A stretch of 64,000 nucleotides of DNA from Gemmatimonadota bacterium (GCA_020348925.1 CP070758.1:4959775-5023774), one strand, 5' to 3'. Counted from the first letter of the stretch, positions 1 through 64,000 are shown. Program-made: numbers and translations. Notes: generated from the sequence alone by a model not told the origin.

Positions 1-474
1 CAGATTTCCTGCAACCAGTTTGGAGTTTTCCAGTGATTTCCCTTGAAGCGTTCGGGTGAAACTGGGCTTCTCAATATTTGCCCCGAGTCCGGGTGTCTCA
101 AAATGGCCGGTGAGAATAAAGATCCCACTGATCTTGCCTTCCGTATCAATACCCATCATGACATGAATAAACCCGCCGTACCCCTCTCCTGCCCGGGAGA
201 AGGCAACCCCCGTAATGCGATCTCCCTCTTTCCCGAGATACACTTCCAGACTGTCCGGATAGCCTTTGCTGTCCGCACCAATGTATATCTTTCTCTTGTC
301 CTGGATAGGATCGTTGTCAAAGCCCGGCGGCAGCACCGAGCGAATGGCCTTCATCGTAGCCATCCACTCCTGCTGCGCAATGCGATCGGCCGTCAGAAAA
401 TTTACCAGAGACAGGGCCACAGCCGCACCGATACAGACAAGGGTCAATGTGGCAATCAATGGTGTTAATTTCAC
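1..474 (-). CDS. rnfG: Rnf electron transport complex subunit G (3'-truncated by window edge; absent from ORF track)
   Basis: Manual translation from GTG at 474, after a GAGGAG RBS: MKLTPLIATLTLVCIGAAVALSLVNF...GEGYGGFIHVMMGID...HFETPGLGANIE. N-terminal TM helix and ETPGLG motif; follows rnfD. Confidence 0.88.
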   Translation of the reverse strand, partial: MKLTPLIATLTLVCIGAAVALSLVNFLTADRIAQQEWMATMKAIRSVLPPGFDNDPIQDKRKIYIGADSKGYPDSLEVYLGKEGDRITGVAFSRAGEGYGGFIHVMMGIDTEGKISGIFILTGHFETPGLGANIEKPSFTRTLQGKSLENSKLVAGNL

Positions 475-489
475 GAAGATCTCCTCAAT

Positions 490-1623
490 CTATGCCCCGA
501 ACCGTCTCGGTTTCGTCCACCTGTCGATCAGGGGTGTAAAGGCATTCATGAACAATATCGAATATGAGACTCCCTCAGGATAGCCCCCCCAGAGGCGAAT
601 CACTACCGTCAGAACTCCACACCCGAGGCCGAAGATGTATCGTCCCTTGACCGTCACCGGCGTCGTGACCATGTCCGTCGCCATAAAAAAGGCACCGAGG
701 ATGAGTCCTCCGGCGAGAATATGGAAGAGAGGATCGCCACTGAAGGCACCGCCTGTGCCCCCTAAGATCCACGTCAACAGGGCTACGGTGGCAATATAAA
801 AGAGCGGTATTCGCCAATCAATGAATTTTTTGTAGAGAAGATAGCCGGCCCCTAAAAGGAGCAGAATAACCGACGTTTCACCGATGCACCCGCTCACATT
901 CCCCCAGAAAAGATTTCCGTAGGTCGTCGAAAGATGTTCGATGGCCTCTTTGGCCTGAGCCATTTTCTCGACTGTCGCAGCCGGGTCGGCCAAAATCCGG
1001 TGGGCCTCCTGCAGGACACCCAAGGGAGTAGCCTTGGTGACGGTATCGAAGCCGGTCATCGTGCCCGTAATGGTCGGTGTCCAGTCGGTCGTCATGTGGG
1101 CCGGCCAGGAAGCCAGCAGAAAAGCCCGACCCAGTAAGGCCGGGTTCAGTGGATTGTATCCCAGACCACCGAACACCATCTTACCGATGGCAATGGCAAA
1201 GACCGATCCCACAATGGGCATCCACATGGGCACCCCACCGGGCAGATTGAAAGATAGAAGCATACCGGTAATAATGGCACTCCCGTCGGAGACCGTGATC
1301 GGACGGTGCATCACTTTCTGCATAAGCGCCTCGGCTACGACGGACGTGACGACAGCAATCAGAATCAGCCACAGGGCTCGAGCACCAAAGAAGTAGACCG
1401 CCCCGATCAAAGCCGGCAGGAGCGCGATGACGACCGAGTACATAATTCTCGGAACCGAGACGTCATCCCTGATGTGAGGCGACGCGGAAACAAAAAGAAG
1501 GCCGGGTTTCGCCTCTACATCCTCCTCAACCTTAGCCTTAGCCTCAGCCTTTATTTCCTCAGACGCCCTCTTCCCCTCAAAGTCCAGTTCGCTCTGAGGA
1601 CTTTTCTTTTCGTCCTCTCTCAT
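490..1623 (-). CDS. rnfD: Rnf complex subunit D
   Basis: SASPHIR, DGSAIITG, KMVFGGLGYNPLNPA, TKATPL (FMN site), FFMATDMVT, YPEGV motifs. ATG at 1623 overlaps the rnfC stop (TAATG). Confidence 0.95.
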   Translation of the reverse strand: MREDEKKSPQSELDFEGKRASEEIKAEAKAKVEEDVEAKPGLLFVSASPHIRDDVSVPRIMYSVVIALLPALIGAVYFFGARALWLILIAVVTSVVAEALMQKVMHRPITVSDGSAIITGMLLSFNLPGGVPMWMPIVGSVFAIAIGKMVFGGLGYNPLNPALLGRAFLLASWPAHMTTDWTPTITGTMTGFDTVTKATPLGVLQEAHRILADPAATVEKMAQAKEAIEHLSTTYGNLFWGNVSGCIGETSVILLLLGAGYLLYKKFIDWRIPLFYIATVALLTWILGGTGGAFSGDPLFHILAGGLILGAFFMATDMVTTPVTVKGRYIFGLGCGVLTVVIRLWGGYPEGVSYSILFMNAFTPLIDRWTKPRRFGA

Positions 1624-2963
1624 TATCCGGTTACTCTCTCCATGGCCACAATCTCGGCCTTCCCGTACTTGAACGCGTGGACGAGATTGATCTTCGATGG
1701 ACACACAAAGGCACAGCACCCGCATTCGATGCAGTCCTGAACGCCGCTCGCCTTTGCCTCCTCGAAGCGCTTTTTCTCGACCAGTTTCCCCAAGACCGTC
1801 GGTACCAGTTTCATGGGACACGCATCCACACATCTGGCACACGAAATACAGCTCAGCGCACTCCCGATGGAGGCCGACCTCTCATCAACGACGAGGATGC
1901 CCGATGTTCCTTTGATGACCGGGACGTCATCCCGGTCCTGAGCCAACCCCATCATTGGGCCACCCATGACAAGTTTGCCGACCTCACCCCTGTAACCGCC
2001 GCAGGCGGTAATCAGCTCACTGAAAAGGGTGCCAATACGGACTCGAAGGTTCTTCGGCTCGGTTACTCCAGGACCCGTTACCGTGACAATCCGCTCAACG
2101 ATCGGCTTCCGCTGTGTGACGGCGTCATGAATGGCCTTGGCCGTCCCCACGTTATGAACCAAGCAGGCCACATCCATGGGCAACCCCCCCGGCGGCACCT
2201 CCCGCCCTGTGAGGGATTTGATGAGCTGCTTCTCGGCTCCTTGGGGATATTTTACAGGCAACTTCACCAACGAGACATTTTTCACATCTTTGACATGGGA
2301 GGCCAGAACTCTCACCGCATCGGGCTTGTTCGCCTCAATGGCAATAATCCCCCTCCTCACACCGAGGATTCTCATAATGAGCCTGAATCCATACAGGATC
2401 TCCTCGGGCTGTTCCAGCATGAGTCGATGATCTGACGTGAGGTACGGCTCACATTCCGCGCCATTGAGGATAGCGATCTCGATGGATTTCTCTGGAGGGG
2501 GTGACAGTTTTACGTGGGTCGGAAAGGCCGCACCTCCCATGCCCGCCAGCCCGGCCTGTTGGATCATTTCACACAGCTGTTTTGTCTCCAATTGATCGAC
2601 ATTTTCCACCGGCCGAACCCCTTCATCCCACACATCGATCCCGTCACCCTCAATGACGACCGAGACCGCCTTGCTGCCCAAAGGATGGGGCATGGGCTCC
2701 ACGGCTGTGACCTTTCCCGTAATAGAGGCGTGGGAGGGAACAGAGACAAACCCCTTCGCTTCACTCACAGGCTGCCCTGTTTTTACTTCGTCCCCTTTTT
2801 GAACAATGGCCTCGGAGGGAGCACCCAGATGTTGTTGCAAGGGGACGACGACCCGTTTCGGAATTTCAAGATCCTCAATCGGCTTCGATTCAGTCAGGTG
2901 CTTCCACTCCGGAGGATGGGCTCCTCCTTTAAAAGTGCGTTGAAACATATCCTTGTATATCAA
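1623..2963 (-). CDS. rnfC: Rnf complex subunit C
   Basis: FKGGAHP, QHLGAP, GLAGMGGAAFPTHVK, NGAECEPYLTSD, KYPQGAEKQL, GGPMMG and two CxxCxxCxxxCP clusters. Confidence 0.96.
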   Translation of the reverse strand: MIYKDMFQRTFKGGAHPPEWKHLTESKPIEDLEIPKRVVVPLQQHLGAPSEAIVQKGDEVKTGQPVSEAKGFVSVPSHASITGKVTAVEPMPHPLGSKAVSVVIEGDGIDVWDEGVRPVENVDQLETKQLCEMIQQAGLAGMGGAAFPTHVKLSPPPEKSIEIAILNGAECEPYLTSDHRLMLEQPEEILYGFRLIMRILGVRRGIIAIEANKPDAVRVLASHVKDVKNVSLVKLPVKYPQGAEKQLIKSLTGREVPPGGLPMDVACLVHNVGTAKAIHDAVTQRKPIVERIVTVTGPGVTEPKNLRVRIGTLFSELITACGGYRGEVGKLVMGGPMMGLAQDRDDVPVIKGTSGILVVDERSASIGSALSCISCARCVDACPMKLVPTVLGKLVEKKRFEEAKASGVQDCIECGCCAFVCPSKINLVHAFKYGKAEIVAMERVTG

Positions 2964-3007
2964 AGTTTAACCGAACATACCACCTGTTCCCTCTGAAAGA
3001 AAGCTCT

Positions 3008-3036
3008 AATAAAAACAATTTCACCTCACATGTCAA
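3008..3036 (-). promoter_or_regulatory. Putative sigma70 promoter of the rnf operon
   Basis: Minus strand TTGACA, then a 17-nt spacer, then an AT-rich TTTATT(A) -10-like element upstream of rnfC. Confidence 0.5.
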
Positions 3037-3061
3037 GGGGAAATTCACAGTTCGTGGCAAT

Positions 3062-3091
3062 AAAAAACCCGGTTCCTCCTTCGAAACCGGG
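3062..3091 (-). terminator. Intrinsic terminator after nrdR
   Basis: CCCGGTTTC-GAAGGA-GGAACCGGG stem (9 bp, one G-U) followed by TTTTTT. Confidence 0.8.
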
Positions 3092-3159
3092 ACTTCTCTA
3101 AACGACCCGAACGCGGCATGGACGTCTCACGTCAGATTCCCTTCGATCCGCCACAGATC

Positions 3160-3609
3160 TTACTTCAGCAATCCCTTCAGCTCCTCCATAAACTGACTGA
3201 CATCCTTGAACTGACGATACACGGATGCAAACCGCACGTAAGCCACTTCATCGATGTCGTGCAGTTTCTGCATCACCCGCTCTCCGATCTCCCGGGAATC
3301 TATTTCGCTCTGTGACAAATTCTGCAGTTCGTTTTCGATCTCTTCGACTACGGTCTCGATCCGCTCAAGGCTCACCGGTCGCTTTTTACACGCGGTCACA
3401 ATGCCTGCCATCAGTTTCTGTCGATCGAAGGATTCTCTGCGCTTATCTCTCTTCACAACCGTCAAGATGACTGACTCGACATATTCATACGTCGTATATC
3501 GTTTCTTGCAGTCGAGGCACTCCCTGCGACGGCGAATGGCCTTGCCGCCGCGGGCCGATCGTGTATCGACGACACGATCTCTGGCGGAGTTGCAGAAGGG
3601 GCATTTCAT
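3160..3609 (-). CDS. nrdR: Transcriptional repressor NrdR
   Basis: MKCPFC...IRRRRECxxC...RYTTYE zinc ribbon, ATP cone, VAYVRFASVYRQF. Confidence 0.97.
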   Translation of the reverse strand: MKCPFCNSARDRVVDTRSARGGKAIRRRRECLDCKKRYTTYEYVESVILTVVKRDKRRESFDRQKLMAGIVTACKKRPVSLERIETVVEEIENELQNLSQSEIDSREIGERVMQKLHDIDEVAYVRFASVYRQFKDVSQFMEELKGLLK

Positions 3610-3646
3610 GAGAACCTCCTCGCCTTCAGACCCGATGAAGAATGCA

Positions 3647-4894
3647 TTATTCCTGCTCCATGTAGAGGGGAAACTGTTCGCACAGAGCCCTCACCTCGTC
3701 CCGAACTTTTTGATACACTGTCTCATCATCAACATTATGGATCACCTCTGCGATCCATCCTCCGACCAATTTCATCTCCGCTTCCTTCATGCCTCTCGTC
3801 GTCAGAGCCGGTGTCCCTATGCGGATACCGCTCGGGTTGAAGGGTGTCCGTTTATCAAAGGGGACCATATTCTTGTTGCACGTAATGTGCGCCTCATCGA
3901 GAGCTGCTTCGGCCTTCTTACCCGTCACCCCTTTATTTGTCAAATCTATGAGAATAAGGTGATTATCAGTACCTCCGGAGATCAGATCGAATCCCTGTGC
4001 CAGGAGCTCCTCCGCCAAGGCCACGGCGTTGTTCACAATTTGCACCGCGTACTCCTTAAAAGACGGCTGCATGGCCTCCTTGAAGGCGACAGCCTTGGCG
4101 GCGTTGACATGATCGTGGGGTCCGCCCTGGAGACCGGGGAAAACGGCCCGATCGATATCCTTCGCAAAGCGCTCTTTGCACATGATGACGGCTCCCCGGG
4201 GACCTCGCAAGGTCTTATGCGTCGTGGTCGTTACAACATCAGTGAAGGGAAAGGGACTCCGATGGACGTCACCGACAATAAGGCCGGCAATGTGAGCAAT
4301 ATCTGCCATGCTTACGGCTTCAATCTCCTGGGCCACTTCATGAAATGCATGAAAGTCGATCTCCCTGGGATACGCTGTTGCCCCTGAAAGGATCAATTTG
4401 GGCCGTTCCTTCAGGGCGATCTGCCTCATCTGGTCGTAATCGATGCGATGGGTTTTGGAATCGACACCGTATTGAACAAAATTGTAGGCTTTCCCCGAAA
4501 AATTTACCGGATGTCCATGAGTCAGATGCCCACCGTGGGCTAAGTTCATACCCATGATGGTATCGCCCAATTCCAACAGACCCGTGTAGACGGCAATATT
4601 CGCCGGGCTTCCCGAGTAGGGTTGGACGTTGGCATGTTCGGCCCCGAATAGCTTCTTGGCCCGCTCAATGGCCAAATCCTCCGCCATATCGATATATTTG
4701 TTCCCGCCATAGTATCGCTTATGGGGATAGCCTTCCGAGTATTTATTCGTCATGACACTTCCGAGGGCTTGGAGGACGGCCGGGCTGACGAAATTCTCCG
4801 AGGGGATCAGCTCTAAGCCAAAGCGCTGTCGCTCTATTTCGCCGCGGAGTGAAGCTGCAATCTCCGGATCAACCTGTTCTACATACTTTAACAA
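3647..4894 (-). CDS. glyA: Serine hydroxymethyltransferase
   Basis: [43 protein letters not shown]. Confidence 0.97.
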
Positions 4895-5376
4895 ATGACG
4901 CTCCTTTCCGATTGGGGAGACGGAGGATACGCGGATTGTCCTCCCTCGTAAGCCGTAATCTTTTCGATGCGCCGCTTATGGCGCCCACCCTCAAAAGGAG
5001 TTGACAACCACACCTTCACAATCTCGAGAGCAGAATCTTTGTCGACAATTCTTTCCCCCAGAACTAGGACATTGGCATCATTGTGTGATCGACTGAACTC
5101 AGCCATCTTCACCGTGGTGCACAGCGCCGCTCGAATTCCTGGAATTTTATTGGCCAAGATCGACATTCCAATACCTGAACCGCATACGAAGACACCGCGA
5201 GCACCCGCTCCTCTGGCTACCGCTTCAGCCGCAGGGATTCCGTAATCAGGGTAGTCTACCGAGTCCTCCGAGGTTGTACCGAAGTCAACGGGTTCATATC
5301 CTTGAGACGTCAAGAACGCCTTGACCGCCTCTTTCAATTGAAATCCAGCATGATCGCTGGCCACAACGATTTTCAT
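4888..5376 (-). CDS. rpiB: Ribose-5-phosphate isomerase B
   Basis: [33 protein letters not shown]. Confidence 0.96.
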
Positions 5377-5499
5377 TCAAATGCAAGAGATGATTGAAGG
5401 ATGGAACGTGTACTATTGTCTCTTTGGGCAGACATACTCTTTCTGAACAAAGAAGTTCCCATGAAAAAGATCTTTAAGACACTTCAGACCAACATATTC

Positions 5500-6864
5500 T
5501 CATTTATTGGGTTTTTTCCCTTCTTCAAAGAACTTTTGCTCGTCAGTTGGAAGAAACTGACTCAGATATTCTATTTTCCCCTCAGCATATGCCTTCCATT
5601 CAGGGTCCTTTTTCGCTTTTGCAAATTGCTCAACCGCTTTCTCAAAAACCCGTGCCCACTCCAGTTTTACCCTTCCATCTTTATCGATATGTGGTGTGGC
5701 CCGTTTCTCGTAGATCTCACCGTACACGACACGGGCATACCCATAGTCCGGGTCCAAATTGATCGCTTTCTTAACGTTTCGCTCGGCTGCGTCCGGTTGC
5801 CCTATCTCATTATAGGCCGAAGCTAATTCAGCATATCCCTTGATGTTATCTGGCTCAAGCTCTATCACTTTTTTATAGGCGTCAATCGCTTCCCTGCTTT
5901 TTCCCATGCTCAGGCAGCATCGGCCCAAATAGAAGTACGCTTCAACATTGCCAGGATCCATCTCAACCAGTTCCGTAAGCACTTCCTCCGTTTTCTCATG
6001 CTCGCCGATATCGTAGTATTGCTTGCCCAAATTGAGCTTCGCCTGAGTGTCTTCAGGATTGAGCCTCAGGTATTTGAGATACACATCCACCAGGTTTACG
6101 ACCATGTCATTGCGCTTGTAGAGGATTTCCAGTGTGGAGAGCTCATCCCGTATTTGCCCGTCAATCTGCTCGATCTGCTGATTGTACTGGATGACCTGAG
6201 GATCCTCTCCGCCTTTTTCGTCAAGAATCTTGTCGCGAGCTTCAATCCACGCCTCCCTCTTCTTCAAGTCGGTCTCTGAAGCACGCTCGAATTCCCTGAT
6301 CGCTCCCTCGTCATTCTCCTGGTTGATGTACAGCTTGGCCAATGTCAGATTATAAGAGGACTCCTCCGGAAACTGCTCCACAACGATCTCATACTCACTG
6401 ATGGCCTCCTCTTCCAGACCTTTTGCCAGAAGGACGTAAGCCAGACCTCGATGGAAGTATTTGTTTTCCGAATCGACTTCCAGACCTCTCTCATAAACCC
6501 TCTGCGCACTATCGAGCTCGGCCAATCTGACGTAACAATCGGCGAGGTAGTAATAGGCACTTTTATATTTTGGATCGATTTCAATTGCCTTTTTCCCGGG
6601 CTCTATGGCATCTATGCACATTTTACGGCCCGGCTCAAGGGCCTCTCTCCACATTTGGTTTTTCCAGTACTCATAGAGCTGGCTGTAATATTTCTTATGC
6701 AGCGCTCGTTGCAGAGAGTCAGATGTCGTCGGTTCCGTCACCTGTTCCTGGCTCGTCTCATCCTTTGCTACATTCATGCTTGAGACACAGGGGGAGAGAA
6801 ACGGAATGAGCAAAAGCACACACGTAATCATGAATACACTTCTAACAACTTCTTGTTTCGCCAC
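5500..6864 (-). CDS. Exported tetratricopeptide-repeat protein
   Basis: Hydrophobic N-terminal signal and several TPR units (e.g. AYFYLGRCCLSMGKSREAIDAYKKVIELEPDN). Confidence 0.85.
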   Translation of the reverse strand: MAKQEVVRSVFMITCVLLLIPFLSPCVSSMNVAKDETSQEQVTEPTTSDSLQRALHKKYYSQLYEYWKNQMWREALEPGRKMCIDAIEPGKKAIEIDPKYKSAYYYLADCYVRLAELDSAQRVYERGLEVDSENKYFHRGLAYVLLAKGLEEEAISEYEIVVEQFPEESSYNLTLAKLYINQENDEGAIREFERASETDLKKREAWIEARDKILDEKGGEDPQVIQYNQQIEQIDGQIRDELSTLEILYKRNDMVVNLVDVYLKYLRLNPEDTQAKLNLGKQYYDIGEHEKTEEVLTELVEMDPGNVEAYFYLGRCCLSMGKSREAIDAYKKVIELEPDNIKGYAELASAYNEIGQPDAAERNVKKAINLDPDYGYARVVYGEIYEKRATPHIDKDGRVKLEWARVFEKAVEQFAKAKKDPEWKAYAEGKIEYLSQFLPTDEQKFFEEGKKPNK

Positions 6865-6939
6865 TTGTATTATCTCCTTTTCTTCTTATATCCTTGTCCT
6901 GAAAGAACAGTCGCTTCTCTGAAACTCTTGTAAGCACGT

Positions 6940-6968
6940 AAGGTACACATTTCAAAAGGTGTTGTCAA
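6940..6968 (-). promoter_or_regulatory. Putative sigma70 promoter of the TPR gene
   Basis: TTGACA-17 nt-TACCTT on the minus strand, about 75 nt upstream of the start. Confidence 0.55.
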
Positions 6969-6990
6969 CTCTTTTTCTGCTTTCGATGTC

Positions 6991-8064
6991 TCAGCTTTCA
7001 GCCAATCCCTCAGTCACCATGTCTCCAATTTGAGATGTACTCAGCCCACTGGCCGCCGAGAGCGATGCAATCTGTTTTGAAGCGAGGAGAAACTCCACTC
7101 TTTTACCTATCCGTTGCGCGCCTCGCTCCTCTCCCAGAAACTCGAGCATCATCTTTATCGTTTCGATGGTAGCCAGAGGGTTGGCCACGTTTTTACCGGC
7201 ATACTTCGGGGCGGACCCGTGAATGGGTTCAAACATCGAGACCTGCCCCGGATGGATGTTGCCCGACGCGGCCACTCCCATACCGCCCTGGAGCATAGCA
7301 CCCAAGTCTGTAATAATATCTCCGAACATGTTGTTCACGACGATAACGTCAAACCATTCGGGATTTTTGACCATCCACATCGTGGCCGCATCGACGTACG
7401 CATGATCTTTTTCGATATCTTCGTACTCCCGGCCGACTTCTTCAAAGGTTCTCGTCCACAAATCCATGGCCCGAACTGCATTGGCCTTATCGACCAGGGT
7501 CAGCTTCTTGCCCATATTCCGTTTCCTGGCCACGTCAAAAGCGTACCGAATCACCCGTTCCACGCCTTTTCGGGTGAAAATCATCTCCTGGAGGGCCACC
7601 TCATCCGGGGTTCCTTTCTTCAGAAATCCCCCAATACCGGCGTAGAGATCCTCGGTGTTCTCCCTCACCACAACAAAATCGATATCCTCAGGCTTTTTAT
7701 CCTTGAGAGGGCAGAGGTGCTCCGCGTACAACTTTATCGGCCTCAGATTCACATACAGATCAAGCCTGAACCGGATTCCTCCTATGATGGCCCTTTCCAC
7801 GAGACCGACCTCAACACGCGGGTCACCGATGGCCCCCACGAGGATGGCGTCGAACTTCCGAAGCTCATCGAAAATCGCTTCGGGCATCAATTCTCCGGTG
7901 TCCAAGTAGTGCTGAGTACAATAGGGATATTCGACCCGTTCCGTGCCGAACCCCTCAAGTCCCTCAATTTCATCCAAAACCTTGAGACCTTCACGAACCA
8001 CCTCAGGTCCGATACCATCACCAGCAAAAATCGCGATCTTGTAACTCTTCTTCTCTTTTGCCAT
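6991..8064 (-). CDS. leuB: 3-isopropylmalate/isocitrate-family beta-decarboxylating dehydrogenase
   Basis: GDGIGPEV, YVNLRP, VRENTEDLY, DKAN, NMFGDIITD, FEPIHGSAP. Substrate cannot be proven from sequence. Confidence 0.8.
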   Translation of the reverse strand: MAKEKKSYKIAIFAGDGIGPEVVREGLKVLDEIEGLEGFGTERVEYPYCTQHYLDTGELMPEAIFDELRKFDAILVGAIGDPRVEVGLVERAIIGGIRFRLDLYVNLRPIKLYAEHLCPLKDKKPEDIDFVVVRENTEDLYAGIGGFLKKGTPDEVALQEMIFTRKGVERVIRYAFDVARKRNMGKKLTLVDKANAVRAMDLWTRTFEEVGREYEDIEKDHAYVDAATMWMVKNPEWFDVIVVNNMFGDIITDLGAMLQGGMGVAASGNIHPGQVSMFEPIHGSAPKYAGKNVANPLATIETIKMMLEFLGEERGAQRIGKRVEFLLASKQIASLSAASGLSTSQIGDMVTEGLAES

Positions 8065-8139
8065 TTTCTGTACCCTATTCTTTAAACTGATAAACTGAAA
8101 ATCAAGTTCCGTAGCGATGCATGTGCTCTACCGTAATCA

Positions 8140-8652
8140 TCATTCTCGTAATGGCTTACTTTTTTGTGACAGGGCGGCCACGAACCTCATCAGGCCTCCT
8201 TCGGCGACGATTTCCTGAATGAACTCGGGCAGAGGTTCCGTCTCAAAGGAAAGGTTTTTGGTCACATTGAAAATTTTTCCTGCAGTGGGATCGATCTCCA
8301 GTGTGTCCCCCGTCTCGATACCATCCACAGCCTCGGGGCACTCGAAAATGGGCAGCCCGATGTTGATGGCATTTCGATAAAAAATACGGGCGAAACTCTT
8401 GGCGATGACACAGGAGACGCCGGCCGCCTTGATGGACAGAGGTGCGATCTCGCGCGAACTGCCGCATCCGAAATTGGTCTCCGCCACGATGATATCTCCC
8501 GGACGCATGTTCTTCACGAAATCCGGATCAAGGTCCTCCAGGCAATGTTTGGCCAATTCGCTGGCCTCAGCGATATTTGCATACCGCCCCGGGATAATGA
8601 CATCGGTATCGATATTCCTGCCGTATTTCCAGGTCCGGCCCCTCAGCATCAT
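8140..8652 (-). CDS. leuD: Isopropylmalate/homoaconitate hydratase small subunit
   Basis: NIDTDVIIPGRY, NFGCGSSRE, SFARIFYRNAINIGLP. Confidence 0.88.
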   Translation of the reverse strand: MMLRGRTWKYGRNIDTDVIIPGRYANIAEASELAKHCLEDLDPDFVKNMRPGDIIVAETNFGCGSSREIAPLSIKAAGVSCVIAKSFARIFYRNAINIGLPIFECPEAVDGIETGDTLEIDPTAGKIFNVTKNLSFETEPLPEFIQEIVAEGGLMRFVAALSQKSKPLRE

Positions 8653-9930
8653 CTACACGACCTCCTCCGGATGCGCAATCTTTCCCGCCACAGCCGACGC
8701 AGCCGCCACCGCCGGACTGGCCAGATAGATTTCACTGCTGAGCGGTCCCATGCGCCCGACGAAATTGCGATTGCTCGTGGAGACACACCGCTCCCTCTCC
8801 CCCAGTACGCCCAGGTGTCCACCGATACACGGACCGCAGGAGGGCGTGCTGAAGGCGCATCCCGATTCGATGAAGGTCTCCGCAAGCCCCTCATGGATCG
8901 CCTGAAGGGCAACCTTCTGTGTGCCGGGGAAGATGAGCGCCCGAACCTTCGGATGGACCCTCTTCCCTTTGAATACTTCCGCCGCAATGCGAAGATCCTC
9001 GATCCGGCCGTTGGTGCAGAAACCGATTACGACCTGATCGATGTCCACCTCTCCCACTTCGCGAACCGGCTTCACATTCTCCGGTAAGCTGGGAACAGCT
9101 ACTTGAGGTTCAATTTCGGACAGATCGTATTCCAATGTCCTGACATATTCGGCATCCGGATCACTTTTAAAATTCCTCATTCTCGATTCATGATCCTCAA
9201 TTGTCCCTTTGACATACTCCACAGTCTTTTCATCGGCTTCAAAAATGCCCGTCTTGGCTCCGGCTTCTATGGCCATGTTGGCCATGGTGAACCGATCAGC
9301 TATACTCAAATGGGTCACGCCCTCTCCGGTGAACTCCAGAACCTGGTAAATAGCCCCGTCAACGCCGAGATCCCCGATAGTGTAGAGAATGATATCCTTC
9401 CCGCTGACCCATTTGCCCGGTTGTCCGTAATAAACCAACTTGATCGATTGGGGCACCCGCAGCCACACCTGTCCAATTGCGAAGGCAGCCGCCACATCGG
9501 TGCTGCCCACCCCAGTGGCAAAAGCTCCCAAAGCCCCGTAGGTACACGTATGGGAGTCACCCCCGATGATCAAGTCGCCCGGGGCCACAAGACCCTCCTC
9601 CGGCAGGAGAACGTGCTCGATCCCTCCCCGACCGACCTCGAAGTAATGGGTGATCCCGTATTCTTGGGCAAACCGGCGAACCGCTTTGGTAATCTCCGCC
9701 GTTTTCATGTCCTTGTTGGGCGTGAAATGGTCTGGCACGAGTGCGATCTTTTCCGGATCAAAGACGCGCTTCGGCTTAATCTTCTCAAATTCTTGAATGG
9801 CCAGAATCGCAGACAGCTCGTTGGCCATGACCAGATCGATCACGGCCATGATGAGCTCACCGGCCCGGACCTCTTCCCGGCCGGCGTGAGCGGCAAGAAT
9901 TTTTTCGGCTATAGTCATACTCATGGTCAA
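8653..9930 (-). CDS. leuC: Isopropylmalate/homoaconitate hydratase large subunit
   Basis: [38 protein letters not shown]. Confidence 0.88.
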
Positions 9931-9933
9931 AAT

Positions 9934-11253
9934 CTATACCGGATGATCCTCTCGAAAACGCTTGAGCCGTCGAGCGAGCACCTCGAATTTCTCCTCGCCG
10001 GTAAGAGATGTGCAGACCCTCAAACCCTCAAGGCGGGTGCTCCCCGTAATCTCCAACGTCGTTGCACTGAGCCCGTAATAGACCAGCTCCTTGAGCAGCT
10101 CACCTCCGGAGAACCCCGGATAGGAGACCGTGAAATAGAATCCGTCCGCCAAGGGCTTTTCAAGATCCATATCATAGACGAGTTGAAATCCATTCTCCTT
10201 GAACGCTTTTCTCATCAATGCGGCTCTTCGCCCGTACTCTTTTAGGGGCTCCACGAAATTCAACGTGCCTGAACCGGCCGCCTCAAACATGGCCGCCAGA
10301 GCATGCTGCGGTCCCTGCGGGACACTGGATGTCGTGGGATACATTCCCCCCTGAACGAAGGCCTCAAGGACTCGCTTCGATCCAAAATGCTCCCGAAGAT
10401 CATCATACTCTTTATGAATGAATTTTGGTGAAATAATGGTGACTGCAGCCCGCTGTCCCGCATAGCTAAATATTTTCGAGGCACTAATGAGAACAAAGGC
10501 GTTGTCGGCATACCGGGCGATGGTCGGAGGATACGGCTCCTCTCCCGGCTTGCTGTAATCCTGCCGAAAATCCATACAGAGGTAGGCCACGTCCTCAATG
10601 GCCACAACGTCATACTCGTTGAATAAATTTCCCATCTCCTGCAATTCATCATCCGTAAAAACAATCCACGTTGGATTGTTGGGACTGTTCCACATCACTC
10701 CGCCGATGTCCCCTTTCTTGAGTCTTTTCTGTATTCTGTCGATCAGTTTCGACCCGCGCGTCTCATAGAAATCAATTGAATCCGTCTTCAAGCCGAGGAA
10801 ACGAGTCTGGCTCTTGTTCACAGAAAATCCGGGATCAATATACAGGATCGTATCTTTCTTCTTTCTCATCCTGCCGGCAACGGCTTGGCTCAGAAATCCT
10901 CCCTGCATATTCCCCACAGTCGGGACGCAGCACTCCGGCCCGACATCGAGATCGAGAAATTTCTTGACAAAGGTCGCTGCTGCCTGTTTCAGACGGGCAA
11001 TACCGTCAAAGGGAGCGTATTGAGAGGCAATACCCTCTCTCGTTAAAGCATGAACTTCGGCCTGTATGCCAATCTCATTGGCCGGAAGCCCGGGGATACC
11101 GAATTCCATGCGGATAAATTCGACACCCAACTCCTGTTCAATCGCGTTCACCACACGATTGGCATCACGGATGGAAGCACTTCGAAAATCGACACGGTTC
11201 TCCCGCACAATACGATCGACGACATCGCGGTCAAAGGGAACATCACCTTTCAT
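9934..11253 (-). CDS. PLP-dependent class I/II aminotransferase
   Basis: NSPNNPTW, EDVAY, SASKIFSYAGQR (PLP lysine). Overlaps the 3' end of the LeuA-like gene; alternative start at 11280. Confidence 0.85.
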   Translation of the reverse strand: MKGDVPFDRDVVDRIVRENRVDFRSASIRDANRVVNAIEQELGVEFIRMEFGIPGLPANEIGIQAEVHALTREGIASQYAPFDGIARLKQAAATFVKKFLDLDVGPECCVPTVGNMQGGFLSQAVAGRMRKKKDTILYIDPGFSVNKSQTRFLGLKTDSIDFYETRGSKLIDRIQKRLKKGDIGGVMWNSPNNPTWIVFTDDELQEMGNLFNEYDVVAIEDVAYLCMDFRQDYSKPGEEPYPPTIARYADNAFVLISASKIFSYAGQRAAVTIISPKFIHKEYDDLREHFGSKRVLEAFVQGGMYPTTSSVPQGPQHALAAMFEAAGSGTLNFVEPLKEYGRRAALMRKAFKENGFQLVYDMDLEKPLADGFYFTVSYPGFSGGELLKELVYYGLSATTLEITGSTRLEGLRVCTSLTGEEKFEVLARRLKRFREDHPV

Positions 11254-12499
11254 TTTGGGCTTCCTTTCCCGATTGGACAATGGCCGTTATCTCATCATCC
11301 GTTAAGACAAAATTGGCATGCTTGGCTGCATCAAATATTCGGTTCACCAAGGTTCCCTCCGGCTCAATGTTGTGCTGTTCCAGCCAATATATAACATTTG
11401 ATTCTCCACTCATTGGTCCGATCTCAATTTTCTGTTTCAGCCCGAAAGCACCCGCCGGCACACCGGAATAGACCCTGTCAGCAAGCCAGGCGTCCCCCTT
11501 TTTCTGTGCCTTTATCACCGCCGCAGCGTGAACGCCTGTGGCGGTCCGAAAAGCATCTTCACCGACGACCGGATAGTTCTTGGGCAGAGGTACGTGACAG
11601 GCTTCGGCAACAAGCCTGCAGTATTCCGATAGTTTCGTCAGATCCTGATCGATCCAGCCCAGCAGCCTGAAATTGACCAAAAGCAAATCCATGGGGGTGT
11701 TGCCCACTCGCTCGCCGATGCCGAGAGCGGTCCCATGGACACGATCAGCCCCGGCAGCCACAGCCGCAATCGTATTCGGTACGGACAACCCTCTGTCTCT
11801 GTGCCCATGCCAATCGATTTTTACGTCCTCACCTGTCTCAGCCACAACCTCTCTGACGTATGAAATGAGCCGGCCCACCCCTTCAGGAATGGCATGACCG
11901 ACGGTATCGCAGACACAGATCCGTCTGGCACCGCATTCAATAGCCGTGGTATACAGTTTTTTGACCGTTTCCGGTGTGGCGCGGGTCGTATCCTCGGTTA
12001 CGTACATCACCGGCAAGTCGTGACCGACCACGTAGGTTACTGCCTCCTCGGTGTGTTTGAGCATTCTATCAAGCGTCCATCCTTCTGCGTATTGCCGGAT
12101 GGGGCTCGATCCGATGAAAACCGATGCCTCGATGGGAAGACTTAATTTCTGGGAAATACTGATGATCGGATCAATGTCAACCTTCAGGGTACGGGCAGCG
12201 CAGTTTGCTTCAATGTTCAGTTTGGCCTGTGCGATCTCCTGGGCCAAAGCCGTCACATGTTCGACAGCCCTCGGTCCCGCCCCAGGCAGCCCGATATCCG
12301 CGCTGTGGATGCCCAGCTCGTCCATGAGATGCAGGATACGTATCTTCTCATCAATAGTCGGATCCTTCACCGACGGCGATTGAATTCCATCACGCAAGGT
12401 CTCATCATCAAACTCAATCACCCCTCCCGGTTTCCACCCCTCTGCAATTTCATTCCAATCGAAAATGAGCTCTTTTTCCTCGAGATTTTTCATACTCAT
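11243..12499 (-). CDS. LeuA-family (DRE-TIM) acetyl-CoA condensing synthase lacking the C-terminal allosteric domain
   Basis: DETLRDGIQ, CDTVG, HGHRDRG, GIGERVGN, GVHA. Only 418 aa. Could be an isopropylmalate, homocitrate or Re-citrate-type synthase. Confidence 0.85.
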   Translation of the reverse strand: MSMKNLEEKELIFDWNEIAEGWKPGGVIEFDDETLRDGIQSPSVKDPTIDEKIRILHLMDELGIHSADIGLPGAGPRAVEHVTALAQEIAQAKLNIEANCAARTLKVDIDPIISISQKLSLPIEASVFIGSSPIRQYAEGWTLDRMLKHTEEAVTYVVGHDLPVMYVTEDTTRATPETVKKLYTTAIECGARRICVCDTVGHAIPEGVGRLISYVREVVAETGEDVKIDWHGHRDRGLSVPNTIAAVAAGADRVHGTALGIGERVGNTPMDLLLVNFRLLGWIDQDLTKLSEYCRLVAEACHVPLPKNYPVVGEDAFRTATGVHAAAVIKAQKKGDAWLADRVYSGVPAGAFGLKQKIEIGPMSGESNVIYWLEQHNIEPEGTLVNRIFDAAKHANFVLTDDEITAIVQSGKEAQNER

Positions 12500-13386
12500 C
12501 TCACCTTTTCAAGCAGTTCTTCCCATGTTTCATCCACATTGTGCTGAATTTGGTCGATCTCCGCCTGCGTTAGATGTCGAAACCGACCTTGAAGTTTCAG
12601 ATACTCTTTCACGGCAATCGGACCCGGATCTAAGGTAATCGTATACCTTTTTCCGTACTCAATCTCATAAAGAGGGTAGATCCTGGACTCCACGGCCAGC
12701 CGGGCCACCTTCACAGAAATATCGGAGGGCGTTTTCCATCCGCTGGGACACGGTGAAAAGACCTGAACATATCGAGTTCCGAAAATCGCCTTGGCCTTCT
12801 TCAGCTTGTTCACATAGTCTTCGGGAAAGGCCACCGATGCTGAGGCTGCATAGGGGATCTTGTGCGCGGCCATGATGGCCATCATATCTTTCTTGGGTCG
12901 ATCTTTGGGATGATCGTAGGGCGTCGTTCCGGTCCAAGCCCCCCAGGGAGTTGCAGAACTCCTTTGAATACCTGTATTCATATAAGCCTCGTTATCATAA
13001 CACACGTACAAAATATTTTCGTTCCGTTCCGCCGCAGCGGATAAAGCCTGCAATCCAATGTCAAAGGTGGCTCCATCACCACCCCATGCCAGGACGGTGA
13101 CATTATCAACGCCTCGCACATCGAGCCCGGCTCGCACCCCCACTGCCGCCGAGGCCGTCGTCTCAAAAGCGGTATGAAGAAAGGGCACCATGGACGAGGA
13201 ATGGGGAAACATCCCATCAACCACAGCCGAGCAGCCGGCCGGAACGACGAGGATCGTCCTCTTCCCCAGGGCCTTGAGGGCCAGTCTCATGGCCAGTTTC
13301 TCCCCACAGCCCGGACAGGCCAAGTGGCCGCATGAGAGCCATTCCTGCTCAGGAATCCTCCCCTCTATCTTTTGATATCCAACCAC
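12496..13386 (-). CDS. 2-oxoacid:ferredoxin oxidoreductase beta subunit (POR/VOR type)
   Basis: ACPGCG, GGDGATFDIG (TPP binding), YDNEAYMNTGIQRS, SPCPSGW. Confidence 0.9.
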   Translation of the reverse strand: MVGYQKIEGRIPEQEWLSCGHLACPGCGEKLAMRLALKALGKRTILVVPAGCSAVVDGMFPHSSSMVPFLHTAFETTASAAVGVRAGLDVRGVDNVTVLAWGGDGATFDIGLQALSAAAERNENILYVCYDNEAYMNTGIQRSSATPWGAWTGTTPYDHPKDRPKKDMMAIMAAHKIPYAASASVAFPEDYVNKLKKAKAIFGTRYVQVFSPCPSGWKTPSDISVKVARLAVESRIYPLYEIEYGKRYTITLDPGPIAVKEYLKLQGRFRHLTQAEIDQIQHNVDETWEELLEKVR

Positions 13387-14519
13387 AGGACCGGTTCCTC
13401 CGGCTCATCATGAGTATTCATATATTCGAAGGCTCTACGAATCGTTGCCATGGTCACGTCTCTCCCCCCCAAACCGGCTATAAAACCGAAAAGGAGTGGC
13501 CGCTCCTTCTCGGTGTATAACACAGATTTTATCTCTTGAAAAATGATACCGGTCTGTCCGAAGGAGATGTTTCGATCGATGACACCAACTTTATGCACGC
13601 CTCCGAAGGCCTGCCGGATCTCTTCAACTGGAAAGGGTCGAAAGATACGAATCCTTGCGGCCCCGACACTGTAACCCTCATCCCTGAGTTCATCGACAAC
13701 GCACCGTGCCGTACCCGCCATTGTTCCCGACGAAACGATAAGCGTCCCGGCATCCTCTATTCGATAGAACTCTAAGGGATTATAACTCCGCCCGAAAGTT
13801 TCTTTAAACTCAAGAGCGGCTTTATTCACTACGCCCCTCGCCTCCTCCATCGTCTTCTGAATCTTGTACCGCATCTCTGCGTAGTACTGGGGAACGGTCC
13901 CTCCATAAAACGTGTGAGGATCATCGACGTCCAAGGTATAGGGTGCCTCTCGCCGGGGCAAATAGGTATCGACGTCCTTTTGATCCGGAATATCGACCGG
14001 CTCTGAGGTGTGGGAGAGGAAGAATCCGTCCATCATAATCATACTCGGCAGCTGGATCTCCTCCGAGATTCGGTACGCCTGAATGACCGAATCGAGAACC
14101 TCCTGATTGCTCTCGCAATAGAACTGCAGCCAGCCTGTATCCCGTTGGGCCAGACTGTCATTGTGATCACACCAGACGGTCCAGGGCGCGGCCATGGCCC
14201 GATTCACGTTGACCAAGACGATAGGAAGCCTAGCTCCCACGGTCCAGTGGAGCAGCTCATGCATGAGGGCTAGCCCCTGGGCCGACGTCGCCGTAAAAAC
14301 ACGAGCGCCGGCAGCAGACGCACCGATACAACTGGCCATGGCCGAATGCTCCGACTCAACCTTGATAAAACGCGCCTTCAGCTCCCCGCTGGCGTTCCAT
14401 TCGGAAAGTTTCTCAACGACGCTTGTCTGCGGAGTGATGGGGTAGGCTGCGATCACCTCCACTCTCGATAACTTGACAGCCTGAGAGACAGTATAATTAC
14501 CAGTCAGTATTTTCTTCAC
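13365..14519 (-). CDS. 2-oxoacid:ferredoxin oxidoreductase alpha subunit (POR/VOR type)
   Basis: AYPITPQT, VESEHSA, TATSAQGLALMHE, DGFFLSHT, GLGGRD. Confidence 0.9.
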   Translation of the reverse strand: MKKILTGNYTVSQAVKLSRVEVIAAYPITPQTSVVEKLSEWNASGELKARFIKVESEHSAMASCIGASAAGARVFTATSAQGLALMHELLHWTVGARLPIVLVNVNRAMAAPWTVWCDHNDSLAQRDTGWLQFYCESNQEVLDSVIQAYRISEEIQLPSMIMMDGFFLSHTSEPVDIPDQKDVDTYLPRREAPYTLDVDDPHTFYGGTVPQYYAEMRYKIQKTMEEARGVVNKAALEFKETFGRSYNPLEFYRIEDAGTLIVSSGTMAGTARCVVDELRDEGYSVGAARIRIFRPFPVEEIRQAFGGVHKVGVIDRNISFGQTGIIFQEIKSVLYTEKERPLLFGFIAGLGGRDVTMATIRRAFEYMNTHDEPEEPVLWLDIKR

Positions 14520-14578
14520 ATCGAGACTCTGATTCGCCCTAAGTCGGTGCTCTATCCTTCCTTCAAATCGAGTTAAAT

Positions 14579-15124
14579 CTAATGTTTTTTAACTATGCTT
14601 CCAAGTTGAAAACCCACATCGACGGCCTTTTTGTTTGCCTCCAGATGCCTCCCATCAAGCGTCTTGTCAAGAGCCAGCTTCAGAGAGTCCGGGGTGACAA
14701 TCCCGGTAACACTGACGACAGCGGCCAGGAGTACCGTATTGGCTACCAATCGGTTATCAAAAATCTGAAGGGCCCTTTGGGTTGCCGGAACGGGAAAATG
14801 GGAAAGGGCAATCTGCGGATTGGGTGTGACCAGTTCCTCATCATGAAAGATGACGCCATGCTCCGGAACGACATCACAGCAATATTTATTGTAGGCCGGC
14901 TGGGACATGGCGATCAGGATGTCGGCCTTCAGTACATGGGGATAATCGATCCAACCGTCAGAGATGACGACTTCGGACTTGCAGGCGGAGCCCCGGGCTT
15001 CCGCCCCATAGGATGATGACTGGGCCGCATATTTGCCGTCAAGTATGCCTGCGTGGCCAAGAATGACCCCGGCCAAAACGATCCCCTGACCCCCGAAACC
15101 GCATATGCGTACCTGCTTTATCAT
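14579..15124 (-). CDS. 2-oxoacid:ferredoxin oxidoreductase gamma subunit
   Basis: GFGGQG, YGAEARGSA. Confidence 0.9.
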   Translation of the reverse strand: MIKQVRICGFGGQGIVLAGVILGHAGILDGKYAAQSSSYGAEARGSACKSEVVISDGWIDYPHVLKADILIAMSQPAYNKYCCDVVPEHGVIFHDEELVTPNPQIALSHFPVPATQRALQIFDNRLVANTVLLAAVVSVTGIVTPDSLKLALDKTLDGRHLEANKKAVDVGFQLGSIVKKH

Positions 15125-15882
15125 GACGTCACAAATTCTCCGGTTACGATCTTATACTTCAACTCCTCAGAACCCATCGTTTCTGCTTTCTGTCTGCTGA
15201 CACAGTCCTCCTTCAGCGTCTGAAGCATCTCAAAGGCCGTGCCAGAAACATTGCGCCGGCCGAACTGGGTCGGGCAGGGCGAGAGGACCTCGATGAAGGA
15301 CAATCCTGTATGCTCCAGTCCTCTCTGAATCGACCGAATAAGCGGCTTCACCTGATGAACCGAATACCGGGAAACATACGTCCCGCCAGCGGCTTCCACG
15401 AGTTTACATAAGTCAAAGGGCCGTTCCCTGTTTCCGTCAGGTGTGGTTGAGGTTCGCATGCCCAAAGGGGTCGATGCCGCGACCTGACCCCCGGTCATGC
15501 CGTAAATACCGTTGTTGGCACAAATGATGGTGAGATCGATATCCCTTCTGGCAGCGTGAATGAGATGATTCCCCCCTATGGAAGCGATGTCACCGTCGCC
15601 GCTGATGACAACGACCTTGAGGGAAGGCTTGAACAACTTCGCTCCGGTGGCGAAGGCAACCGGTCTCCCATGGGTCACGTGGAGTGTGTCGGCCGCAAAA
15701 TGGGGGCTCGGAATCCAAGCTCCGCAACCGATCCCGGAGACAAAGAGCATGCCGTCCATATCGTATCCCAGTTCATCAATGGCCCGTAGGATCGCTCCCA
15801 TGAGTATACCGTGGCCGCACCCCGAACAGAACGGTGTCGGAAATACTTCTGTTCGTAGATATTTGTAAAGATGTTTACTCAT
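15121..15882 (-). CDS. korB: 2-oxoacid (2-oxoglutarate-type):ferredoxin oxidoreductase beta subunit
   Basis: FCSGCGHG, SGIGC, HGRP, GDGD, NNGIYGMTGGQ, SPCPT. Confidence 0.8.
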   Translation of the reverse strand: MSKHLYKYLRTEVFPTPFCSGCGHGILMGAILRAIDELGYDMDGMLFVSGIGCGAWIPSPHFAADTLHVTHGRPVAFATGAKLFKPSLKVVVISGDGDIASIGGNHLIHAARRDIDLTIICANNGIYGMTGGQVAASTPLGMRTSTTPDGNRERPFDLCKLVEAAGGTYVSRYSVHQVKPLIRSIQRGLEHTGLSFIEVLSPCPTQFGRRNVSGTAFEMLQTLKEDCVSRQKAETMGSEELKYKIVTGEFVTS

Positions 15883-17036
15883 GGTTGTGTCACCGCTCGT
15901 TCTCTCACAAACTCAATGATCTTGGTCGGCTTCATCGTCTCTCCGTTCGTCTGGGGAAGAGAGATGACATCTCTGTCCAGAAGCCGCTCGATCTCCCGAC
16001 AGATCTGGCCCTGATTCAACTCGGGCACAACCACCTCTTTACATTTTTGAGCCGACTCAACAACGACTCTCTCAGGAAACGGCCATATCGTCCTGAGACG
16101 TAAAAGACCCACTTTTTGACCTTCGTCCCGCAGAACTTTGGCTGCGCTTAAGGCCGCCCGGGCCGTTATACCATAGGCTACGAGCAGTACATCCGGTCCA
16201 TCGTCCAGGAAGTACGAGTCCGTATCCACAATCTCATCCGCCCGGTTTCGAATTTTGCCGACGAGCCGGGACACCAACCGTTCGTGCACTTCTGAAACCT
16301 GGGTTTTCCGATAGCCGAACGGATCATGGGTCGATCCAGTGACCAGGAGTTTTTCCCCGTCGCCAAAACAGGGCATGGGAGGAACACCGCCGGGCTCGTC
16401 CGTATGAAAAGGCGGCTGTCCGGGAGCCTTGTCCCGCTCAAAGACGGTCACTTCCTGTTCAACGGTTACGTTTTCCCGAAGATGGCCCACACCCTCATCG
16501 GACAGGACGAAGACAGGAACCCGGAACCGTTCGGCCAGATTGAAGGCTCTGATCGTCATATCGTAGATTTCCTGAACAGACCATGGTGACAGGGCAATGA
16601 TCTCGTAGTCACCGTGAGAGCCATATTTCACCTGAAGCATATCGCCGGAGCCAGGTCTCGTGGCCTGACCTGTTGACGGACCGGCCCTCTGAATGTCGAC
16701 GATGACAAGGGGCGTCTCCGTCATTGCCGCGTAGCCGATGTTCTCCATCATCAGGCTCAAACCCGGTCCTGAAGTGGAGGTCATAGGTTTCGCACCGGCC
16801 CAAGATGCGCCGATCATGGCCGCGATGGATCCGATTTCATCCTCCATTTGAACGAAAACACCATCACAATCCTTGAAGCGCCGGACAATGTGCTCCATCA
16901 CCTCGCTGGCCGGGGTGATGGGATAACCGGCGAAGAACCGGCAGCCGGCAGCCACAGCACCTTCGGCGCAGGCTTCGTCACCCTGGAGAAAATACTGGCC
17001 GGGTGGCGTGACCCCTCTTATCTTTCGATAGCCCAT
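15879..17036 (-). CDS. korA: 2-oxoacid (2-oxoglutarate-type):ferredoxin oxidoreductase alpha subunit
   Basis: AGYPITPASE, QMEDEIGS, TSGPGLSLM, QRAGPSTG, GSHGD. Confidence 0.8.
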   Translation of the reverse strand: MGYRKIRGVTPPGQYFLQGDEACAEGAVAAGCRFFAGYPITPASEVMEHIVRRFKDCDGVFVQMEDEIGSIAAMIGASWAGAKPMTSTSGPGLSLMMENIGYAAMTETPLVIVDIQRAGPSTGQATRPGSGDMLQVKYGSHGDYEIIALSPWSVQEIYDMTIRAFNLAERFRVPVFVLSDEGVGHLRENVTVEQEVTVFERDKAPGQPPFHTDEPGGVPPMPCFGDGEKLLVTGSTHDPFGYRKTQVSEVHERLVSRLVGKIRNRADEIVDTDSYFLDDGPDVLLVAYGITARAALSAAKVLRDEGQKVGLLRLRTIWPFPERVVVESAQKCKEVVVPELNQGQICREIERLLDRDVISLPQTNGETMKPTKIIEFVRERAVTQP

Positions 17037-17063
17037 CTTTTTTTCTGTTCCTTACATAACACA

Positions 17064-17194
17064 TGTCATTGCAAGCGACATAAAGGAGCGAAGCAACCTC
17101 TCGAAGTGAATGAGACTCCTTCACTCTCCAGCTCGGAATGACGGAAGATGGAATGAGATTGCCGCGTTCCGATAAACCGGAACTCGCAATGACA
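17064..17194. repeat. GTCATT...AATGAC palindromic (REP-like) element, copy 1
   Basis: TGTCATTGCAAGCG...GAAGCAACCTC...GAGATTGCCGCG...CTCGCAATGACA, with a nested partial right arm ending GGAATGAC at about 17142. Confidence 0.75.
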
Positions 17195-17258
17195 AACTCC
17201 TTCGGAATAATTTTTAAACACGCAATCCCTGAGCAGGTTTTCAAAATCTCCGACTTTT

Positions 17259-17483
17259 CTACTTTTCGACCTTTTCGACTGTTATCGCCAGATCAGGACA
17301 CATCAGTTCGCACATGATGCAGCCGGTGCAATCTTCTATCTTCTCCACGATGATGGGACGGAATCCTTTGTCGGATACATCCGTTGCATAACCCAAAACA
17401 CCCCGCGAGCAGATCTCAACGCAAATCTGACATCCCTTGCACCAGGCTTGATTGATTTCAATGTGTGCCACCAAAGATCTCAT
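17259..17483 (-). CDS. 2[4Fe-4S] ferredoxin / oxidoreductase delta subunit
   Basis: CKGCQICVEIC and CTGCIMCELMCPD. Confidence 0.88.
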   Translation of the reverse strand: MRSLVAHIEINQAWCKGCQICVEICSRGVLGYATDVSDKGFRPIIVEKIEDCTGCIMCELMCPDLAITVEKVEK

Positions 17484-17514
17484 CCCTCTTTTCCCCAATA
17501 TTCCCTTGTCTCCC

Positions 17515-18297
17515 TCATTTTCCCCTAAACTCAGGTTTGCGCTTTTCCAGAAAAGCCTTCGTCCCTTCAGCCATATCATCCGTGGTGCACACGGCACCGA
17601 ACTGGAGTGACTCAAAGGTGCAGCCCGATTTCAGATCGGTCTCCAGCCCATAATAGACACACTTCTTGATCAGAGCAAGGGCGATCGGCGCCAGATTGGC
17701 CATCGCCTTGGCCAAACCCTTCGCTTCATCCATGAGACTGTCGTGGGGCACCACCTTGTCCACGAGCCCGATTTGGAGCGCCTCTTCGGCCTTGATCATC
17801 TTTCCCGTCAAGAGTATCTCGAGCGCTTTCCCCTTACCCACCAGGCGAGGCAGACGCTGCGTACCGCCGTAGCCGGGAATAATGCCCAGTGTGATTTCGG
17901 GCTGACCCAGCTTCGCTTTGTCGGAGGCGAGCCGGATATCGCCGGCCATGGCCAGTTCGCACCCGCCGCCGAGGGCAAAGCCGTTGATGGCCATGATGAC
18001 GGGCTTGTTCATGTTGGCGATGTTGAACATGAGCACCTGACCCCGTTCGCTCTTGGCAACACCCTGGAGCGCGTTCAAGGTCGACAGCTCCTTTATATCC
18101 GCCCCGGCGACGAAAGCCTTATCCCCTGCGCCTGTGACCACGATAACTCTGATCTCTTGGTCACTCTCAAGTTCATCAAAGGCAGCCCTCATCTCGGCGA
18201 TGACGTCGTCGTTCAAGGCGTTCATCTTGTCCGGACGGTTGATCGTCAGCACGGCGACGTGTTCCTCTCGATCAATGAGTATATTCTTATAATCCAT
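17515..18297 (-). CDS. crt: Enoyl-CoA hydratase (crotonase family)
   Basis: NRPDKMNALN, AFVAGADI, ALGGGCE, GQPEITLGIIPGYGGTQRLPR. Confidence 0.85.
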   Translation of the reverse strand: MDYKNILIDREEHVAVLTINRPDKMNALNDDVIAEMRAAFDELESDQEIRVIVVTGAGDKAFVAGADIKELSTLNALQGVAKSERGQVLMFNIANMNKPVIMAINGFALGGGCELAMAGDIRLASDKAKLGQPEITLGIIPGYGGTQRLPRLVGKGKALEILLTGKMIKAEEALQIGLVDKVVPHDSLMDEAKGLAKAMANLAPIALALIKKCVYYGLETDLKSGCTFESLQFGAVCTTDDMAEGTKAFLEKRKPEFRGK

Positions 18298-18348
18298 CAC
18301 TAAGCTCCATCTCACTTTCTCTGTTATTGTTCGTTCATCAATACAAGA

Positions 18349-19203
18349 CTATTTCCCGTAGTCGTAAAAGCCTTTGCCCGATTTGCGGCCGTGAAATCCG
18401 GCCAATACCATCTTTCTCAAAAGCGGTGGGGCGGCATACTTGGGGTCCCGGAACTCGTCGTACATGACGTCGGCAATGAACAGGGTTGTATCGACGCCGA
18501 CGAAATCGAGCAGCTCCAGCGGCCCCATGGGCATGTTGCAGCCCAACTTCATCCCGGCATCGATATCCTCCCTGGTCGCCACGCCGGACTCATAGGCCCG
18601 AACGCCATCCAAGAGATAGGGTATGAGCAGCAGATTCACGATGAAGCCGGGCGTGTCCTTGGCCGTGATGATCTGCTTGCCCAGGGATTCGCAAAAGGCC
18701 TTGGCCGTATTATACGTCTCATCGGAGGTCACGATGCTGCGTACAATCTCCACCAGCTTCATGATCGGCACCGGATTGAAAAAGTGGAGCCCCAAAAATT
18801 TATCCGGCCGACTTGTGGCCGAGGCCATGTCAATAATGGAAATCGACGAGGTATTGCTCCCGAAAATGACCTCAGGGCGACAGAGACCATCGAGTTCTTT
18901 GAAAACCTGCTTCTTGATATCGATGTTTTCAATGATAGCCTCGATGATGAGGTCGCAGTCCTTCAAATCCACCAGCTTGACCGTTCCCGTAATTTTGTCG
19001 AGAGTGGCTTTCTTCTGCTCCTCTGTCATCTTCCCTCTTTCGATGCCTTTGGTCAGAAAGGAATCGATTTTCTTCAGGCCTTTGTCCAGCAACTCCTGAT
19101 CCGCCTCACACACGACAACATCGTAGCCGCATTGGGCCGACACCTGTGTAATACCCGATCCCATGAGTCCACATCCGATGACGCCGACTTTTTTAATTTC
19201 CAT
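18349..19203 (-). CDS. hbd: 3-hydroxyacyl-CoA dehydrogenase, paralog 2
   Basis: GCGLMGSG, IIEAIIE, SNTSS, GLHFFNPVP, PMGPL. Confidence 0.9.
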   Translation of the reverse strand: MEIKKVGVIGCGLMGSGITQVSAQCGYDVVVCEADQELLDKGLKKIDSFLTKGIERGKMTEEQKKATLDKITGTVKLVDLKDCDLIIEAIIENIDIKKQVFKELDGLCRPEVIFGSNTSSISIIDMASATSRPDKFLGLHFFNPVPIMKLVEIVRSIVTSDETYNTAKAFCESLGKQIITAKDTPGFIVNLLLIPYLLDGVRAYESGVATREDIDAGMKLGCNMPMGPLELLDFVGVDTTLFIADVMYDEFRDPKYAAPPLLRKMVLAGFHGRKSGKGFYDYGK

Positions 19204-19228
19204 AATCACCATCTCCTTTCACCATCTT

Positions 19229-19343
19229 AAATGCAAATTGAAAAATTTAGAATGCAAAATGAAAAATAAGACATTTTCTTATCAGGCCAAATACGTTTGG
19301 AACGTTAATTTTGCACTTTGCACTTTGCGCTTTTCACTTTGCA
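19229..19343. repeat. Inverted pair of degenerate 7-nt tandem arrays
   Basis: Left array AAATGCA AATTGAA AAATTTA GAATGCA AAATGAA; right array TTTTGCA CTTTGCA CTTTGCG CTTTTCA CTTTGCA. Confidence 0.8.
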
Positions 19344-19351
19344 TCTATTTA

Positions 19352-20200
19352 TCAATACTTATAAAATCCTTCCCCTGACTTCTTACCTATTTTCCCTTCG
19401 GCCACCATCTTCTTGAGCAGCTCCGGTGCGGCATATTGAGGCTGCTTGAACTCGTCGTACATGATGCCGGTAATAGAGAGGGTCGTATCGAGACCGACAA
19501 AATCGAGCAGCGTCAGCGGTCCCATGGGATAGCCGCAGCCCAGCATCATGGCGTTGTCGATGTCTTTGGGGGAAGCCACATCCGCCTCCAGAGCCCGAAT
19601 CGCATCCAGCAGGTACGGCACCAACAGCCGGTTGACCACAAAGCCCGTTGTATCCTTGCACGGCACAGCCACTTTATCCAGGGTTTTCACATACTGCATG
19701 GCCGCGTCAAAGGTCTCATCGCTGGTCGTGGCCGTCTTGACCACCTCCACCAGCTTCATCATCGGCACCGGGTTGAAGAAGTGCAGTCCGACGAACTTCT
19801 CAGGCCGTTTCGTCTCCTTGGCCATATCCGAAATCTTGAGGGAGGAGGTGTTGGACGCGAAGATCGTACTCTTCGGGCACAGTTTGTCCAGTTTTCCAAA
19901 AACCTCATTCTTGATCTTGATATCCTCGGTGATGGCCTCGATAACGATGTCGCAGTCCTTCAGGTCCTCGAGCTTCGTGGTTCCTGTCAAGTTATCGGCA
20001 ATCATACGTTTTTCAAAAACGGTGGCCTTCTTTCTGGCGATCGCTTTCGTCAGGTACTTCTGAATACTCCCCAATCCCTTGTCCAACAACTCCTGGGAGA
20101 CCTCACAGACGACTGTTTCGTACCCATTGGCAGCAGATACATGAGCTACCCCCGAGCCCATCAATCCGCAGCCCAGAATTCCGACTTTCTTGATTTCCAT
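19352..20200 (-). CDS. hbd: 3-hydroxyacyl-CoA dehydrogenase, paralog 1
   Basis: MEIKKVGILGCGLMGSG, SNTSS, GLHFFNPVP, GFVVNRLL. GGAGG RBS before the ATG at 20200. Confidence 0.9.
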   Translation of the reverse strand: MEIKKVGILGCGLMGSGVAHVSAANGYETVVCEVSQELLDKGLGSIQKYLTKAIARKKATVFEKRMIADNLTGTTKLEDLKDCDIVIEAITEDIKIKNEVFGKLDKLCPKSTIFASNTSSLKISDMAKETKRPEKFVGLHFFNPVPMMKLVEVVKTATTSDETFDAAMQYVKTLDKVAVPCKDTTGFVVNRLLVPYLLDAIRALEADVASPKDIDNAMMLGCGYPMGPLTLLDFVGLDTTLSITGIMYDEFKQPQYAAPELLKKMVAEGKIGKKSGEGFYKY

Positions 20201-20232
20201 TACATCCTCCTTTACAAGGTTTCCTTTCACTT

Positions 20233-21255
20233 TTACGGTGTGACAATCGTCCTCAGTGATTCTCCCTTCCGCAACACGTCGAAAGCGCCGTTGATGTCCT
20301 TCAGGGAGAACTTTTCGGTCACAAGCTCTTTCACTTTTATCTTTCCTATGCGAACCATTTCGATCAACTTCACGTAATCGATAGGGCGACACCCGAGGGA
20401 ACCGATGATTTCCATCTCCCGAAACATGATTCGTCCGGCGTTGACTGAAATGTCCTTGTGGGTGTAACCAACGACGACCAACCGCCCCCCACCCTTAACG
20501 CAGCCAAACGCTTGCTCGATGGTAGCAGGGTTCCCGATGACCTCGAAGGCCACATCGGCACCGCCACCGGTTAGCCTTCGAATCGCTTTTCCCACATCCT
20601 CCACCTCTTTGGCATTGATCGTCTCAACGGCACCCAGCTTTTTCGCCCATTCCAGTTTACCCGGAAGAATATCGACCGCGATGACCGAAGCGCCGATGGC
20701 GGCGGCGATCTGAACCACGTTGATGCCAACGCCTCCGCATCCTATAACCACGACTGAATCACCGGGCTTCACTTCACCACGATTCTTCACGGCGTGATAG
20801 GGCGTCGAGATGGCATCGGCAATAATACACCCCTCGATCAAGGGGATTTCATCTGGGAGATGCAGGGCATCCTTGGCCGGTGCCTTCACAAACTCAGCAT
20901 AGGCCCCATCGACATGGTTACCGTACATGACCATATTCAGGCAGATGTTCTCGCGACCGGTCCTGCAGTAGGCGCATTTGCCGCAGGTCAGTACAGCCGG
21001 TAAGACAACCCGGTCACCGGCCTTGAAATCGGTCACTTTATCCCCGACTCTCTCAACCGTTCCCGAAGGTTCGTGGCCAAGGATCAAGGGCGGCTTCTTG
21101 AAGGTCGGTACCCCATGATCAATGTAGCTGAGATCCGTATGGCACACGCCGCAGGCCGCTACTTTCACCAGAATCTCGTCAGGCCCGATCTTGGGCATCT
21201 CAACCGCCTCGATCTTCAACGGCTGGTTCGGCCCGTGAAAAATTGCAGCTCTCAT
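20233..21255 (-). CDS. Zn-dependent dehydrogenase, probably 6-hydroxycyclohex-1-ene-1-carbonyl-CoA dehydrogenase (Had/BzdX-like)
   Basis: CGVCHTD, LGHE, structural-Zn cysteines CGKCAYCRTGRENIC, GCGGVG, IIGSLGC; position in a bzd cluster. Confidence 0.7.
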   Translation of the reverse strand: MRAAIFHGPNQPLKIEAVEMPKIGPDEILVKVAACGVCHTDLSYIDHGVPTFKKPPLILGHEPSGTVERVGDKVTDFKAGDRVVLPAVLTCGKCAYCRTGRENICLNMVMYGNHVDGAYAEFVKAPAKDALHLPDEIPLIEGCIIADAISTPYHAVKNRGEVKPGDSVVVIGCGGVGINVVQIAAAIGASVIAVDILPGKLEWAKKLGAVETINAKEVEDVGKAIRRLTGGGADVAFEVIGNPATIEQAFGCVKGGGRLVVVGYTHKDISVNAGRIMFREMEIIGSLGCRPIDYVKLIEMVRIGKIKVKELVTEKFSLKDINGAFDVLRKGESLRTIVTP

Positions 21256-21265
21256 CCATCACCTC

Positions 21266-21487
21266 CTATGTTAATATTCTCTTACGCCTTGTAAAAACTT
21301 CCTTATACTTTTTGTAGTCTGACTCAAAACACTCCGTGCATTCGCCGACCATCTCCTCCGGTCTGACCGGCTCAATATGAGTTTCGAATCCCAGGGATTC
21401 ATAGAGATCGACCAGCTCCCTCACCCGAGGCTCATCGGCAATCGACCGACTCTCCCAGCCCCCTTTTTCAAGTTCCTCGCGATTCAT
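21266..21487 (-). CDS. Small hypothetical protein with CxxC
   Basis: 73 aa, tightly packed in the operon; WESRSIADEPRVRELVDLYESLGFE...CTEC...VFTR. Confidence 0.7.
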   Translation of the reverse strand: MNREELEKGGWESRSIADEPRVRELVDLYESLGFETHIEPVRPEEMVGECTECFESDYKKYKEVFTRRKRILT

Positions 21488-21495
21488 GTTGAGTC

Positions 21496-21957
21496 CTAAT
21501 CGATTCTTAATTCCAGACTAATCCGCTTTGCCGGAGCAAATCCCTGATTATTGAAGAATTTCAGTAGGTCAATATCATCCCATCCGACCTGGGTTGTGAC
21601 CCGCTCTCCACCAGCTTTCTTTACAGTTGTGACGAATTCCTCCAAAAGAACCTTTGCAATACCTTGATGTTGATAATCGGGATCGACACCCAGCGTATCG
21701 ATTGTGGCCGTTGTTTCCGGTATGCCAAACTCACCAATTGACACGTTGCCCATGATGAACCCGACAACCTTCCCATCCACCTCAGCCACCAGTGATGTGA
21801 CGAGCTTCTGCTCATCATCAAGAGCCTGAAATACCTTTCGACGTAAATAATTCATCCGTCGCCTACCGGTTATCTTGGCATCGATCCCAACGATACGATC
21901 ATAGTCCTCTTTTTTAATAACTCGAGTAACAATATCTTGCTTCGCAATCTTAGCCAT
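21496..21957 (-). CDS. GNAT-family acetyltransferase
   Basis: SLVAEVDGKVVGF, TLGVDPDYQHQGIA (acetyl-CoA motif A), FFNNQGF. Confidence 0.85.
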   Translation of the reverse strand: MAKIAKQDIVTRVIKKEDYDRIVGIDAKITGRRRMNYLRRKVFQALDDEQKLVTSLVAEVDGKVVGFIMGNVSIGEFGIPETTATIDTLGVDPDYQHQGIAKVLLEEFVTTVKKAGGERVTTQVGWDDIDLLKFFNNQGFAPAKRISLELRID

Positions 21958-21974
21958 TGGAAATCGCTCTCCTG

Positions 21975-24509
21975 CTAAAATAAGTCATCAAGTTCATCCA
22001 CCCCCCCGCCAGGCATACGACCGTGCTCCTTCAGGTGTTGCTGAAGAAGCTCGCTTTCCCTCTTCGTATACATTGGATCCTCCTCGAAGAGAACATACCT
22101 GGCATTTACCCCCTGCTGCAATACTTCCTCCAATGCCTGACGCAGGTTCATGGTACCGGTTATCTGTAAAACTTCCTTCGCTTCATCGAAAAGTTGAAAG
22201 ACGCCACCCTTCTCAGGAACGGTACTCAAGATTTCCGGCATTAATTCCATCAACTTTTCGATCTCAGGAGGAAAAACGACCTGAGTCATCTTTAAACGTA
22301 AATCGCACTGCAGGCACCGCTGTGCCTCTTCAACAGCCTGTTCCCGATTGTACCCCAATTCGATCTCGGCAAAATTTTTTGTCCGCTCATCCACCGGAAG
22401 GCACGGCATCGCTGTTCGCGCGCGATCCGCAAATCCCTCATCTCGACCGAGTCGGGGGTCCGGTTTTTCGAGTTGAATCAGCGTCTCGGCTATCTCACCC
22501 TTACCGCCGAGGTCTCGATCGATGGTCATTGCCGCCTTTCGCCCTGCGGCAATGGCCTCAATGACAGAGGTCGATCCATCAACGCAGTCTCCTCCCGCGA
22601 AGACACCATCAACATTCGTCACCAGCGTTTCGCCTTCCGTTTTGATTGTGCCAACGTCGCTCGTATGGATTCCGGATCCATTCAAAAAGGAAGAATCAGG
22701 GGCCTGGCCAATGGCCAGGATCACCATATCGGTCTCGATCCTCTTCGTCTCAGACTCATCAAAACAGGGCTTGAATTTCCCTTCATCGTCGAAGACGGAA
22801 GAGCACCGGACGAAATCTATACCTTGAACCTCATTCTTCTCTCCGAAGATCCGTTTCGGTCCCCACGAAGGATAAATCTGTATACCCTCCTCCGCCGCCC
22901 TCCGGACCTCCCATTCGTGAGCCGGTATCTCCTCGTCACATTCCAGACAGGTCAGGTGAATATCCTTGGCCCCAAGACGTCGAACAGTCAAGGCGACGTC
23001 GATGGCCACATTGCCACCGCCAACGACAACCACACGATCCTTGACGTCAATCTCCTTGTCAAGATTGACGTCCCTTAGGAAATCCATTCCCCACAGGATA
23101 CCGTTCAGATCGGTTCCCTCAATGTCCAGTTTTTTGCTGAGTGGTGTACCTGAGGCAATGAAGATTGAATCAAACCCCTCATTTCTTAGATCCGTAAGAA
23201 TCTTCTCCTCTCCAATCGGCGATGCGGTCTTGATCTCCACCCCCATGGCAGTGATTTCGGCGATCTCCCTTCTCAACACATCACCGGGCAATCGGTACGC
23301 CGGTATTCCCGTGCGCATCATTCCTCCGGGCTCCGGAGATGCCTCGAAGACGGTCACCGAATGACCCAGTCTCGTAAGATAGTACGCCGTCGTGAGACCC
23401 GCAGGTCCTGAGCCAACAACCGCCACACGCTTTCGCGTGGCAGGAGCAATCTTGATATTTTGTTTCCATTGTCCGTTGTCGTTTTCGGCAGCAAAACGCT
23501 TCAAAGCGCATATGGCAATCGGCTCATCCACCTCACCCCGCCGGCAGACGTCTTCGCACGGATGAAAGCATACGTGTCCCAGTATCTCAGGGAACGGCAC
23601 CTTTTCTCGAACAACAGCCGCAGCTTCCGCAAATTTACCCTGGTTGATACATCGAATGTATCGAGGGACATCGATCTCGACCGGGCAGTTGTGAAGACAG
23701 GGCAGGAGAAACATCTCCCTGTCATCCATTGCCCCTTTATCCATTAAAGCTCCAGTGGGGCAAACCTCGACACAGGCGGTGCAGAATTTACAGTCGGATG
23801 CACTCGGTGAAGGGCCGACTGTCCCGACAACTGCCTTTCCGTCCTGATAGATAAATCCCAGGGCATCAATTCCTCTCAAATCCCGACAGGCCCGCACACA
23901 GCGGGTACATCCGATGCACAGATTATAATCGCGTTTGAAAAGGGGATCATCTCCAAAAACAGGCAGCTCCGTGGGAATCCATCGCGGTGTTTCCTCCTTG
24001 ATCTTAACATACTCCGCCACTTTTTGCAGCTCGCACTGGCCGAACTTCGGACAGCAGCGCTCGTTTTCAGGAACGTTGGTCGAACACTGGGTCAGGCTGC
24101 ATCCCTCCTTCTGGGCGCAGGTGAGGCAGGCGTGAGGGTGGTTTTGAAAAATAACAGCCAGGTTATCTCTTCTTGCACTCAGGACCTTGGGCGTATCCGT
24201 CAATACGACCATCCCCTCTTCAACATCAGTTGAACAAGCCCGATGCAGTCCGTTTCTTCCCTCAATCTCTATCAAACAGAGTTTGCACCCCTCCTCATCT
24301 TGGCGTATTGGTTCCAATGATGTTCCCTTGAAAATCTCATCACCCCGATACACCACCTCTTGAGGAACCATGCCTTTCATCGGAGGTAAATCCGGATGGT
24401 AGCACAGATGCGGGATATAGACGTCAGCCGCTAACGCTGCCTCCAGAATCGATGAACCGTCCTCGGCTTGAATTCCCTTGTCGTTTACTTTCAATGAAAT
24501 CATATTCAT
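21975..24509 (-). CDS. bzdV: BzdV-like NAD(P)H:ferredoxin oxidoreductase (2Fe-2S and 4Fe-4S domains, GltD-like flavin domain, C-terminal extension)
   Basis: IPHLCYHP, HPHACLTC, CIGCTRCVRAC, CKFCTACVEVCP, VGSGPAGL, GIPAYRLP, VGGGNVAID, VFAGGD, RCLQC; next to the bzd ferredoxin. Confidence 0.72.
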   Translation of the reverse strand: MNMISLKVNDKGIQAEDGSSILEAALAADVYIPHLCYHPDLPPMKGMVPQEVVYRGDEIFKGTSLEPIRQDEEGCKLCLIEIEGRNGLHRACSTDVEEGMVVLTDTPKVLSARRDNLAVIFQNHPHACLTCAQKEGCSLTQCSTNVPENERCCPKFGQCELQKVAEYVKIKEETPRWIPTELPVFGDDPLFKRDYNLCIGCTRCVRACRDLRGIDALGFIYQDGKAVVGTVGPSPSASDCKFCTACVEVCPTGALMDKGAMDDREMFLLPCLHNCPVEIDVPRYIRCINQGKFAEAAAVVREKVPFPEILGHVCFHPCEDVCRRGEVDEPIAICALKRFAAENDNGQWKQNIKIAPATRKRVAVVGSGPAGLTTAYYLTRLGHSVTVFEASPEPGGMMRTGIPAYRLPGDVLRREIAEITAMGVEIKTASPIGEEKILTDLRNEGFDSIFIASGTPLSKKLDIEGTDLNGILWGMDFLRDVNLDKEIDVKDRVVVVGGGNVAIDVALTVRRLGAKDIHLTCLECDEEIPAHEWEVRRAAEEGIQIYPSWGPKRIFGEKNEVQGIDFVRCSSVFDDEGKFKPCFDESETKRIETDMVILAIGQAPDSSFLNGSGIHTSDVGTIKTEGETLVTNVDGVFAGGDCVDGSTSVIEAIAAGRKAAMTIDRDLGGKGEIAETLIQLEKPDPRLGRDEGFADRARTAMPCLPVDERTKNFAEIELGYNREQAVEEAQRCLQCDLRLKMTQVVFPPEIEKLMELMPEILSTVPEKGGVFQLFDEAKEVLQITGTMNLRQALEEVLQQGVNARYVLFEEDPMYTKRESELLQQHLKEHGRMPGGGVDELDDLF

Positions 24510-24514
24510 TCAAT

Positions 24515-24802
24515 TTACCAGGAGTGCGTGATGGCATCCTGGGCGCATGCTGCCATACAGGGCAGCGGCGGTCGATTGCTCACCGGCTTGCCGGGCCCGC
24601 AGCTGTATTTGATCTTTTTTCGATGCGCGTCGGTCACCGAGGCGATCATATCCCCTTCGATGGGATCGTACTGATCCTCAATGACCTCCAAAACTTTCGC
24701 CGGACAGGCTTCGACGCAATCGCCGCAGCCGTTGCATTTTTCCGTATCAACTGTTATAAAGTATTCTCCTGACCCGTCCTTATATCCGTAGTTGGCTAAC
24801 AT
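24515..24802 (-). CDS. bzdM: Benzoyl-CoA reductase-associated ferredoxin
   Basis: ANYGYKDGSGEYFIT, CNGCGDCVEACP, C-terminal AITHSW. Confidence 0.8.
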   Translation of the reverse strand: MLANYGYKDGSGEYFITVDTEKCNGCGDCVEACPAKVLEVIEDQYDPIEGDMIASVTDAHRKKIKYSCGPGKPVSNRPPLPCMAACAQDAITHSW

Positions 24803-24820
24803 GAAGTACCTTCCTTTTTA

Positions 24821-25357
24821 AGTCACAGAGACTCAGAGACACTGAGAAACCCAATTATTTTTTTTCAACCCCACCCTACTCACTTTTAATACACAATTCT
24901 TTTAATACCTTTTTTCAAAACCGCCATATTAAAATTGATGAGTAGTCCTACCTTAAGGTCAGAGGCTTTGCAATATGAGATAACTTGTGCTCGGTGAACT
25001 TCATCAAACCTCTCAACGGATTTAATTTCCAAGACAACTTTACCCTCGACAATAAAATCTAATCTATGTTTACCTACTTGCTCATCCTTGTAAAATATCC
25101 CGATCTCTTTCTGTCTTTCATACTTGATTTTTCTGGAATCAAATTCCTTTGCAAGCGCTTGTTCATAAATCGATTCTAAATAACCAGGTCCCAATTCGCG
25201 GTGAACTTCAATTGCCGCGGAGATTACTTTTTCCGTTATATCGGAATGAGGATACTCTTCTTTCATTCTAAATCCTCATAACCACAGACACCCAGAGATA
25301 CTGAGAATCAATTTAATATTATTCAGTATTCCTCTGAGTCTCTGCGCCTCTGTGGCT
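24821..25357 (-). mobile_element. Repeat-flanked GxxExxY insertion unit
   Basis: 9-nt-periodic CACAGAG-type arms at 24821-24848 and 25280-25307 (direct pair) and 25332-25357 (inverted) bracket an AT-rich ORF between bzdQ and the ferredoxin gene. Confidence 0.6.
24886..25266 (-). CDS. GxxExxY protein (PD-(D/E)XK nuclease-like)
   Basis: VHRELGPGYLESIYEQAL, RLDFIVEGKVVLEIKSV, GLLINF. Confidence 0.92.
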   Translation of the reverse strand: MKEEYPHSDITEKVISAAIEVHRELGPGYLESIYEQALAKEFDSRKIKYERQKEIGIFYKDEQVGKHRLDFIVEGKVVLEIKSVERFDEVHRAQVISYCKASDLKVGLLINFNMAVLKKGIKRIVY

Positions 25358-26225
25358 ATTTCTTTCTCTCTTTCTCCAATAATGCCTTTGCAAACAATGC
25401 TCCTCCAAGAGCACCGGCAATTTGAGTGTCGTGTTTCGGTTTCAGGGCCTCGAAGCCGATCTCCTGTTCGAGCCTTTTAACGACACCGGAGTTTTTGGCT
25501 ATGCCCCCGGTGATGGCAAAATCTTTCTCCACACCAATGCGTTCTAACAGAGTGAAAACCCGATGGGCCATGGCCGAGCAATATGCGGCCAACACCTTAC
25601 TCTTCGGCCAGCCCTCTCGCAACAGTGATGTTGCCTCGGACTTGGCGAAGACGACGCAGGTGCTGCTCACCGGCTCGGGTTCCTCTTCGACGTCGAACGA
25701 CATGTCTCCAACCTCTTCAATGGAAACGGACAGGAGATCTGCAAAGACTTCCATACCCCGGCCCGTCCCGGCGGCGCACTTGTCGTTCATGAGAAAGTTG
25801 GTCACTTTACCACGCTCATCGCAATGAATGGCCTTGCAATCCTGGCCACCCATGTCGAGCACGGTGCGCACACCCGGTCCATACATCCAGTTGGCCCCAC
25901 GGGCGTGGCAGGCGATTTCAGTTATGGGCCTCTTGGCAAAGGGTACATTCACGCGCCCGTAACCCGTCCCGACGACGTACTGCACATCCTCCAGCGTCAT
26001 TCCCGTCTCCTCCATGGCCCAATTCATCGCGTTCCGAGCGCTGTCCGGGCTGTCCGATCCGGTGCGCATATTACTGTATGCAAAGAGCTGACCGTCCGTC
26101 ATAATCACCGCCTGGGAACTGACGGACCCGACGTCAACGCCGGCTGTCACGGACTCAGCCTGCTTCCAATCAATGTCAGGCGAGTGCCAATTATACTCCT
26201 TCCATCGCCAGTATTCTTCAGCCAT
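25356..26225 (-). CDS. bzdQ: Benzoyl-CoA reductase, Bzd type, ATPase subunit Q
   Basis: N-terminal YWRWKE, GVDVGSVSS, GTGYGR, EIACHARGA, DMGGQDCK, MNDKCAAGTGR, CVVFAKSE. Confidence 0.9.
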   Translation of the reverse strand: MAEEYWRWKEYNWHSPDIDWKQAESVTAGVDVGSVSSQAVIMTDGQLFAYSNMRTGSDSPDSARNAMNWAMEETGMTLEDVQYVVGTGYGRVNVPFAKRPITEIACHARGANWMYGPGVRTVLDMGGQDCKAIHCDERGKVTNFLMNDKCAAGTGRGMEVFADLLSVSIEEVGDMSFDVEEEPEPVSSTCVVFAKSEATSLLREGWPKSKVLAAYCSAMAHRVFTLLERIGVEKDFAITGGIAKNSGVVKRLEQEIGFEALKPKHDTQIAGALGGALFAKALLEKERKK

Positions 26226-26274
26226 TTCTGCTCTCCTTATTCTCTTTTATCATTCTTTTCTCTTCACTCATCTT

Positions 26275-27054
26275 TCATTTGTTTTTCGCATGTTCTGCCG
26301 CCACTATTGCTGCCCCCAAGGCACTCACATATTCAGGCTCCTCGGGTATGGAGAATGAAATTTCCAAATTGTCTTCGAGAGACTTCACAAATCCAACGTT
26401 TCGGGCCACGCCTCCGATAAGAGCGACATCCTTCTCAATACCCACTCGCCTGACCATCGATGAGATCCGGTCTGCAATGGCATCGTGCACGGCCCTGGCA
26501 ATATCCTCCTTGGCTGTTTTCGCATGGATAAGCGTGACGACTTCAGACTCCGCGAAGACGGCACACTGCGCATTCATCGGCACGGCCTTCTGAGACTTTA
26601 GGGAGAGCGGTCCCATTTCTTCCAACCGAATCTCTAACGCTCTGGCCATAGCCTCCGTGAAGGAGCCGGCCCCTGCTGCACATTTCTCATTGACGGCAAA
26701 ATCGATCACCTTACCCTTCCCGTCGCTTTTGATGGCTCGGCCTTCCTCTGCACCAACATCGATAATAGTCTTTGCCGAGGGAAAGAGAAAGTTGGCCCCT
26801 TTGGCATCAGCCCCGACTTCTGTGACCGTATCCTGGGCGTACTGCGCTTCTTTCATCCCGGCGCCTGTTGCCGTAATGTTGGATACGTCACTCTTGGACA
26901 TGCCCGCCATTTCCAAAGCCGCTGCAAAAGACTGCTCCGCCGCCGCTCTCTGATCGAATCCGCTCAAGACAATGCTCTTAGCAACGATCTCGCCGTCCTT
27001 TAAGAGGACCACTTTTGTATTCTTCGCCCCGCAATCAACTCCAGCCGTAATCAT
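26275..27054 (-). CDS. bzdP: Benzoyl-CoA reductase, Bzd type, ATPase subunit P
   Basis: MITAGVDCGAKNTK, DVGAEEGRA, NEKCAAGAG, NAQCAVFAESE. Confidence 0.88.
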   Translation of the reverse strand: MITAGVDCGAKNTKVVLLKDGEIVAKSIVLSGFDQRAAAEQSFAAALEMAGMSKSDVSNITATGAGMKEAQYAQDTVTEVGADAKGANFLFPSAKTIIDVGAEEGRAIKSDGKGKVIDFAVNEKCAAGAGSFTEAMARALEIRLEEMGPLSLKSQKAVPMNAQCAVFAESEVVTLIHAKTAKEDIARAVHDAIADRISSMVRRVGIEKDVALIGGVARNVGFVKSLEDNLEISFSIPEEPEYVSALGAAIVAAEHAKNK

Positions 27055-27097
27055 GAGAATCTCCTCCGGATGCATTTAATATTTCGTTTCCCAAAAA

Positions 27098-28414
27098 TTA
27101 CTCCTCGATCTTTTTCATATCCAATGTTTCCATAAAGGCATCAATCCTGGCCATGGTCCGGGTCTCATCAAACTCCCGCTCGTCGCCCATATTGCCTTCA
27201 AAAGTCATGACCGGAAATCCGGCTTTTTGAAGGGCCAGCCTGTTTTCAGCAATGCCCACCGTAAGGCCCTCGCAGCCACGGTTGTAATGGAGCATGACAC
27301 CGTTCAGTTTCCATTCCTTGGCGATGCGGATCATCATATCGCTCTTATAATCCGGTGAATAGAAATGCTGCCACTCGGGCTTGCTCAGATTCCACTCGGC
27401 TAATATTCTTAAGGCCTGATCCCGATCTTTGATCTCGATTCCCTTCTGCTGCGGTGTCGTTCTCGGTCCCCACATCCCGTCCTCCTTTACTTCCCACATT
27501 CCGATGAGACCGAAGGTATACAAGGAACCGACCGAGACCGTACCAAATTTCTCGAGATAGCGAAACACCCGCAAGAACCCCCAGGGCGGCTGCGTGTCGG
27601 TCATGACCCGGCACTGCTCGTTCCCGACGGCCGCGATGCCGCGCTCCACCCGATCCTTCACTTCGTCTCTCAACTCCTCGTAGTAATCGGCCACGATCTG
27701 ACTGTGTTTCATCAAGGTACCCAACACGTAGAGGGAATACATGGATTTCTCATCCAATGGAGCCGGGATCGTCTTGTTGAGCGTACAGATCTCGGCCCAG
27801 ACCGATGTGGCCCGACATTCATCGTTGACGGCCTTGATCAGAAACTCATCGTTGTATGTCCGACCCGTCACCTTCTCCATCCAATCGATGCCGTCGTGCA
27901 TCTGACCCACGACATAATTGAGTTTATTTTCTGATAACTGTTCATAGGGATAAGGGCCGACCGCCACGTCGATGCAGTAATGGGGAATGTCCGGCTCCAG
28001 ATCCGTTACCACCTGGTACCATTTGGCGTGGCTGCAGCAGATGTGATCCTGCCAGATGAAGTCCGGTTTCGGGAACTTGCCGCCGAAGGCATATTTATCA
28101 AGAATGATTGAACCCCAGTAATTGCGCATATACGAGCACAGATCCCGGGCATAGCCCTTCCGCTCTACGGCTTCAAGGCACTCCAGGGAAAACTTCTTAT
28201 CAAAGGCAATGGACGCGGCATAGGGTTCAGATGTAATGTTATACACATCCTCACCCAGTCCGGCCGGGATGGCATCGAAGCTCCAGGCCCCCCCCGCCCA
28301 ACGAATGCCACCCTTCTCATGGGCCTGGGCATAATCCCGATAGTAATTCTCCCGAATCTCCTTGGCCCTATTCCACGTCTTCAAAGGTTCGGTCGGATAT
28401 TTTGTTTTCGCCAT
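27098..28414 (-). CDS. bzdO: Benzoyl-CoA reductase, Bzd type, subunit O
   Basis: [53 protein letters not shown]. Confidence 0.9.
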
Positions 28415-28506
28415 TTTTCGCTCCTTCACAACAATACTTCACATCTGTCATCGAATATCTGCTACCTTTCTCTTTATCCCTGAGCCTCTGTGGGATAAAT
28501 TCCAAT

Positions 28507-29640
28507 TTAAAACAGATCCTCTTCCCTCAACATCTCCAGAAACGCTTCAACCCTCACCTGGAACTGCCCCACAGGCACGGTCACGTCAAATTCGAGGAAG
28601 AGAGTCGGAATATCGTTTTCCTCAAACAGTTTCTTAATGGCCGGAATATCGAGCTCGTGGGGATCGCAGAACTTCTGCTGGATGAGGATAGCTCCCTGGA
28701 CTCCGTATTCCTTGGCCAGATTCAACATGTGAGGTAATCTCGTCCTCTCCGGCCAGTCCTTGGAGGGGCAGGCAGGACGGTTGATGTAGCGTGCTGCGAT
28801 GGCCTCGAGACGGTTCTCGTTGGGCGTCACCTCGTTCCAGAAGTAGCGGCTGCCTGTGCAGTGGTCATCGACGACAAAGGTGGCCCCCAGGGATTCCACC
28901 ATTGACAAAAATTCCGTATCATCGTCCTCACTGCCTAAAATCATCAAGCGCTCTCCCGCAGGCCGGTCCAACGTCCGGTTCTGGAGTTCGTTCAGCGTCT
29001 CCTCATGAATGCGATTGTGCTCCTCTTTATCAATCATCTGGCTTGAAACAACCATGTACATTGCTTCCAGACCGGTGAGAGGCGGATTATCCCCTTTACG
29101 CATCTCATAAATCTGCTTCATGAGACGGCGGTTTTTATTGACCGTCTCTATACCACGGTCAAGATCATTCTCTGTAATGGGCTTCCCTGTCCATTCTTCG
29201 ATCGATTTCTGAAACTCTTTCAGCTCACCGGTCAGGTAGGGCAGCGCCCGCGGACTCTGTATGTGGTGGGGAGTCGTCATGTAATAACTGTACTCGATGG
29301 GAATATGGAGCTGCCAGGAGGTGAAGGCCTGCCTGATATGAAGGCATGACTGGGCGATCATGATGCCGTCCAGATAATCGTAGCGGCCTTTGAGTCCCTG
29401 GGCCAGGCAGTCGCGGCAGAAGGGACAGAACATGCCAAAGATGTGCGGCTCGGTCACGTCCTGGGGCTCGTGGCTGCCCAGTATCCTCACGGGCAAGATA
29501 TCCGCTGCACACAAAATCTCTTCAGGCACGTAAGTGCAGAAGTAGCCCATGACCTTGCCACCGTTTTTTTCTTTCCAATTCTTGACGTATTCATGTCGAT
29601 TGTCGTACCATTCTTGAAACATTTCAATCATGTGGTACAT
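28507..29640 (-). CDS. bzdN: Benzoyl-CoA reductase, Bzd type, subunit N
   Basis: GYFCTYVPEE, HIFGMFCPFCRDCLAQGL, DDHCTGSRYFW, QQKFCDPHE. Confidence 0.9.
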   Translation of the reverse strand: MYHMIEMFQEWYDNRHEYVKNWKEKNGGKVMGYFCTYVPEEILCAADILPVRILGSHEPQDVTEPHIFGMFCPFCRDCLAQGLKGRYDYLDGIMIAQSCLHIRQAFTSWQLHIPIEYSYYMTTPHHIQSPRALPYLTGELKEFQKSIEEWTGKPITENDLDRGIETVNKNRRLMKQIYEMRKGDNPPLTGLEAMYMVVSSQMIDKEEHNRIHEETLNELQNRTLDRPAGERLMILGSEDDDTEFLSMVESLGATFVVDDHCTGSRYFWNEVTPNENRLEAIAARYINRPACPSKDWPERTRLPHMLNLAKEYGVQGAILIQQKFCDPHELDIPAIKKLFEENDIPTLFLEFDVTVPVGQFQVRVEAFLEMLREEDLF

Positions 29641-29749
29641 CCTTTCCTTAGGCTAAGGTTGCAGTTTCTTAATCTCGATAAAATCCTTACGGATGAATTC
29701 CTTTTATTAAATGGAGTTAAGGCGTAAGCCTTTTAATAAAGTTATGGAC

Positions 29750-30745
29750 TCATTCCTCCATAAGGAAATTCCCATTGTTTAATGTATTCTCACCCTTGAA
29801 ATAGAGCGCGTACTGAAAACCCTGCTGTATCGCCGCTGCGCCGTATTCGCCTTTCTTATTGAGAGCGATGAAAGCATCCTGAAAATCAGGTTTTCCTTTG
29901 TGACGTTTAATAATTCTCTCCACTGCTTCCTCGCAAGCCTCCTGGGGCGACATACCGTGGCGCATGTTCTCCACCACCAGAAAACTTCCGCAGACTTTGA
30001 TCACTTCCTCGCCTTTTCCAGTGGCGGCCGCTGCACCGACCTCGTTATCGACATACATACCGGCCCCGATGAGGGGGGAATCGCCGACACGGCCGTGGAT
30101 TTTGTATGCCAGACCTGACGTGGTACAGGCCCCGGAAAGATTTCCTTCGGCGTCGATGGCCACCATACCGATGGTATCATGATCCTCTCTCGGGGGGAGC
30201 CAATCGTCATCGTCGCTCATACCTTGTTTCCAGCGCAGCCATGTCTCCCGAGCTTTATCGGTCAGCAAATCTTCTTCCTTAAAACCATGAGCCTTAGCAA
30301 AGCGAAGGGCTCCTTCACCCACCAGCATGACGTGATCCGTCTCCTCCATCACTTTCCGGGCGACAGAAATTGGATTTTTAATATTTTGTAGAAATGCCAC
30401 AGCCCCGGCATTTCCGTCCGGTCCCATGATGGAGGCATCCAGGGTTACGGTTCCATTCTCATCAGGCCGACCGCCGTACCCCACACTCATCACTTCAGGA
30501 TCACTCTCGGACACATTGACCCCTTTCTCAACAGCATCGAGAGAGGAACCACCCGACGACAACACTTTCATAGCCGCCTCATTGGCTGCCATGCCATGTT
30601 CCCAGGTGGAAATCACGACGGGCTCCCCTGAGAATCCAGGTGAAGCCATGGTGTTGAAGGAGGAAAGATCACGCAGAGTGTAAGCGGCAACACCGGCAAC
30701 GGCAGTAGCTTTTATAAAATCTCTTCGTGTAAATTTCTTTCCCAT
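29750..30745 (-). CDS. Tat-exported N4-(beta-N-acetylglucosaminyl)-L-asparaginase-like Ntn hydrolase
   Basis: TRRDFIK Tat motif, SVGYGGRPD, HD/TIGM autocleavage site, GRVGDSP, ATGKGE. Confidence 0.85.
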   Translation of the reverse strand: MGKKFTRRDFIKATAVAGVAAYTLRDLSSFNTMASPGFSGEPVVISTWEHGMAANEAAMKVLSSGGSSLDAVEKGVNVSESDPEVMSVGYGGRPDENGTVTLDASIMGPDGNAGAVAFLQNIKNPISVARKVMEETDHVMLVGEGALRFAKAHGFKEEDLLTDKARETWLRWKQGMSDDDDWLPPREDHDTIGMVAIDAEGNLSGACTTSGLAYKIHGRVGDSPLIGAGMYVDNEVGAAAATGKGEEVIKVCGSFLVVENMRHGMSPQEACEEAVERIIKRHKGKPDFQDAFIALNKKGEYGAAAIQQGFQYALYFKGENTLNNGNFLMEE

Positions 30746-30783
30746 GAGACACCTACCTAATTAAAAGTGAGAGTCACATCTCC

Positions 30784-31209
30784 TTATACTTCCACATTTC
30801 TCCAAACTTTCATCAACAGCCATTTCAATTGGTTCTTTTCTTCACGGCTAAAATCACCCGTTGCCACCTTGTTTACCTCTGGTGCAAGAGGGAGAAGAGT
30901 TTCCTTCAGACTTTTTCCTTTTTTCGTCAGATATATTTTTATAACACGCCGATCAGTATCGTTGCGACGCCTCTCGACAAGTTTATCCCGTTCCATCCGA
31001 TCCACAATACCTGTGATAGTCGGCCCGTCGAAATAGAGTCTTTTGCCCAGATCCGTCAAGGACAACCCATCCTCCTCCCACAGGACATAGAGTACGGCAT
31101 ACTGGGTGGAAGTAATAGTATGCTCAGCCAGACGAACATCGAGAGCCCGCTTCATCGACCGTGCCGCCCTCGTCATCAAAAAGCCCAGACTGTCGTCAAA
31201 TCGTTCCAC
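30784..31209 (-). CDS. MarR-family transcriptional regulator
   Basis: Winged HTH with ITGIVDRME...DRRVIKIYLTKKG. Confidence 0.92.
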   Translation of the reverse strand: MERFDDSLGFLMTRAARSMKRALDVRLAEHTITSTQYAVLYVLWEEDGLSLTDLGKRLYFDGPTITGIVDRMERDKLVERRRNDTDRRVIKIYLTKKGKSLKETLLPLAPEVNKVATGDFSREEKNQLKWLLMKVWRNVEV

Positions 31210-31234
31210 TGCAATTCCTTAGTATAAGAATATT

Positions 31235-31289
31235 TTGTATACAATTATTTAGCGTGCTAATAATATAGGCGCAAAAAAGCTTTTGTCAA
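31235..31289 (-). promoter_or_regulatory. Promoter of the MarR-bzd cluster with palindromic candidate operators
   Basis: TTGACA (31284-31289), 16 nt, TATATT; palindromes TTAGC-GT-GCTAA (31249-31260) and TTGTATACAA (31235-31244) lie just downstream of the -10. Confidence 0.6.
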
Positions 31290-31539
31290 GAATATTATTT
31301 TGACGAAATTACTCTGGAGAAAAGTAAAAATTAAAGACTGTCAAATGAAGAACTAAATGTCTCCAGTTTGTCGCTTCACTTCTGTATAGTTGTTTGATTT
31401 TGACTATGATACCATAACACCATTGGTGAGAGATAACACTCTTGTAAAAAGGGTCAACTCCTTAAAGGTAGTCACTCCGCTAATTCGGACAGGGATAACC
31501 TCTGTCCCTTCTTCAAAGAACGATTACATCCTCTTCACC

Positions 31540-31748
31540 CTATCCACCTTGTTTCAAACCCCTCTCCTGTAACCATGCATAAAGTACCGGCACAAGGAGG
31601 AGTTGGAGAGGGTGGCGGTGGTGAGACCGCCGATGGCCGCGGAAGCCATGGGTTTCATAACCGCGGAGCCTGTTCCAGTGATAAGCATGACGGAGATGAG
31701 GGCCAGGATCGTGGTGACGATCGTTGTCATGATGAGCCTGAGAAAACC
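31540..31748 (-). pseudogene. Frameshifted remnant of a CusA/CzcA C-terminus
   Basis: LRLIMTTIVTTILALISVMLITGTGSAVMKPMASAAIGGLTTATLS, one-base deletion, then LLLVPVLYAWLQERGLKQGG*. Aligns with the end of the neighbouring CusA. Confidence 0.75.
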
Positions 31749-31797
31749 TTCATCCGTACACCAGATCTTGTGCTATTTTGTCATCAATAGTGATCCC

Positions 31798-32220
31798 CTA
31801 TTGGTCATGCTGTTCGGGCTCTTTTGACGTCTTCTCGATATACTTTTCAGGCTCTTTCTCGAACTTCTCTTTGCACGCCGGGCAGCAAAAGTGGTAGGCA
31901 GAACCTTTGTATACACTGTACGATGCAGTGAGTTTATTGGATTCACCACCCATCACCGGACAGGTCGTGGTCAGATACTTCCCCGGATCCTTGAGGAAGG
32001 CTTCCTTGGCTTCCTCAGAAGCAAAGTAAAGGGTGTACGACACCGGAGCCTCGCTCTTTTTCATGACTTTATTCGTCACAGGACAGACGACCTCGTCGTT
32101 TTCGGTCTTCTTCATCGATTCATGTTGATGCTGTTCAGTCTGTATCTGGGCTTCAATATACAGACTGAAAGCAATAGCAACTACAGCGATGAAGGCTATA
32201 GAAAAAAATATGCGTCTCAT
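31798..32220 (-). CDS. Exported YHS-domain (metal-binding) protein
   Basis: Signal peptide, HQH patch, two CPV...Y(H)F units (FCCPACKEKFEKEPEKY); next to cusA. Confidence 0.8.
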   Translation of the reverse strand: MRRIFFSIAFIAVVAIAFSLYIEAQIQTEQHQHESMKKTENDEVVCPVTNKVMKKSEAPVSYTLYFASEEAKEAFLKDPGKYLTTTCPVMGGESNKLTASYSVYKGSAYHFCCPACKEKFEKEPEKYIEKTSKEPEQHDQ

Positions 32221-32339
32221 TTTCTGCTCCTCCTTCTAAAGAATATGGTTGACAACAGACCTTCATTAGAAATTCAGACCTCTCAAAATCTCTTTCACCT
32301 CCTCTCAACGCAATGAGGAATCATACCGCCTTCAGTAAA

Positions 32340-34573
32340 TCAAGCATTGTCATTCTGAATCTTCGAACTGGTTTTCAATTTGAGCTCCTGAACTGCGCAG
32401 TAGAGCGTCGGCACGACAAAAAGGGTAATAACCTCCAGCAGCATTCCGCCGAAGGACGGTATGGCCATCGGGACCATGACGTCCGAACCGCGCCCGGTCG
32501 ATGTCAGCACGGGGATCAGGGCCAGAATCGTCGTCGCCGTCGTCATCAGACAGGGACGAATTCGCCTTTTCCCGGCGACGACCGTTGCCTCACGAACGGC
32601 GGCAACTGTTGTCGGTTTCTCCTTTTTGAACACCTGATTCAGGTAGGTAGCCATGACCACGCCGTCGTCTGTGGCAATACCGAACAGTGCCAGAAATCCG
32701 ACCCACACGGCAACACTCAGGTTGAGGGTATGCACCTGAAAAAGCTCCTGCATATGGACACCGAAGAGGCTGAAATCAAGAAACCAGGATTGTCCGTAGA
32801 GCCAGATCATGATGAATCCACCGGCCCAGGCGACCATAATCCCGCTGAAGACCATGAGTGTCGTAGGAACCGACTTGAACTGGAAGTAGAGGATCATAAA
32901 AATAATAAAGAGCGCCAGGGGAAGAATGACTGTCAGCTTTTTCTGGGCACGCAGCTGGTTTTCATAGCTTCCCGCGAAGACGTAGCTGACCCCAACCGGA
33001 AGGTCGAATTCACCTCTTTCAATCTTTTCACGCAGGTAATTCTGGCAATCCTCGACCACATCAACCTCGGCATAACCGGGTTTCTTGTCGAAGATGACGT
33101 AGCCGACCAGAAATGTGTCCTCACTTTTGATGGCCTGAGGACCACGGACATAACGAATGTCCGCCAGCTGGATGAGCGGGATCTGGGTACCGTCAGGAGC
33201 CGCGACCAGGATGTCCCCAAGCGTTTCGATCTGATCCCGGAGTTCCCGCTGGTATCGAACGCGAACCGGGTATCGCTCCCTACCCTCCACCGTGGTGGTG
33301 ATGCGTCTTCCACCGATAGCCACCTCGATCACATCCTGGACGTTCCGTATATGGATCCCGTAACGGGCAATGGCCTCACGGTTTATGTCAATCTCCAGAT
33401 AAGGCTTGCCCACAATTCGGTCAGCTATCACGGCACTGGGCTCCACCGAAGGCACCTCCTTCAGGTACCTCTCAATCTGGTATCCGACCTTCTCTATGGT
33501 TTCCAGATCCGGCCCCTTCACTTTGACTCCCATGGGGGCTCTCATCCCGCTCTGAAGCATGACAATTCGGGCGGCTATAGGCTGAAGTCTTGGTGCCGAT
33601 GTCGTCCCCGGCACGCGACTGGCCTTGACGATCTCATCCCAGATGTCATCCGGTTCCTTGATATGAGAACGCCACTGTCTGAAGGGCCGGCCGTCGGAGT
33701 CGGGAATCAGTTCCCCGTAATCATCGCGCACAAATTCCCCGCGTTTTTTATCATAGCGGAAACGTACCCGATGGCCGTCTTTGTCGACGATGTATTCCGG
33801 TTTATAATTGATGACGGTCTCGATCATCGAGATAGGTGCCGGATCGAGGGGGCTTTCGACACGTCCTATCTTCCCCACAACACTCTCCACCTCGGGAATG
33901 GCCCGGATGGCCATATCCTGCTTCTGAAGCACATCCAGACATTCGCCAATGGAGGCATGGGGCATGGTCGTCGGCATCAACAGATACGAACCCTCATCCA
34001 GGGGAGGCATGAACTCCTTCCCCAATCCGGGAAATGTATGACTGACGGTCGTTACCAGAGGAATTGATCTGATCCGATCGGGCAAGAATCCAAAGATCCT
34101 GTCAAAACCCAGCCAGACGATCCCCCCTAGAAGGACCAGGAGCGTAGGTATCGAGAGAAAGAGCACCTTATGCGCGAGGCACCAGCGCAGGATTCTTTCG
34201 TAATAACGCTTAAATATCTGGAGAAAAATAAGGAGACCGCCTATAATAAGGGCCACGAATATGAGATTCAGCAACAGTCCTTTTTCCGGGCCGATTGGCA
34301 CCCAATGCATGGCCAGGAGAATCCCCACAATAATGACAGCCAATCCATTCACCCCGTAAGGAATAACCTTGAGAATCTTCCCCGACAGATACCGTTTCAA
34401 GAACGGATAGCCTCCCACCAGGACAACGATGAATCCCACCCACCACGAGAGAAAGATGCTTATCACTATACCAACGATCATTAATAATCCGAACAGGATT
34501 GCTCTGAGCTTTTTACCGTTGACCCTGCCGGCGAATATGATGTGAGCAAAGGACGGAATGATTGTCAGGGCTA
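32340..34573 (-). CDS. cusA: CusA/CzcA heavy-metal RND permease, 3' part (5' end lost at N gap)
   Basis: GKEFMPPLDEG, DPAPISMIET, GRERYPVRVRY, GFLALFGIATDDGVV, RIRPCLMTTATT. Confidence 0.9.
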
Positions 34574-34673
34574 NNNNNNNNNNNNNNNNNNNNNNNNNNN
34601 NNNNNNNNNNNNNNNNNNNNNNNNNNNNNNNNNNNNNNNNNNNNNNNNNNNNNNNNNNNNNNNNNNNNNNNNN
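34574..34673. other. Assembly gap (100 N)
   Basis: Run of N; unrelated ORFs on either side. Confidence 0.99.
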
Positions 34674-34809
34674 ATCCTTCACCCAGATAACGCGGCGGCG
34701 AGGCATCCATGGAAAAACCATCGTAGGATCCGCCCAGGTACTTTCCGCAGTCAAATCCTTCACCCAGATAACGCGGCGGCGAGGCATCCATGGAAAAACC
34801 ATCGTAGGA
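34674..34809. repeat. 81-bp-period in-frame tandem repeat (55-nt identical core seen twice)
   Basis: ATCCTTCACCCAGATAACGCGGCGGCGAGGCATCCATGGAAAAACCATCGTAGGA at 34674 and 34755. Confidence 0.9.
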
Positions 34810-34905
34810 ACCACCGTGGTATTTATAGGCGTTCTGAGCAATGGCCGCAATAGTAACGAGCAGGACTGTGAATAGTAATAACAATGTTATTTGTTTATTG
34901 TTCAT
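34674..34905 (-). CDS. Secreted tandem-repeat protein, 5' fragment
   Basis: Signal peptide MNNKQITLLLLFTVLLVTIAAIA, then a 27-aa repeat KYxGGSYDGFSMDASPPRYLGEG; runs into the gap. Confidence 0.75.
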
Positions 34906-34942
34906 AGTAACTACTTTTCAATTGTAATCATTTATTATACCC

Positions 34943-35023
34943 TGTCATTCTGAGGTCCCTGACCGAAGAATCTCTATGCGTTTGAGTGAGATTCTTCGCT
35001 CGTTTCACTCGCTCAGAATGACA
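34943..35023. repeat. GTCATT...AATGAC palindromic element, copy 2
   Basis: TGTCATTCTGAG...CGAAGAATCTC...GAGATTCTTCG...CTCAGAATGACA. Confidence 0.85.
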
Positions 35024-35040
35024 ACATTGGAAGCAGGCCC

Positions 35041-36510
35041 CTAAGGCGCCACGCGAACACCCCGAAAACCGAAATAGCTGTACCGATACGTGTGCGCGAC
35101 GCCTGCGTCGGAGCGAGCAGACACGCGCCCGACCGAAGCAGAGGCGATCCAAACGCCACCGCGAAAGCCGGCGCCTGTGGCCCCTGTTACCTCACCCCCA
35201 CTGTAGCCCGGCCAATCAGAGTTCGTAGCATTACCATCGGAACTGCCATCATCGCTCAAGGCCCCATCTCCATGGGTCCCGGTAAATCCTCTGCCAGTAG
35301 CATTCCCGACAGTGACCGGCCTTTCATACAGATTACCGCTCATCTCCATGACACCGTAATAGCTTGCGCCGGCCTCTGCTCTTGAGGAACTGCCCGTGGC
35401 AAAGATGCCGCAGCGCAAGGGACCGTTTATACTGCCAGCGGTTGTTGTGTAAGATGCATTTCCTGTAGGGTCACTGGCCGCATTACTGACAGTTGCATTG
35501 GGTGTGCCATCATTGTTCAACGTATACGCCCAATTCGCAATTTGTGCGTTTCCCCAGGCATACTCATCATCGACGACAGCCTGCGTACCTCTACAAACTT
35601 TCTCAAATTCCAGCTCAGTCATGGGCCGCAGGCCGGCCCAGTCCGCATAGGCCGCCCCGTCCATCCAGCTCAAGTAATTGCAGGCCCTGTCAGGCACACC
35701 GGCAGTACGACTCCCCTGCGTTCCGCCGATTGTGTGACGGTAATTCCCGTTTTGATTGGGGAAGCGGGTTCCGTCCTGCGTAGTCGTGAGAGTATTGAGA
35801 AAGTCCGCGTACTGCTCCTGGCTGACCTCGTACTTCATGCAGTAAAAGGCAGCGTAGCCTTTGGGGAAAGCAGCAGGGAGCGTGGATGTCTCAATATAAC
35901 CACTATCTTTTGCCCACAGGTAGCCACTGGTTTGGCCAATGTTTATGGCTCCTTCACCGGTTATCTGAAAAGGTCCGCTCGTCCCATATTCATAAAAACA
36001 ATATTGCTGGTCTGCATCGGCATCGCCCACATAGAACCCCCCCTCCGGGATATAGACCATCTCAAGGGCAAAAACTTTTACCTTGACAATGGTACCATCG
36101 GGAACTCCGTTGGCCCCGTACTCCCAGCGGAGCTGCACACCGGCAAGGTTTGTATTGCCACTGCCGTTTGCGCTGCGATAGATGAAAACACCCATACCGT
36201 TTCCGCCGGTCAATCCCACCGAGCAGGTGTAGCCTCCGGGGATGGTGTGGTTGCCGGCCGTGGTATTGAGATAGGCGTGGTGCCAGTCGCCGCCGGCCAT
36301 CTGGTACTTGACGAATACCCAGGCAGCGTCCCAGTTCACATTATCCCGCCATGAGTTCTCCCAGGAGAGATCGAACTGGACCAAGGCGTAGTGATCGATG
36401 GTGTTCGGCCCGGTAATAAAGGTTGAACTCACATCGATATGATTGGCGTAACCGGGCAGGGCTAAGGCTGTGATGAGAATGAGAATCTGAAGAGAATATA
36501 CCTTTTTCAT
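35041..36510 (-). CDS. Secreted FGE-sulfatase/C-type-lectin-fold protein; probable DGR target
   Basis: Signal peptide, FDLSWENSWRD..NWDAAWVFVKY, MKYEVSQEQY, RPMTELEFEKVCRG, YGVMEMSGNLYE, C-terminal RGG.W...R...R...GFRGVR. Confidence 0.85.
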   Translation of the reverse strand: MKKVYSLQILILITALALPGYANHIDVSSTFITGPNTIDHYALVQFDLSWENSWRDNVNWDAAWVFVKYQMAGGDWHHAYLNTTAGNHTIPGGYTCSVGLTGGNGMGVFIYRSANGSGNTNLAGVQLRWEYGANGVPDGTIVKVKVFALEMVYIPEGGFYVGDADADQQYCFYEYGTSGPFQITGEGAINIGQTSGYLWAKDSGYIETSTLPAAFPKGYAAFYCMKYEVSQEQYADFLNTLTTTQDGTRFPNQNGNYRHTIGGTQGSRTAGVPDRACNYLSWMDGAAYADWAGLRPMTELEFEKVCRGTQAVVDDEYAWGNAQIANWAYTLNNDGTPNATVSNAASDPTGNASYTTTAGSINGPLRCGIFATGSSSRAEAGASYYGVMEMSGNLYERPVTVGNATGRGFTGTHGDGALSDDGSSDGNATNSDWPGYSGGEVTGATGAGFRGGVWIASASVGRVSARSDAGVAHTYRYSYFGFRGVRVAP

Positions 36511-36624
36511 TGCTTCTTCCTCCTTTGAGAAGTATACATTTTAGAATTGGGTGTTGACCATTTTTTCGGCCCAAATGGTCAGAGATAGAATTCTTTTGTT
36601 CGGACTTCTGACAAATTCACATTC

Positions 36625-36653
36625 AATATACGGCTTAATGTATTTTCAGTCAA
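36625..36653 (-). promoter_or_regulatory. Putative sigma70 promoter of the CLec gene
   Basis: TTGACT-17 nt-TATATT. Confidence 0.6.
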
Positions 36654-36716
36654 GTATATTCTATTTTTAATGTCTTACGCTTCTAAACTGGATAATGAGT
36701 AAATAAAAACAAAAGC

Positions 36717-36824
36717 TGTCATTCCTGCGCATGCAGAGCTTGCCCCGCATTTATTACGGGGAACCTCCTCGATTTGCAAAACAGACTCTCAATGAGGGAG
36801 ATTCCGGGATAAACCCGGAATGAC
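36717..36824. repeat. GTCATT...AATGAC palindromic element, copy 3 (degenerate)
   Basis: TGTCATTCCTGCGCATGCAG...GATTCCGGGATAAACCCGGAATGAC. Confidence 0.7.
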
Positions 36825-36945
36825 CTATCACAGAATCGTGGATAGTAAGGCGGTACAATGTTCAAACCAACATTCTTTTTAACTCTATAAATATTTTTAT
36901 ATTACGTTACATTTACGTTGATTTTATTAATAATCCAAGCGAATT

Positions 36946-37533
36946 TCATTCTTGAGTTTTACCCCCGGAAATAATGGATTTGGCGATTTCAACCATTTTG
37001 ACATTTCCCTCCCGGCTCAGTTGTTGCAGCCGACGATGCGCCTCATCTTCAGAAATGCCAAACTGTTTCACAAGAATCCATTTTGCCTTCTCAATGAATT
37101 TTTTATTCTCCAGAGTTTCTTTCATAATTGAAACCGCACTTGCCAAAGATTGACGCTCTCTGAATCGATCGATGGCCAATGTTATGGCCGGCTTTAAATC
37201 CTCATCAGTAACGGGTTTCACCAAATAGGTCGATATTCCAATATCTGAAGCTCTCTCAATGAACGATTTCTCTGAATAGGCCGTCAGAATAATCACCGGA
37301 GTCGGCCTTTTTTGAAGAATCTCTTCGGCCGCATCAAGCCCATTCAGCCCGGACATTTTAATGTCCATGAGAATTAGATCCGGTCGCACCCGCTCCGCGT
37401 GGAGAATGGCCTCTTTCCCGTCTCTTGCTATTGCAACGACGCTATGCCCCATCCCTTCAAGCGTCTTTTTCAAACTCAGAACAGTGACCGACTCATCCTC
37501 GGCAATGAGTATTCGCAATCTGTTCTCACCCAT
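36946..37533 (-). CDS. ANTAR-domain response regulator (REC + ANTAR)
   Basis: ILIAEDE, LMDIKM, YLVKP; C-terminal IEKAKWILVKQFGISEDEAHRRLQQLS. Confidence 0.92.
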   Translation of the reverse strand: MGENRLRILIAEDESVTVLSLKKTLEGMGHSVVAIARDGKEAILHAERVRPDLILMDIKMSGLNGLDAAEEILQKRPTPVIILTAYSEKSFIERASDIGISTYLVKPVTDEDLKPAITLAIDRFRERQSLASAVSIMKETLENKKFIEKAKWILVKQFGISEDEAHRRLQQLSREGNVKMVEIAKSIISGGKTQE

Positions 37534-37635
37534 GGGGAACCCCTGTTCACTTCATGTGAAATGTCTGCTATAAAAGCATCATTTCTACATATTTTCTACC
37601 GAACTCCACTTTTGCTCATGCTTCGAAAGAAAACA

Positions 37636-38892
37636 TCACGGGAAGATCCCTCTTTGTTCCATGGCAACAGCCACTTTCTTAATAGCAATCATCATGGCAG
37701 CCGTACGCATATCCACCTTCTCTTTCGTCGAAAGTTCCCAGACCGTATCGAAGGCACTCACCATGATATTTTTAAGATTCTGATTGATCTCATCGAGGTC
37801 CCAAAAGAAGGACTGAATTCCCTGAACCCATTCGAAATAGGAGACCACAACGCCCCCACTGTTGGCCAGAATATCCGGGGCCACGATAACGCCTTTATCG
37901 TGCAGGATATTATCCGCCTCAGGTGTTGTGGGACCGTTGGCGCCTTCTACGATCATTTTCGCGCGAATGTTGTCACCGTTTTTCTCGTTGATTTGGTTCT
38001 CCAGGGCTGCAGGAACGAGTAAGTCTACATCCAAGGTCAACAGTTCCTCATTGGAGATGACTTCAACCCCATCCCCCTCGTAACCGGCCAGCAGATGATT
38101 CTTCGACGTTTCTGTGTATTGAATCATCCCATCGATGTCAAGACCATCTCCTTTAAAATATCCTCCTGAAGCATCGCTCGCGGCCACGATGCGACACCCC
38201 TCCTTCCGGATAAGATCAGCAGCCACAGAGCCGACATTGCCAAATCCCTGAACGGCGACCGTGACATCCTCAGGATTTTTCCCCAAGCGTCTCAGCAGCT
38301 CCATGGTCGTAATCATCACACCGCGTCCTGTCGCTTCCCTCCGCCCGAGAGAACCACCGAGTTCAATCGATTTCCCTGTGACGATATCCAATGTCGTTGC
38401 GGCTTCCAACATACTTACCGTGTCCATAATCCAGCCCATGGTCTCCGAGGACGTGTTCACATCCGGGGCCGGAATATCATGTCTCGGCCCAATAATGGGT
38501 AAGATGCCAAAGGTGTAACGACGGGTCATGCGCATTATTTCCGATTTCGACATGGTCAGCGGATCGCACTGAACGCCTCCCTTGGCCCCACCATACGGAA
38601 TATTGACCACGGCGCATTTCCACGTCATCCACGCCGCCAGGGCTTTGACCTCATCCAGACTCACATCAGGATGATATCGAATCCCACCTTTACACGGGCC
38701 TCGGGCGCTGTTGTACTGAACCCTGTGTCCGGTAAACACCTCAATACGACCGTCATCCATTTGGATTGGCACTGATACCGTTAGTTCCCTTTCCGGTTGC
38801 CGTAACATACGATGCATATTTTCATCCAAACCGATGATCTCGGCCGTCGTGTCAAGCTGTTTCAAAACCATTCCAAAGACACCATTCTCCAT
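37636..38892 (-). CDS. gdhA: Glu/Leu/Phe/Val dehydrogenase (glutamate dehydrogenase)
   Basis: GPCKGGIRYHP, GGAKGG, DIPAPDV, GRREATGRG, QGFGNVG, EGANGP, VSYFEWVQ; AGGAGG RBS. Confidence 0.92.
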   Translation of the reverse strand: MENGVFGMVLKQLDTTAEIIGLDENMHRMLRQPERELTVSVPIQMDDGRIEVFTGHRVQYNSARGPCKGGIRYHPDVSLDEVKALAAWMTWKCAVVNIPYGGAKGGVQCDPLTMSKSEIMRMTRRYTFGILPIIGPRHDIPAPDVNTSSETMGWIMDTVSMLEAATTLDIVTGKSIELGGSLGRREATGRGVMITTMELLRRLGKNPEDVTVAVQGFGNVGSVAADLIRKEGCRIVAASDASGGYFKGDGLDIDGMIQYTETSKNHLLAGYEGDGVEVISNEELLTLDVDLLVPAALENQINEKNGDNIRAKMIVEGANGPTTPEADNILHDKGVIVAPDILANSGGVVVSYFEWVQGIQSFFWDLDEINQNLKNIMVSAFDTVWELSTKEKVDMRTAAMMIAIKKVAVAMEQRGIFP

Positions 38893-39015
38893 GTTATTTT
38901 CTCCTCCTTTTACGTTTGGAGTAGAACAAAACGTCACTTTCTCACCTTACTTTTTTCAGACGTCCTTACTCCAACCAGATTACTCTTTATTTTTCCCGCT
39001 TAGAAACATTCCTCA

Positions 39016-40461
39016 TCACGTTTTTCGAATCATTTTTTTGAAGGCACTGAATTCACCGGTCTGGAAGAATCGGAACCCAAATAAAATGCACAAGAATCCT
39101 ACCATCAACAAGCTTTTCAGCACAAGCTCAACGCCCATCTTAGAACTGGTGAGGAAAATATTTGTAACGAAAATTATGACAGCAGCCAAGGAGATTTTAC
39201 AGAGTCGCGACATTTCATATGGTATGGGAAAAACCTTCGTATTAATAAGATACAAAAATAAGGCCATAGACATGTAAGCCATCAGGGTAGCCAGAGCAGC
39301 ACCCATCATTCCAAGCTTAGGGATAAGAAGCAGATTGAAAAGAATATTCACACCCGCTGCAAAACCTGTCACGTACGGAACCGGCTTCGTCTTCTTCGTA
39401 ATATATACTCCAACAATAAAGTTCACGTACATTCCATAAAACAGATAGGAGAGGAGAATCACCGGAACAATACGTGACGCTTCCCAATACACTTCACCCA
39501 CAAAAAGGTGTAATACAATTCTCAGATAGAGGGTAACTCCAAGAAAAAAAACTGCCCCGGCCAATACAAAATACGTGAACACGCTGGCATAAATATTTTT
39601 CGCATCATTCTGTTCCGCCACAGAGAGAAAAAAAGGTGGCCAGGCAATACGGAAGGCTGACACGAAAAGTGTCATGATCATTCCCAATCTATATCCCAAA
39701 GAGTAGAGACCCACCTCTTCCAATCCAGAAAAGTGTTCTAAAAGATACCGATCGGACAAATCAATGACAAGAACGCAGAGCACGGCCGGAATGAGTGGCA
39801 ACCCGAATTGCAGCAGTTGCTTCAACAGTGATACAGAGACAGTCTTTTTCAAGTAACGTACTGAGATAGGCACAAGCAGAATAAAAATTGAGAGTGAAGC
39901 AAAAAGGTTGCTCAATAAAATCCCTTCCACTCCCCTTCTTAAAAAGAGAACAAAATAAAGATTGAGACCAACGGTTAATGCAAAACGAATGACCGTCATG
40001 GCAGCATAGCTTTTCGACTTTTCTAAGGCCCGTAACGTCAGGAGGGGAAACTGGGCTAATGTATCAATAAAAAGGATGAGGGCCATGAGGCGAACGTACA
40101 AAACATACATGGAATTCCCGAACAGAAGTGCAGCCACAGCGGGCGAGGCAAACCAAAGACAGCAAGAACCAAGAAAGGAGGTGCATCCTAAAAAGATCAC
40201 GACAGTACTAAAGAGAGTCTTTCTGCCTTCCTTATCCCTCTCTGCCACAAAAAAGCGGAGAAAGGCTGTGTTGAGCCCCATAATATAGAGAACATTGACG
40301 AATCCAATAAATACGTAGGCCAAAGCCATAACGCCATATTCCGCCGTTGAGAGATGGTGGGTGTATAGTGGAATGAGAATGAAGGAGATCGAACGACCTA
40401 CAATATCTCCAAGACCATAGATGGACGTATGTTTCAAAAGGCGTTTTAATTCAGAAAACAT
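39016..40461 (-). CDS. Wzx-type polysaccharide flippase
   Basis: KHTSIYGLG, many TM helices, DRYLL...VGLYSLG, LIPKLGMMGAALAT. Confidence 0.88.
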   Translation of the reverse strand: MFSELKRLLKHTSIYGLGDIVGRSISFILIPLYTHHLSTAEYGVMALAYVFIGFVNVLYIMGLNTAFLRFFVAERDKEGRKTLFSTVVIFLGCTSFLGSCCLWFASPAVAALLFGNSMYVLYVRLMALILFIDTLAQFPLLTLRALEKSKSYAAMTVIRFALTVGLNLYFVLFLRRGVEGILLSNLFASLSIFILLVPISVRYLKKTVSVSLLKQLLQFGLPLIPAVLCVLVIDLSDRYLLEHFSGLEEVGLYSLGYRLGMIMTLFVSAFRIAWPPFFLSVAEQNDAKNIYASVFTYFVLAGAVFFLGVTLYLRIVLHLFVGEVYWEASRIVPVILLSYLFYGMYVNFIVGVYITKKTKPVPYVTGFAAGVNILFNLLLIPKLGMMGAALATLMAYMSMALFLYLINTKVFPIPYEMSRLCKISLAAVIIFVTNIFLTSSKMGVELVLKSLLMVGFLCILFGFRFFQTGEFSAFKKMIRKT

Positions 40462-40507
40462 GTTTCAGCAGTCTCATAACAGGGTGAAGTATCATTGCCT
40501 TCTTCCC

Positions 40508-42052
40508 TTACTCGAAAGACCAGTGGGTTTTGTACACGACCATTCTTTCTCCTCCCAATATCGTATTTTTCATTATGCGAAGTGAGAAGAGTGGCTCAAA
40601 AAGATCTTTATGATTCGAAAGAAATTGAAATTCGTCATGAAATGCAACGACAAAATCAGGTTTTTTCTTGACGAGATACTGAAACACACCCTGCTCTCGT
40701 CCCAGCTCTTTGACGTAAGGGATAACTTCAGGTGTCACCAAACCATCGGTATCAAGAATAGACCGTTCAGAGAAAAAAGCAATAGCCCCGACGTCACTCG
40801 CAGCCACTGTAGCATTCAATGGTAGATTGTTTTCAATCCATCTTCCCATACGAACGTCCATCTGGTTAACGTTGTCGACATTTTCGGCATATATTCGAGA
40901 CCAGTGAAAAAGCAGTGCCAATGAACAGATGAATGACAGAAGAAGGAATCCTTCCTTCAATTTTGCCCCCTTCAGCTTCACCACATTGAATCCGAAATAA
41001 CATCCGTGGACAGAGAAGAGAAAGAACAAAGGTATGAGGAACATAATATATCTCCCATGATGCCACGTTATCGGATTTATCACGGCATTCAAGAGGGGCA
41101 GACCACAAAACCAGAGCACGAGTATCGATACCTTTATATCCCCACGAATACCTTTTCGTCCGATATGCCACAGTCCAAAAGGAAGCGTTAAAAAAAAGAG
41201 GGGATGATCCCGAAAGAGGAAGTAGACCACTTTAATTATGTATCGAACCGAAACGAACCCAATGTGAAGACCTTGCGTTTTGGCATAAAAAGTAGTGGGT
41301 AAGGGGTGTCCCGTCGTCTTGAAACAGAACCATACTTGAGGCAGAACCAGAACCATAAAAATGAGAACATGGAGAACAAAGGCAACAAATGCTCTTTTGA
41401 AAGGGATGTGATCCGAATTCCTTTTTCGCGAACAGAACAATTGCCAAAATGTAAGGAGACAGGCGAAAGCAAAGAGAGCGGCACCTTCAGGGCGGGCTAA
41501 CGTGGTTAATCCGAAAAAAACGGTGGTGACAAAAGATTTCGGAGATGCGGGTTCGAATTTCAAATACAATAAGATACCGACATGGGTCAACATCGTGAAC
41601 AGTCCGATTTCCATGCCCGAAAGGACTCCCCAGAAAAGACGTCCGGCGAGGAGTGTAAAAAGGGCCACAAGAAAGGCGCACCATCGATTCGGATCGATAT
41701 ACCGAGAAATGTTATATAAGGCCCAGACCGCAACCAGCAGAAACAGGAGACCGAGAACCTTGGATGAAGAGAGAAACCCGCCTGTTATTTTATAAGTTCC
41801 TGCGAGAATGTAGACCCAGAGAGGGCTTGTTGAACCCGGAGTCTCGTGACCGGGATTATAAGAAAATCCGTACCCGCGAGCCACATTCCGGGCGAATTGA
41901 AAATGGATCCAACTGTCGTCAAGGGGTACCCCGCTCTCCCCCGCTATTCGGTTCTCCTGAATGTTAAAAAGAGAAAAAGCTAAAAACGAGAACGCAACGA
42001 GTATAAAGAACAGCGAAACGTGTGATCTCCTATTGACCATGCTCAAATCCAT
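40508..42052 (-). CDS. Polytopic membrane glycosyltransferase-like (GT-C) protein
   Basis: PLDDSWIHFQFARN...G.TSPLW, SGME, ARPEG, DVGAIAFFS...DGLVTP. Confidence 0.65.
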   Translation of the reverse strand: MDLSMVNRRSHVSLFFILVAFSFLAFSLFNIQENRIAGESGVPLDDSWIHFQFARNVARGYGFSYNPGHETPGSTSPLWVYILAGTYKITGGFLSSSKVLGLLFLLVAVWALYNISRYIDPNRWCAFLVALFTLLAGRLFWGVLSGMEIGLFTMLTHVGILLYLKFEPASPKSFVTTVFFGLTTLARPEGAALFAFACLLTFWQLFCSRKRNSDHIPFKRAFVAFVLHVLIFMVLVLPQVWFCFKTTGHPLPTTFYAKTQGLHIGFVSVRYIIKVVYFLFRDHPLFFLTLPFGLWHIGRKGIRGDIKVSILVLWFCGLPLLNAVINPITWHHGRYIMFLIPLFFLFSVHGCYFGFNVVKLKGAKLKEGFLLLSFICSLALLFHWSRIYAENVDNVNQMDVRMGRWIENNLPLNATVAASDVGAIAFFSERSILDTDGLVTPEVIPYVKELGREQGVFQYLVKKKPDFVVAFHDEFQFLSNHKDLFEPLFSLRIMKNTILGGERMVVYKTHWSFE

Positions 42053-42095
42053 GCAATGGAAAAACGATACGAATGATGGAGAAGCCTATTGGCTT

Positions 42096-43034
42096 CTAAC
42101 CTGTTCGAGATTTCTTCAAACCCGACAAATAGGAAGAGGCGATAATATAATCGTAGATGAGAGAAGGGCGACCGGTGGGCGAGTATGTTCCATACCACTT
42201 CAAAATCCGAAAAAAGAAAGGATTCATGACTGCCTGAAACAGAATTTTTTTGCATATCAATGGAATCGTGTCACGGCCAAATTTCACCGGTTCGATGAAA
42301 TGAGCCTTGACCGTCTCAGCCAGTTGTGGATGTTTATGAATCATATACGCCAATGACGTCTGACCATAGTCGAACATAAGGCGACAGACTTCATCGATAT
42401 GTCGATAATGCATGTGAAAGGAGATCGCGTTCGGAGCATAAAGAAACTCGACATCACCGAGTTGTTCCAATCGAAATGTCAACTCAAGATCTTCCCCACC
42501 GTATACTTGTATCTTCTCGTCGAAAAGCCCAGCTTCAAATAAGGTCGATTTTTGAATGGAGGCGTTGTTGAATATCAAATACTTGAATGGCATTTTTTGA
42601 CCTTCGTGTAACTTGTGAACACCACGAGTACTGAGATATCTAACGATGCCGGTGCGGAGAACTTCAGGAGCCAGCTGGACATTTCCCATAACCGCCACTT
42701 TCCGGCCCGTCGTATGGAACGCGATATGTTCCTCTATAAAGTGAGGAATTACTTCCATGTCGTCATCGATGGAAACAATGATAGTCCCCTGCGCGTTTTT
42801 GAGTCCGGTATTTCTCGCCGCAGACAGCCCTCTGTTCACCTCGTGCCGGATGAATCGGAACTGAAAGGAGGGGATAAAATTTTCTAAAAATTCGCGCGTA
42901 CTATCCTTCGATCCATCGTCAACAACGATGACTTCAAAGTTCTCTCTTGGATATGAGAGTCGATCCAAAGACCGCAAGGCTCTTTTTAAGAAATCGATTT
43001 TATTGAAACTCGGGACGACAATGCTCACATCCAT
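42096..43034 (-). CDS. Glycosyltransferase family 2
   Basis: VSIVVPSFN, VVDDGS, GLSAARNTG, DDD, GGEDLE. Confidence 0.92.
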   Translation of the reverse strand: MDVSIVVPSFNKIDFLKRALRSLDRLSYPRENFEVIVVDDGSKDSTREFLENFIPSFQFRFIRHEVNRGLSAARNTGLKNAQGTIIVSIDDDMEVIPHFIEEHIAFHTTGRKVAVMGNVQLAPEVLRTGIVRYLSTRGVHKLHEGQKMPFKYLIFNNASIQKSTLFEAGLFDEKIQVYGGEDLELTFRLEQLGDVEFLYAPNAISFHMHYRHIDEVCRLMFDYGQTSLAYMIHKHPQLAETVKAHFIEPVKFGRDTIPLICKKILFQAVMNPFFFRILKWYGTYSPTGRPSLIYDYIIASSYLSGLKKSRTG

Positions 43035-43040
43035 ATCACA

Positions 43041-44468
43041 TCAACCTCGTTGAAAAATACTCCAGCGGTGTTCACTTTCACCCAACAAACCGGATACAAC
43101 ATACAAATATAGAAATATCCCGACACATATGAGAAGTAAAACTTTCAAAATTATCGGAATCGAAATGAAAGAATCCAGGGCATACATTCCTGCTCCAGCA
43201 CACCCTATTATTAATATTTTTAACCACTGGAAAGACATGAAGTAGTATCGGTTCGACAACAAAAGTGTTGCCGTGGCCATAGCACAGTTTGTTGCAACCG
43301 TAGCGAAACCCGCACCCACGATTCCGTATTTCGGAATGAGTACGAGGTTCAGAGAAACATTGATAATTACAGCACACAAAGTAATAACGGGTAAAAAGGC
43401 AGTTTTCCCGCTGACGAGCAGGCCAGTGGTGAAGACATAATACGCCCCATAGAGTATTCCAGAACAGACAAGGAGTGGGATGACTCGGGTAGACTCATGA
43501 TAGGCGCCGGCTGCAAGTACCGAGAGGACTTCCGCACGAAAAAGTATGAGACCGATGCCGGTAAACGACAGAACCGTAAAAAAAATTAAGAAGACCCGCT
43601 GGAACAATACGGGAGCACCTTCACTTTTGTATTTTGAAAAGACGAACTGAGGCCAGGCTCGTTCGAAGGATATCAACATCAATGGGATGACAGCACATAT
43701 CTCCATTGCATACTGGTACAATCCCACCTCCTGTAAACCTGTTAATCTTTTCAGGATGTAAATATCGGCATATGTGAGTATCCATAAAGCGAGATTGCTC
43801 GGCATCAACGGCAATCCAAAGCCGAACATGCCCTTGGCAATTTTTAAAGTGAACGTGAAACGCGGTCTGAAAAGAAGCAAGAACGCTCCGGTACCAAGAC
43901 AAAAGGAGAGAAGGGCGCCCCACAACAAACCTGAAATTCCAAGGGACATGGAAATAACGAACGTAAAGGTCAGAATTACATTGGAGAGACCTCGAATCGA
44001 CGTGAATAGAACGAAGATTCGAGATTTGGCAGAAGCTCTCAAAATACTGAGAAGGAGTTGAAAAAATGAACCGAATAGGGCTATACTTACGGCTATTCTT
44101 ACCAGATGCGCATATTGGACTGTCCGAAACAGGAAGTATGATAGAAACGACGATAGGAACAAGGCAACAACAGTTAAGACAATCCCGATTGATATCATCG
44201 ACGTCAGAGCGGTACCGACGGCTTTCGACCGATTCTTTTCATCATCATATTCGTTGTGCCACCTCATAAGCGCATAGCTGAGACCAAAATCAAAAAAGAG
44301 AAACAAAAAGGAAATGGTCATAAGCAGGAGAGAATACACACCGAAGCTAACAGGCGATATGTATCGGGAGATGAGTGGAATCAACGCAAGGCGAACGAGG
44401 CCGTTCGCAATCCCACCGATACCGTAAGTGATAGTATGCTTTGTTAGTGTCTTGACATCCTCAAGCAT
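43041..44468 (-). CDS. Second Wzx-type polysaccharide flippase
   Basis: KHTITYGIG, many TM helices, VGLYQYA, LIPKYGIVGAGFAT. Confidence 0.88.
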   Translation of the reverse strand: MLEDVKTLTKHTITYGIGGIANGLVRLALIPLISRYISPVSFGVYSLLLMTISFLFLFFDFGLSYALMRWHNEYDDEKNRSKAVGTALTSMISIGIVLTVVALFLSSFLSYFLFRTVQYAHLVRIAVSIALFGSFFQLLLSILRASAKSRIFVLFTSIRGLSNVILTFTFVISMSLGISGLLWGALLSFCLGTGAFLLLFRPRFTFTLKIAKGMFGFGLPLMPSNLALWILTYADIYILKRLTGLQEVGLYQYAMEICAVIPLMLISFERAWPQFVFSKYKSEGAPVLFQRVFLIFFTVLSFTGIGLILFRAEVLSVLAAGAYHESTRVIPLLVCSGILYGAYYVFTTGLLVSGKTAFLPVITLCAVIINVSLNLVLIPKYGIVGAGFATVATNCAMATATLLLSNRYYFMSFQWLKILIIGCAGAGMYALDSFISIPIILKVLLLICVGIFLYLYVVSGLLGESEHRWSIFQRG

Positions 44469-45534
44469 TCCTGGTCATCCATCCCAATTCTTGATAGATC
44501 TCATAGAGTTTTTGAACAACACTCTTGGCAGCGTGAACCCTCTCGACCCAGACCCGCCCCTCATGTCCTTTCCGTCTCCTAAATTCTTCATGCTTTATGA
44601 GATACTCCAATTTCTCCTTTAAATTCGTTGCATCGACATTGATAAAGGGGTGATCTGAAAGAAAGGTCTCGTATTCGGTCGTGAGGTTCGTACAGGTGGG
44701 TATCCCCATGGCTAAGGTTTCCAAGGAATTGACACCGTAGCCTAAGCCTCCCAAATTGGCAATTTGATCGATGGCAATATCGCATGTTCGCTTGAGCCGG
44801 ATGGCTTCATCATGCGATCTTCCCTCAATGAGAACAAATTCAATGCGACCTTCGTGTTCCAGTTCGTTGCAGATATCGATAATGACATCGGACCCCTTGA
44901 AGAAACGACTCGTGGGAGCATGACAGATTCTCAGCATGTCGTTTTCCCGTTCACGTTCAGAATATTGAAAAACATCAAAGGGGAGAAAGAGATATCGGAT
45001 ATTGGGATGGAGACTCAGGTGATCGAACTCGCAGGTCAAATTGAGGTCGCTCAATTCATCCATGGCCCTGATAACACCTCTGTTTCTCAAATCGGTACCA
45101 TGATAGTGACACACAATCTTTTTCCCCAGAGTCTTCAATTTTATAGCAAATCGAGCGTCTCTGAAAAGATCGACGCCAGCATGAAAATGATAGATATCGA
45201 AATCAAAAAGGTTGTAGTCTGCAATGCTTTTCTCAATTTTGTGCCTCCAAAGCGCATCTCGAATTCGAAAAAATAGACGCTCAAGACCTTTCGGATTCCA
45301 TTCTCTCAATACCGTTGAGGGCATCGGATTTTCTCTCGAGAGAAGTTTCTTCAATTCACGAAGATACCATTTATTCCCAACGAGAGGCAAATTGAGATTG
45401 ATATCCTCCTCGTACCCACACCAATTTGGATACATCGTGATCAAGCGGCTTACATTCCCAAATGCCCTGTGCGTTCTGACAAAAGTCATGAGCGTGCCCG
45501 TATAGTGTTCCGGAGAAATATGAAGGATTTTCAA
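44461..45534 (-). CDS. GT-B fold (GT4-like) glycosyltransferase
   Basis: Likely TTG start MKILHISP overlapping the upstream stop; HYHGTDLR, HAPT..FKG, CDIAIDQ, GVNSLETLAMGIP. Confidence 0.8.
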   Translation of the reverse strand: MKILHISPEHYTGTLMTFVRTHRAFGNVSRLITMYPNWCGYEEDINLNLPLVGNKWYLRELKKLLSRENPMPSTVLREWNPKGLERLFFRIRDALWRHKIEKSIADYNLFDFDIYHFHAGVDLFRDARFAIKLKTLGKKIVCHYHGTDLRNRGVIRAMDELSDLNLTCEFDHLSLHPNIRYLFLPFDVFQYSERERENDMLRICHAPTSRFFKGSDVIIDICNELEHEGRIEFVLIEGRSHDEAIRLKRTCDIAIDQIANLGGLGYGVNSLETLAMGIPTCTNLTTEYETFLSDHPFINVDATNLKEKLEYLIKHEEFRRRKGHEGRVWVERVHAAKSVVQKLYEIYQELGWMTRNA

Positions 45535-47051
45535 CACCTCGCGCAACTCCTTCGATACGTCTCTTGAAAAATGACATACCCAAAATACATATTCAGTACG
45601 ATTAAGAAACTCAAAGAGATCAGTATCCACCTCACCGGTATTCCAATTGAATAGAGATAGACAAACCAGAAATCCGCAGTTGTGTCCTCATAAGAGACAC
45701 TTTCGAGCTGGAGTGATTCATTTCGAGGCACGGGAGTGGGCTTTTGAGATATGCGGGTGATCAGTTGAAGGTGATCGATGAGGGGCGATTTGACAGGATT
45801 CCAGTATACCTCTGTCGATGATACAGTGTTCGATTCGTATCGGCGACCTATGCGTCTCGTTCCATCAACGGTGACTCCTAAAACCTGCACGAAGAATGAA
45901 AGTACCAATAGAACAATCCAAATCCTTTTCAATCGTGTTCGACTTTGGAAGTCAATCCCTTCTCTGAAACATCCGATAAAAATAATAAAAAAGGGAACTA
46001 TGGGCAGTGTGAATCTCGGTCCCCAGCACCAATCGCCACTCCAATTCGACAGTTTCGAATAGAACAAAAGATTGACGCAGATAAGGCTACAAAAAAGCAG
46101 CATTTCCCGCTTGTGTGTATGATAAAATCTCCGGACGCCTAAAAAGGAAAACAGCAATATTGGGGAGTACAGAAACAGCCCTTTCCCGGGGCTGATCAAT
46201 TGACCCACGACACCGACAAGAACCGGAGTCGTCAATTTCACTGCGGAGTCAGCACTGTGTCCATCTTGATAAAAGACTCCAAACCTGACACTATTATACC
46301 AGCCAACAAGTATTATAAAAAAAAGGATCGGCAGAGCATATAGAATCAATTGCTTTCCAATGCTGCGGAAAGGTCGTCCGTTGTCTTTCAGACAAGAATA
46401 GACGTAGATTGAGAAGAATGGCAGTACAAGAAGGGAAGCAATTCGTGTCAGGAGAGAAAATCCTAAAAGGATTCCCGACAAAAAAATCCATCTGGAACTG
46501 AACGTTTGCCTGAAAAGGACAACCGAGTATGCAGCACTTAATAGAAGAAACGCCGTCAAGGTCACGTCAAAAGAAACTTTGGTATAGGGAAAGGCAAGGG
46601 TGCAGAATCCGTAGATGCAGCTAACCCCTATTGCCGTTTTTGTTCGATATCCCAGTTTCCGGTGAAATAAATATACAAGGGTACACGTGAGAGCCGTAAT
46701 CGCGGGATTCATGAGAGAGATACAAAAATGGTGGATTCTCATTTCAGGAAACTGAGGAAATAGTTTCGCCAGTCCCTCTCCGCAATAATAGAAGGGAAGC
46801 ATTATCAAGGATTGCCCCAAACCGTGAGGAGAATAGAGCTTACCATCTTGGCCTCGGGCAGCACTGATCTCATGAAACTGCTCATCTTTCAATTCGAAAC
46901 TTCCGAGCCGCATGATGTTGTGTATAATCTCGTATTCCATCGCAGCGTCATATGTTCCCAAATGCCCGCTGTTCGTTCCAAGGTAGAATATCAAGAAGAA
47001 AAAAAAGAGAAAATAAGGTAATGAATCCGAGGAGAAAGCCTTTTGTTTCAT
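45531..47051 (-). CDS. Polytopic membrane glycosyltransferase (GT-C/PMT-like)
   Basis: Many TM helices, SPGKGLFLYSP, WSGDWCWGPRF. Confidence 0.7.
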   Translation of the reverse strand: MKQKAFSSDSLPYFLFFFFLIFYLGTNSGHLGTYDAAMEYEIIHNIMRLGSFELKDEQFHEISAARGQDGKLYSPHGLGQSLIMLPFYYCGEGLAKLFPQFPEMRIHHFCISLMNPAITALTCTLVYLFHRKLGYRTKTAIGVSCIYGFCTLAFPYTKVSFDVTLTAFLLLSAAYSVVLFRQTFSSRWIFLSGILLGFSLLTRIASLLVLPFFSIYVYSCLKDNGRPFRSIGKQLILYALPILFFIILVGWYNSVRFGVFYQDGHSADSAVKLTTPVLVGVVGQLISPGKGLFLYSPILLFSFLGVRRFYHTHKREMLLFCSLICVNLLFYSKLSNWSGDWCWGPRFTLPIVPFFIIFIGCFREGIDFQSRTRLKRIWIVLLVLSFFVQVLGVTVDGTRRIGRRYESNTVSSTEVYWNPVKSPLIDHLQLITRISQKPTPVPRNESLQLESVSYEDTTADFWFVYLYSIGIPVRWILISLSFLIVLNMYFGYVIFQETYRRSCARC

Positions 47052-47069
47052 ATCCGACTTACAGGAAAA

Positions 47070-48047
47070 TTAAAAATCAAGGTACAGCGTATCACGAAAA
47101 ATACCGTGCGCTCCAAAATTCTCCTTAAAGCGTCCAAGCCCCCAATTCGGTTCCATATTGACGGTAAAAATTCCTAAATCGAAAAATTTGAATTTCCGTT
47201 CAAGAGCCCATTTGATTACTTCGAACATAAGGAGATTCACCGGCCGATACGTTTGGTACTCCTTCAAGTGGCTGATGTAAAAAGCAAGTATTACTCGAGG
47301 ATTACATACGAATAGAGTCAAACCTGCAATCATTTGATTATTAAGAAACGCCCCAAAGAGTCGAATATCCGAAGCAAGAAGATTCTTTAACTGCTTCAAT
47401 TCACCTAAAGTATGGGTAGGTGTGACATTATGCCTCAATTTCAAATTTGTCTTGAGAATAGAGTAAAAAGTCTCAAAATCACTTGAGGCTTTTACAACAA
47501 CACCGGAACGTCCTGCCTTGCGAATGGCCGTCCTCGTTTCACTCTTAAAGGTCGAAAGAATGCGTTGCGGAGCATAGTTTAGAGTAATAATACTGGACAC
47601 CTCACGCTTTTTATATTGAAATCCGTGCCGAAATAGGCAAAAATCAAGATAATTATTGGGTTGCTGGAGATAGATTATTGGAGGAAGAGTCATTTCAATT
47701 CTGTGAAATCCCTTTTTAAGGGCATATGCATGGAGTGAACGAACGAGGACATCGACTTCATTGATACCAAGGTTGATGGGAAAAACGAATCCACCAAATG
47801 ATGCTCCCGGATGTGACACTAATGTTTTTTTTCCATCCCGTTCTTCTGATACTGATGGAAACAGGGCAATAATGTGCTCCGTATCTTTGAAAACGAGGTG
47901 GTGATTTCTGAAGCGACTTCTCGGGTGATAGTCAAGAAATTGTAACCGATGAAAGAGGGTCCCGTTATTGGATTTCATCACAAAACGATCCCAAGCGATT
48001 TTATCACTCCAACTGTATGGTTTGACGGAAATATTCATTCTTGACAC
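47070..48047 (-). CDS. FemAB-like GNAT acyl/aminoacyl transferase
   Basis: WDRFV..SNNGTLFH, SHPGASFGG, FDLG, GLGRFKENFGA. Confidence 0.75.
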   Translation of the reverse strand: MSRMNISVKPYSWSDKIAWDRFVMKSNNGTLFHRLQFLDYHPRSRFRNHHLVFKDTEHIIALFPSVSEERDGKKTLVSHPGASFGGFVFPINLGINEVDVLVRSLHAYALKKGFHRIEMTLPPIIYLQQPNNYLDFCLFRHGFQYKKREVSSIITLNYAPQRILSTFKSETRTAIRKAGRSGVVVKASSDFETFYSILKTNLKLRHNVTPTHTLGELKQLKNLLASDIRLFGAFLNNQMIAGLTLFVCNPRVILAFYISHLKEYQTYRPVNLLMFEVIKWALERKFKFFDLGIFTVNMEPNWGLGRFKENFGAHGIFRDTLYLDF

Positions 48048-48062
48048 TTTCTTATCTTTGAG

Positions 48063-50303
48063 TTATCGTACGATTGCCAGTTTTCCTATTCGGGGATCTA
48101 TTCCTGGTGCAATGAGCATAACAACGTAAATACCGCTGCCAACTTTTTCGCCAGATTGATTCTCTGCGTTCCAAAAAATGAGATTGGGTGAATCAGGTTG
48201 AGGGTAAAGTTCAGCAATCATCTCTCCCGACACAGTATATATTCGTAACATTGGGTCATCAGGCAATTGGAAAAATGTGACTTTCGTGTGTCCTTGGGAA
48301 GGGAGAAAGGGATTCGGGAAAAAATTGATTTTTTCCTCCTCACCTTTTAGCTTAACGACGCCAGAGTCGTAACGACTCAGACCAAGAGGCGTAGCCATCC
48401 AGACTTCACCTGTTTGTTCATTAACATCAATGTCATTTACAGTATTGTTTACTAGGCCACTATTTTCAGAATCATAGTGAACTCGCAAATTTCCCGAACG
48501 GTCTAAAACGTATACGCCCTGATCCGATGTGCCTACCCATATATGCCCACGAGCATCCCTTGTAAGAGAGAGGACACCGGTGTTTTGAATAACAGGATTT
48601 CTCTGAAACAGTTCGCCATCATATTCAAAAAGCCCCTCGTTCGTTCCAAACCAAATGGTATCTCCTTCCACGGATTCAATGGAATTCACTGTGGAATTCG
48701 TAAAATTGTTTTCGGCATCAAACGTTTTCCATACATCATCCACTTTCTGAAAAGGTGTCCCCCCATGGTCGAAGAGACTGACACCATTCTGCTCCGCTCC
48801 AATCCAAATTTGTCCCTTATCCTCAATTGCCAAAGACAGAACGAACCAATCTACCAACCCATCGCTCGTAGTAAAAAACTCCCACAGACTGTCTTGAGGA
48901 GAATACACGACGACTCCAAAAAAGTAGTTTGAAAACCATAAATTTCCTTGATTATCTTCCTTAATGGCAGTGACAACTTCGAAGTTGGGATCGTCAGGAA
49001 TTCCATGAATCCCGCTGTTTGATGTATTATAGACAGTTAAATTATCATCCTCCTTATCCAATGTTCCTTTATCATCGAGTACACTGACACCTTCCCCCCA
49101 CGTTGCAAACCATTTCCTCCCCTGCGGATCGACCATAATATCCATAGTACCGTTTGCACTTTCAATCCCGTCCTCCTCATCAAAAACAGTCCAAAGCCCA
49201 TCAGCAAACCTTGATATTTTTCCTGTGAATCGATCGCTTCTCACACTGCTCCACACAAAACCCATTTGATCAACTATTACACTCAGAAAATTATTCTTCC
49301 ATGGTCCCTCAGTCGAAAATTGAATCCAAGAAGATCCATCCAATTCTGCCAAACCCATTGCCCATATTCCGCAGAAGATAACACCATTATTGGTGCGGCT
49401 AACAACTCTGACATCCTGTGATGGGAGACTCTGTTGGGCTACGGCAATCCACTGATCATTCACCAGCTTGTAAACACCGGCAGACGTACCGGCCCACAGA
49501 GTATCCGCGAGAACCCTCAGTGCATTAACATTATTTCCCTCTATGAGTCCTCCTTCAATCCATTGCTCTCCATTAAAAAAACTTGCTCCTCTGTCCGTGC
49601 CAACCCATACATGAGAACCGCATATGGCTAAAGCGATAACCTTTGAACTCGGAAGACCATCATCAACCGTATACGAAGTCCAACTCGAAGGATCTTTTAA
49701 ATTCGAACTTTTCAAAGCCGACGAGACTCCGCCATCTGTTCCAACCCATACCGTGGTGCTATTCGTTGCAAAAGCATTAATGATATGGCTCGGCAGACCG
49801 TTTCGAGTATCGTAATTCTCCTTCCAAACGTAAGATGTGTCCCTTTCTTCCCAATCCCATCCCCACTGAAAGAAGGCAATACCCTCATCCGTTCCTACCC
49901 ACAGGATAGGCCCGTCCAGCCAGAGTGTTCGAACGTGAAGGGCGACACCGTCAAATTCGGTATACGTTCTCCATATTTCCGAGGGTCGCCTCCACTTACT
50001 GATACCCCCACCATCAGTACCCAACCAGACGTGTCCCTTACGATCGATAACAATCGACGTCACATTCACATGAATTAATCCATCAACGTTTGTATAGGTA
50101 TTTATGAAATCCTTCTTTTGCACATCAAATGTGACTAAGCCTCCTGATGTAGCTACCCATAGTGTATCACCCCGGCTCACAATATCATTGATATGATTAG
50201 TGTTTGTGTACGTCTTCCATGTTCCAATCTGGGAATATACCTCAACCCCTAATGAGTTCAATGATAATACGAATAATACGAAAAAGAGGAACAATCGGTG
50301 CAA
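48063..50303 (-). CDS. PorZ-like beta-propeller protein with FlgD-Ig/T9SS-like C-terminal domain
   Basis: Signal peptide, IGTWKTY, repeated D..G..W.GT..G propeller blades, FPNPF...WNAENQSGEKVGSGIYVV...GKLAIVR. Confidence 0.75.
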   Translation of the reverse strand: MHRLFLFFVLFVLSLNSLGVEVYSQIGTWKTYTNTNHINDIVSRGDTLWVATSGGLVTFDVQKKDFINTYTNVDGLIHVNVTSIVIDRKGHVWLGTDGGGISKWRRPSEIWRTYTEFDGVALHVRTLWLDGPILWVGTDEGIAFFQWGWDWEERDTSYVWKENYDTRNGLPSHIINAFATNSTTVWVGTDGGVSSALKSSNLKDPSSWTSYTVDDGLPSSKVIALAICGSHVWVGTDRGASFFNGEQWIEGGLIEGNNVNALRVLADTLWAGTSAGVYKLVNDQWIAVAQQSLPSQDVRVVSRTNNGVIFCGIWAMGLAELDGSSWIQFSTEGPWKNNFLSVIVDQMGFVWSSVRSDRFTGKISRFADGLWTVFDEEDGIESANGTMDIMVDPQGRKWFATWGEGVSVLDDKGTLDKEDDNLTVYNTSNSGIHGIPDDPNFEVVTAIKEDNQGNLWFSNYFFGVVVYSPQDSLWEFFTTSDGLVDWFVLSLAIEDKGQIWIGAEQNGVSLFDHGGTPFQKVDDVWKTFDAENNFTNSTVNSIESVEGDTIWFGTNEGLFEYDGELFQRNPVIQNTGVLSLTRDARGHIWVGTSDQGVYVLDRSGNLRVHYDSENSGLVNNTVNDIDVNEQTGEVWMATPLGLSRYDSGVVKLKGEEEKINFFPNPFLPSQGHTKVTFFQLPDDPMLRIYTVSGEMIAELYPQPDSPNLIFWNAENQSGEKVGSGIYVVMLIAPGIDPRIGKLAIVR

Positions 50304-50323
50304 GTTCTGTCACCTCGCTTCAT

Positions 50324-51847
50324 TCAAACAAAAACTTTTTGAGAAGATCGTTTTTTAATAAAGATCGAAAGTAGTAACCAACCCACACTAACAACCACAC
50401 ACACTTCGGAGAAAATATTGCCATATTTGGTGTAAAACGTTTCCTCCTTTTTAAAAACCACTCCTCCAGTCACCATTTGTTCCGTAAATATTTCTGTCTC
50501 CTCACTCACACGTCCATAAGGATCAACAAACATTGATACACCGGTGTTGGCACATCGAGCTATTCCAATGCGATTCTCTACAGCACGAAAGACTGCAATC
50601 CGAGCGTGCTGATATGGAGAGGACGTCTTTCCAAACCAAGCATCATTAGTGATATTCACTAAAAATTGAGCTCCTTGGTTTACAAACTCCCGTACAAGTT
50701 CAGGGAAAATGGACTCAAAGCAAATGAGAACAGCAAATTTCCCTTGAGGAAGTTGGAAGAGAGTGTACTCAATCCCAGGAGTAAAGTCCGATTGACCGAA
50801 ATGCATTTCTCTTAAAAAAGGAAGAAATTCCACAAAAGGTGTATGTTCGCTAAACGGAACAAGATGCATTTTCGCATACTCTTGAAAACCTGCCTGATTC
50901 GGATTGAATAGAAAAGCAGAATTATGAAAGACATAATCCCGATTGGGATCAAACGTATAGTGCGGAACACCGGTAAGGATAGGAACATTGAGAGTATCTG
51001 TTAGTTTCTGAATAACATCTCGAAATTCTTTCTCGTAGGCCAAATGGAAAGGGATCGCTGTTTCGGGCCACACAACAAGCTCTGTTTTTGTCTCAAAATT
51101 TTCCTTGGTCATTTGAATGTATACATTGAAGTTATGTTGCCGATACCGTTCATCCCATTTCACTTTTGGATCAATATTACCTTGTACAGCGGCAACTTGT
51201 AAATCAGCATCCGGAAGTTCTCTCGATAAAATACTACGACCATACCAATAAGATAAAGCAAGAATCACCGTAAGTACCATCAATATAACAAATGAGGCTT
51301 TCCATTTCAAACCCTTTTTAATCAAGATGTAAAACGTAACGTTGAGAGTAACCACCCAAAAGGAGACTCCATAGGCGCTTGTGATTGAACTCATCTGGAT
51401 AAATGAGAGATAATAAGATTGGCTGTAGGCAAGAGATGTCCAGGGAAAGGCAAGAACTCCCAGTGATCGAAGGTATTCAATAGCCGTCCAGAGAAAGGGA
51501 ACAGAGAGAAGAGCATAATTTCCAAATTTTTTTCGCAAAATGCGAAAAAAGAAGGTGAAAACCACAAAATATAATGACAAAATGAGAACAACGGCAAGAG
51601 TCGCAGAGACAATAATCAATAATCCCGGTTCTGTGTCCCACGCGATCCAATAGATCGTACCAAGATTGAAGAAAAATCCGGTCAGATACCCATATTTTAG
51701 TGCTGTAGTCGTCGGTATTTCTTGATCAATTAAAAAGAGGAGAGGGACCAACCCTACCCATGCCAGATACCCCAACTTTAAAGGAGGAAATGAAAGGGCC
51801 AGCAGAAACCCAGAGCTTAAGCTGAGAAGAAAAAAACGCCGATCCAT
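50324..51847 (-). CDS. lnt: Apolipoprotein N-acyltransferase
   Basis: FPW..LAYSQ, QGNI, WPETA, KMHLVPFSE, ICFES, NITNDAWFG, RAVEN. Confidence 0.95.
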   Translation of the reverse strand: MDRRFFLLSLSSGFLLALSFPPLKLGYLAWVGLVPLLFLIDQEIPTTTALKYGYLTGFFFNLGTIYWIAWDTEPGLLIIVSATLAVVLILSLYFVVFTFFFRILRKKFGNYALLSVPFLWTAIEYLRSLGVLAFPWTSLAYSQSYYLSFIQMSSITSAYGVSFWVVTLNVTFYILIKKGLKWKASFVILMVLTVILALSYWYGRSILSRELPDADLQVAAVQGNIDPKVKWDERYRQHNFNVYIQMTKENFETKTELVVWPETAIPFHLAYEKEFRDVIQKLTDTLNVPILTGVPHYTFDPNRDYVFHNSAFLFNPNQAGFQEYAKMHLVPFSEHTPFVEFLPFLREMHFGQSDFTPGIEYTLFQLPQGKFAVLICFESIFPELVREFVNQGAQFLVNITNDAWFGKTSSPYQHARIAVFRAVENRIGIARCANTGVSMFVDPYGRVSEETEIFTEQMVTGGVVFKKEETFYTKYGNIFSEVCVVVSVGWLLLSIFIKKRSSQKVFV

Positions 51848-51908
51848 TGCTTGTTGTGGCCCACCAAGATAAGGGACATCAAATAAATCAAAGGAATCAT
51901 AATTGCTA

Positions 51909-52469
51909 TCATTGAACAACGACTTCCGTTCCCAAATCAACAAGATCGAAAAGCTCAATGATATCCATATTGTACATGCGCACACATCCTATTGTAATAT
52001 GTTTTCCAATGGAACTTTCGACATTTGTCCCTTGAATACCACACCCTCGATATTTACCAGTGGTATAATCAGCTAATCCTATCCATCGAGCCCCATAGGA
52101 ATTTCTCGGATCATTTGGCGGGATCACTTTCCCGCTTCTCCATACCATAATTGGGTCCTTAACTTTATTGACTATTCTATAGCGTCCTGCAGGTGTCGCC
52201 TTTCCCATACCATCATTTCCTACTGCTACAAGATATGATCTTGTAAGCTTCTTATCTCTATCTAAATTGAGCTGTGCTTTATTCCTAACAATAATAATCT
52301 TGAAGATGCCTGAAGTTGGTTTGTTTACACCGTTACGGTCCTTGTCCAACATCATTCCAGAGACATATTTAGCAAAAACCAAAACGAAAACGGAGAGAAA
52401 ACAGATCGACACGAACTTCAAAAAAAATGTTCTAGGTATTCTGCTTTGAGTATTTTTTTGAAAAATCAT
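51909..52469 (-). CDS. YkuD-family L,D-transpeptidase-like protein with a degenerate active site
   Basis: YLVAVG, TPAGRY, YGARWIGL, GIQGTN...SIGKHITIGCVRM. Confidence 0.8.
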   Translation of the reverse strand: MIFQKNTQSRIPRTFFLKFVSICFLSVFVLVFAKYVSGMMLDKDRNGVNKPTSGIFKIIIVRNKAQLNLDRDKKLTRSYLVAVGNDGMGKATPAGRYRIVNKVKDPIMVWRSGKVIPPNDPRNSYGARWIGLADYTTGKYRGCGIQGTNVESSIGKHITIGCVRMYNMDIIELFDLVDLGTEVVVQ

Positions 52470-52505
52470 AGTTCAATACGCATAATTAAATATTTTTATT
52501 ACTAA

Positions 52506-53726
52506 TCAGGCCCCATATTTTTGGAGTTTCAAAGCATTTGCCATAGCTAAGGGCATTACGTGCAAAGCTGGAAATCTTCCAAGACTCCCATGAGCACATT
52601 CTCTCTCAGAAAATTGCATCACAGAATCAGGGCGGCAATACTTCGAATGAAGCATAAACGGTACAGGATGCCAACTATGTGCTTTTAATAAAGCAGGAGT
52701 AGAATGGTCACCTGTTATTATCAGTACATCTGGTTCTACTTCGATCAAATCGGGTAGATTTCTATCCACTTCCTCAATTGCCTGAACTTTCCTTTGGAAA
52801 TCACCATCCTCTCCGGCTGCATCCGTTTTCTTAAAATGCACGAAGAAAAACGAATGCTCCTCGAGATTTTGTCTCAATGTAATCAATTCATCGTTAAATG
52901 TCTCTCCAGTGTTCAGAACATCCATGCCTACCAAACGGGCAACACCCCTGTACATAGGATAAACTGCAATAGCTGCTGCCTCAAGCTTATATCGTTCTTG
53001 CATTGAAGGTAAGGGTTTATATTGATCAAAACCTCTCAATAGAATGAAATTAACCGATTCTTGATCTCTCAGGATCCCCTCAGCTTGCTCAATAAATTCA
53101 TTTACTACTGTGGCTGTTCTTTGAGTTTCGGGATTCCGCTCTTCCTCAGCAATCGGAACTACTTTTTTCGGGGGAAGCCCAACTCGTTGTGGATCTGAAT
53201 CAAGTAATTTTCCCGATAACCCCTCACCTCGAAAAATGGCTACTGCACGATGTTCTTTAACGGGTCGGATAAAAAACTGAACCTTCTGCAATTCGACATT
53301 TTGAAGCAGTTGACATAACTCATTATTCGTTGAAGTGGAAATACGTCCTGCTCTCCGATCTGAAATAATTCCTTTCTCATCGATTGAGGCAAAATTAATC
53401 CGAACGGCGACATCAGAATGTTGAAGTTCAAAGCCAATCCCTAATGCTGCCAGAACACCTCGCCCGACACTATATTTAAAGGGATCATATCCGAAAAGAG
53501 CAAGGTGTGCGGGTCCGCTTCCTGGTGTTATACCAGGAGCCAAAGGATCCATCATACCGCAGATCGATCGCTGTGCAAAAGCATCGAGGTGGGGTGTCTT
53601 GGCTGTTTCCAATTCAGTCGGACCATTAGATGATAATGGAACTCCACCTAATCCATCGATAACGAGCAGAACAATCTTCGACGGGCTTGTTACAGCCAGA
53701 TCAGTTAAAACATTACTATGTATCAT
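52506..53726 (-). CDS. apgM: 2,3-BPG-independent phosphoglycerate mutase (ApgM type)
   Basis: VIDGLGG, TPGSGPAHLALFGYDP, DRRAGRI, TGDHSTP, HSWHPVP. Confidence 0.92.
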   Translation of the reverse strand: MIHSNVLTDLAVTSPSKIVLLVIDGLGGVPLSSNGPTELETAKTPHLDAFAQRSICGMMDPLAPGITPGSGPAHLALFGYDPFKYSVGRGVLAALGIGFELQHSDVAVRINFASIDEKGIISDRRAGRISTSTNNELCQLLQNVELQKVQFFIRPVKEHRAVAIFRGEGLSGKLLDSDPQRVGLPPKKVVPIAEEERNPETQRTATVVNEFIEQAEGILRDQESVNFILLRGFDQYKPLPSMQERYKLEAAAIAVYPMYRGVARLVGMDVLNTGETFNDELITLRQNLEEHSFFFVHFKKTDAAGEDGDFQRKVQAIEEVDRNLPDLIEVEPDVLIITGDHSTPALLKAHSWHPVPFMLHSKYCRPDSVMQFSERECAHGSLGRFPALHVMPLAMANALKLQKYGA

Positions 53727-53872
53727 AACATGAACTCCACCCAAAATTAGAAAAATACAACTATTGTTAATAATTAAATTATTACGAAAATAAAAAAATA
53801 GCAACGGAAATCGAAGAAAAAAGCCACCTGGAAAAAACCAAGTGGCAAAAGTTTTGCACTTCGACATCTGTA

Positions 53873-54910
53873 TCATATGTTTAAGAACAAAACTTTTTGA
53901 GAACCTTCAACAACCTCTCCAATATGATATGTTTTTTCGCCATACTTTTTAAAACATCGGGTAACATTTTCAAGATCTTCTGGAGAAACAACAACAACCA
54001 TCCCTATGCCCATATTAAAAGTCCTGTACATTTCATGATCTTCAACCTTTCCCAACGAACGCACAAGCTGAAATATATGAGGTACTTCCCAAGAGGAGAG
54101 ATCTATCTGAACAGAGCATTGTTGTGGCAAAACACGCGGAATATTGTCAGAAAAACCGCCTCCAGTAATATGGATAATTCCTTTAATATCAAATTCCTTT
54201 GAAATCTTAAGAATTGAAGATGCATAACATTTATGCGTTCTTAAAAGTTCCTCTCCTACAGTGATTCCCAGTTCCTCAATATAAGTATCTACTGAATATC
54301 CAGCTATATCAAAGAGAATTTTTCGCACCAGTGAATATCCATTCGTATGGAGACCATTGGATGCCAATCCAAGAATCTGATCTCCAATCCGAATCCGAGA
54401 TCCGTCGATAATGTGATCTTGGTCCACAATACCAACCATAGTCCCAGCAAGGTCATATTCTCCAGTGTTGTAAAACTCGGGCATCTCTGCAGTTTCCCCT
54501 CCTATCAATACACATCCTATCTCTCGGCATCCTTGAGCCAACCCCTTCACTACTGAAACCAAAATCTCCGGTTCCAGTTTCGCTGTGGCAAAATAATCGA
54601 GGAAAAAGAGGGATTGCGCTCCTTGCACGACGATATCGTTTGCACAATGGGAGACGAGATCAATCCCCACGGTATCGTGTTTCCGAGTCAAAAATGCAAT
54701 CTTTAGTTTTGTCCCTACTCCATCGATGCTTGACACCAGCACGGGTTTTTGAAATTCATTAAGATCTAAAGAAAAAAGGCCACCAAATCCCCCTGCTTCG
54801 CCCAACACACCTTTACAGTATGTCGACCGAATAAGCTCTTTGACCTTTATCATCGACTTTGTTGCTGTATTGATGTCTACACCGGCATCTTTATATGTTA
54901 TATTTGCCAT
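53873..54910 (-). CDS. purM: Phosphoribosylformylglycinamidine cyclo-ligase
   Basis: YKDAGVDI, DGVGTK, GGETAEMP, GLHTNGYSL, HITGGG, TFNMGIG. Confidence 0.97.
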   Translation of the reverse strand: MANITYKDAGVDINTATKSMIKVKELIRSTYCKGVLGEAGGFGGLFSLDLNEFQKPVLVSSIDGVGTKLKIAFLTRKHDTVGIDLVSHCANDIVVQGAQSLFFLDYFATAKLEPEILVSVVKGLAQGCREIGCVLIGGETAEMPEFYNTGEYDLAGTMVGIVDQDHIIDGSRIRIGDQILGLASNGLHTNGYSLVRKILFDIAGYSVDTYIEELGITVGEELLRTHKCYASSILKISKEFDIKGIIHITGGGFSDNIPRVLPQQCSVQIDLSSWEVPHIFQLVRSLGKVEDHEMYRTFNMGIGMVVVVSPEDLENVTRCFKKYGEKTYHIGEVVEGSQKVLFLNI

Positions 54911-54918
54911 TTTCCCTT

Positions 54919-56232
54919 TTACACCACATTTGTTTCGAAATATTTTTGCGTTCCCGCCGGGAACAATTCTTTTGTTACATTAATTTCACCTTTTGAAATA
55001 AGTTCTTTTAAAGCTTCCACTACACTAGGATCATATTGATCTCCAGAATCCTTTTCCAGTTGCTCAAGTGTCTGCTCAATCGTCATAGCTGGACGATAGG
55101 CCCTTTCTGAAGTCATGGCGTCAAAGGAATCAGCCACTTTAATTATGCGAGCACCAAGCGGTATATCATCAGCCGTTTTACCAAGAGGATAACCACCACC
55201 GTCTAATCGTTCGTGATGCAATTCAACGTATGGCGTGGCTTTCTTGAGAAACTTCAAGTTTCTCAAAATCTCTGCACCAATTGCCGGGTGTTTCTTAATT
55301 TCCGCCCATTCACGCAAATTCAAAGGACCTGGTTTTTGAACAATCTTATAATCAATACCTATTTTACCAATGTCATGCAACTGACCCGCATATCGAATTG
55401 TCTCAACTTCTCTATCAGGCAACCTTAATTGTCGGGCAATCTTCTCTGCAAACTTCGAGACACGTTCAGAGTGGCCGTAAGTATATTGATCACTTGCATC
55501 TTGAGCAGAACAGAGAGCAGCAATTGCAGCCAGATGTTCTTCCTGTAATTCCGTATATGATTTGAGAGAGTAATGAAAAAAAAGAAGCGGAAGAAAACAA
55601 TAAAAAACAGCCCATATTCCAATTTTTATCTGGATGAAAGCCATTAACAAACCAAGCGGTGCAACAAGAGCAATGTTACTAAAAATTGTCCAGCGGAAAT
55701 GGGAACGCCATATTCTAAGAGGAGGAATTTTTTTTTGAAGTCCAATAGCAATACTGACAGAAAACGAATTTATAACAAAATAAACTATTACACACAAAAC
55801 TAAGGGCAACAGTATTTGTCTAATGATGTCAAAACTCTCTGGTAAACTAGGTAGTAGACGAACGCCACCGACAGCATAATAAATTGTTCCAGCCCCTCCA
55901 AAGGCGAGAACAACCTGAGCGCCATTAAATCCCGATTTATAGAATGGTACCTTTCTAATGATCCCATCACAAAAAACTGCACTTAAGATACCAAACCAGG
56001 AAGTCACACCAGGACCAAATAAAAGGATGGTAGCTAGAAAAATTGCAGAATCTATACTCAAAACGGCTTCAATTTGAGGTACCCTCACAGGGATAAGTTC
56101 GGCTAATATTAGGATAACTGCCCATAACAATATCAATCCCCATTGGGAAATATCCAAATTAAAAGATAAAAAAATAAGAACTCCCAAGCCTAGCAGGATC
56201 ACAAATATGACATAGATTCTAAGCAAGGTCAC
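54919..56232 (-). CDS. Membrane-anchored HD-GYP cyclic-di-GMP phosphodiesterase
   Basis: Several N-terminal TM helices, then YTYGHSERV, LHDIGK, HHERLDGGGYP, VADSFDAMTS.R.YR. Confidence 0.92.
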   Translation of the reverse strand: MTLLRIYVIFVILLGLGVLIFLSFNLDISQWGLILLWAVILILAELIPVRVPQIEAVLSIDSAIFLATILLFGPGVTSWFGILSAVFCDGIIRKVPFYKSGFNGAQVVLAFGGAGTIYYAVGGVRLLPSLPESFDIIRQILLPLVLCVIVYFVINSFSVSIAIGLQKKIPPLRIWRSHFRWTIFSNIALVAPLGLLMAFIQIKIGIWAVFYCFLPLLFFHYSLKSYTELQEEHLAAIAALCSAQDASDQYTYGHSERVSKFAEKIARQLRLPDREVETIRYAGQLHDIGKIGIDYKIVQKPGPLNLREWAEIKKHPAIGAEILRNLKFLKKATPYVELHHERLDGGGYPLGKTADDIPLGARIIKVADSFDAMTSERAYRPAMTIEQTLEQLEKDSGDQYDPSVVEALKELISKGEINVTKELFPAGTQKYFETNVV

Positions 56233-56291
56233 AAGGTTTATCCAGTTTATATAAATGAATTAAAAAAGACCGACATCAATAACAATTAAGT

Positions 56292-56366
56292 TCACCAACG
56301 AATCACGCACCCAAATGATGACGAAGCCATCATTAAAAGAAAAATCACTCCAAAAAGTTTTTTCAC
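56292..56366 (-). CDS. Unannotated 24-aa peptide MKKLFGVIFLLMMASSSFGCVIRW
   Basis: GAAAGGGGGT RBS, GTG start, signal-peptide-like composition, TGA stop; about 60 nt upstream of the HD-GYP gene on the same strand. Confidence 0.65.
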   Translation of the reverse strand: MKKLFGVIFLLMMASSSFGCVIRW

Positions 56367-56503
56367 GGTATCAACCCCCTTTCGCAATCTACACTACCCG
56401 AAATTCATTTAAAAGACGGGCTTGTAAACCGCTTCGCTCGGTTGATAACCGCTCCGCTCAATAAACTTTAGTGATAACCATTGGTAAACACATTTTTGAT
56501 GTC

Positions 56504-56603
56504 NNNNNNNNNNNNNNNNNNNNNNNNNNNNNNNNNNNNNNNNNNNNNNNNNNNNNNNNNNNNNNNNNNNNNNNNNNNNNNNNNNNNNNNNNNNNNNNNN
56601 NNN
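56504..56603. other. Assembly gap (100 N)
   Basis: Run of N; gene orientation flips across it. Confidence 0.99.
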
Positions 56604-56849
56604 ATTCCGGATGTCGGATCGCCTGTTCACACTACCCTGACAATTTTCAACATCCTCGGCCAGGAAGTTACGACGCTCGTGGATGATGTTCGGGATGCTG
56701 GATCTTACACAGTGTCGTGGAACGGCCTGAACACCCAGGGGACACGTGTGGCCAGCGGTGTCTATGTGTACCGGATCGTTGCGAAGGGCATGTTCCAGGG
56801 GGATCGGGACGAATTCACGGCGACCAAGCGCATGCTTCTCTTAAAGTAA
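56604..56849 (+). CDS. 3' fragment of a secreted protein with a FlgD-Ig/T9SS-like CTD
   Basis: LTIFNILGQEVTTLVD...WNG...VASGVYVYRI...KRMLLLK. Confidence 0.85.
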   Translation: MPDVGSPVHTTLTIFNILGQEVTTLVDDVRDAGSYTVSWNGLNTQGTRVASGVYVYRIVAKGMFQGDRDEFTATKRMLLLK

Positions 56850-57330
56850 AGAGAGAGTTCTCCTCTTATCGATTTCTGTGAAAACAGCCCAGAGATTCTT
56901 CTCCGGGAAATGAAAATATATCGTAAATCTCTTATAAAATACTCACACAGCCTGCATAGAATTTCCTCTTCATAAGGCAATTTCTTGCATCCTCCCCAAA
57001 ATCTCTTTTCATGGTAAATTTTTTATCGCGAAAAGCCAATAGAACGAAAGCATTTACTGGTTTCAATTCTCGGCATCGCTTGAAGAACTTGTCCCGGCAC
57101 GTATTTTGCAAAATGTCAAGAGACATAAAAGAGTCTGAAGAAAGGAGCTTGCTCAATCATAACATATTTAAATACAGATATTTTGATAAAGATAAACTTC
57201 CGAGGAGTGTGAAACATTGGTGTGGAAACAGGTGTCTTACGATGTGTGCCGGGAACAGCTTGATGGATGACTCCGTGTCGATGTCATGCGCAAAAGAATC
57301 ATTTCAGAGTATCCCAAAAAGGAGGGCGGT

Positions 57331-60300
57331 ATGTTCCAGGGCAATCAAAGATTCTGTGCTGGTGTTTCCAAGAGGACGCATGATCAGGGAAGGAACCACG
57401 GAGATGGCGATGGTCTTTCAAAGAAAACCTGCATACGGTACGGGGGCCATATTCTTCTCTCCAGTTTTCTGTGTCTCCTCTGGTTTCTGTTCCGCGTGGG
57501 GACAAAACCCTCCCGCATTACTTATCCTTGTCAAAAGGCCGCCCTGGCACACAGCGGATGGTTTCTGGGATATATCCTGTACTGCGCAGGTATTCTTTTC
57601 AAAAAAATTACACCCAATTCTTTTGAACGGTCGTTCCCAAACAATATCGCTGTCCCGCGAATTGGAGTAGTATCCCTCTGCCTTTTTGTAACTATTCTGG
57701 GAACGGCCGTTCTCAGCTTTCTGGGGCAATCCAACGTCGATCCGATTCCGAAAGAGTTTTCGTTATCACTCCCTTCCCTGCGGGCCACGGTCCCTTCCGG
57801 GGTATCGGACATCTTTGCTGCGGCCGAATGCCCGAAACCCAGTATCGATGGCTCCGATCGTTACCACGAAGGCCTTGACGCCCTTCTGAATCTCATGGGC
57901 CAACACGGTCTCATGTTGTACAACACGTCACAATCGGTGCCGCACGGGGGATCGGATGGTCTTATCAGGGCGGATGATGTTGTCTTGATAAAGATCAATT
58001 ACCAGTGGGACGAGCGAGGGGGAACGAACACGGATGTGTTGAAAGGGTTGACGCGCAGAATTTTGGAGCATCCGGACGGGTTTACCGGTGAGGTGGTGGT
58101 GGTGGAGAATATTCAGGTCCAGCCCGAGGGCAAACAGATCACCGATTTCGAGTACCCCCTGGGCAGCAACGCGGAGTTACACAGTCAGTCCCCGAGAGCC
58201 GTTATAGAGGCTTTGAAGGCGGAGGGATATGAGGGGCATGTTTCAGGAGTTTTCTGGGCAAATTTCAGATATCATTTCATCTCTGAGGACAATCATGTCG
58301 AAGACGGGTATGTCGTCCTGGATGGTGCCCTCGCGTATCCCAAGTTTACGACGGAAAACGGTCACAGAATCGACCTGAAGCGCGGTCTGTGGAACGGGAG
58401 CGGTTACGAGGACCGGGTGCGGTTCATGAACATGCCGGTCCTGAAGGATCATGGCATCTTCGGTGTCACGGCCTCTTCGAAAAATTATATGGGAGTTCCG
58501 ACCGTGGACTACCGCACCATCGATCACTCCATTTTGAATGAATCCGGCTATCTGGGACGGATGATGGTTCATATTCGATATCCTGATCTCAACATCATCG
58601 ATGCCATTTACGTGAATGCAGCGAGCGGTGGACCCTACACGTCGTACGACATGGCGACGAATCTCAATATTCTTCTGGCCGGTACGGATCCCGTCGGTCT
58701 GGATTATTTTGCCGGCAAATACGTTCTGTCTCCTGTCAGCGGTCGTCCGAATCACCATCCCGATGCGGAGGGCATATTCCGCGAGTATCTCCAGTCCACG
58801 GCGGATACCCTGAGGGGTCATGGTTTTCAACCGGTCATGGGCGACAGCGCACTCAACGTCTACGTCGCCAATCTGTCCGAGAGGCCGAATCTCGCCTATC
58901 TCGGTTTTCGCATGGACGATACGGATGGGAACGGCAACGGGGAACTGAATCGGGGCGAAACGGCCGATCTTATCGTCTCTCTGGAAAACGAGTACTTCGG
59001 TGCCGCGGCTTCCGGGATTGTTGCCACCCTCTTTACTGAGGATCAAGAAATAACGGTGGTGGATAATGCCGCAACTTTCGATAATATCTCGGCTAAGGAG
59101 GTCGGTGACAATGCGGCCGATCCCTTCGTGATTCGTGCCAATGATGAATGTTCCCCCCACTGGGCTGAGGTGTCGATGATTGTGGAGACGGACGGAGGAT
59201 ATGTCGATACCCTCCAATTCTCTATTCCTGCGGGCGATCCGGTCATTTTACTTGTGGATGATGACGGAGGTGAGCAGATCGAAGACTTTTACGAGGATGC
59301 TTTCCGGAGGAGCGGATACATCTACAGTTATCTGAATCGCGGTGCGAAAGCACTGCCCATCTCTTCGGACGACTACCGGACGATCGTATGGTTTACGGGC
59401 GCCTGCAGCGAAAGTACGCTCACAGCGGAAGATCAAGCCTTTTTGGCTTCCACTCTCGACAGCGGCGGCTCTCTCTTTCTCTCAGGGCAGAACATCGGCT
59501 ATGATTTAGTAGAACAGCGGTATGGGCCTGATTTTTATTCAGAGTATCTTCATACCGAATATATCGGCGATGCGGTCGAGGAGTCTTTTCTGTGTGGAGT
59601 TCAAGGGGATCCCATCTCCGGTGCGTTCACATTTTTCTCTATTGACGTGGATCAAACTTCTCCCAGTGTTCTTGCGCCGCGTGACGGTGCCAGTCCAGTA
59701 TTGGTCTATCAAATTTCTCGGGACACGGCGGGTATCAAATACGAGGGGGATCACAGGGTCGTCTATTTTGGGCTGGGATTTGAGGGGATGGGGGCGCTGA
59801 GTGGATCTGATGAGGAGATGCGGAAGACATTGCTCCAAAATATTATACGGTGGTTCGACTACGTGCCCACACAAGGGGACGTGACCCAGGACGGTGGTGT
59901 TGATATCCTGGATGTGCTGGCCACGGTGAACATCATTTTGGGATTGATGCAGCCGACACCCACCCAGAGCTGGGCGGCCGATTGCACTGCTGATGGCCTC
60001 GTCAATATTATCGACGTGGTCGGCATCGTGAACGTGGTCCTCGGCCTCGGAACCTGCCCGCCAACGGGCGCAGTGAGATTGTCCCCGGTCGCCGTTGGGT
60101 ACTTACAACGGCTTCAGTCCTACCTGTCGTCGGATGATTTTGCCCTTCTCATGTCGATGGCTGCGGGGTTGAACGGGCCGGCGGACTACCGGCTTTCGCA
60201 AAACTATCCCAACCCCTTCAATCCCAGAACGTCCATTGCCTTTACCCTTCCCAGCACCGCGGAAGTCCGTTTGACCGTGTACAACATTTTAGGTCAAGAG

Positions 60301-60444
60301 GTGGACGTTTTGGTCGACGGTCGATTGGAATCCGGATCCCACGCGGTTTCGTGGGATGCTCGTGATATGGCCAGTGGGGTGTATTATTACCGGCTCACAG
60401 CAACCGGCTACACGGAAACCAAATGTATGCTTCTGATGAAGTGA
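57331..60444 (+). CDS. DUF362-domain protein with dockerin-like and FlgD-Ig/T9SS-like C-terminal domains
   Basis: GGAGG RBS before ATG 57331; KPSRITYPCQ, VLIKIN, MPVLKDH..GVTASSKNYMG, GTDPVGLD; GDVTQDGGVDILDV dockerin pair; QNYPNPFNP. Confidence 0.8.
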   Translation: MFQGNQRFCAGVSKRTHDQGRNHGDGDGLSKKTCIRYGGHILLSSFLCLLWFLFRVGTKPSRITYPCQKAALAHSGWFLGYILYCAGILFKKITPNSFERSFPNNIAVPRIGVVSLCLFVTILGTAVLSFLGQSNVDPIPKEFSLSLPSLRATVPSGVSDIFAAAECPKPSIDGSDRYHEGLDALLNLMGQHGLMLYNTSQSVPHGGSDGLIRADDVVLIKINYQWDERGGTNTDVLKGLTRRILEHPDGFTGEVVVVENIQVQPEGKQITDFEYPLGSNAELHSQSPRAVIEALKAEGYEGHVSGVFWANFRYHFISEDNHVEDGYVVLDGALAYPKFTTENGHRIDLKRGLWNGSGYEDRVRFMNMPVLKDHGIFGVTASSKNYMGVPTVDYRTIDHSILNESGYLGRMMVHIRYPDLNIIDAIYVNAASGGPYTSYDMATNLNILLAGTDPVGLDYFAGKYVLSPVSGRPNHHPDAEGIFREYLQSTADTLRGHGFQPVMGDSALNVYVANLSERPNLAYLGFRMDDTDGNGNGELNRGETADLIVSLENEYFGAAASGIVATLFTEDQEITVVDNAATFDNISAKEVGDNAADPFVIRANDECSPHWAEVSMIVETDGGYVDTLQFSIPAGDPVILLVDDDGGEQIEDFYEDAFRRSGYIYSYLNRGAKALPISSDDYRTIVWFTGACSESTLTAEDQAFLASTLDSGGSLFLSGQNIGYDLVEQRYGPDFYSEYLHTEYIGDAVEESFLCGVQGDPISGAFTFFSIDVDQTSPSVLAPRDGASPVLVYQISRDTAGIKYEGDHRVVYFGLGFEGMGALSGSDEEMRKTLLQNIIRWFDYVPTQGDVTQDGGVDILDVLATVNIILGLMQPTPTQSWAADCTADGLVNIIDVVGIVNVVLGLGTCPPTGAVRLSPVAVGYLQRLQSYLSSDDFALLMSMAAGLNGPADYRLSQNYPNPFNPRTSIAFTLPSTAEVRLTVYNILGQEVDVLVDGRLESGSHAVSWDARDMASGVYYYRLTATGYTETKCMLLMK

Positions 60445-60566
60445 GTCAGTATATGCACAGGAGTGTGAGGCGCGAGATGTTTACTGGGGGATGTGCGAAG
60501 GTTTCGAGGGAACAAGTATTTCCTCAGGCAGAGATATGATTCGATTTTTGAGAGAAAGGAGACCTC

Positions 60567-63506
60567 ATGAGAACGCATTCGATTCTTCTGAGCGTTACTA
60601 TTGTATTGGCGATGCTCACAGTGTCCTTCAGCGTGGCCCAAATCGTTTTCACCAAACACACCATTGAACAAGACTTCGATTACGCATTTGGGATCTACGC
60701 GTGTGATGTTGATCGGGACGGCGACATGGATGTTTTGGGGGCAGCCCTGGATGACAGCGAAATATCCTGGTGGCGGAACGACGGAGGTACTCCGATCCTC
60801 TGGACAAAACAGATTATTGATGGAAATTTCGACGGCGCGACGTCCGCCTTTGCCACGGATGTCGATGGTGATCTTGATGTTGATGTTCTGGGTTCTTCCT
60901 GGTACGGTCAGGAGATTGCCTGGTGGCGTAACGACGGCGGTGATCCGATAACCTGGTCGAAGACGACAATACGAAGCGGATATGACTTTGCCCATGAGGT
61001 CTATAGTTATGACCTTGATGAGGACGGCGATGCCGATGTACTGGGTGCTTCCACGAATCTGAGCAGAATATCCTGGTGGCGGAATGATGGCGGTGATCCG
61101 ATCACGTGGGTTGAACAGACGATAGGGGTTGGATTTACCGGCGCGAAGTCGGCTCGTGCTGCGGATATTGATGGTGACGGCGACCTGGATGTGATTGGTG
61201 CAGCTATCCAGGCTGATGAGGTGACCTGGTGGCGGAATGACGGCGGGGATCCGATCCAGTGGACGGAATTTGTTATTGATAATCATTTCGACGGAGCGCA
61301 CAGAGTCGAGATATGCGACCTGGATGAGGACGGGGATTGTGATGTCGTGGGTACCGCAATTTTTGGTCATGAAATTGCGTGGTATGAGAACAGTGGTGGC
61401 GATCCCGTTGTGTGGGCAAAGCAAACGATAACCGAAGGATTTTTAAATGCCTGCATCGGTCTGCCGACCGACGTGGACCTGGATGGGGATGTTGATATTG
61501 TGGGGACAGCCCAGCTTGGTGACGAGGTGGCCTGGTGGCGGAATGACGGCGGCGATCCCATTGTCTGGACGAAGTGTATGATCGACGATGATTTCGACGG
61601 GGCCTGGCCCGGTTATGCGTGCGATCTGGACGGCGACAGTGATATCGATGTCGTGGCTGGGGCCAGCTTCGGCGATGAGGTGGCCTGGTGGGAGAATGGT
61701 CTCTACGGTGCTCTTTTTCAAACTGAGGTTACGTCCGGCCACGCACCACTCACCATCGGCTTCACAAACCTTTCCAATGCCGATCCCCCGCTCACATCCT
61801 GGTTATGGGATTTCAATAGTGATGGTACTGTGAACTCCCAGGAGGAGAATCCGACGTGGACCTACACGGAACCCGGAATCTACTCCGTCTCCCTGGAGGT
61901 GTCCAACGGTTCTGTCACGTACAGGCGATTTCGAGAGAACTATATCCATGTTTTCGACGGCGAAAGCGCCCTTGCCTTTGACGGTCAGGATTCCTACGCC
62001 TCGTGTCCCGCAGTACCGGATCTTAACGTCACCGCAGCGTTTACGATAGAGGCCTGGATTAATCCCGCCGACTGGGGAGAATTTCCCAGTCTCGGGCTGG
62101 GCAGAATCATCGACAAAAGATCCATCTCCTTGTTTCTTGTTGATTCATACTTGTCATTTCACAGGCATAGTCTGCTTTTACAACTTGTGCATGAAAACGG
62201 TAGTGTGAGCTATTCGAACACGCCGGACGAATCGATAGCGCTTGACGCATGGCAGCATATTGCAGTGACATTTAATGGTCAAAGTGTTGTAAAAGCATAT
62301 ATAAATGGTATTGAACAAACAGTCACTCACGTGCATGAACCTTCGGGCGTCATCGGAGATAACAGGAACGATGATTTGATAATTGGGAACACGCCTGATC
62401 TCGGCTCGGCTTTCCGTGGCATCATCGATGAGATCCGTCTGTGGGATGTCGCCCGATCTCACGAAGATGTACAAACCTGTATGAATACATACCTGGGGGG
62501 AGACGAATTCGGTTTGATGGGGTACTGGCAGATGAACGAGGGCTGCGGTGAAGCCATTACGGATTTTACTGGTAACGGACATGATGGGATCGTGGTTGAC
62601 GCTGCTTGGGTTCAGGGTTTTCATCTGACTCCGGTCTCAATTGACAGGGACGGAGATGGAGTCATAGATGGTGAGGACAACTGTCCGAACGAGTATAATC
62701 CTGGGCAGGAGGACGAAGAGAGTGACGGTGTCGGTGACGAGTGCGATAATTGCCCGGGTGATCCCAATTTTGACCAAGCTGATGGTGATCGTGATGGCAC
62801 AGGAGATGTGTGTGATGCCTGCACGGACACTGATGGCGACGGATACGGTGATCCCGGTTATCCAACCAGTTCGTGTGATGAAGACAATTGTCCTGCTGTT
62901 TACAATCCGGATCAAGCTGATGTCGAAAGAGGCAATATCGATTGCGCAGGCGGTGTTGATGTTCTCGATGTTCTGAGTGTGGTGAATCACATATTGGGAA
63001 CGCATCCTCTGAGTGGAGGACCTCTTGATCGCGCTGACTGCAACGGTGACGGCGGTGTGAATATTCTTGATGCCCTCGGAATCATTAATGTGATTCTTGG
63101 TGTCGGTGAGTGCGCACCAGCCTGGACCGAACTCGTGGTCACTTCTGAGATGATTCAGTTCTGCGAATCTCTGAAGTCCTATCTTGCAACTGAGGATTTT
63201 GCGGAATTCATGACTCTCGTAAAAACCAAGACTCAGATTCCAAAGGAATATAATCTCGCTCAAAACTATCCCAATCCTTTCAATCCTAAGACAGAGATCC
63301 AATTCGGTCTCCCCGAAGCAGCGCGGGTAAAGCTTACGGTTTACAACATACTGGGCCAAGAAATTGCAGTATTGGTCGATTCGAGGTTTGACGTCGGATA
63401 CCATTTCTTGACATGGGATGCCTCTCATATGACCAGTGGCATATATTTTTACCGCATAGAGGCGGGAACATTTGTAGCGACGAAATGCATGGCACTCATC
63501 AAGTAA
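60567..63506 (+). CDS. Secreted adhesin-like protein: FG-GAP/VCBS propeller, PKD, LamG, TSP3, dockerin, CTD
   Basis: About seven DxDGDxDV...[12 protein letters not shown] repeats; WLWDFNSDG (PKD); FTIEAWI...WQHIAVT...IDEIRLW (LamG); [13 protein letters not shown] (TSP3); GGVDVLDV and [17 protein letters not shown]. Confidence 0.88.
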
Positions 63507-63550
63507 AAACTCGACACTAAGATAAGGTCGAAATCGAAAGGAGGGCAGAC

Positions 63551-64000
63551 ATGAAGGGAACCATGTACTGTATCTCTCTTTTTACACTATTTTGTTTTGA
63601 AGTTGTCTCATTTTCGGTGTCTCCTGCATCGAGCGTCGCACATCCCTCCAATTCTGAGAAAAGCAAAATAGAGAGAACGAACAGGTTAACTGATAGGGAA
63701 CTTGATAATCTCATTGCCTTTACACGGCTCATGGGCTATGTTCGTTATTTCCACCCCAGTGACGAGGTGGCCTCGACCAATTGGGACCTATTTTGTGTTG
63801 AAAACATACAGAGGGTGCAAAACGCGGACGATCCTGCAGATTTAGCGCGACGACTTCAGGGTATATTCAAACCCATTGCCCCATCCCTTCGCGTTTATGA
63901 GACCGGAACCTCTCCTTCAGAAGATCCGAATATGATTCCACTGGAAACAAGTGATTCATTATGGATTACCCAGTGGTATCATTTAGGATTGGAAACCCCT
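63551..64000 (+). CDS. Secreted protein, 5' part; N-terminus resembles S41-family peptidases
   Basis: GGAGGG RBS; MKGTMYCISLFTLFCF...NLIAFTRLMGYVRYFHPSDE...NWD; open to the window end. Confidence 0.6.
   Translation, partial: MKGTMYCISLFTLFCFEVVSFSVSPASSVAHPSNSEKSKIERTNRLTDRELDNLIAFTRLMGYVRYFHPSDEVASTNWDLFCVENIQRVQNADDPADLARRLQGIFKPIAPSLRVYETGTSPSEDPNMIPLETSDSLWITQWYHLGLETP

Follow-up and report, generated by a model that had tools for sequence, protein, structure and literature searches.

Leu-like genes within a benzoyl-CoA reductase array of a Gemmatimonadota bacterium: a possible 2-oxoacid elongation module for anaerobic aromatic-acid catabolism

Why genes resembling those of leucine synthesis should share an array with a benzoyl-CoA reductase (BCR) is the question raised by this locus of a sediment bacterium, whose genome is closed and 96.3% complete. 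ORF calling in the window, i.e., the whole stretch of 64,000 nucleotides analyzed, placed 25/25 ORFs on the minus strand from 31209 to 6991, in the order marR, Bzd-type reductase, ferredoxin, BzdV-like protein, had/hbd/hbd/crt, KorDABC, PorAB/VorAB-like proteins, LeuA', aminotransferase, LeuCD, and LeuB; the co-oriented genes from marR to leuB described in the original prediction are thus confirmed, and its family calls hold. Judging from gene content, we tentatively propose, with a probability of roughly 0.4, that the leu-like genes are the 2-oxoacid one-carbon elongation module of an anaerobic aromatic-acid catabolic supercluster, leading from phenylpyruvate to benzoyl-CoA. The features are as follows.

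30784..31209, minus: marR, MarR-family regulator, first gene (MarR-family models, best 80.8 bits)
29750..30745, minus: Asparaginase_2/isoaspartyl-peptidase-like (PF01112, 255 bits; beta-aspartyl peptidase model, 135 bits, below cut-off)
28507-29640, minus: bzdN (TIGR03190, 500.9 bits, cut-off 453.8)
27098-28429, minus: bzdO (TIGR03191, 708.9 bits, cut-off 448.6)
26275-27075, minus: bzdP-like, second ATPase subunit (generic activase TIGR00241 only, 222.8, cut-off 125.4)
25356-26225, minus: bzdQ (TIGR03192, 445.9 bits, cut-off 380.2)
24886..25266, minus: GxxExxY/PD-(D/E)XK family, between bzdQ and the ferredoxin gene (TIGR04256, 146.6 bits; PF13366, 147 bits)
24515-24802, minus: ferredoxin, 95 aa, 2x[4Fe-4S]-type (profile match)
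21975-24509, minus: BzdV-like fusion, 844 aa (HoxU/NuoG-like Fe-S domains plus GltD-like NAD(P)H flavoprotein)
21496..21957, minus: GNAT acetyltransferase (profile match)
20233..21255, minus: Had-like Zn-dependent MDR dehydrogenase (TIGR03201, 260.5 bits, below cut-off 338.65)
19352 to about 20200, minus: hbd1, 3-hydroxyacyl-CoA dehydrogenase (PRK07819, cut-off 319)
18349-19212, minus: hbd2, 3-hydroxyacyl-CoA dehydrogenase (PRK07819, cut-off 319)
17515-18315, minus: crt, crotonase (crotonase model, 335 bits, cut-off 394)
17259 to about 17483, minus: korD (below equivalog cut-off)
15879-17036, minus: korA (PRK08659, 511.6 bits, cut-off 411)
15121-15882, minus: korB (below equivalog cut-off)
14579-15124, minus: korC, gamma gene, directly upstream of porAB (below equivalog cut-off)
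13365-14519, minus: porA/vorA-like (best match archaeal PorA, 499.9 bits, under cut-off)
12496-13386, minus: porB/vorB-like (best match VorB, 3-methyl-2-oxobutanoate dehydrogenase beta, 394.3 bits, cut-off 405)
11243..12499, minus: leuA', short LeuA/HCS-family Claisen synthase, 416-418 aa (profiles, PDB alignments)
9934..11253, minus: class I/II aminotransferase, PDB 3g0t family (418 bits to 3g0t, 'putative aminotransferase')
8653-9930, minus: leuC, alkylmalate isomerase (TIGR02083, 662.5 bits, cut-off 610.65)
8140-8652, minus: leuD, alkylmalate isomerase (TIGR02084, 230.7 bits, just below cut-off 245.85)
6991..8064, minus: leuB, 3-alkylmalate dehydrogenase (decarboxylating) (PRK03437, 450.5 bits, cut-off 393)

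The tight coupling from porA through porB, leuA', the aminotransferase and leuC to leuD that had been read by eye was borne out by measurement (overlaps or 0-3 nt spacing), as was the ATGA overlap at 12496-12499, where the leuA' ATG (12499-12497, minus) overlaps the porB stop TGA (12498-12496). The porA and porB reading frames overlap, the leuA' stop is overlapped by the aminotransferase ATG at 11253, and leuC, leuD, and leuB follow at +3, +0, and +75 nt; upstream, there are 4-nt overlaps at korA/korB and at korB/korC. A length of 416 aa for the identical protein in the database makes a second ATG, at 12493, the likelier leuA' start, and the aminotransferase entry there opens with residue 10 of its longest ORF. 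A near-consensus (11/12) sigma-70-type promoter lies at 31289-31260, upstream of marR. No clear intrinsic terminator had been noticed before, and we found no minus-strand terminator-like site between genes, terminator-like counts being no higher than in shuffles (8 vs 12.5 +/- 3.7; 16 vs 13.0 +/- 3.8). However, internal promoters are possible given the widest gaps (GNAT-had, 240 nt; korD-korA, 222 nt; hbd1-hbd2, 139 nt), and the array may comprise separate transcripts rather than one unit, a point against the proposed module.

The bzdNOPQ genes (25356..29640) correspond to an ATP-dependent class I benzoyl-CoA reductase of the Azoarcus type, and the same four genes, with 66-81% identity, occur in a KSB1 locus (L007), in which bzdQ is followed by the same ferredoxin gene and by a homologue of bzdV (48% identity); the ferredoxin and the BzdV-like fusion presumably supply the reductase with electrons. 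The two Hbd proteins scored 349.8 and 378.8 bits with PRK07819. KorDABC is a four-subunit 2-oxoacid:ferredoxin oxidoreductase, and two more Kor-like alpha/beta sets (42-50% identity) are encoded at 3.199-3.213 Mb, the Kor of the window therefore being one of three copies. The PorAB locus encodes alpha and beta subunits only.

LeuA' has no LeuA_dimer regulatory (feedback) domain, scored at most 216 bits with IPMS models (cut-off 517), and is the only match to PF00682 (HMGL family) in the closed genome. Its catalytic set (R36, D37, E169, H231, H233, H324) is invariant in 121 sequences, and the selectivity positions A101/M165/V167/C195/H255 are invariant or nearly so among these family members. 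Mapped via PDB alignments, in agreement with the table in PMC12961565, these positions are L/E/S/N/E in IPMS, from which LeuA' differs at 5/5, and H/R/T/S/H in HCS, with which it shares His255 at position 5, having Ala101 and Met165 instead of the HCS His (position 1) and Arg (position 2). The closest PDB entry, 6ktq, is a homocitrate synthase (130 bits). Position 1 is Ala in both LeuA' and the benzylmalate synthase HphA, although HphA matches at 1/5 positions only; the HphA change A73L gave 17-fold higher activity with 2-oxoisovalerate, according to PMC12961565. The small Ala101 is compatible with an aryl substrate. As for LeuD, its nearest solved subunit is 3vba (isopropylmalate/citramalate isomerase, 183.7 bits, vs 143.3 for the homoaconitase 2pkp), and its loop reads RYANIA rather than the PYLRTT of the solved homoaconitase small subunit, with Asn in place of an Arg that we take to be a specificity determinant.

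Neither ilvB, ilvC, and ilvD nor prephenate dehydratase (PF00800) was found in the closed genome, with 14/14 control genomes positive in both cases, whereas chorismate synthase, the other part of the proposed search for aro/pheA genes, is present. With ilvBCD not found and LeuA' as sole PF00682 protein, the module is detached from branched-chain synthesis. A Si-citrate synthase, aconitase, and IDH-like set is located at 4.238-4.243 Mb, and the region at 2.22-2.23 Mb holds a dch-like gene, two thiolases, an SDR, oah (566.5 bits, cut-off 464), and Bcd-like acyl-CoA dehydrogenases.

In the catabolic route that we favor, the aminotransferase would convert phenylalanine (possibly tyrosine too) to phenylpyruvate, which LeuA' would condense with acetyl-CoA to 2-benzylmalate, and LeuCD with LeuB would turn this into 2-oxo-4-phenylbutyrate and CO2. 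Oxidative decarboxylation by a PorAB-type enzyme (IorAB in other lineages) would give 3-phenylpropionyl-CoA and reduced ferredoxin, and an acyl-CoA dehydrogenase, crt, hbd (or the Had-like enzyme), and thiolase would release benzoyl-CoA and acetyl-CoA, thereby recovering the acetyl-CoA used by LeuA'; BzdNOPQ would then dearomatize benzoyl-CoA with reduced ferredoxin from Kor or Por, plus BzdV. Elongation would come before decarboxylation because phenylacetyl-CoA, the direct product of phenylpyruvate decarboxylation, is not beta-oxidizable and the one-carbon-longer 3-phenylpropionyl-CoA is. The chemistry has a precedent in the homologation of Phe and Tyr by HphA/HphCD/HphB, described in PMC12961565; a path of this kind to benzoyl-CoA from keto acids of the phenylalanine type would, if true, be undescribed. 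The missing beta-oxidation and ring enzymes are, by their sequences, encoded at 2.22-2.23 Mb. Nevertheless, the window has no acyl-CoA dehydrogenase or thiolase, both being about 2.7 Mb distant, LeuC and LeuB score above the cut-offs of isopropylmalate-named models, and IorAB could make arylacetyl-CoA independently of LeuA', all of which count against the route. The catabolic direction is absent from the four options offered by the original prediction.

Uniqueness of the linkage to this genome had been named beforehand as an argument against a functional reading, an objection that falls away, the linkage being found again in different phyla. Among 80 loci around LeuA' orthologues, surveyed up to 10 kb on each side, beta-oxidation genes were found in 35, crt being the commonest true neighbor (25/80, by homology clustering), and aromatic-pathway markers in 18 (BCR-like 11, oah 14, had with at least 60% identity 6, IorAB 2), and 22 of the 23 leuB/leuC/leuD loci also had beta-oxidation or aromatic genes. 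MarR orthologues (50-60% identity) lie inside leu/BCR clusters of 7/80 loci, and Had orthologues (66-70% identity) occur in 6/80 loci and in G152, some Had-bearing Gemmatimonadota loci having no BCR gene within the stretch examined. Counting against the catabolic route, 42/80 loci have none of the linked genes. The order in L007 is leuB, leuC, marR, thiolase, fadB, leuD, leuA', oah (554 bits, cut-off 464), SDR, thiolase, dch-like, bzdNOPQ, fdx, bzdV, and it is repeated in Ignavibacteriales and Bacteroidota MAG loci; leu-like and aromatic genes are interleaved, beyond mere adjacency. Indolepyruvate oxidoreductase (IorAB) is found near the module in four lineages: after had in the Ignavibacteriales-type cluster G004 (IorA, 706.7 bits, cut-off 650.9, then IorB); in G152, of the same type, in the order had, acyl-CoA dehydrogenase, IorA, IorB, and an XDH-family Mo enzyme with 2Fe-2S domains; in an Anaerolineae locus (L071) following a Liv-type ABC transporter and an AMP-ligase and preceding LeuA'; and with XdhC and MobA-like genes in L034. 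In the Gemmatimonadota loci, leuBCD, hbd, crt, leuA', SDR, thiolase, and had are joined by genes for ETF alpha and beta, an acyl-CoA dehydrogenase resembling Bcd, and an aminotransferase of the HisC family. An aminotransferase adjoins LeuA' in 3/80 loci and, a point against the route, is absent from the annotated stretches of G004, G152, and L007, and the porAB-leuA'-aminotransferase order is shared only with L004, the sole same-family relative among the 80 loci. In the class of G004, LeuA' is present in 2/121 genomes, both among the 13 oah-positive and neither among the 29 ilvD-positive ones; 11/13 oah-positive genomes are without LeuA', and the module is therefore accessory to the core benzoyl-CoA pathway. 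LeuA' is common in the class of G001 (56/101 genomes), G001 and G003 having no LEU2-type LeuC and no Bzd-type reductase, and in this context it adjoins an M20 peptidase (23 of the 80 loci surveyed), so at least one family context is unexplained by the catabolic model.

Ordinary leucine synthesis merely lying beside bzd, one of the four earlier options, is unlikely as the role of these genes, given the missing ilvBCD, a sole HMGL protein without feedback domain, and the differences at all IPMS selectivity positions. Salvage synthesis, in which PorAB would carboxylate isobutyryl-CoA as a 2-oxoisovalerate synthase, or valine would be transaminated, and LeuA', LeuCD, LeuB, and the aminotransferase would make leucine, the proximity of bzd being meaningless, is the only start open to any leucine synthesis without ilvBCD, and would suit the isopropylmalate-model scores, the best match of PorB, the porB-leuA' translational coupling, and the inference, in PMC6338057, that a related lineage synthesizes leucine but neither valine nor isoleucine. 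We consider it improbable, since LeuA' is unlike IPMS, with Ala where Leu favors 2-oxoisovalerate, and occurs in only 2 of the 92 genomes without an ilvD match (of 121) in the G004 class, while marR, thiolase, and fadB separate leuC from leuD inside BCR clusters of several phyla and leuBCD-bearing loci almost always carry acyl-CoA catabolic or aromatic genes. Of the previously proposed shikimate-independent route, in which PorAB would reductively carboxylate benzoyl-CoA to phenylglyoxylate, LeuA', LeuCD, and LeuB would yield phenylpyruvate, and the aminotransferase Phe, what stands is the failure to find prephenate dehydratase beside a chorismate synthase, along with a consistent gene order (porAB, leuA', aminotransferase, leuCD, leuB) and an Ala101 suited to an aryl substrate. 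The route is quite doubtful, however, as prephenate dehydratase occurs in G004, which shares the cluster; the IorAB, acyl-CoA dehydrogenase with ETF, FadB, and extra thiolases accompanying the module are left without a role; PorA and PorB reach 314.7 and 244.7 bits with the PadG and PadI phenylglyoxylate models (cut-offs 700); and no OFOR accompanies the module among the genes annotated in the Gemmatimonadota loci.

Equally doubtful is the elongation of small 2-oxoacids, with LeuA' as citramalate or ethylmalate synthase taking pyruvate (from acetyl-CoA via PorAB) to 2-oxobutyrate and propionyl-CoA, or 2-oxobutyrate to 2-oxovalerate and butyryl-CoA, which would serve growth on acetyl-CoA-only substrates, e.g., benzoate or fatty acids. 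Consistent with it are the genes most often linked to LeuA', namely crt, hbd, thiolase genes, and those of Bcd-like dehydrogenases, and the nearest solved relative of LeuD; many aerobic Acidobacteriota, moreover, have LeuA' by itself, and aromatics are thus not a necessary part of what it does. Citramalate synthases have a narrowed substrate pocket, though, whereas Ala at position 1 widens it; 2-oxobutyrate could not lead to isoleucine without ilvBCD, and the neighboring IorAB, XDH-type Mo enzyme, and aromatic-acid-type transporter and ligase would be unexplained. The two dicarboxylate options, from 2-oxoglutarate via 2-oxoadipate to glutaryl-CoA, or a Re-citrate synthase/aconitase/IDH trio feeding Kor, draw on the homocitrate synthase match, His255, and the adjoining Kor; they are disfavored, and indeed very improbable, by Met165 and Ala101 in LeuA', by the Asn of the LeuD loop, and by the citrate synthase/aconitase/IDH-like set elsewhere, Si-citrate synthase being present also in 5/5 other LeuA' genomes tested.

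Among the remaining genes of the array, the GxxExxY protein is probably outside the pathway, and GNAT genes are present in 3/80 related loci.

Gene content and linkage place a leucine-type module in one array with the genes of a predicted benzoyl-CoA reductase (BCR). In the ORF listing of the window all 25 long ORFs from 31209 down to 6991 lie on the minus strand, in the following order.

Features of the cluster in gene order
31209 downwards, minus strand: MarR regulator, Asparaginase_2-family gene, bzdN, bzdO, bzdP-like gene, bzdQ
24886-25266, minus strand: GxxExxY/PD-(D/E)XK nuclease-family gene, between bzdQ and the ferredoxin gene
Next, minus strand: 95-aa ferredoxin, 844-aa BzdV-like Fe-S/flavoprotein fusion, GNAT gene, Had-like Zn-dehydrogenase
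Next, minus strand: two 3-hydroxyacyl-CoA dehydrogenases, crotonase
12496-17483, minus strand: kor delta-alpha-beta-gamma (korD, korA, korB, korC), then a second (por/vor-like) alpha-beta pair (porA, porB)
11243-12499, minus strand: LeuA', a short LeuA-like synthase (416-418 aa)
Last, down to 6991, minus strand: class I/II aminotransferase, leuC, leuD, leuB

In the profile search BzdN, BzdO, BzdQ, KorA, LeuC and LeuB exceeded curated NCBIfam cut-offs, and Had, crt, KorB/C/D, PorA/B and LeuD fell below the cut-offs of their own models. The translational coupling put forward in the original prediction is borne out by 4-nt overlaps within korABC, by the overlaps of porA with porB and of the aminotransferase gene with leuA', and by the abutting leuC and leuD; the ATGA overlap is there as described, the leuA' ATG overlapping the porB stop at 12499-12496, and the coding strand is, as had been seen by eye, free of intergenic terminator-like sites across the cluster. 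By sequence match, marR is preceded by a strong sigma-70-like promoter, and the largest intergenic gaps measure 240, 222 and 139 nt, so that internal promoters would be possible. The neighbours downstream of leuB are unrelated (TPR protein, rpiB, glyA, nrdR, rnfC), and the ORFs upstream of marR gave no family matches.

The reductase itself is an ordinary further member of a known family. Its catalytic subunits are of the BzdN type (TIGR03190, 500.9 bits, cut-off 453.8) and the BzdO type (TIGR03191, 708.9 bits, cut-off 448.6), BzdQ scored 445.9 bits against TIGR03192 (cut-off 380.2), and the second ATPase subunit, bzdP-like and 35% identical to BzdQ, reached 222.8 bits against TIGR00241 (cut-off 125.4), with no BzdP-specific model among its profile-search matches. 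These genes predict a Bzd-type class I reductase of two catalytic and two distinct activase-type subunits, known here from its genes and resembling the four-subunit ATP-dependent class I Bzd-type enzyme of Azoarcus/Aromatoleum, whose bzd cluster likewise has a MarR-type regulator at the head of the array and a ferredoxin and a BzdV-like gene downstream. Unlike that cluster, the one in the window lacks dch and oah, which lie at 2.22 Mb, runs on along the same strand into kor, por and leu-like genes, and comes from an uncultured FCB-type lineage, for whose family the collection has a single further genome. The region at 2.22-2.23 Mb holds the ring genes missing from the window, namely oah (566.5 bits, cut-off 464.45) with a dch-like crotonase, an SDR, two thiolases and Bcd-like acyl-CoA dehydrogenases. 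As in Thauera, where KorAB feeds the BCR, the cluster includes a 2-oxoacid:ferredoxin oxidoreductase (OFOR). To our knowledge, no described bzd or bcr cluster continues into kor, por and leu-like genes.

The original prediction proposed looking for this linkage in related genomes, where it does recur: an aromatic-pathway marker was present in 18 of the 80 loci fetched around LeuA' orthologues (up to 10 kb on each side, many contigs being shorter), which were searched with the window proteins and with proteins of related clusters and counted at E <= 1e-15 with at least half of the query covered. The markers were BCR-like genes in 11 loci, oah at 50% identity or more in 14, a Had orthologue at 60% or more in six and IorAB in two. 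Beta-oxidation-type genes occurred in 35 loci and leuB, leuC or leuD in 23, all but one of which (22/23, the exception being a 2.9-kb contig) also held beta-oxidation or aromatic genes; none of the linked genes was found in 42 loci, mostly Acidobacteriota by title. In a KSB1 locus (L007) the order is leuB, leuC, marR, thiolase, fadB-like, leuD, leuA', oah (554 bits), SDR, thiolase, dch-like, bzdN/O/P/Q, ferredoxin and bzdV, with bzdNOPQ 66-81% identical to those of the window. The interleaved order is kept in metagenome-assembled loci titled Ignavibacteriales or Ignavibacteria (L031, L056, L064, L077) and Bacteroidetes (L045, L057), in which the BCR-like enzyme is more distant (26-40% identity) and the Had orthologue, where the locus reaches it, is about 70% identical. 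The order in Gemmatimonadota loci is crotonase, Bcd-like dehydrogenase, HisC-family aminotransferase, leuB, leuC, leuD, hbd and amidohydrolase, followed by crt, leuA', SDR, thiolase, Had orthologue, ETF beta and ETF alpha. The order porAB-leuA'-aminotransferase is common only to the single same-family relative (L004, 75-77% identity), a genome of 670 contigs in which the visible leu-side stretch spans 6.5 kb and bzdO, over its cut-off, lies on a separate contig.

Arylpyruvate oxidoreductase genes adjoin several of these clusters. The cluster of genome G004 runs on into IorA (706.7 bits, cut-off 650.9) and IorB. In genome G152 the genes that come next encode a Bcd-like acyl-CoA dehydrogenase, IorA, IorB and a molybdoenzyme of the XDH family; this last carries fused, N-terminal 2Fe-2S domains and may be of the 4-hydroxybenzoyl-CoA reductase type. 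In an Anaerolineae locus (L071) a Liv-type ABC transporter, an AMP-forming ligase, IorA, IorB and LeuA' follow one another, and IorAB and XdhC/MobA-like genes lie near LeuA' in L034. Other ORFs are interspersed: a HepT-like toxin-domain ORF between iorA and iorB in L071 (8848-9300), and, in the G152 locus (L104, G152:C10), an HNH-endonuclease-domain ORF between the BCR-like genes and had and an M1-peptidase-like ORF between iorA and iorB (coordinates, given jointly for the HNH, M1-like and XDH-family ORFs: 8646-9797, 3038-4459, 1-2417).

In the profile search LeuA' scored at best 216 bits against models of 2-isopropylmalate synthase (IPMS), citramalate synthase and homocitrate synthase (HCS), the cut-off being 517, and its best IPMS match spans model positions 17-378 of 504. 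It is the sole PF00682 (HMGL-like) match in the whole genome and, at 416-418 aa, lacks the leucine-binding LeuA_dimer regulatory domain; PF00682 is likewise the only Pfam domain in all 120 relatives among the matches listed. The family, of about 412 aa and 61-77% identity across phyla, has at least 8000 relatives at E <= 1e-20, and record titles assign its members to Gemmatimonadota, Acidobacteriota, Ignavibacteriales, Bacteroidota, KSB1, Planctomycetota, Chloroflexota and others. Catalytic and selectivity positions were mapped through PDB alignments. The DRE-TIM catalytic set is kept, with R36, D37, E169, H231, H233 and H324 invariant in 121 aligned sequences, and H324, the conserved second His, we take to be the catalytic His of the subdomain; an interpretation of Thr319 as loss of that residue was rejected, since alignment with TtHCS places the conserved second His at H324. 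Two other candidates fell away. A HMG-CoA lyase, suggested by the sole HMGL-family status of LeuA' in the host genome (G000) and in G001, G003 and G005 and by crt as its commonest neighbour, was set aside given matches of 1e-64 to the IPMS type vs 8e-6 to the HMG-CoA lyase model and a retained LeuA-type subdomain, and a Re-citrate synthase was rejected because a Si-citrate synthase is present in G000 and in all five other LeuA' genomes. The available part of a 2026 study of the benzylmalate synthase HphA, from the anabaenopeptin pathway of Nostoc punctiforme, names five active-site positions thought to govern substrate choice (PMC12961565).

Residues at selectivity positions 1-5 (HphA, HCS and IPMS from the available part of PMC12961565; LeuA' from PDB alignments)
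HphA: Ala, Asp, Ala, Met, Ser
HCS: His, Arg, Thr, Ser, His
IPMS: Leu, Glu, Ser, Asn, Glu
LeuA': Ala101, Met165, Val167, Cys195, His255

The PDB alignments agree with the published HCS and IPMS residues at the five positions, and LeuA' agrees with IPMS at none of them, each of its own residues being invariant or nearly so (Ala101 in 121 of 121 sequences). Compared via the published table, LeuA' resembles HphA in having a small Ala at position 1 (Ala73 in HphA), in being short and in lacking a feedback domain, and differs from it at positions 2-5 (M/V/C/H vs D/A/M/S); position 1 is described there as decisive, the A73L substitution in HphA giving 17-fold higher activity with 2-oxoisovalerate (PMC12961565).

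Among the partners of LeuA', LeuC scored 662.5 bits (cut-off 610.65) and LeuB 450.5 bits against PRK03437 (cut-off 393), the substrate of LeuB being indicated by family only, and LeuD fell short of TIGR02084 (230.7 bits, cut-off 245.85) but passed the subfamily model TIGR02087. The LeuD loop, presumably the specificity-setting site, reads RYANIA vs RYLVYT in 3vba, a solved isopropylmalate/citramalate isomerase subunit, and PYLRTT in 2pkp, a homoaconitase subunit. At 12496-14519 only an alpha and a beta subunit (PorAB) are encoded; the gamma and delta subunits of its own that a four-subunit pyruvate/2-oxoisovalerate oxidoreductase would have were not found there, the nearest being korC and korD of the adjoining set, which the Kor and Por enzymes may share. 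Gamma subunits are shared by POR and VOR in Pyrococcus. At 1.9553-1.9583 Mb there is a canonical gamma-delta-alpha-beta set, in which homology identifies alpha and beta, and gamma and delta are presumed from the size and position of their ORFs. A second PorAB paralogue (L088, G000:C1:1410275-1414675) is 59-63% identical to that of the window. Ahead of it lie a 191-aa ORF that may encode a gamma subunit and a gene for a GltD/BzdV-like protein of 593 aa, and the set may form an NAD(P)H-linked 2-oxoacid oxidoreductase.

The genes that travel with LeuA', LeuCD and LeuB encode aromatic-type aminotransferases, arylpyruvate oxidoreductases, a short-chain-type acyl-CoA dehydrogenase with ETF, a hydratase, a dehydrogenase, a thiolase, ring-reduction and ring-opening enzymes and, in two lineages, molybdenum enzymes. 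The reading that we favor, tentatively and with a probability of about 0.4, is that phenylalanine and tyrosine, perhaps also phenylacetate, are converted to benzoyl-CoA by a 'homologation-enabled beta-oxidation' in several phyla. The leucine-type module would add one carbon to an arylpyruvate, as HphA/HphCD/HphB do in cyanobacteria; a ferredoxin-linked OFOR would decarboxylate the longer 2-oxoacid oxidatively to 3-arylpropionyl-CoA, a step that would also supply low-potential reduced ferredoxin to the ATP-dependent ring reductase; and beta-oxidation, to which 3-arylpropionyl-CoA is open and arylacetyl-CoA is not, would yield benzoyl-CoA (or 4-hydroxybenzoyl-CoA) and acetyl-CoA, returning the acetyl-CoA spent. 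Such a route would need no alpha-oxidising molybdenum enzyme and would give a place to every window gene from the aminotransferase to leuB and to porAB, crt, hbd and the reductase. What the sequences show is gene content and linkage; we infer the substrates of the route, the direction in which it runs and the choice of PorAB over Kor for the elongated acid. The known anaerobic route from phenylalanine leads from phenylpyruvate through phenylacetyl-CoA and phenylglyoxylate (PadBCD) to benzoyl-CoA (PadEFGHI). The proposed route would have the same start and end points and would also draw a CoA ester from a 2-oxoacid oxidoreductase, but whereas in the Pad route a molybdenum enzyme trims the side chain by alpha-oxidation, here the chain would gain one carbon before beta-oxidation, and PorA and PorB of the window match the Pad models weakly. 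The nearest precedent for the elongation is the homologation of phenylalanine and tyrosine by HphA/HphCD/HphB, in which, as far as the available part of that study goes, the same three families convert an arylpyruvate and acetyl-CoA through benzylmalate to a 2-oxoacid longer by one carbon; whereas the product proposed here would be decarboxylated and beta-oxidised, the Hph enzymes serve biosynthesis, supplying homo-amino acids to peptides (PMC12961565).

The rest of the genome bears on the alternatives. The window lies within a closed 5.04-Mb contig, estimated to be 96.3% complete, in which TIGR00118 (IlvB), TIGR00465 (IlvC) and TIGR00110 (IlvD) gave no match over cut-off, 14 of 14 controls being positive; an IlvB/C/D source of 2-oxoisovalerate was not found in G000. 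Prephenate dehydratase was not found in the closed genome either, chorismate synthase being present, and the host is probably auxotrophic for, or salvages, valine, isoleucine and phenylalanine. Ordinary leucine synthesis, one option of the original prediction, would have to start from salvaged isobutyryl-CoA or valine. The families are those of the canonical LeuA/LeuCD/LeuB pathway, with LeuC and LeuB over curated cut-offs and the catalytic residues of the synthase kept; unlike that pathway, the module stands in a genome without ilvBCD, its synthase lacks the regulatory domain and differs at all five selectivity residues, and leu genes of the window type are embedded in catabolic acyl-CoA clusters, and we regard leucine salvage as unlikely. 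A supply of 2-oxoisovalerate from acetyl-CoA through butyryl-CoA and isobutyryl-CoA would need an isobutyryl-CoA mutase. Two MCM-family mutase large subunits (G000:C1:3436793-3438418 and 4608047-4609723), one encoded beside a methylmalonyl-CoA epimerase gene and the other beside meaB, both score a little higher against the solved 2-hydroxyisobutyryl-CoA mutase than they do against methylmalonyl-CoA mutases, in family and PDB searches that did not separate the substrates. The elongation of small acids for acetyl-CoA assimilation is in our view quite unlikely.

Much the same low standing goes to the synthesis of phenylalanine from benzoate, also among the first options, which would sit with a host lacking prephenate dehydratase; the enzyme is encoded in three of the five other LeuA' genomes. 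Elongation of dicarboxylates, or a citrate module feeding Kor, seems highly improbable. G000 has genes for a Si-citrate synthase, aconitase and IDH-like protein grouped at 4.238-4.243 Mb, two further LeuCD-like sets beside citE/citF-like genes at 1.111-1.118 Mb and an AksF-like dehydrogenase at 4.7365 Mb; in LeuA', Ala101 and Met165 replace the basic His (position 1) and Arg (position 2) of HCS, the two residues that bind the distal carboxylate of the 2-oxodicarboxylate. All of these rivals explain the interleaving with ring genes, together with the IorAB neighbours, less well than the catabolic scheme. The locus at 1.11 Mb (L001, G000:C1:1110797-1118421) encodes a CitF that exceeds its cut-off (511.9 bits) and a CitE-like protein adjoining the LeuCD-like pair, together with a 634-aa fused LeuC-LeuD-like protein, a second aconitase-family module.

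Of the five other LeuA' genomes, three have LeuA' as their only HMGL-family protein; ilvD and ilvC are over cut-off in just one of the five, the one that also has a canonical 541-aa LeuA; a LEU2-type LeuC occurs in two (G004, G005), a Bzd-type O subunit over cut-off in one (G005), and neither LEU2-type LeuC nor a Bzd-type reductase was found in G001 and G003. Among the 121 genomes of the class of G004, LeuA' is present in two, oah in 13, both LeuA' genomes included, and ilvD in 29, none of which has oah; LeuA' is therefore no general answer to missing ilv genes, nor is it core to the benzoyl-CoA pathway, and it behaves like an accessory, peripheral module. In the class of G001 (Acidobacteriota) it is present in 56 of 101 genomes, which counts against a purely aromatic role. 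An M20/ArgE-DapE-family peptidase gene follows LeuA' in 23 of the 80 loci, of Acidobacteriota type (L011-L017, L025 and others), with no leuBCD, beta-oxidation or ring-pathway genes nearby.

The literature searched, mostly outside subscription journals, yielded no account of benzoyl-CoA reductase clusters with leu-like genes and none of a homologation route to benzoyl-CoA; the integrated module consists of known parts in a new combination, possibly with a new function. The current reading of such leu genes is exemplified by a related lineage that, in the available part of its description, is inferred to make leucine but neither valine nor isoleucine (PMC6338057). If the catabolic scheme is true, aromatic amino acids would be broken down anaerobically by a central route so far undescribed, 2-oxoacid chain elongation would have a new catabolic use, and the benzoyl-CoA hub, the central aromatic degradation pathway of anoxic sediments, would gain a new peripheral route; a large protein family now annotated '2-isopropylmalate synthase' would be reassigned, and leucine prototrophy would have been wrongly inferred for uncultured FCB-group, Acidobacteriota, Gemmatimonadota and Chloroflexota genomes. 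Whatever the substrate, a leuA'/CD/B set without ilvBCD, interleaved with benzoyl-CoA genes in several phyla, still needs explaining.

For the stretch 9000-18900 of the window no RNA run was found, and seven sediment-metagenome DNA runs from two studies match part or all of it; ESM Atlas look-ups returned generic names only. The GxxExxY/PD-(D/E)XK gene at 24886-25266 looks like an insertion, since it has no counterpart at that spot in L007, the KSB1 locus. Beyond the cluster, which has a GC content of 50-55%, the window falls to 40-46% GC between 36000 and 58000, where it encodes a Glu/Leu/Phe/Val-type dehydrogenase (37636-38937), two polysaccharide flippase-type proteins, Lnt, a phosphoglycerate mutase-like protein and a PorZ-like propeller protein, and two large T9SS-tailed (cargo) proteins are encoded at 57286-63506.
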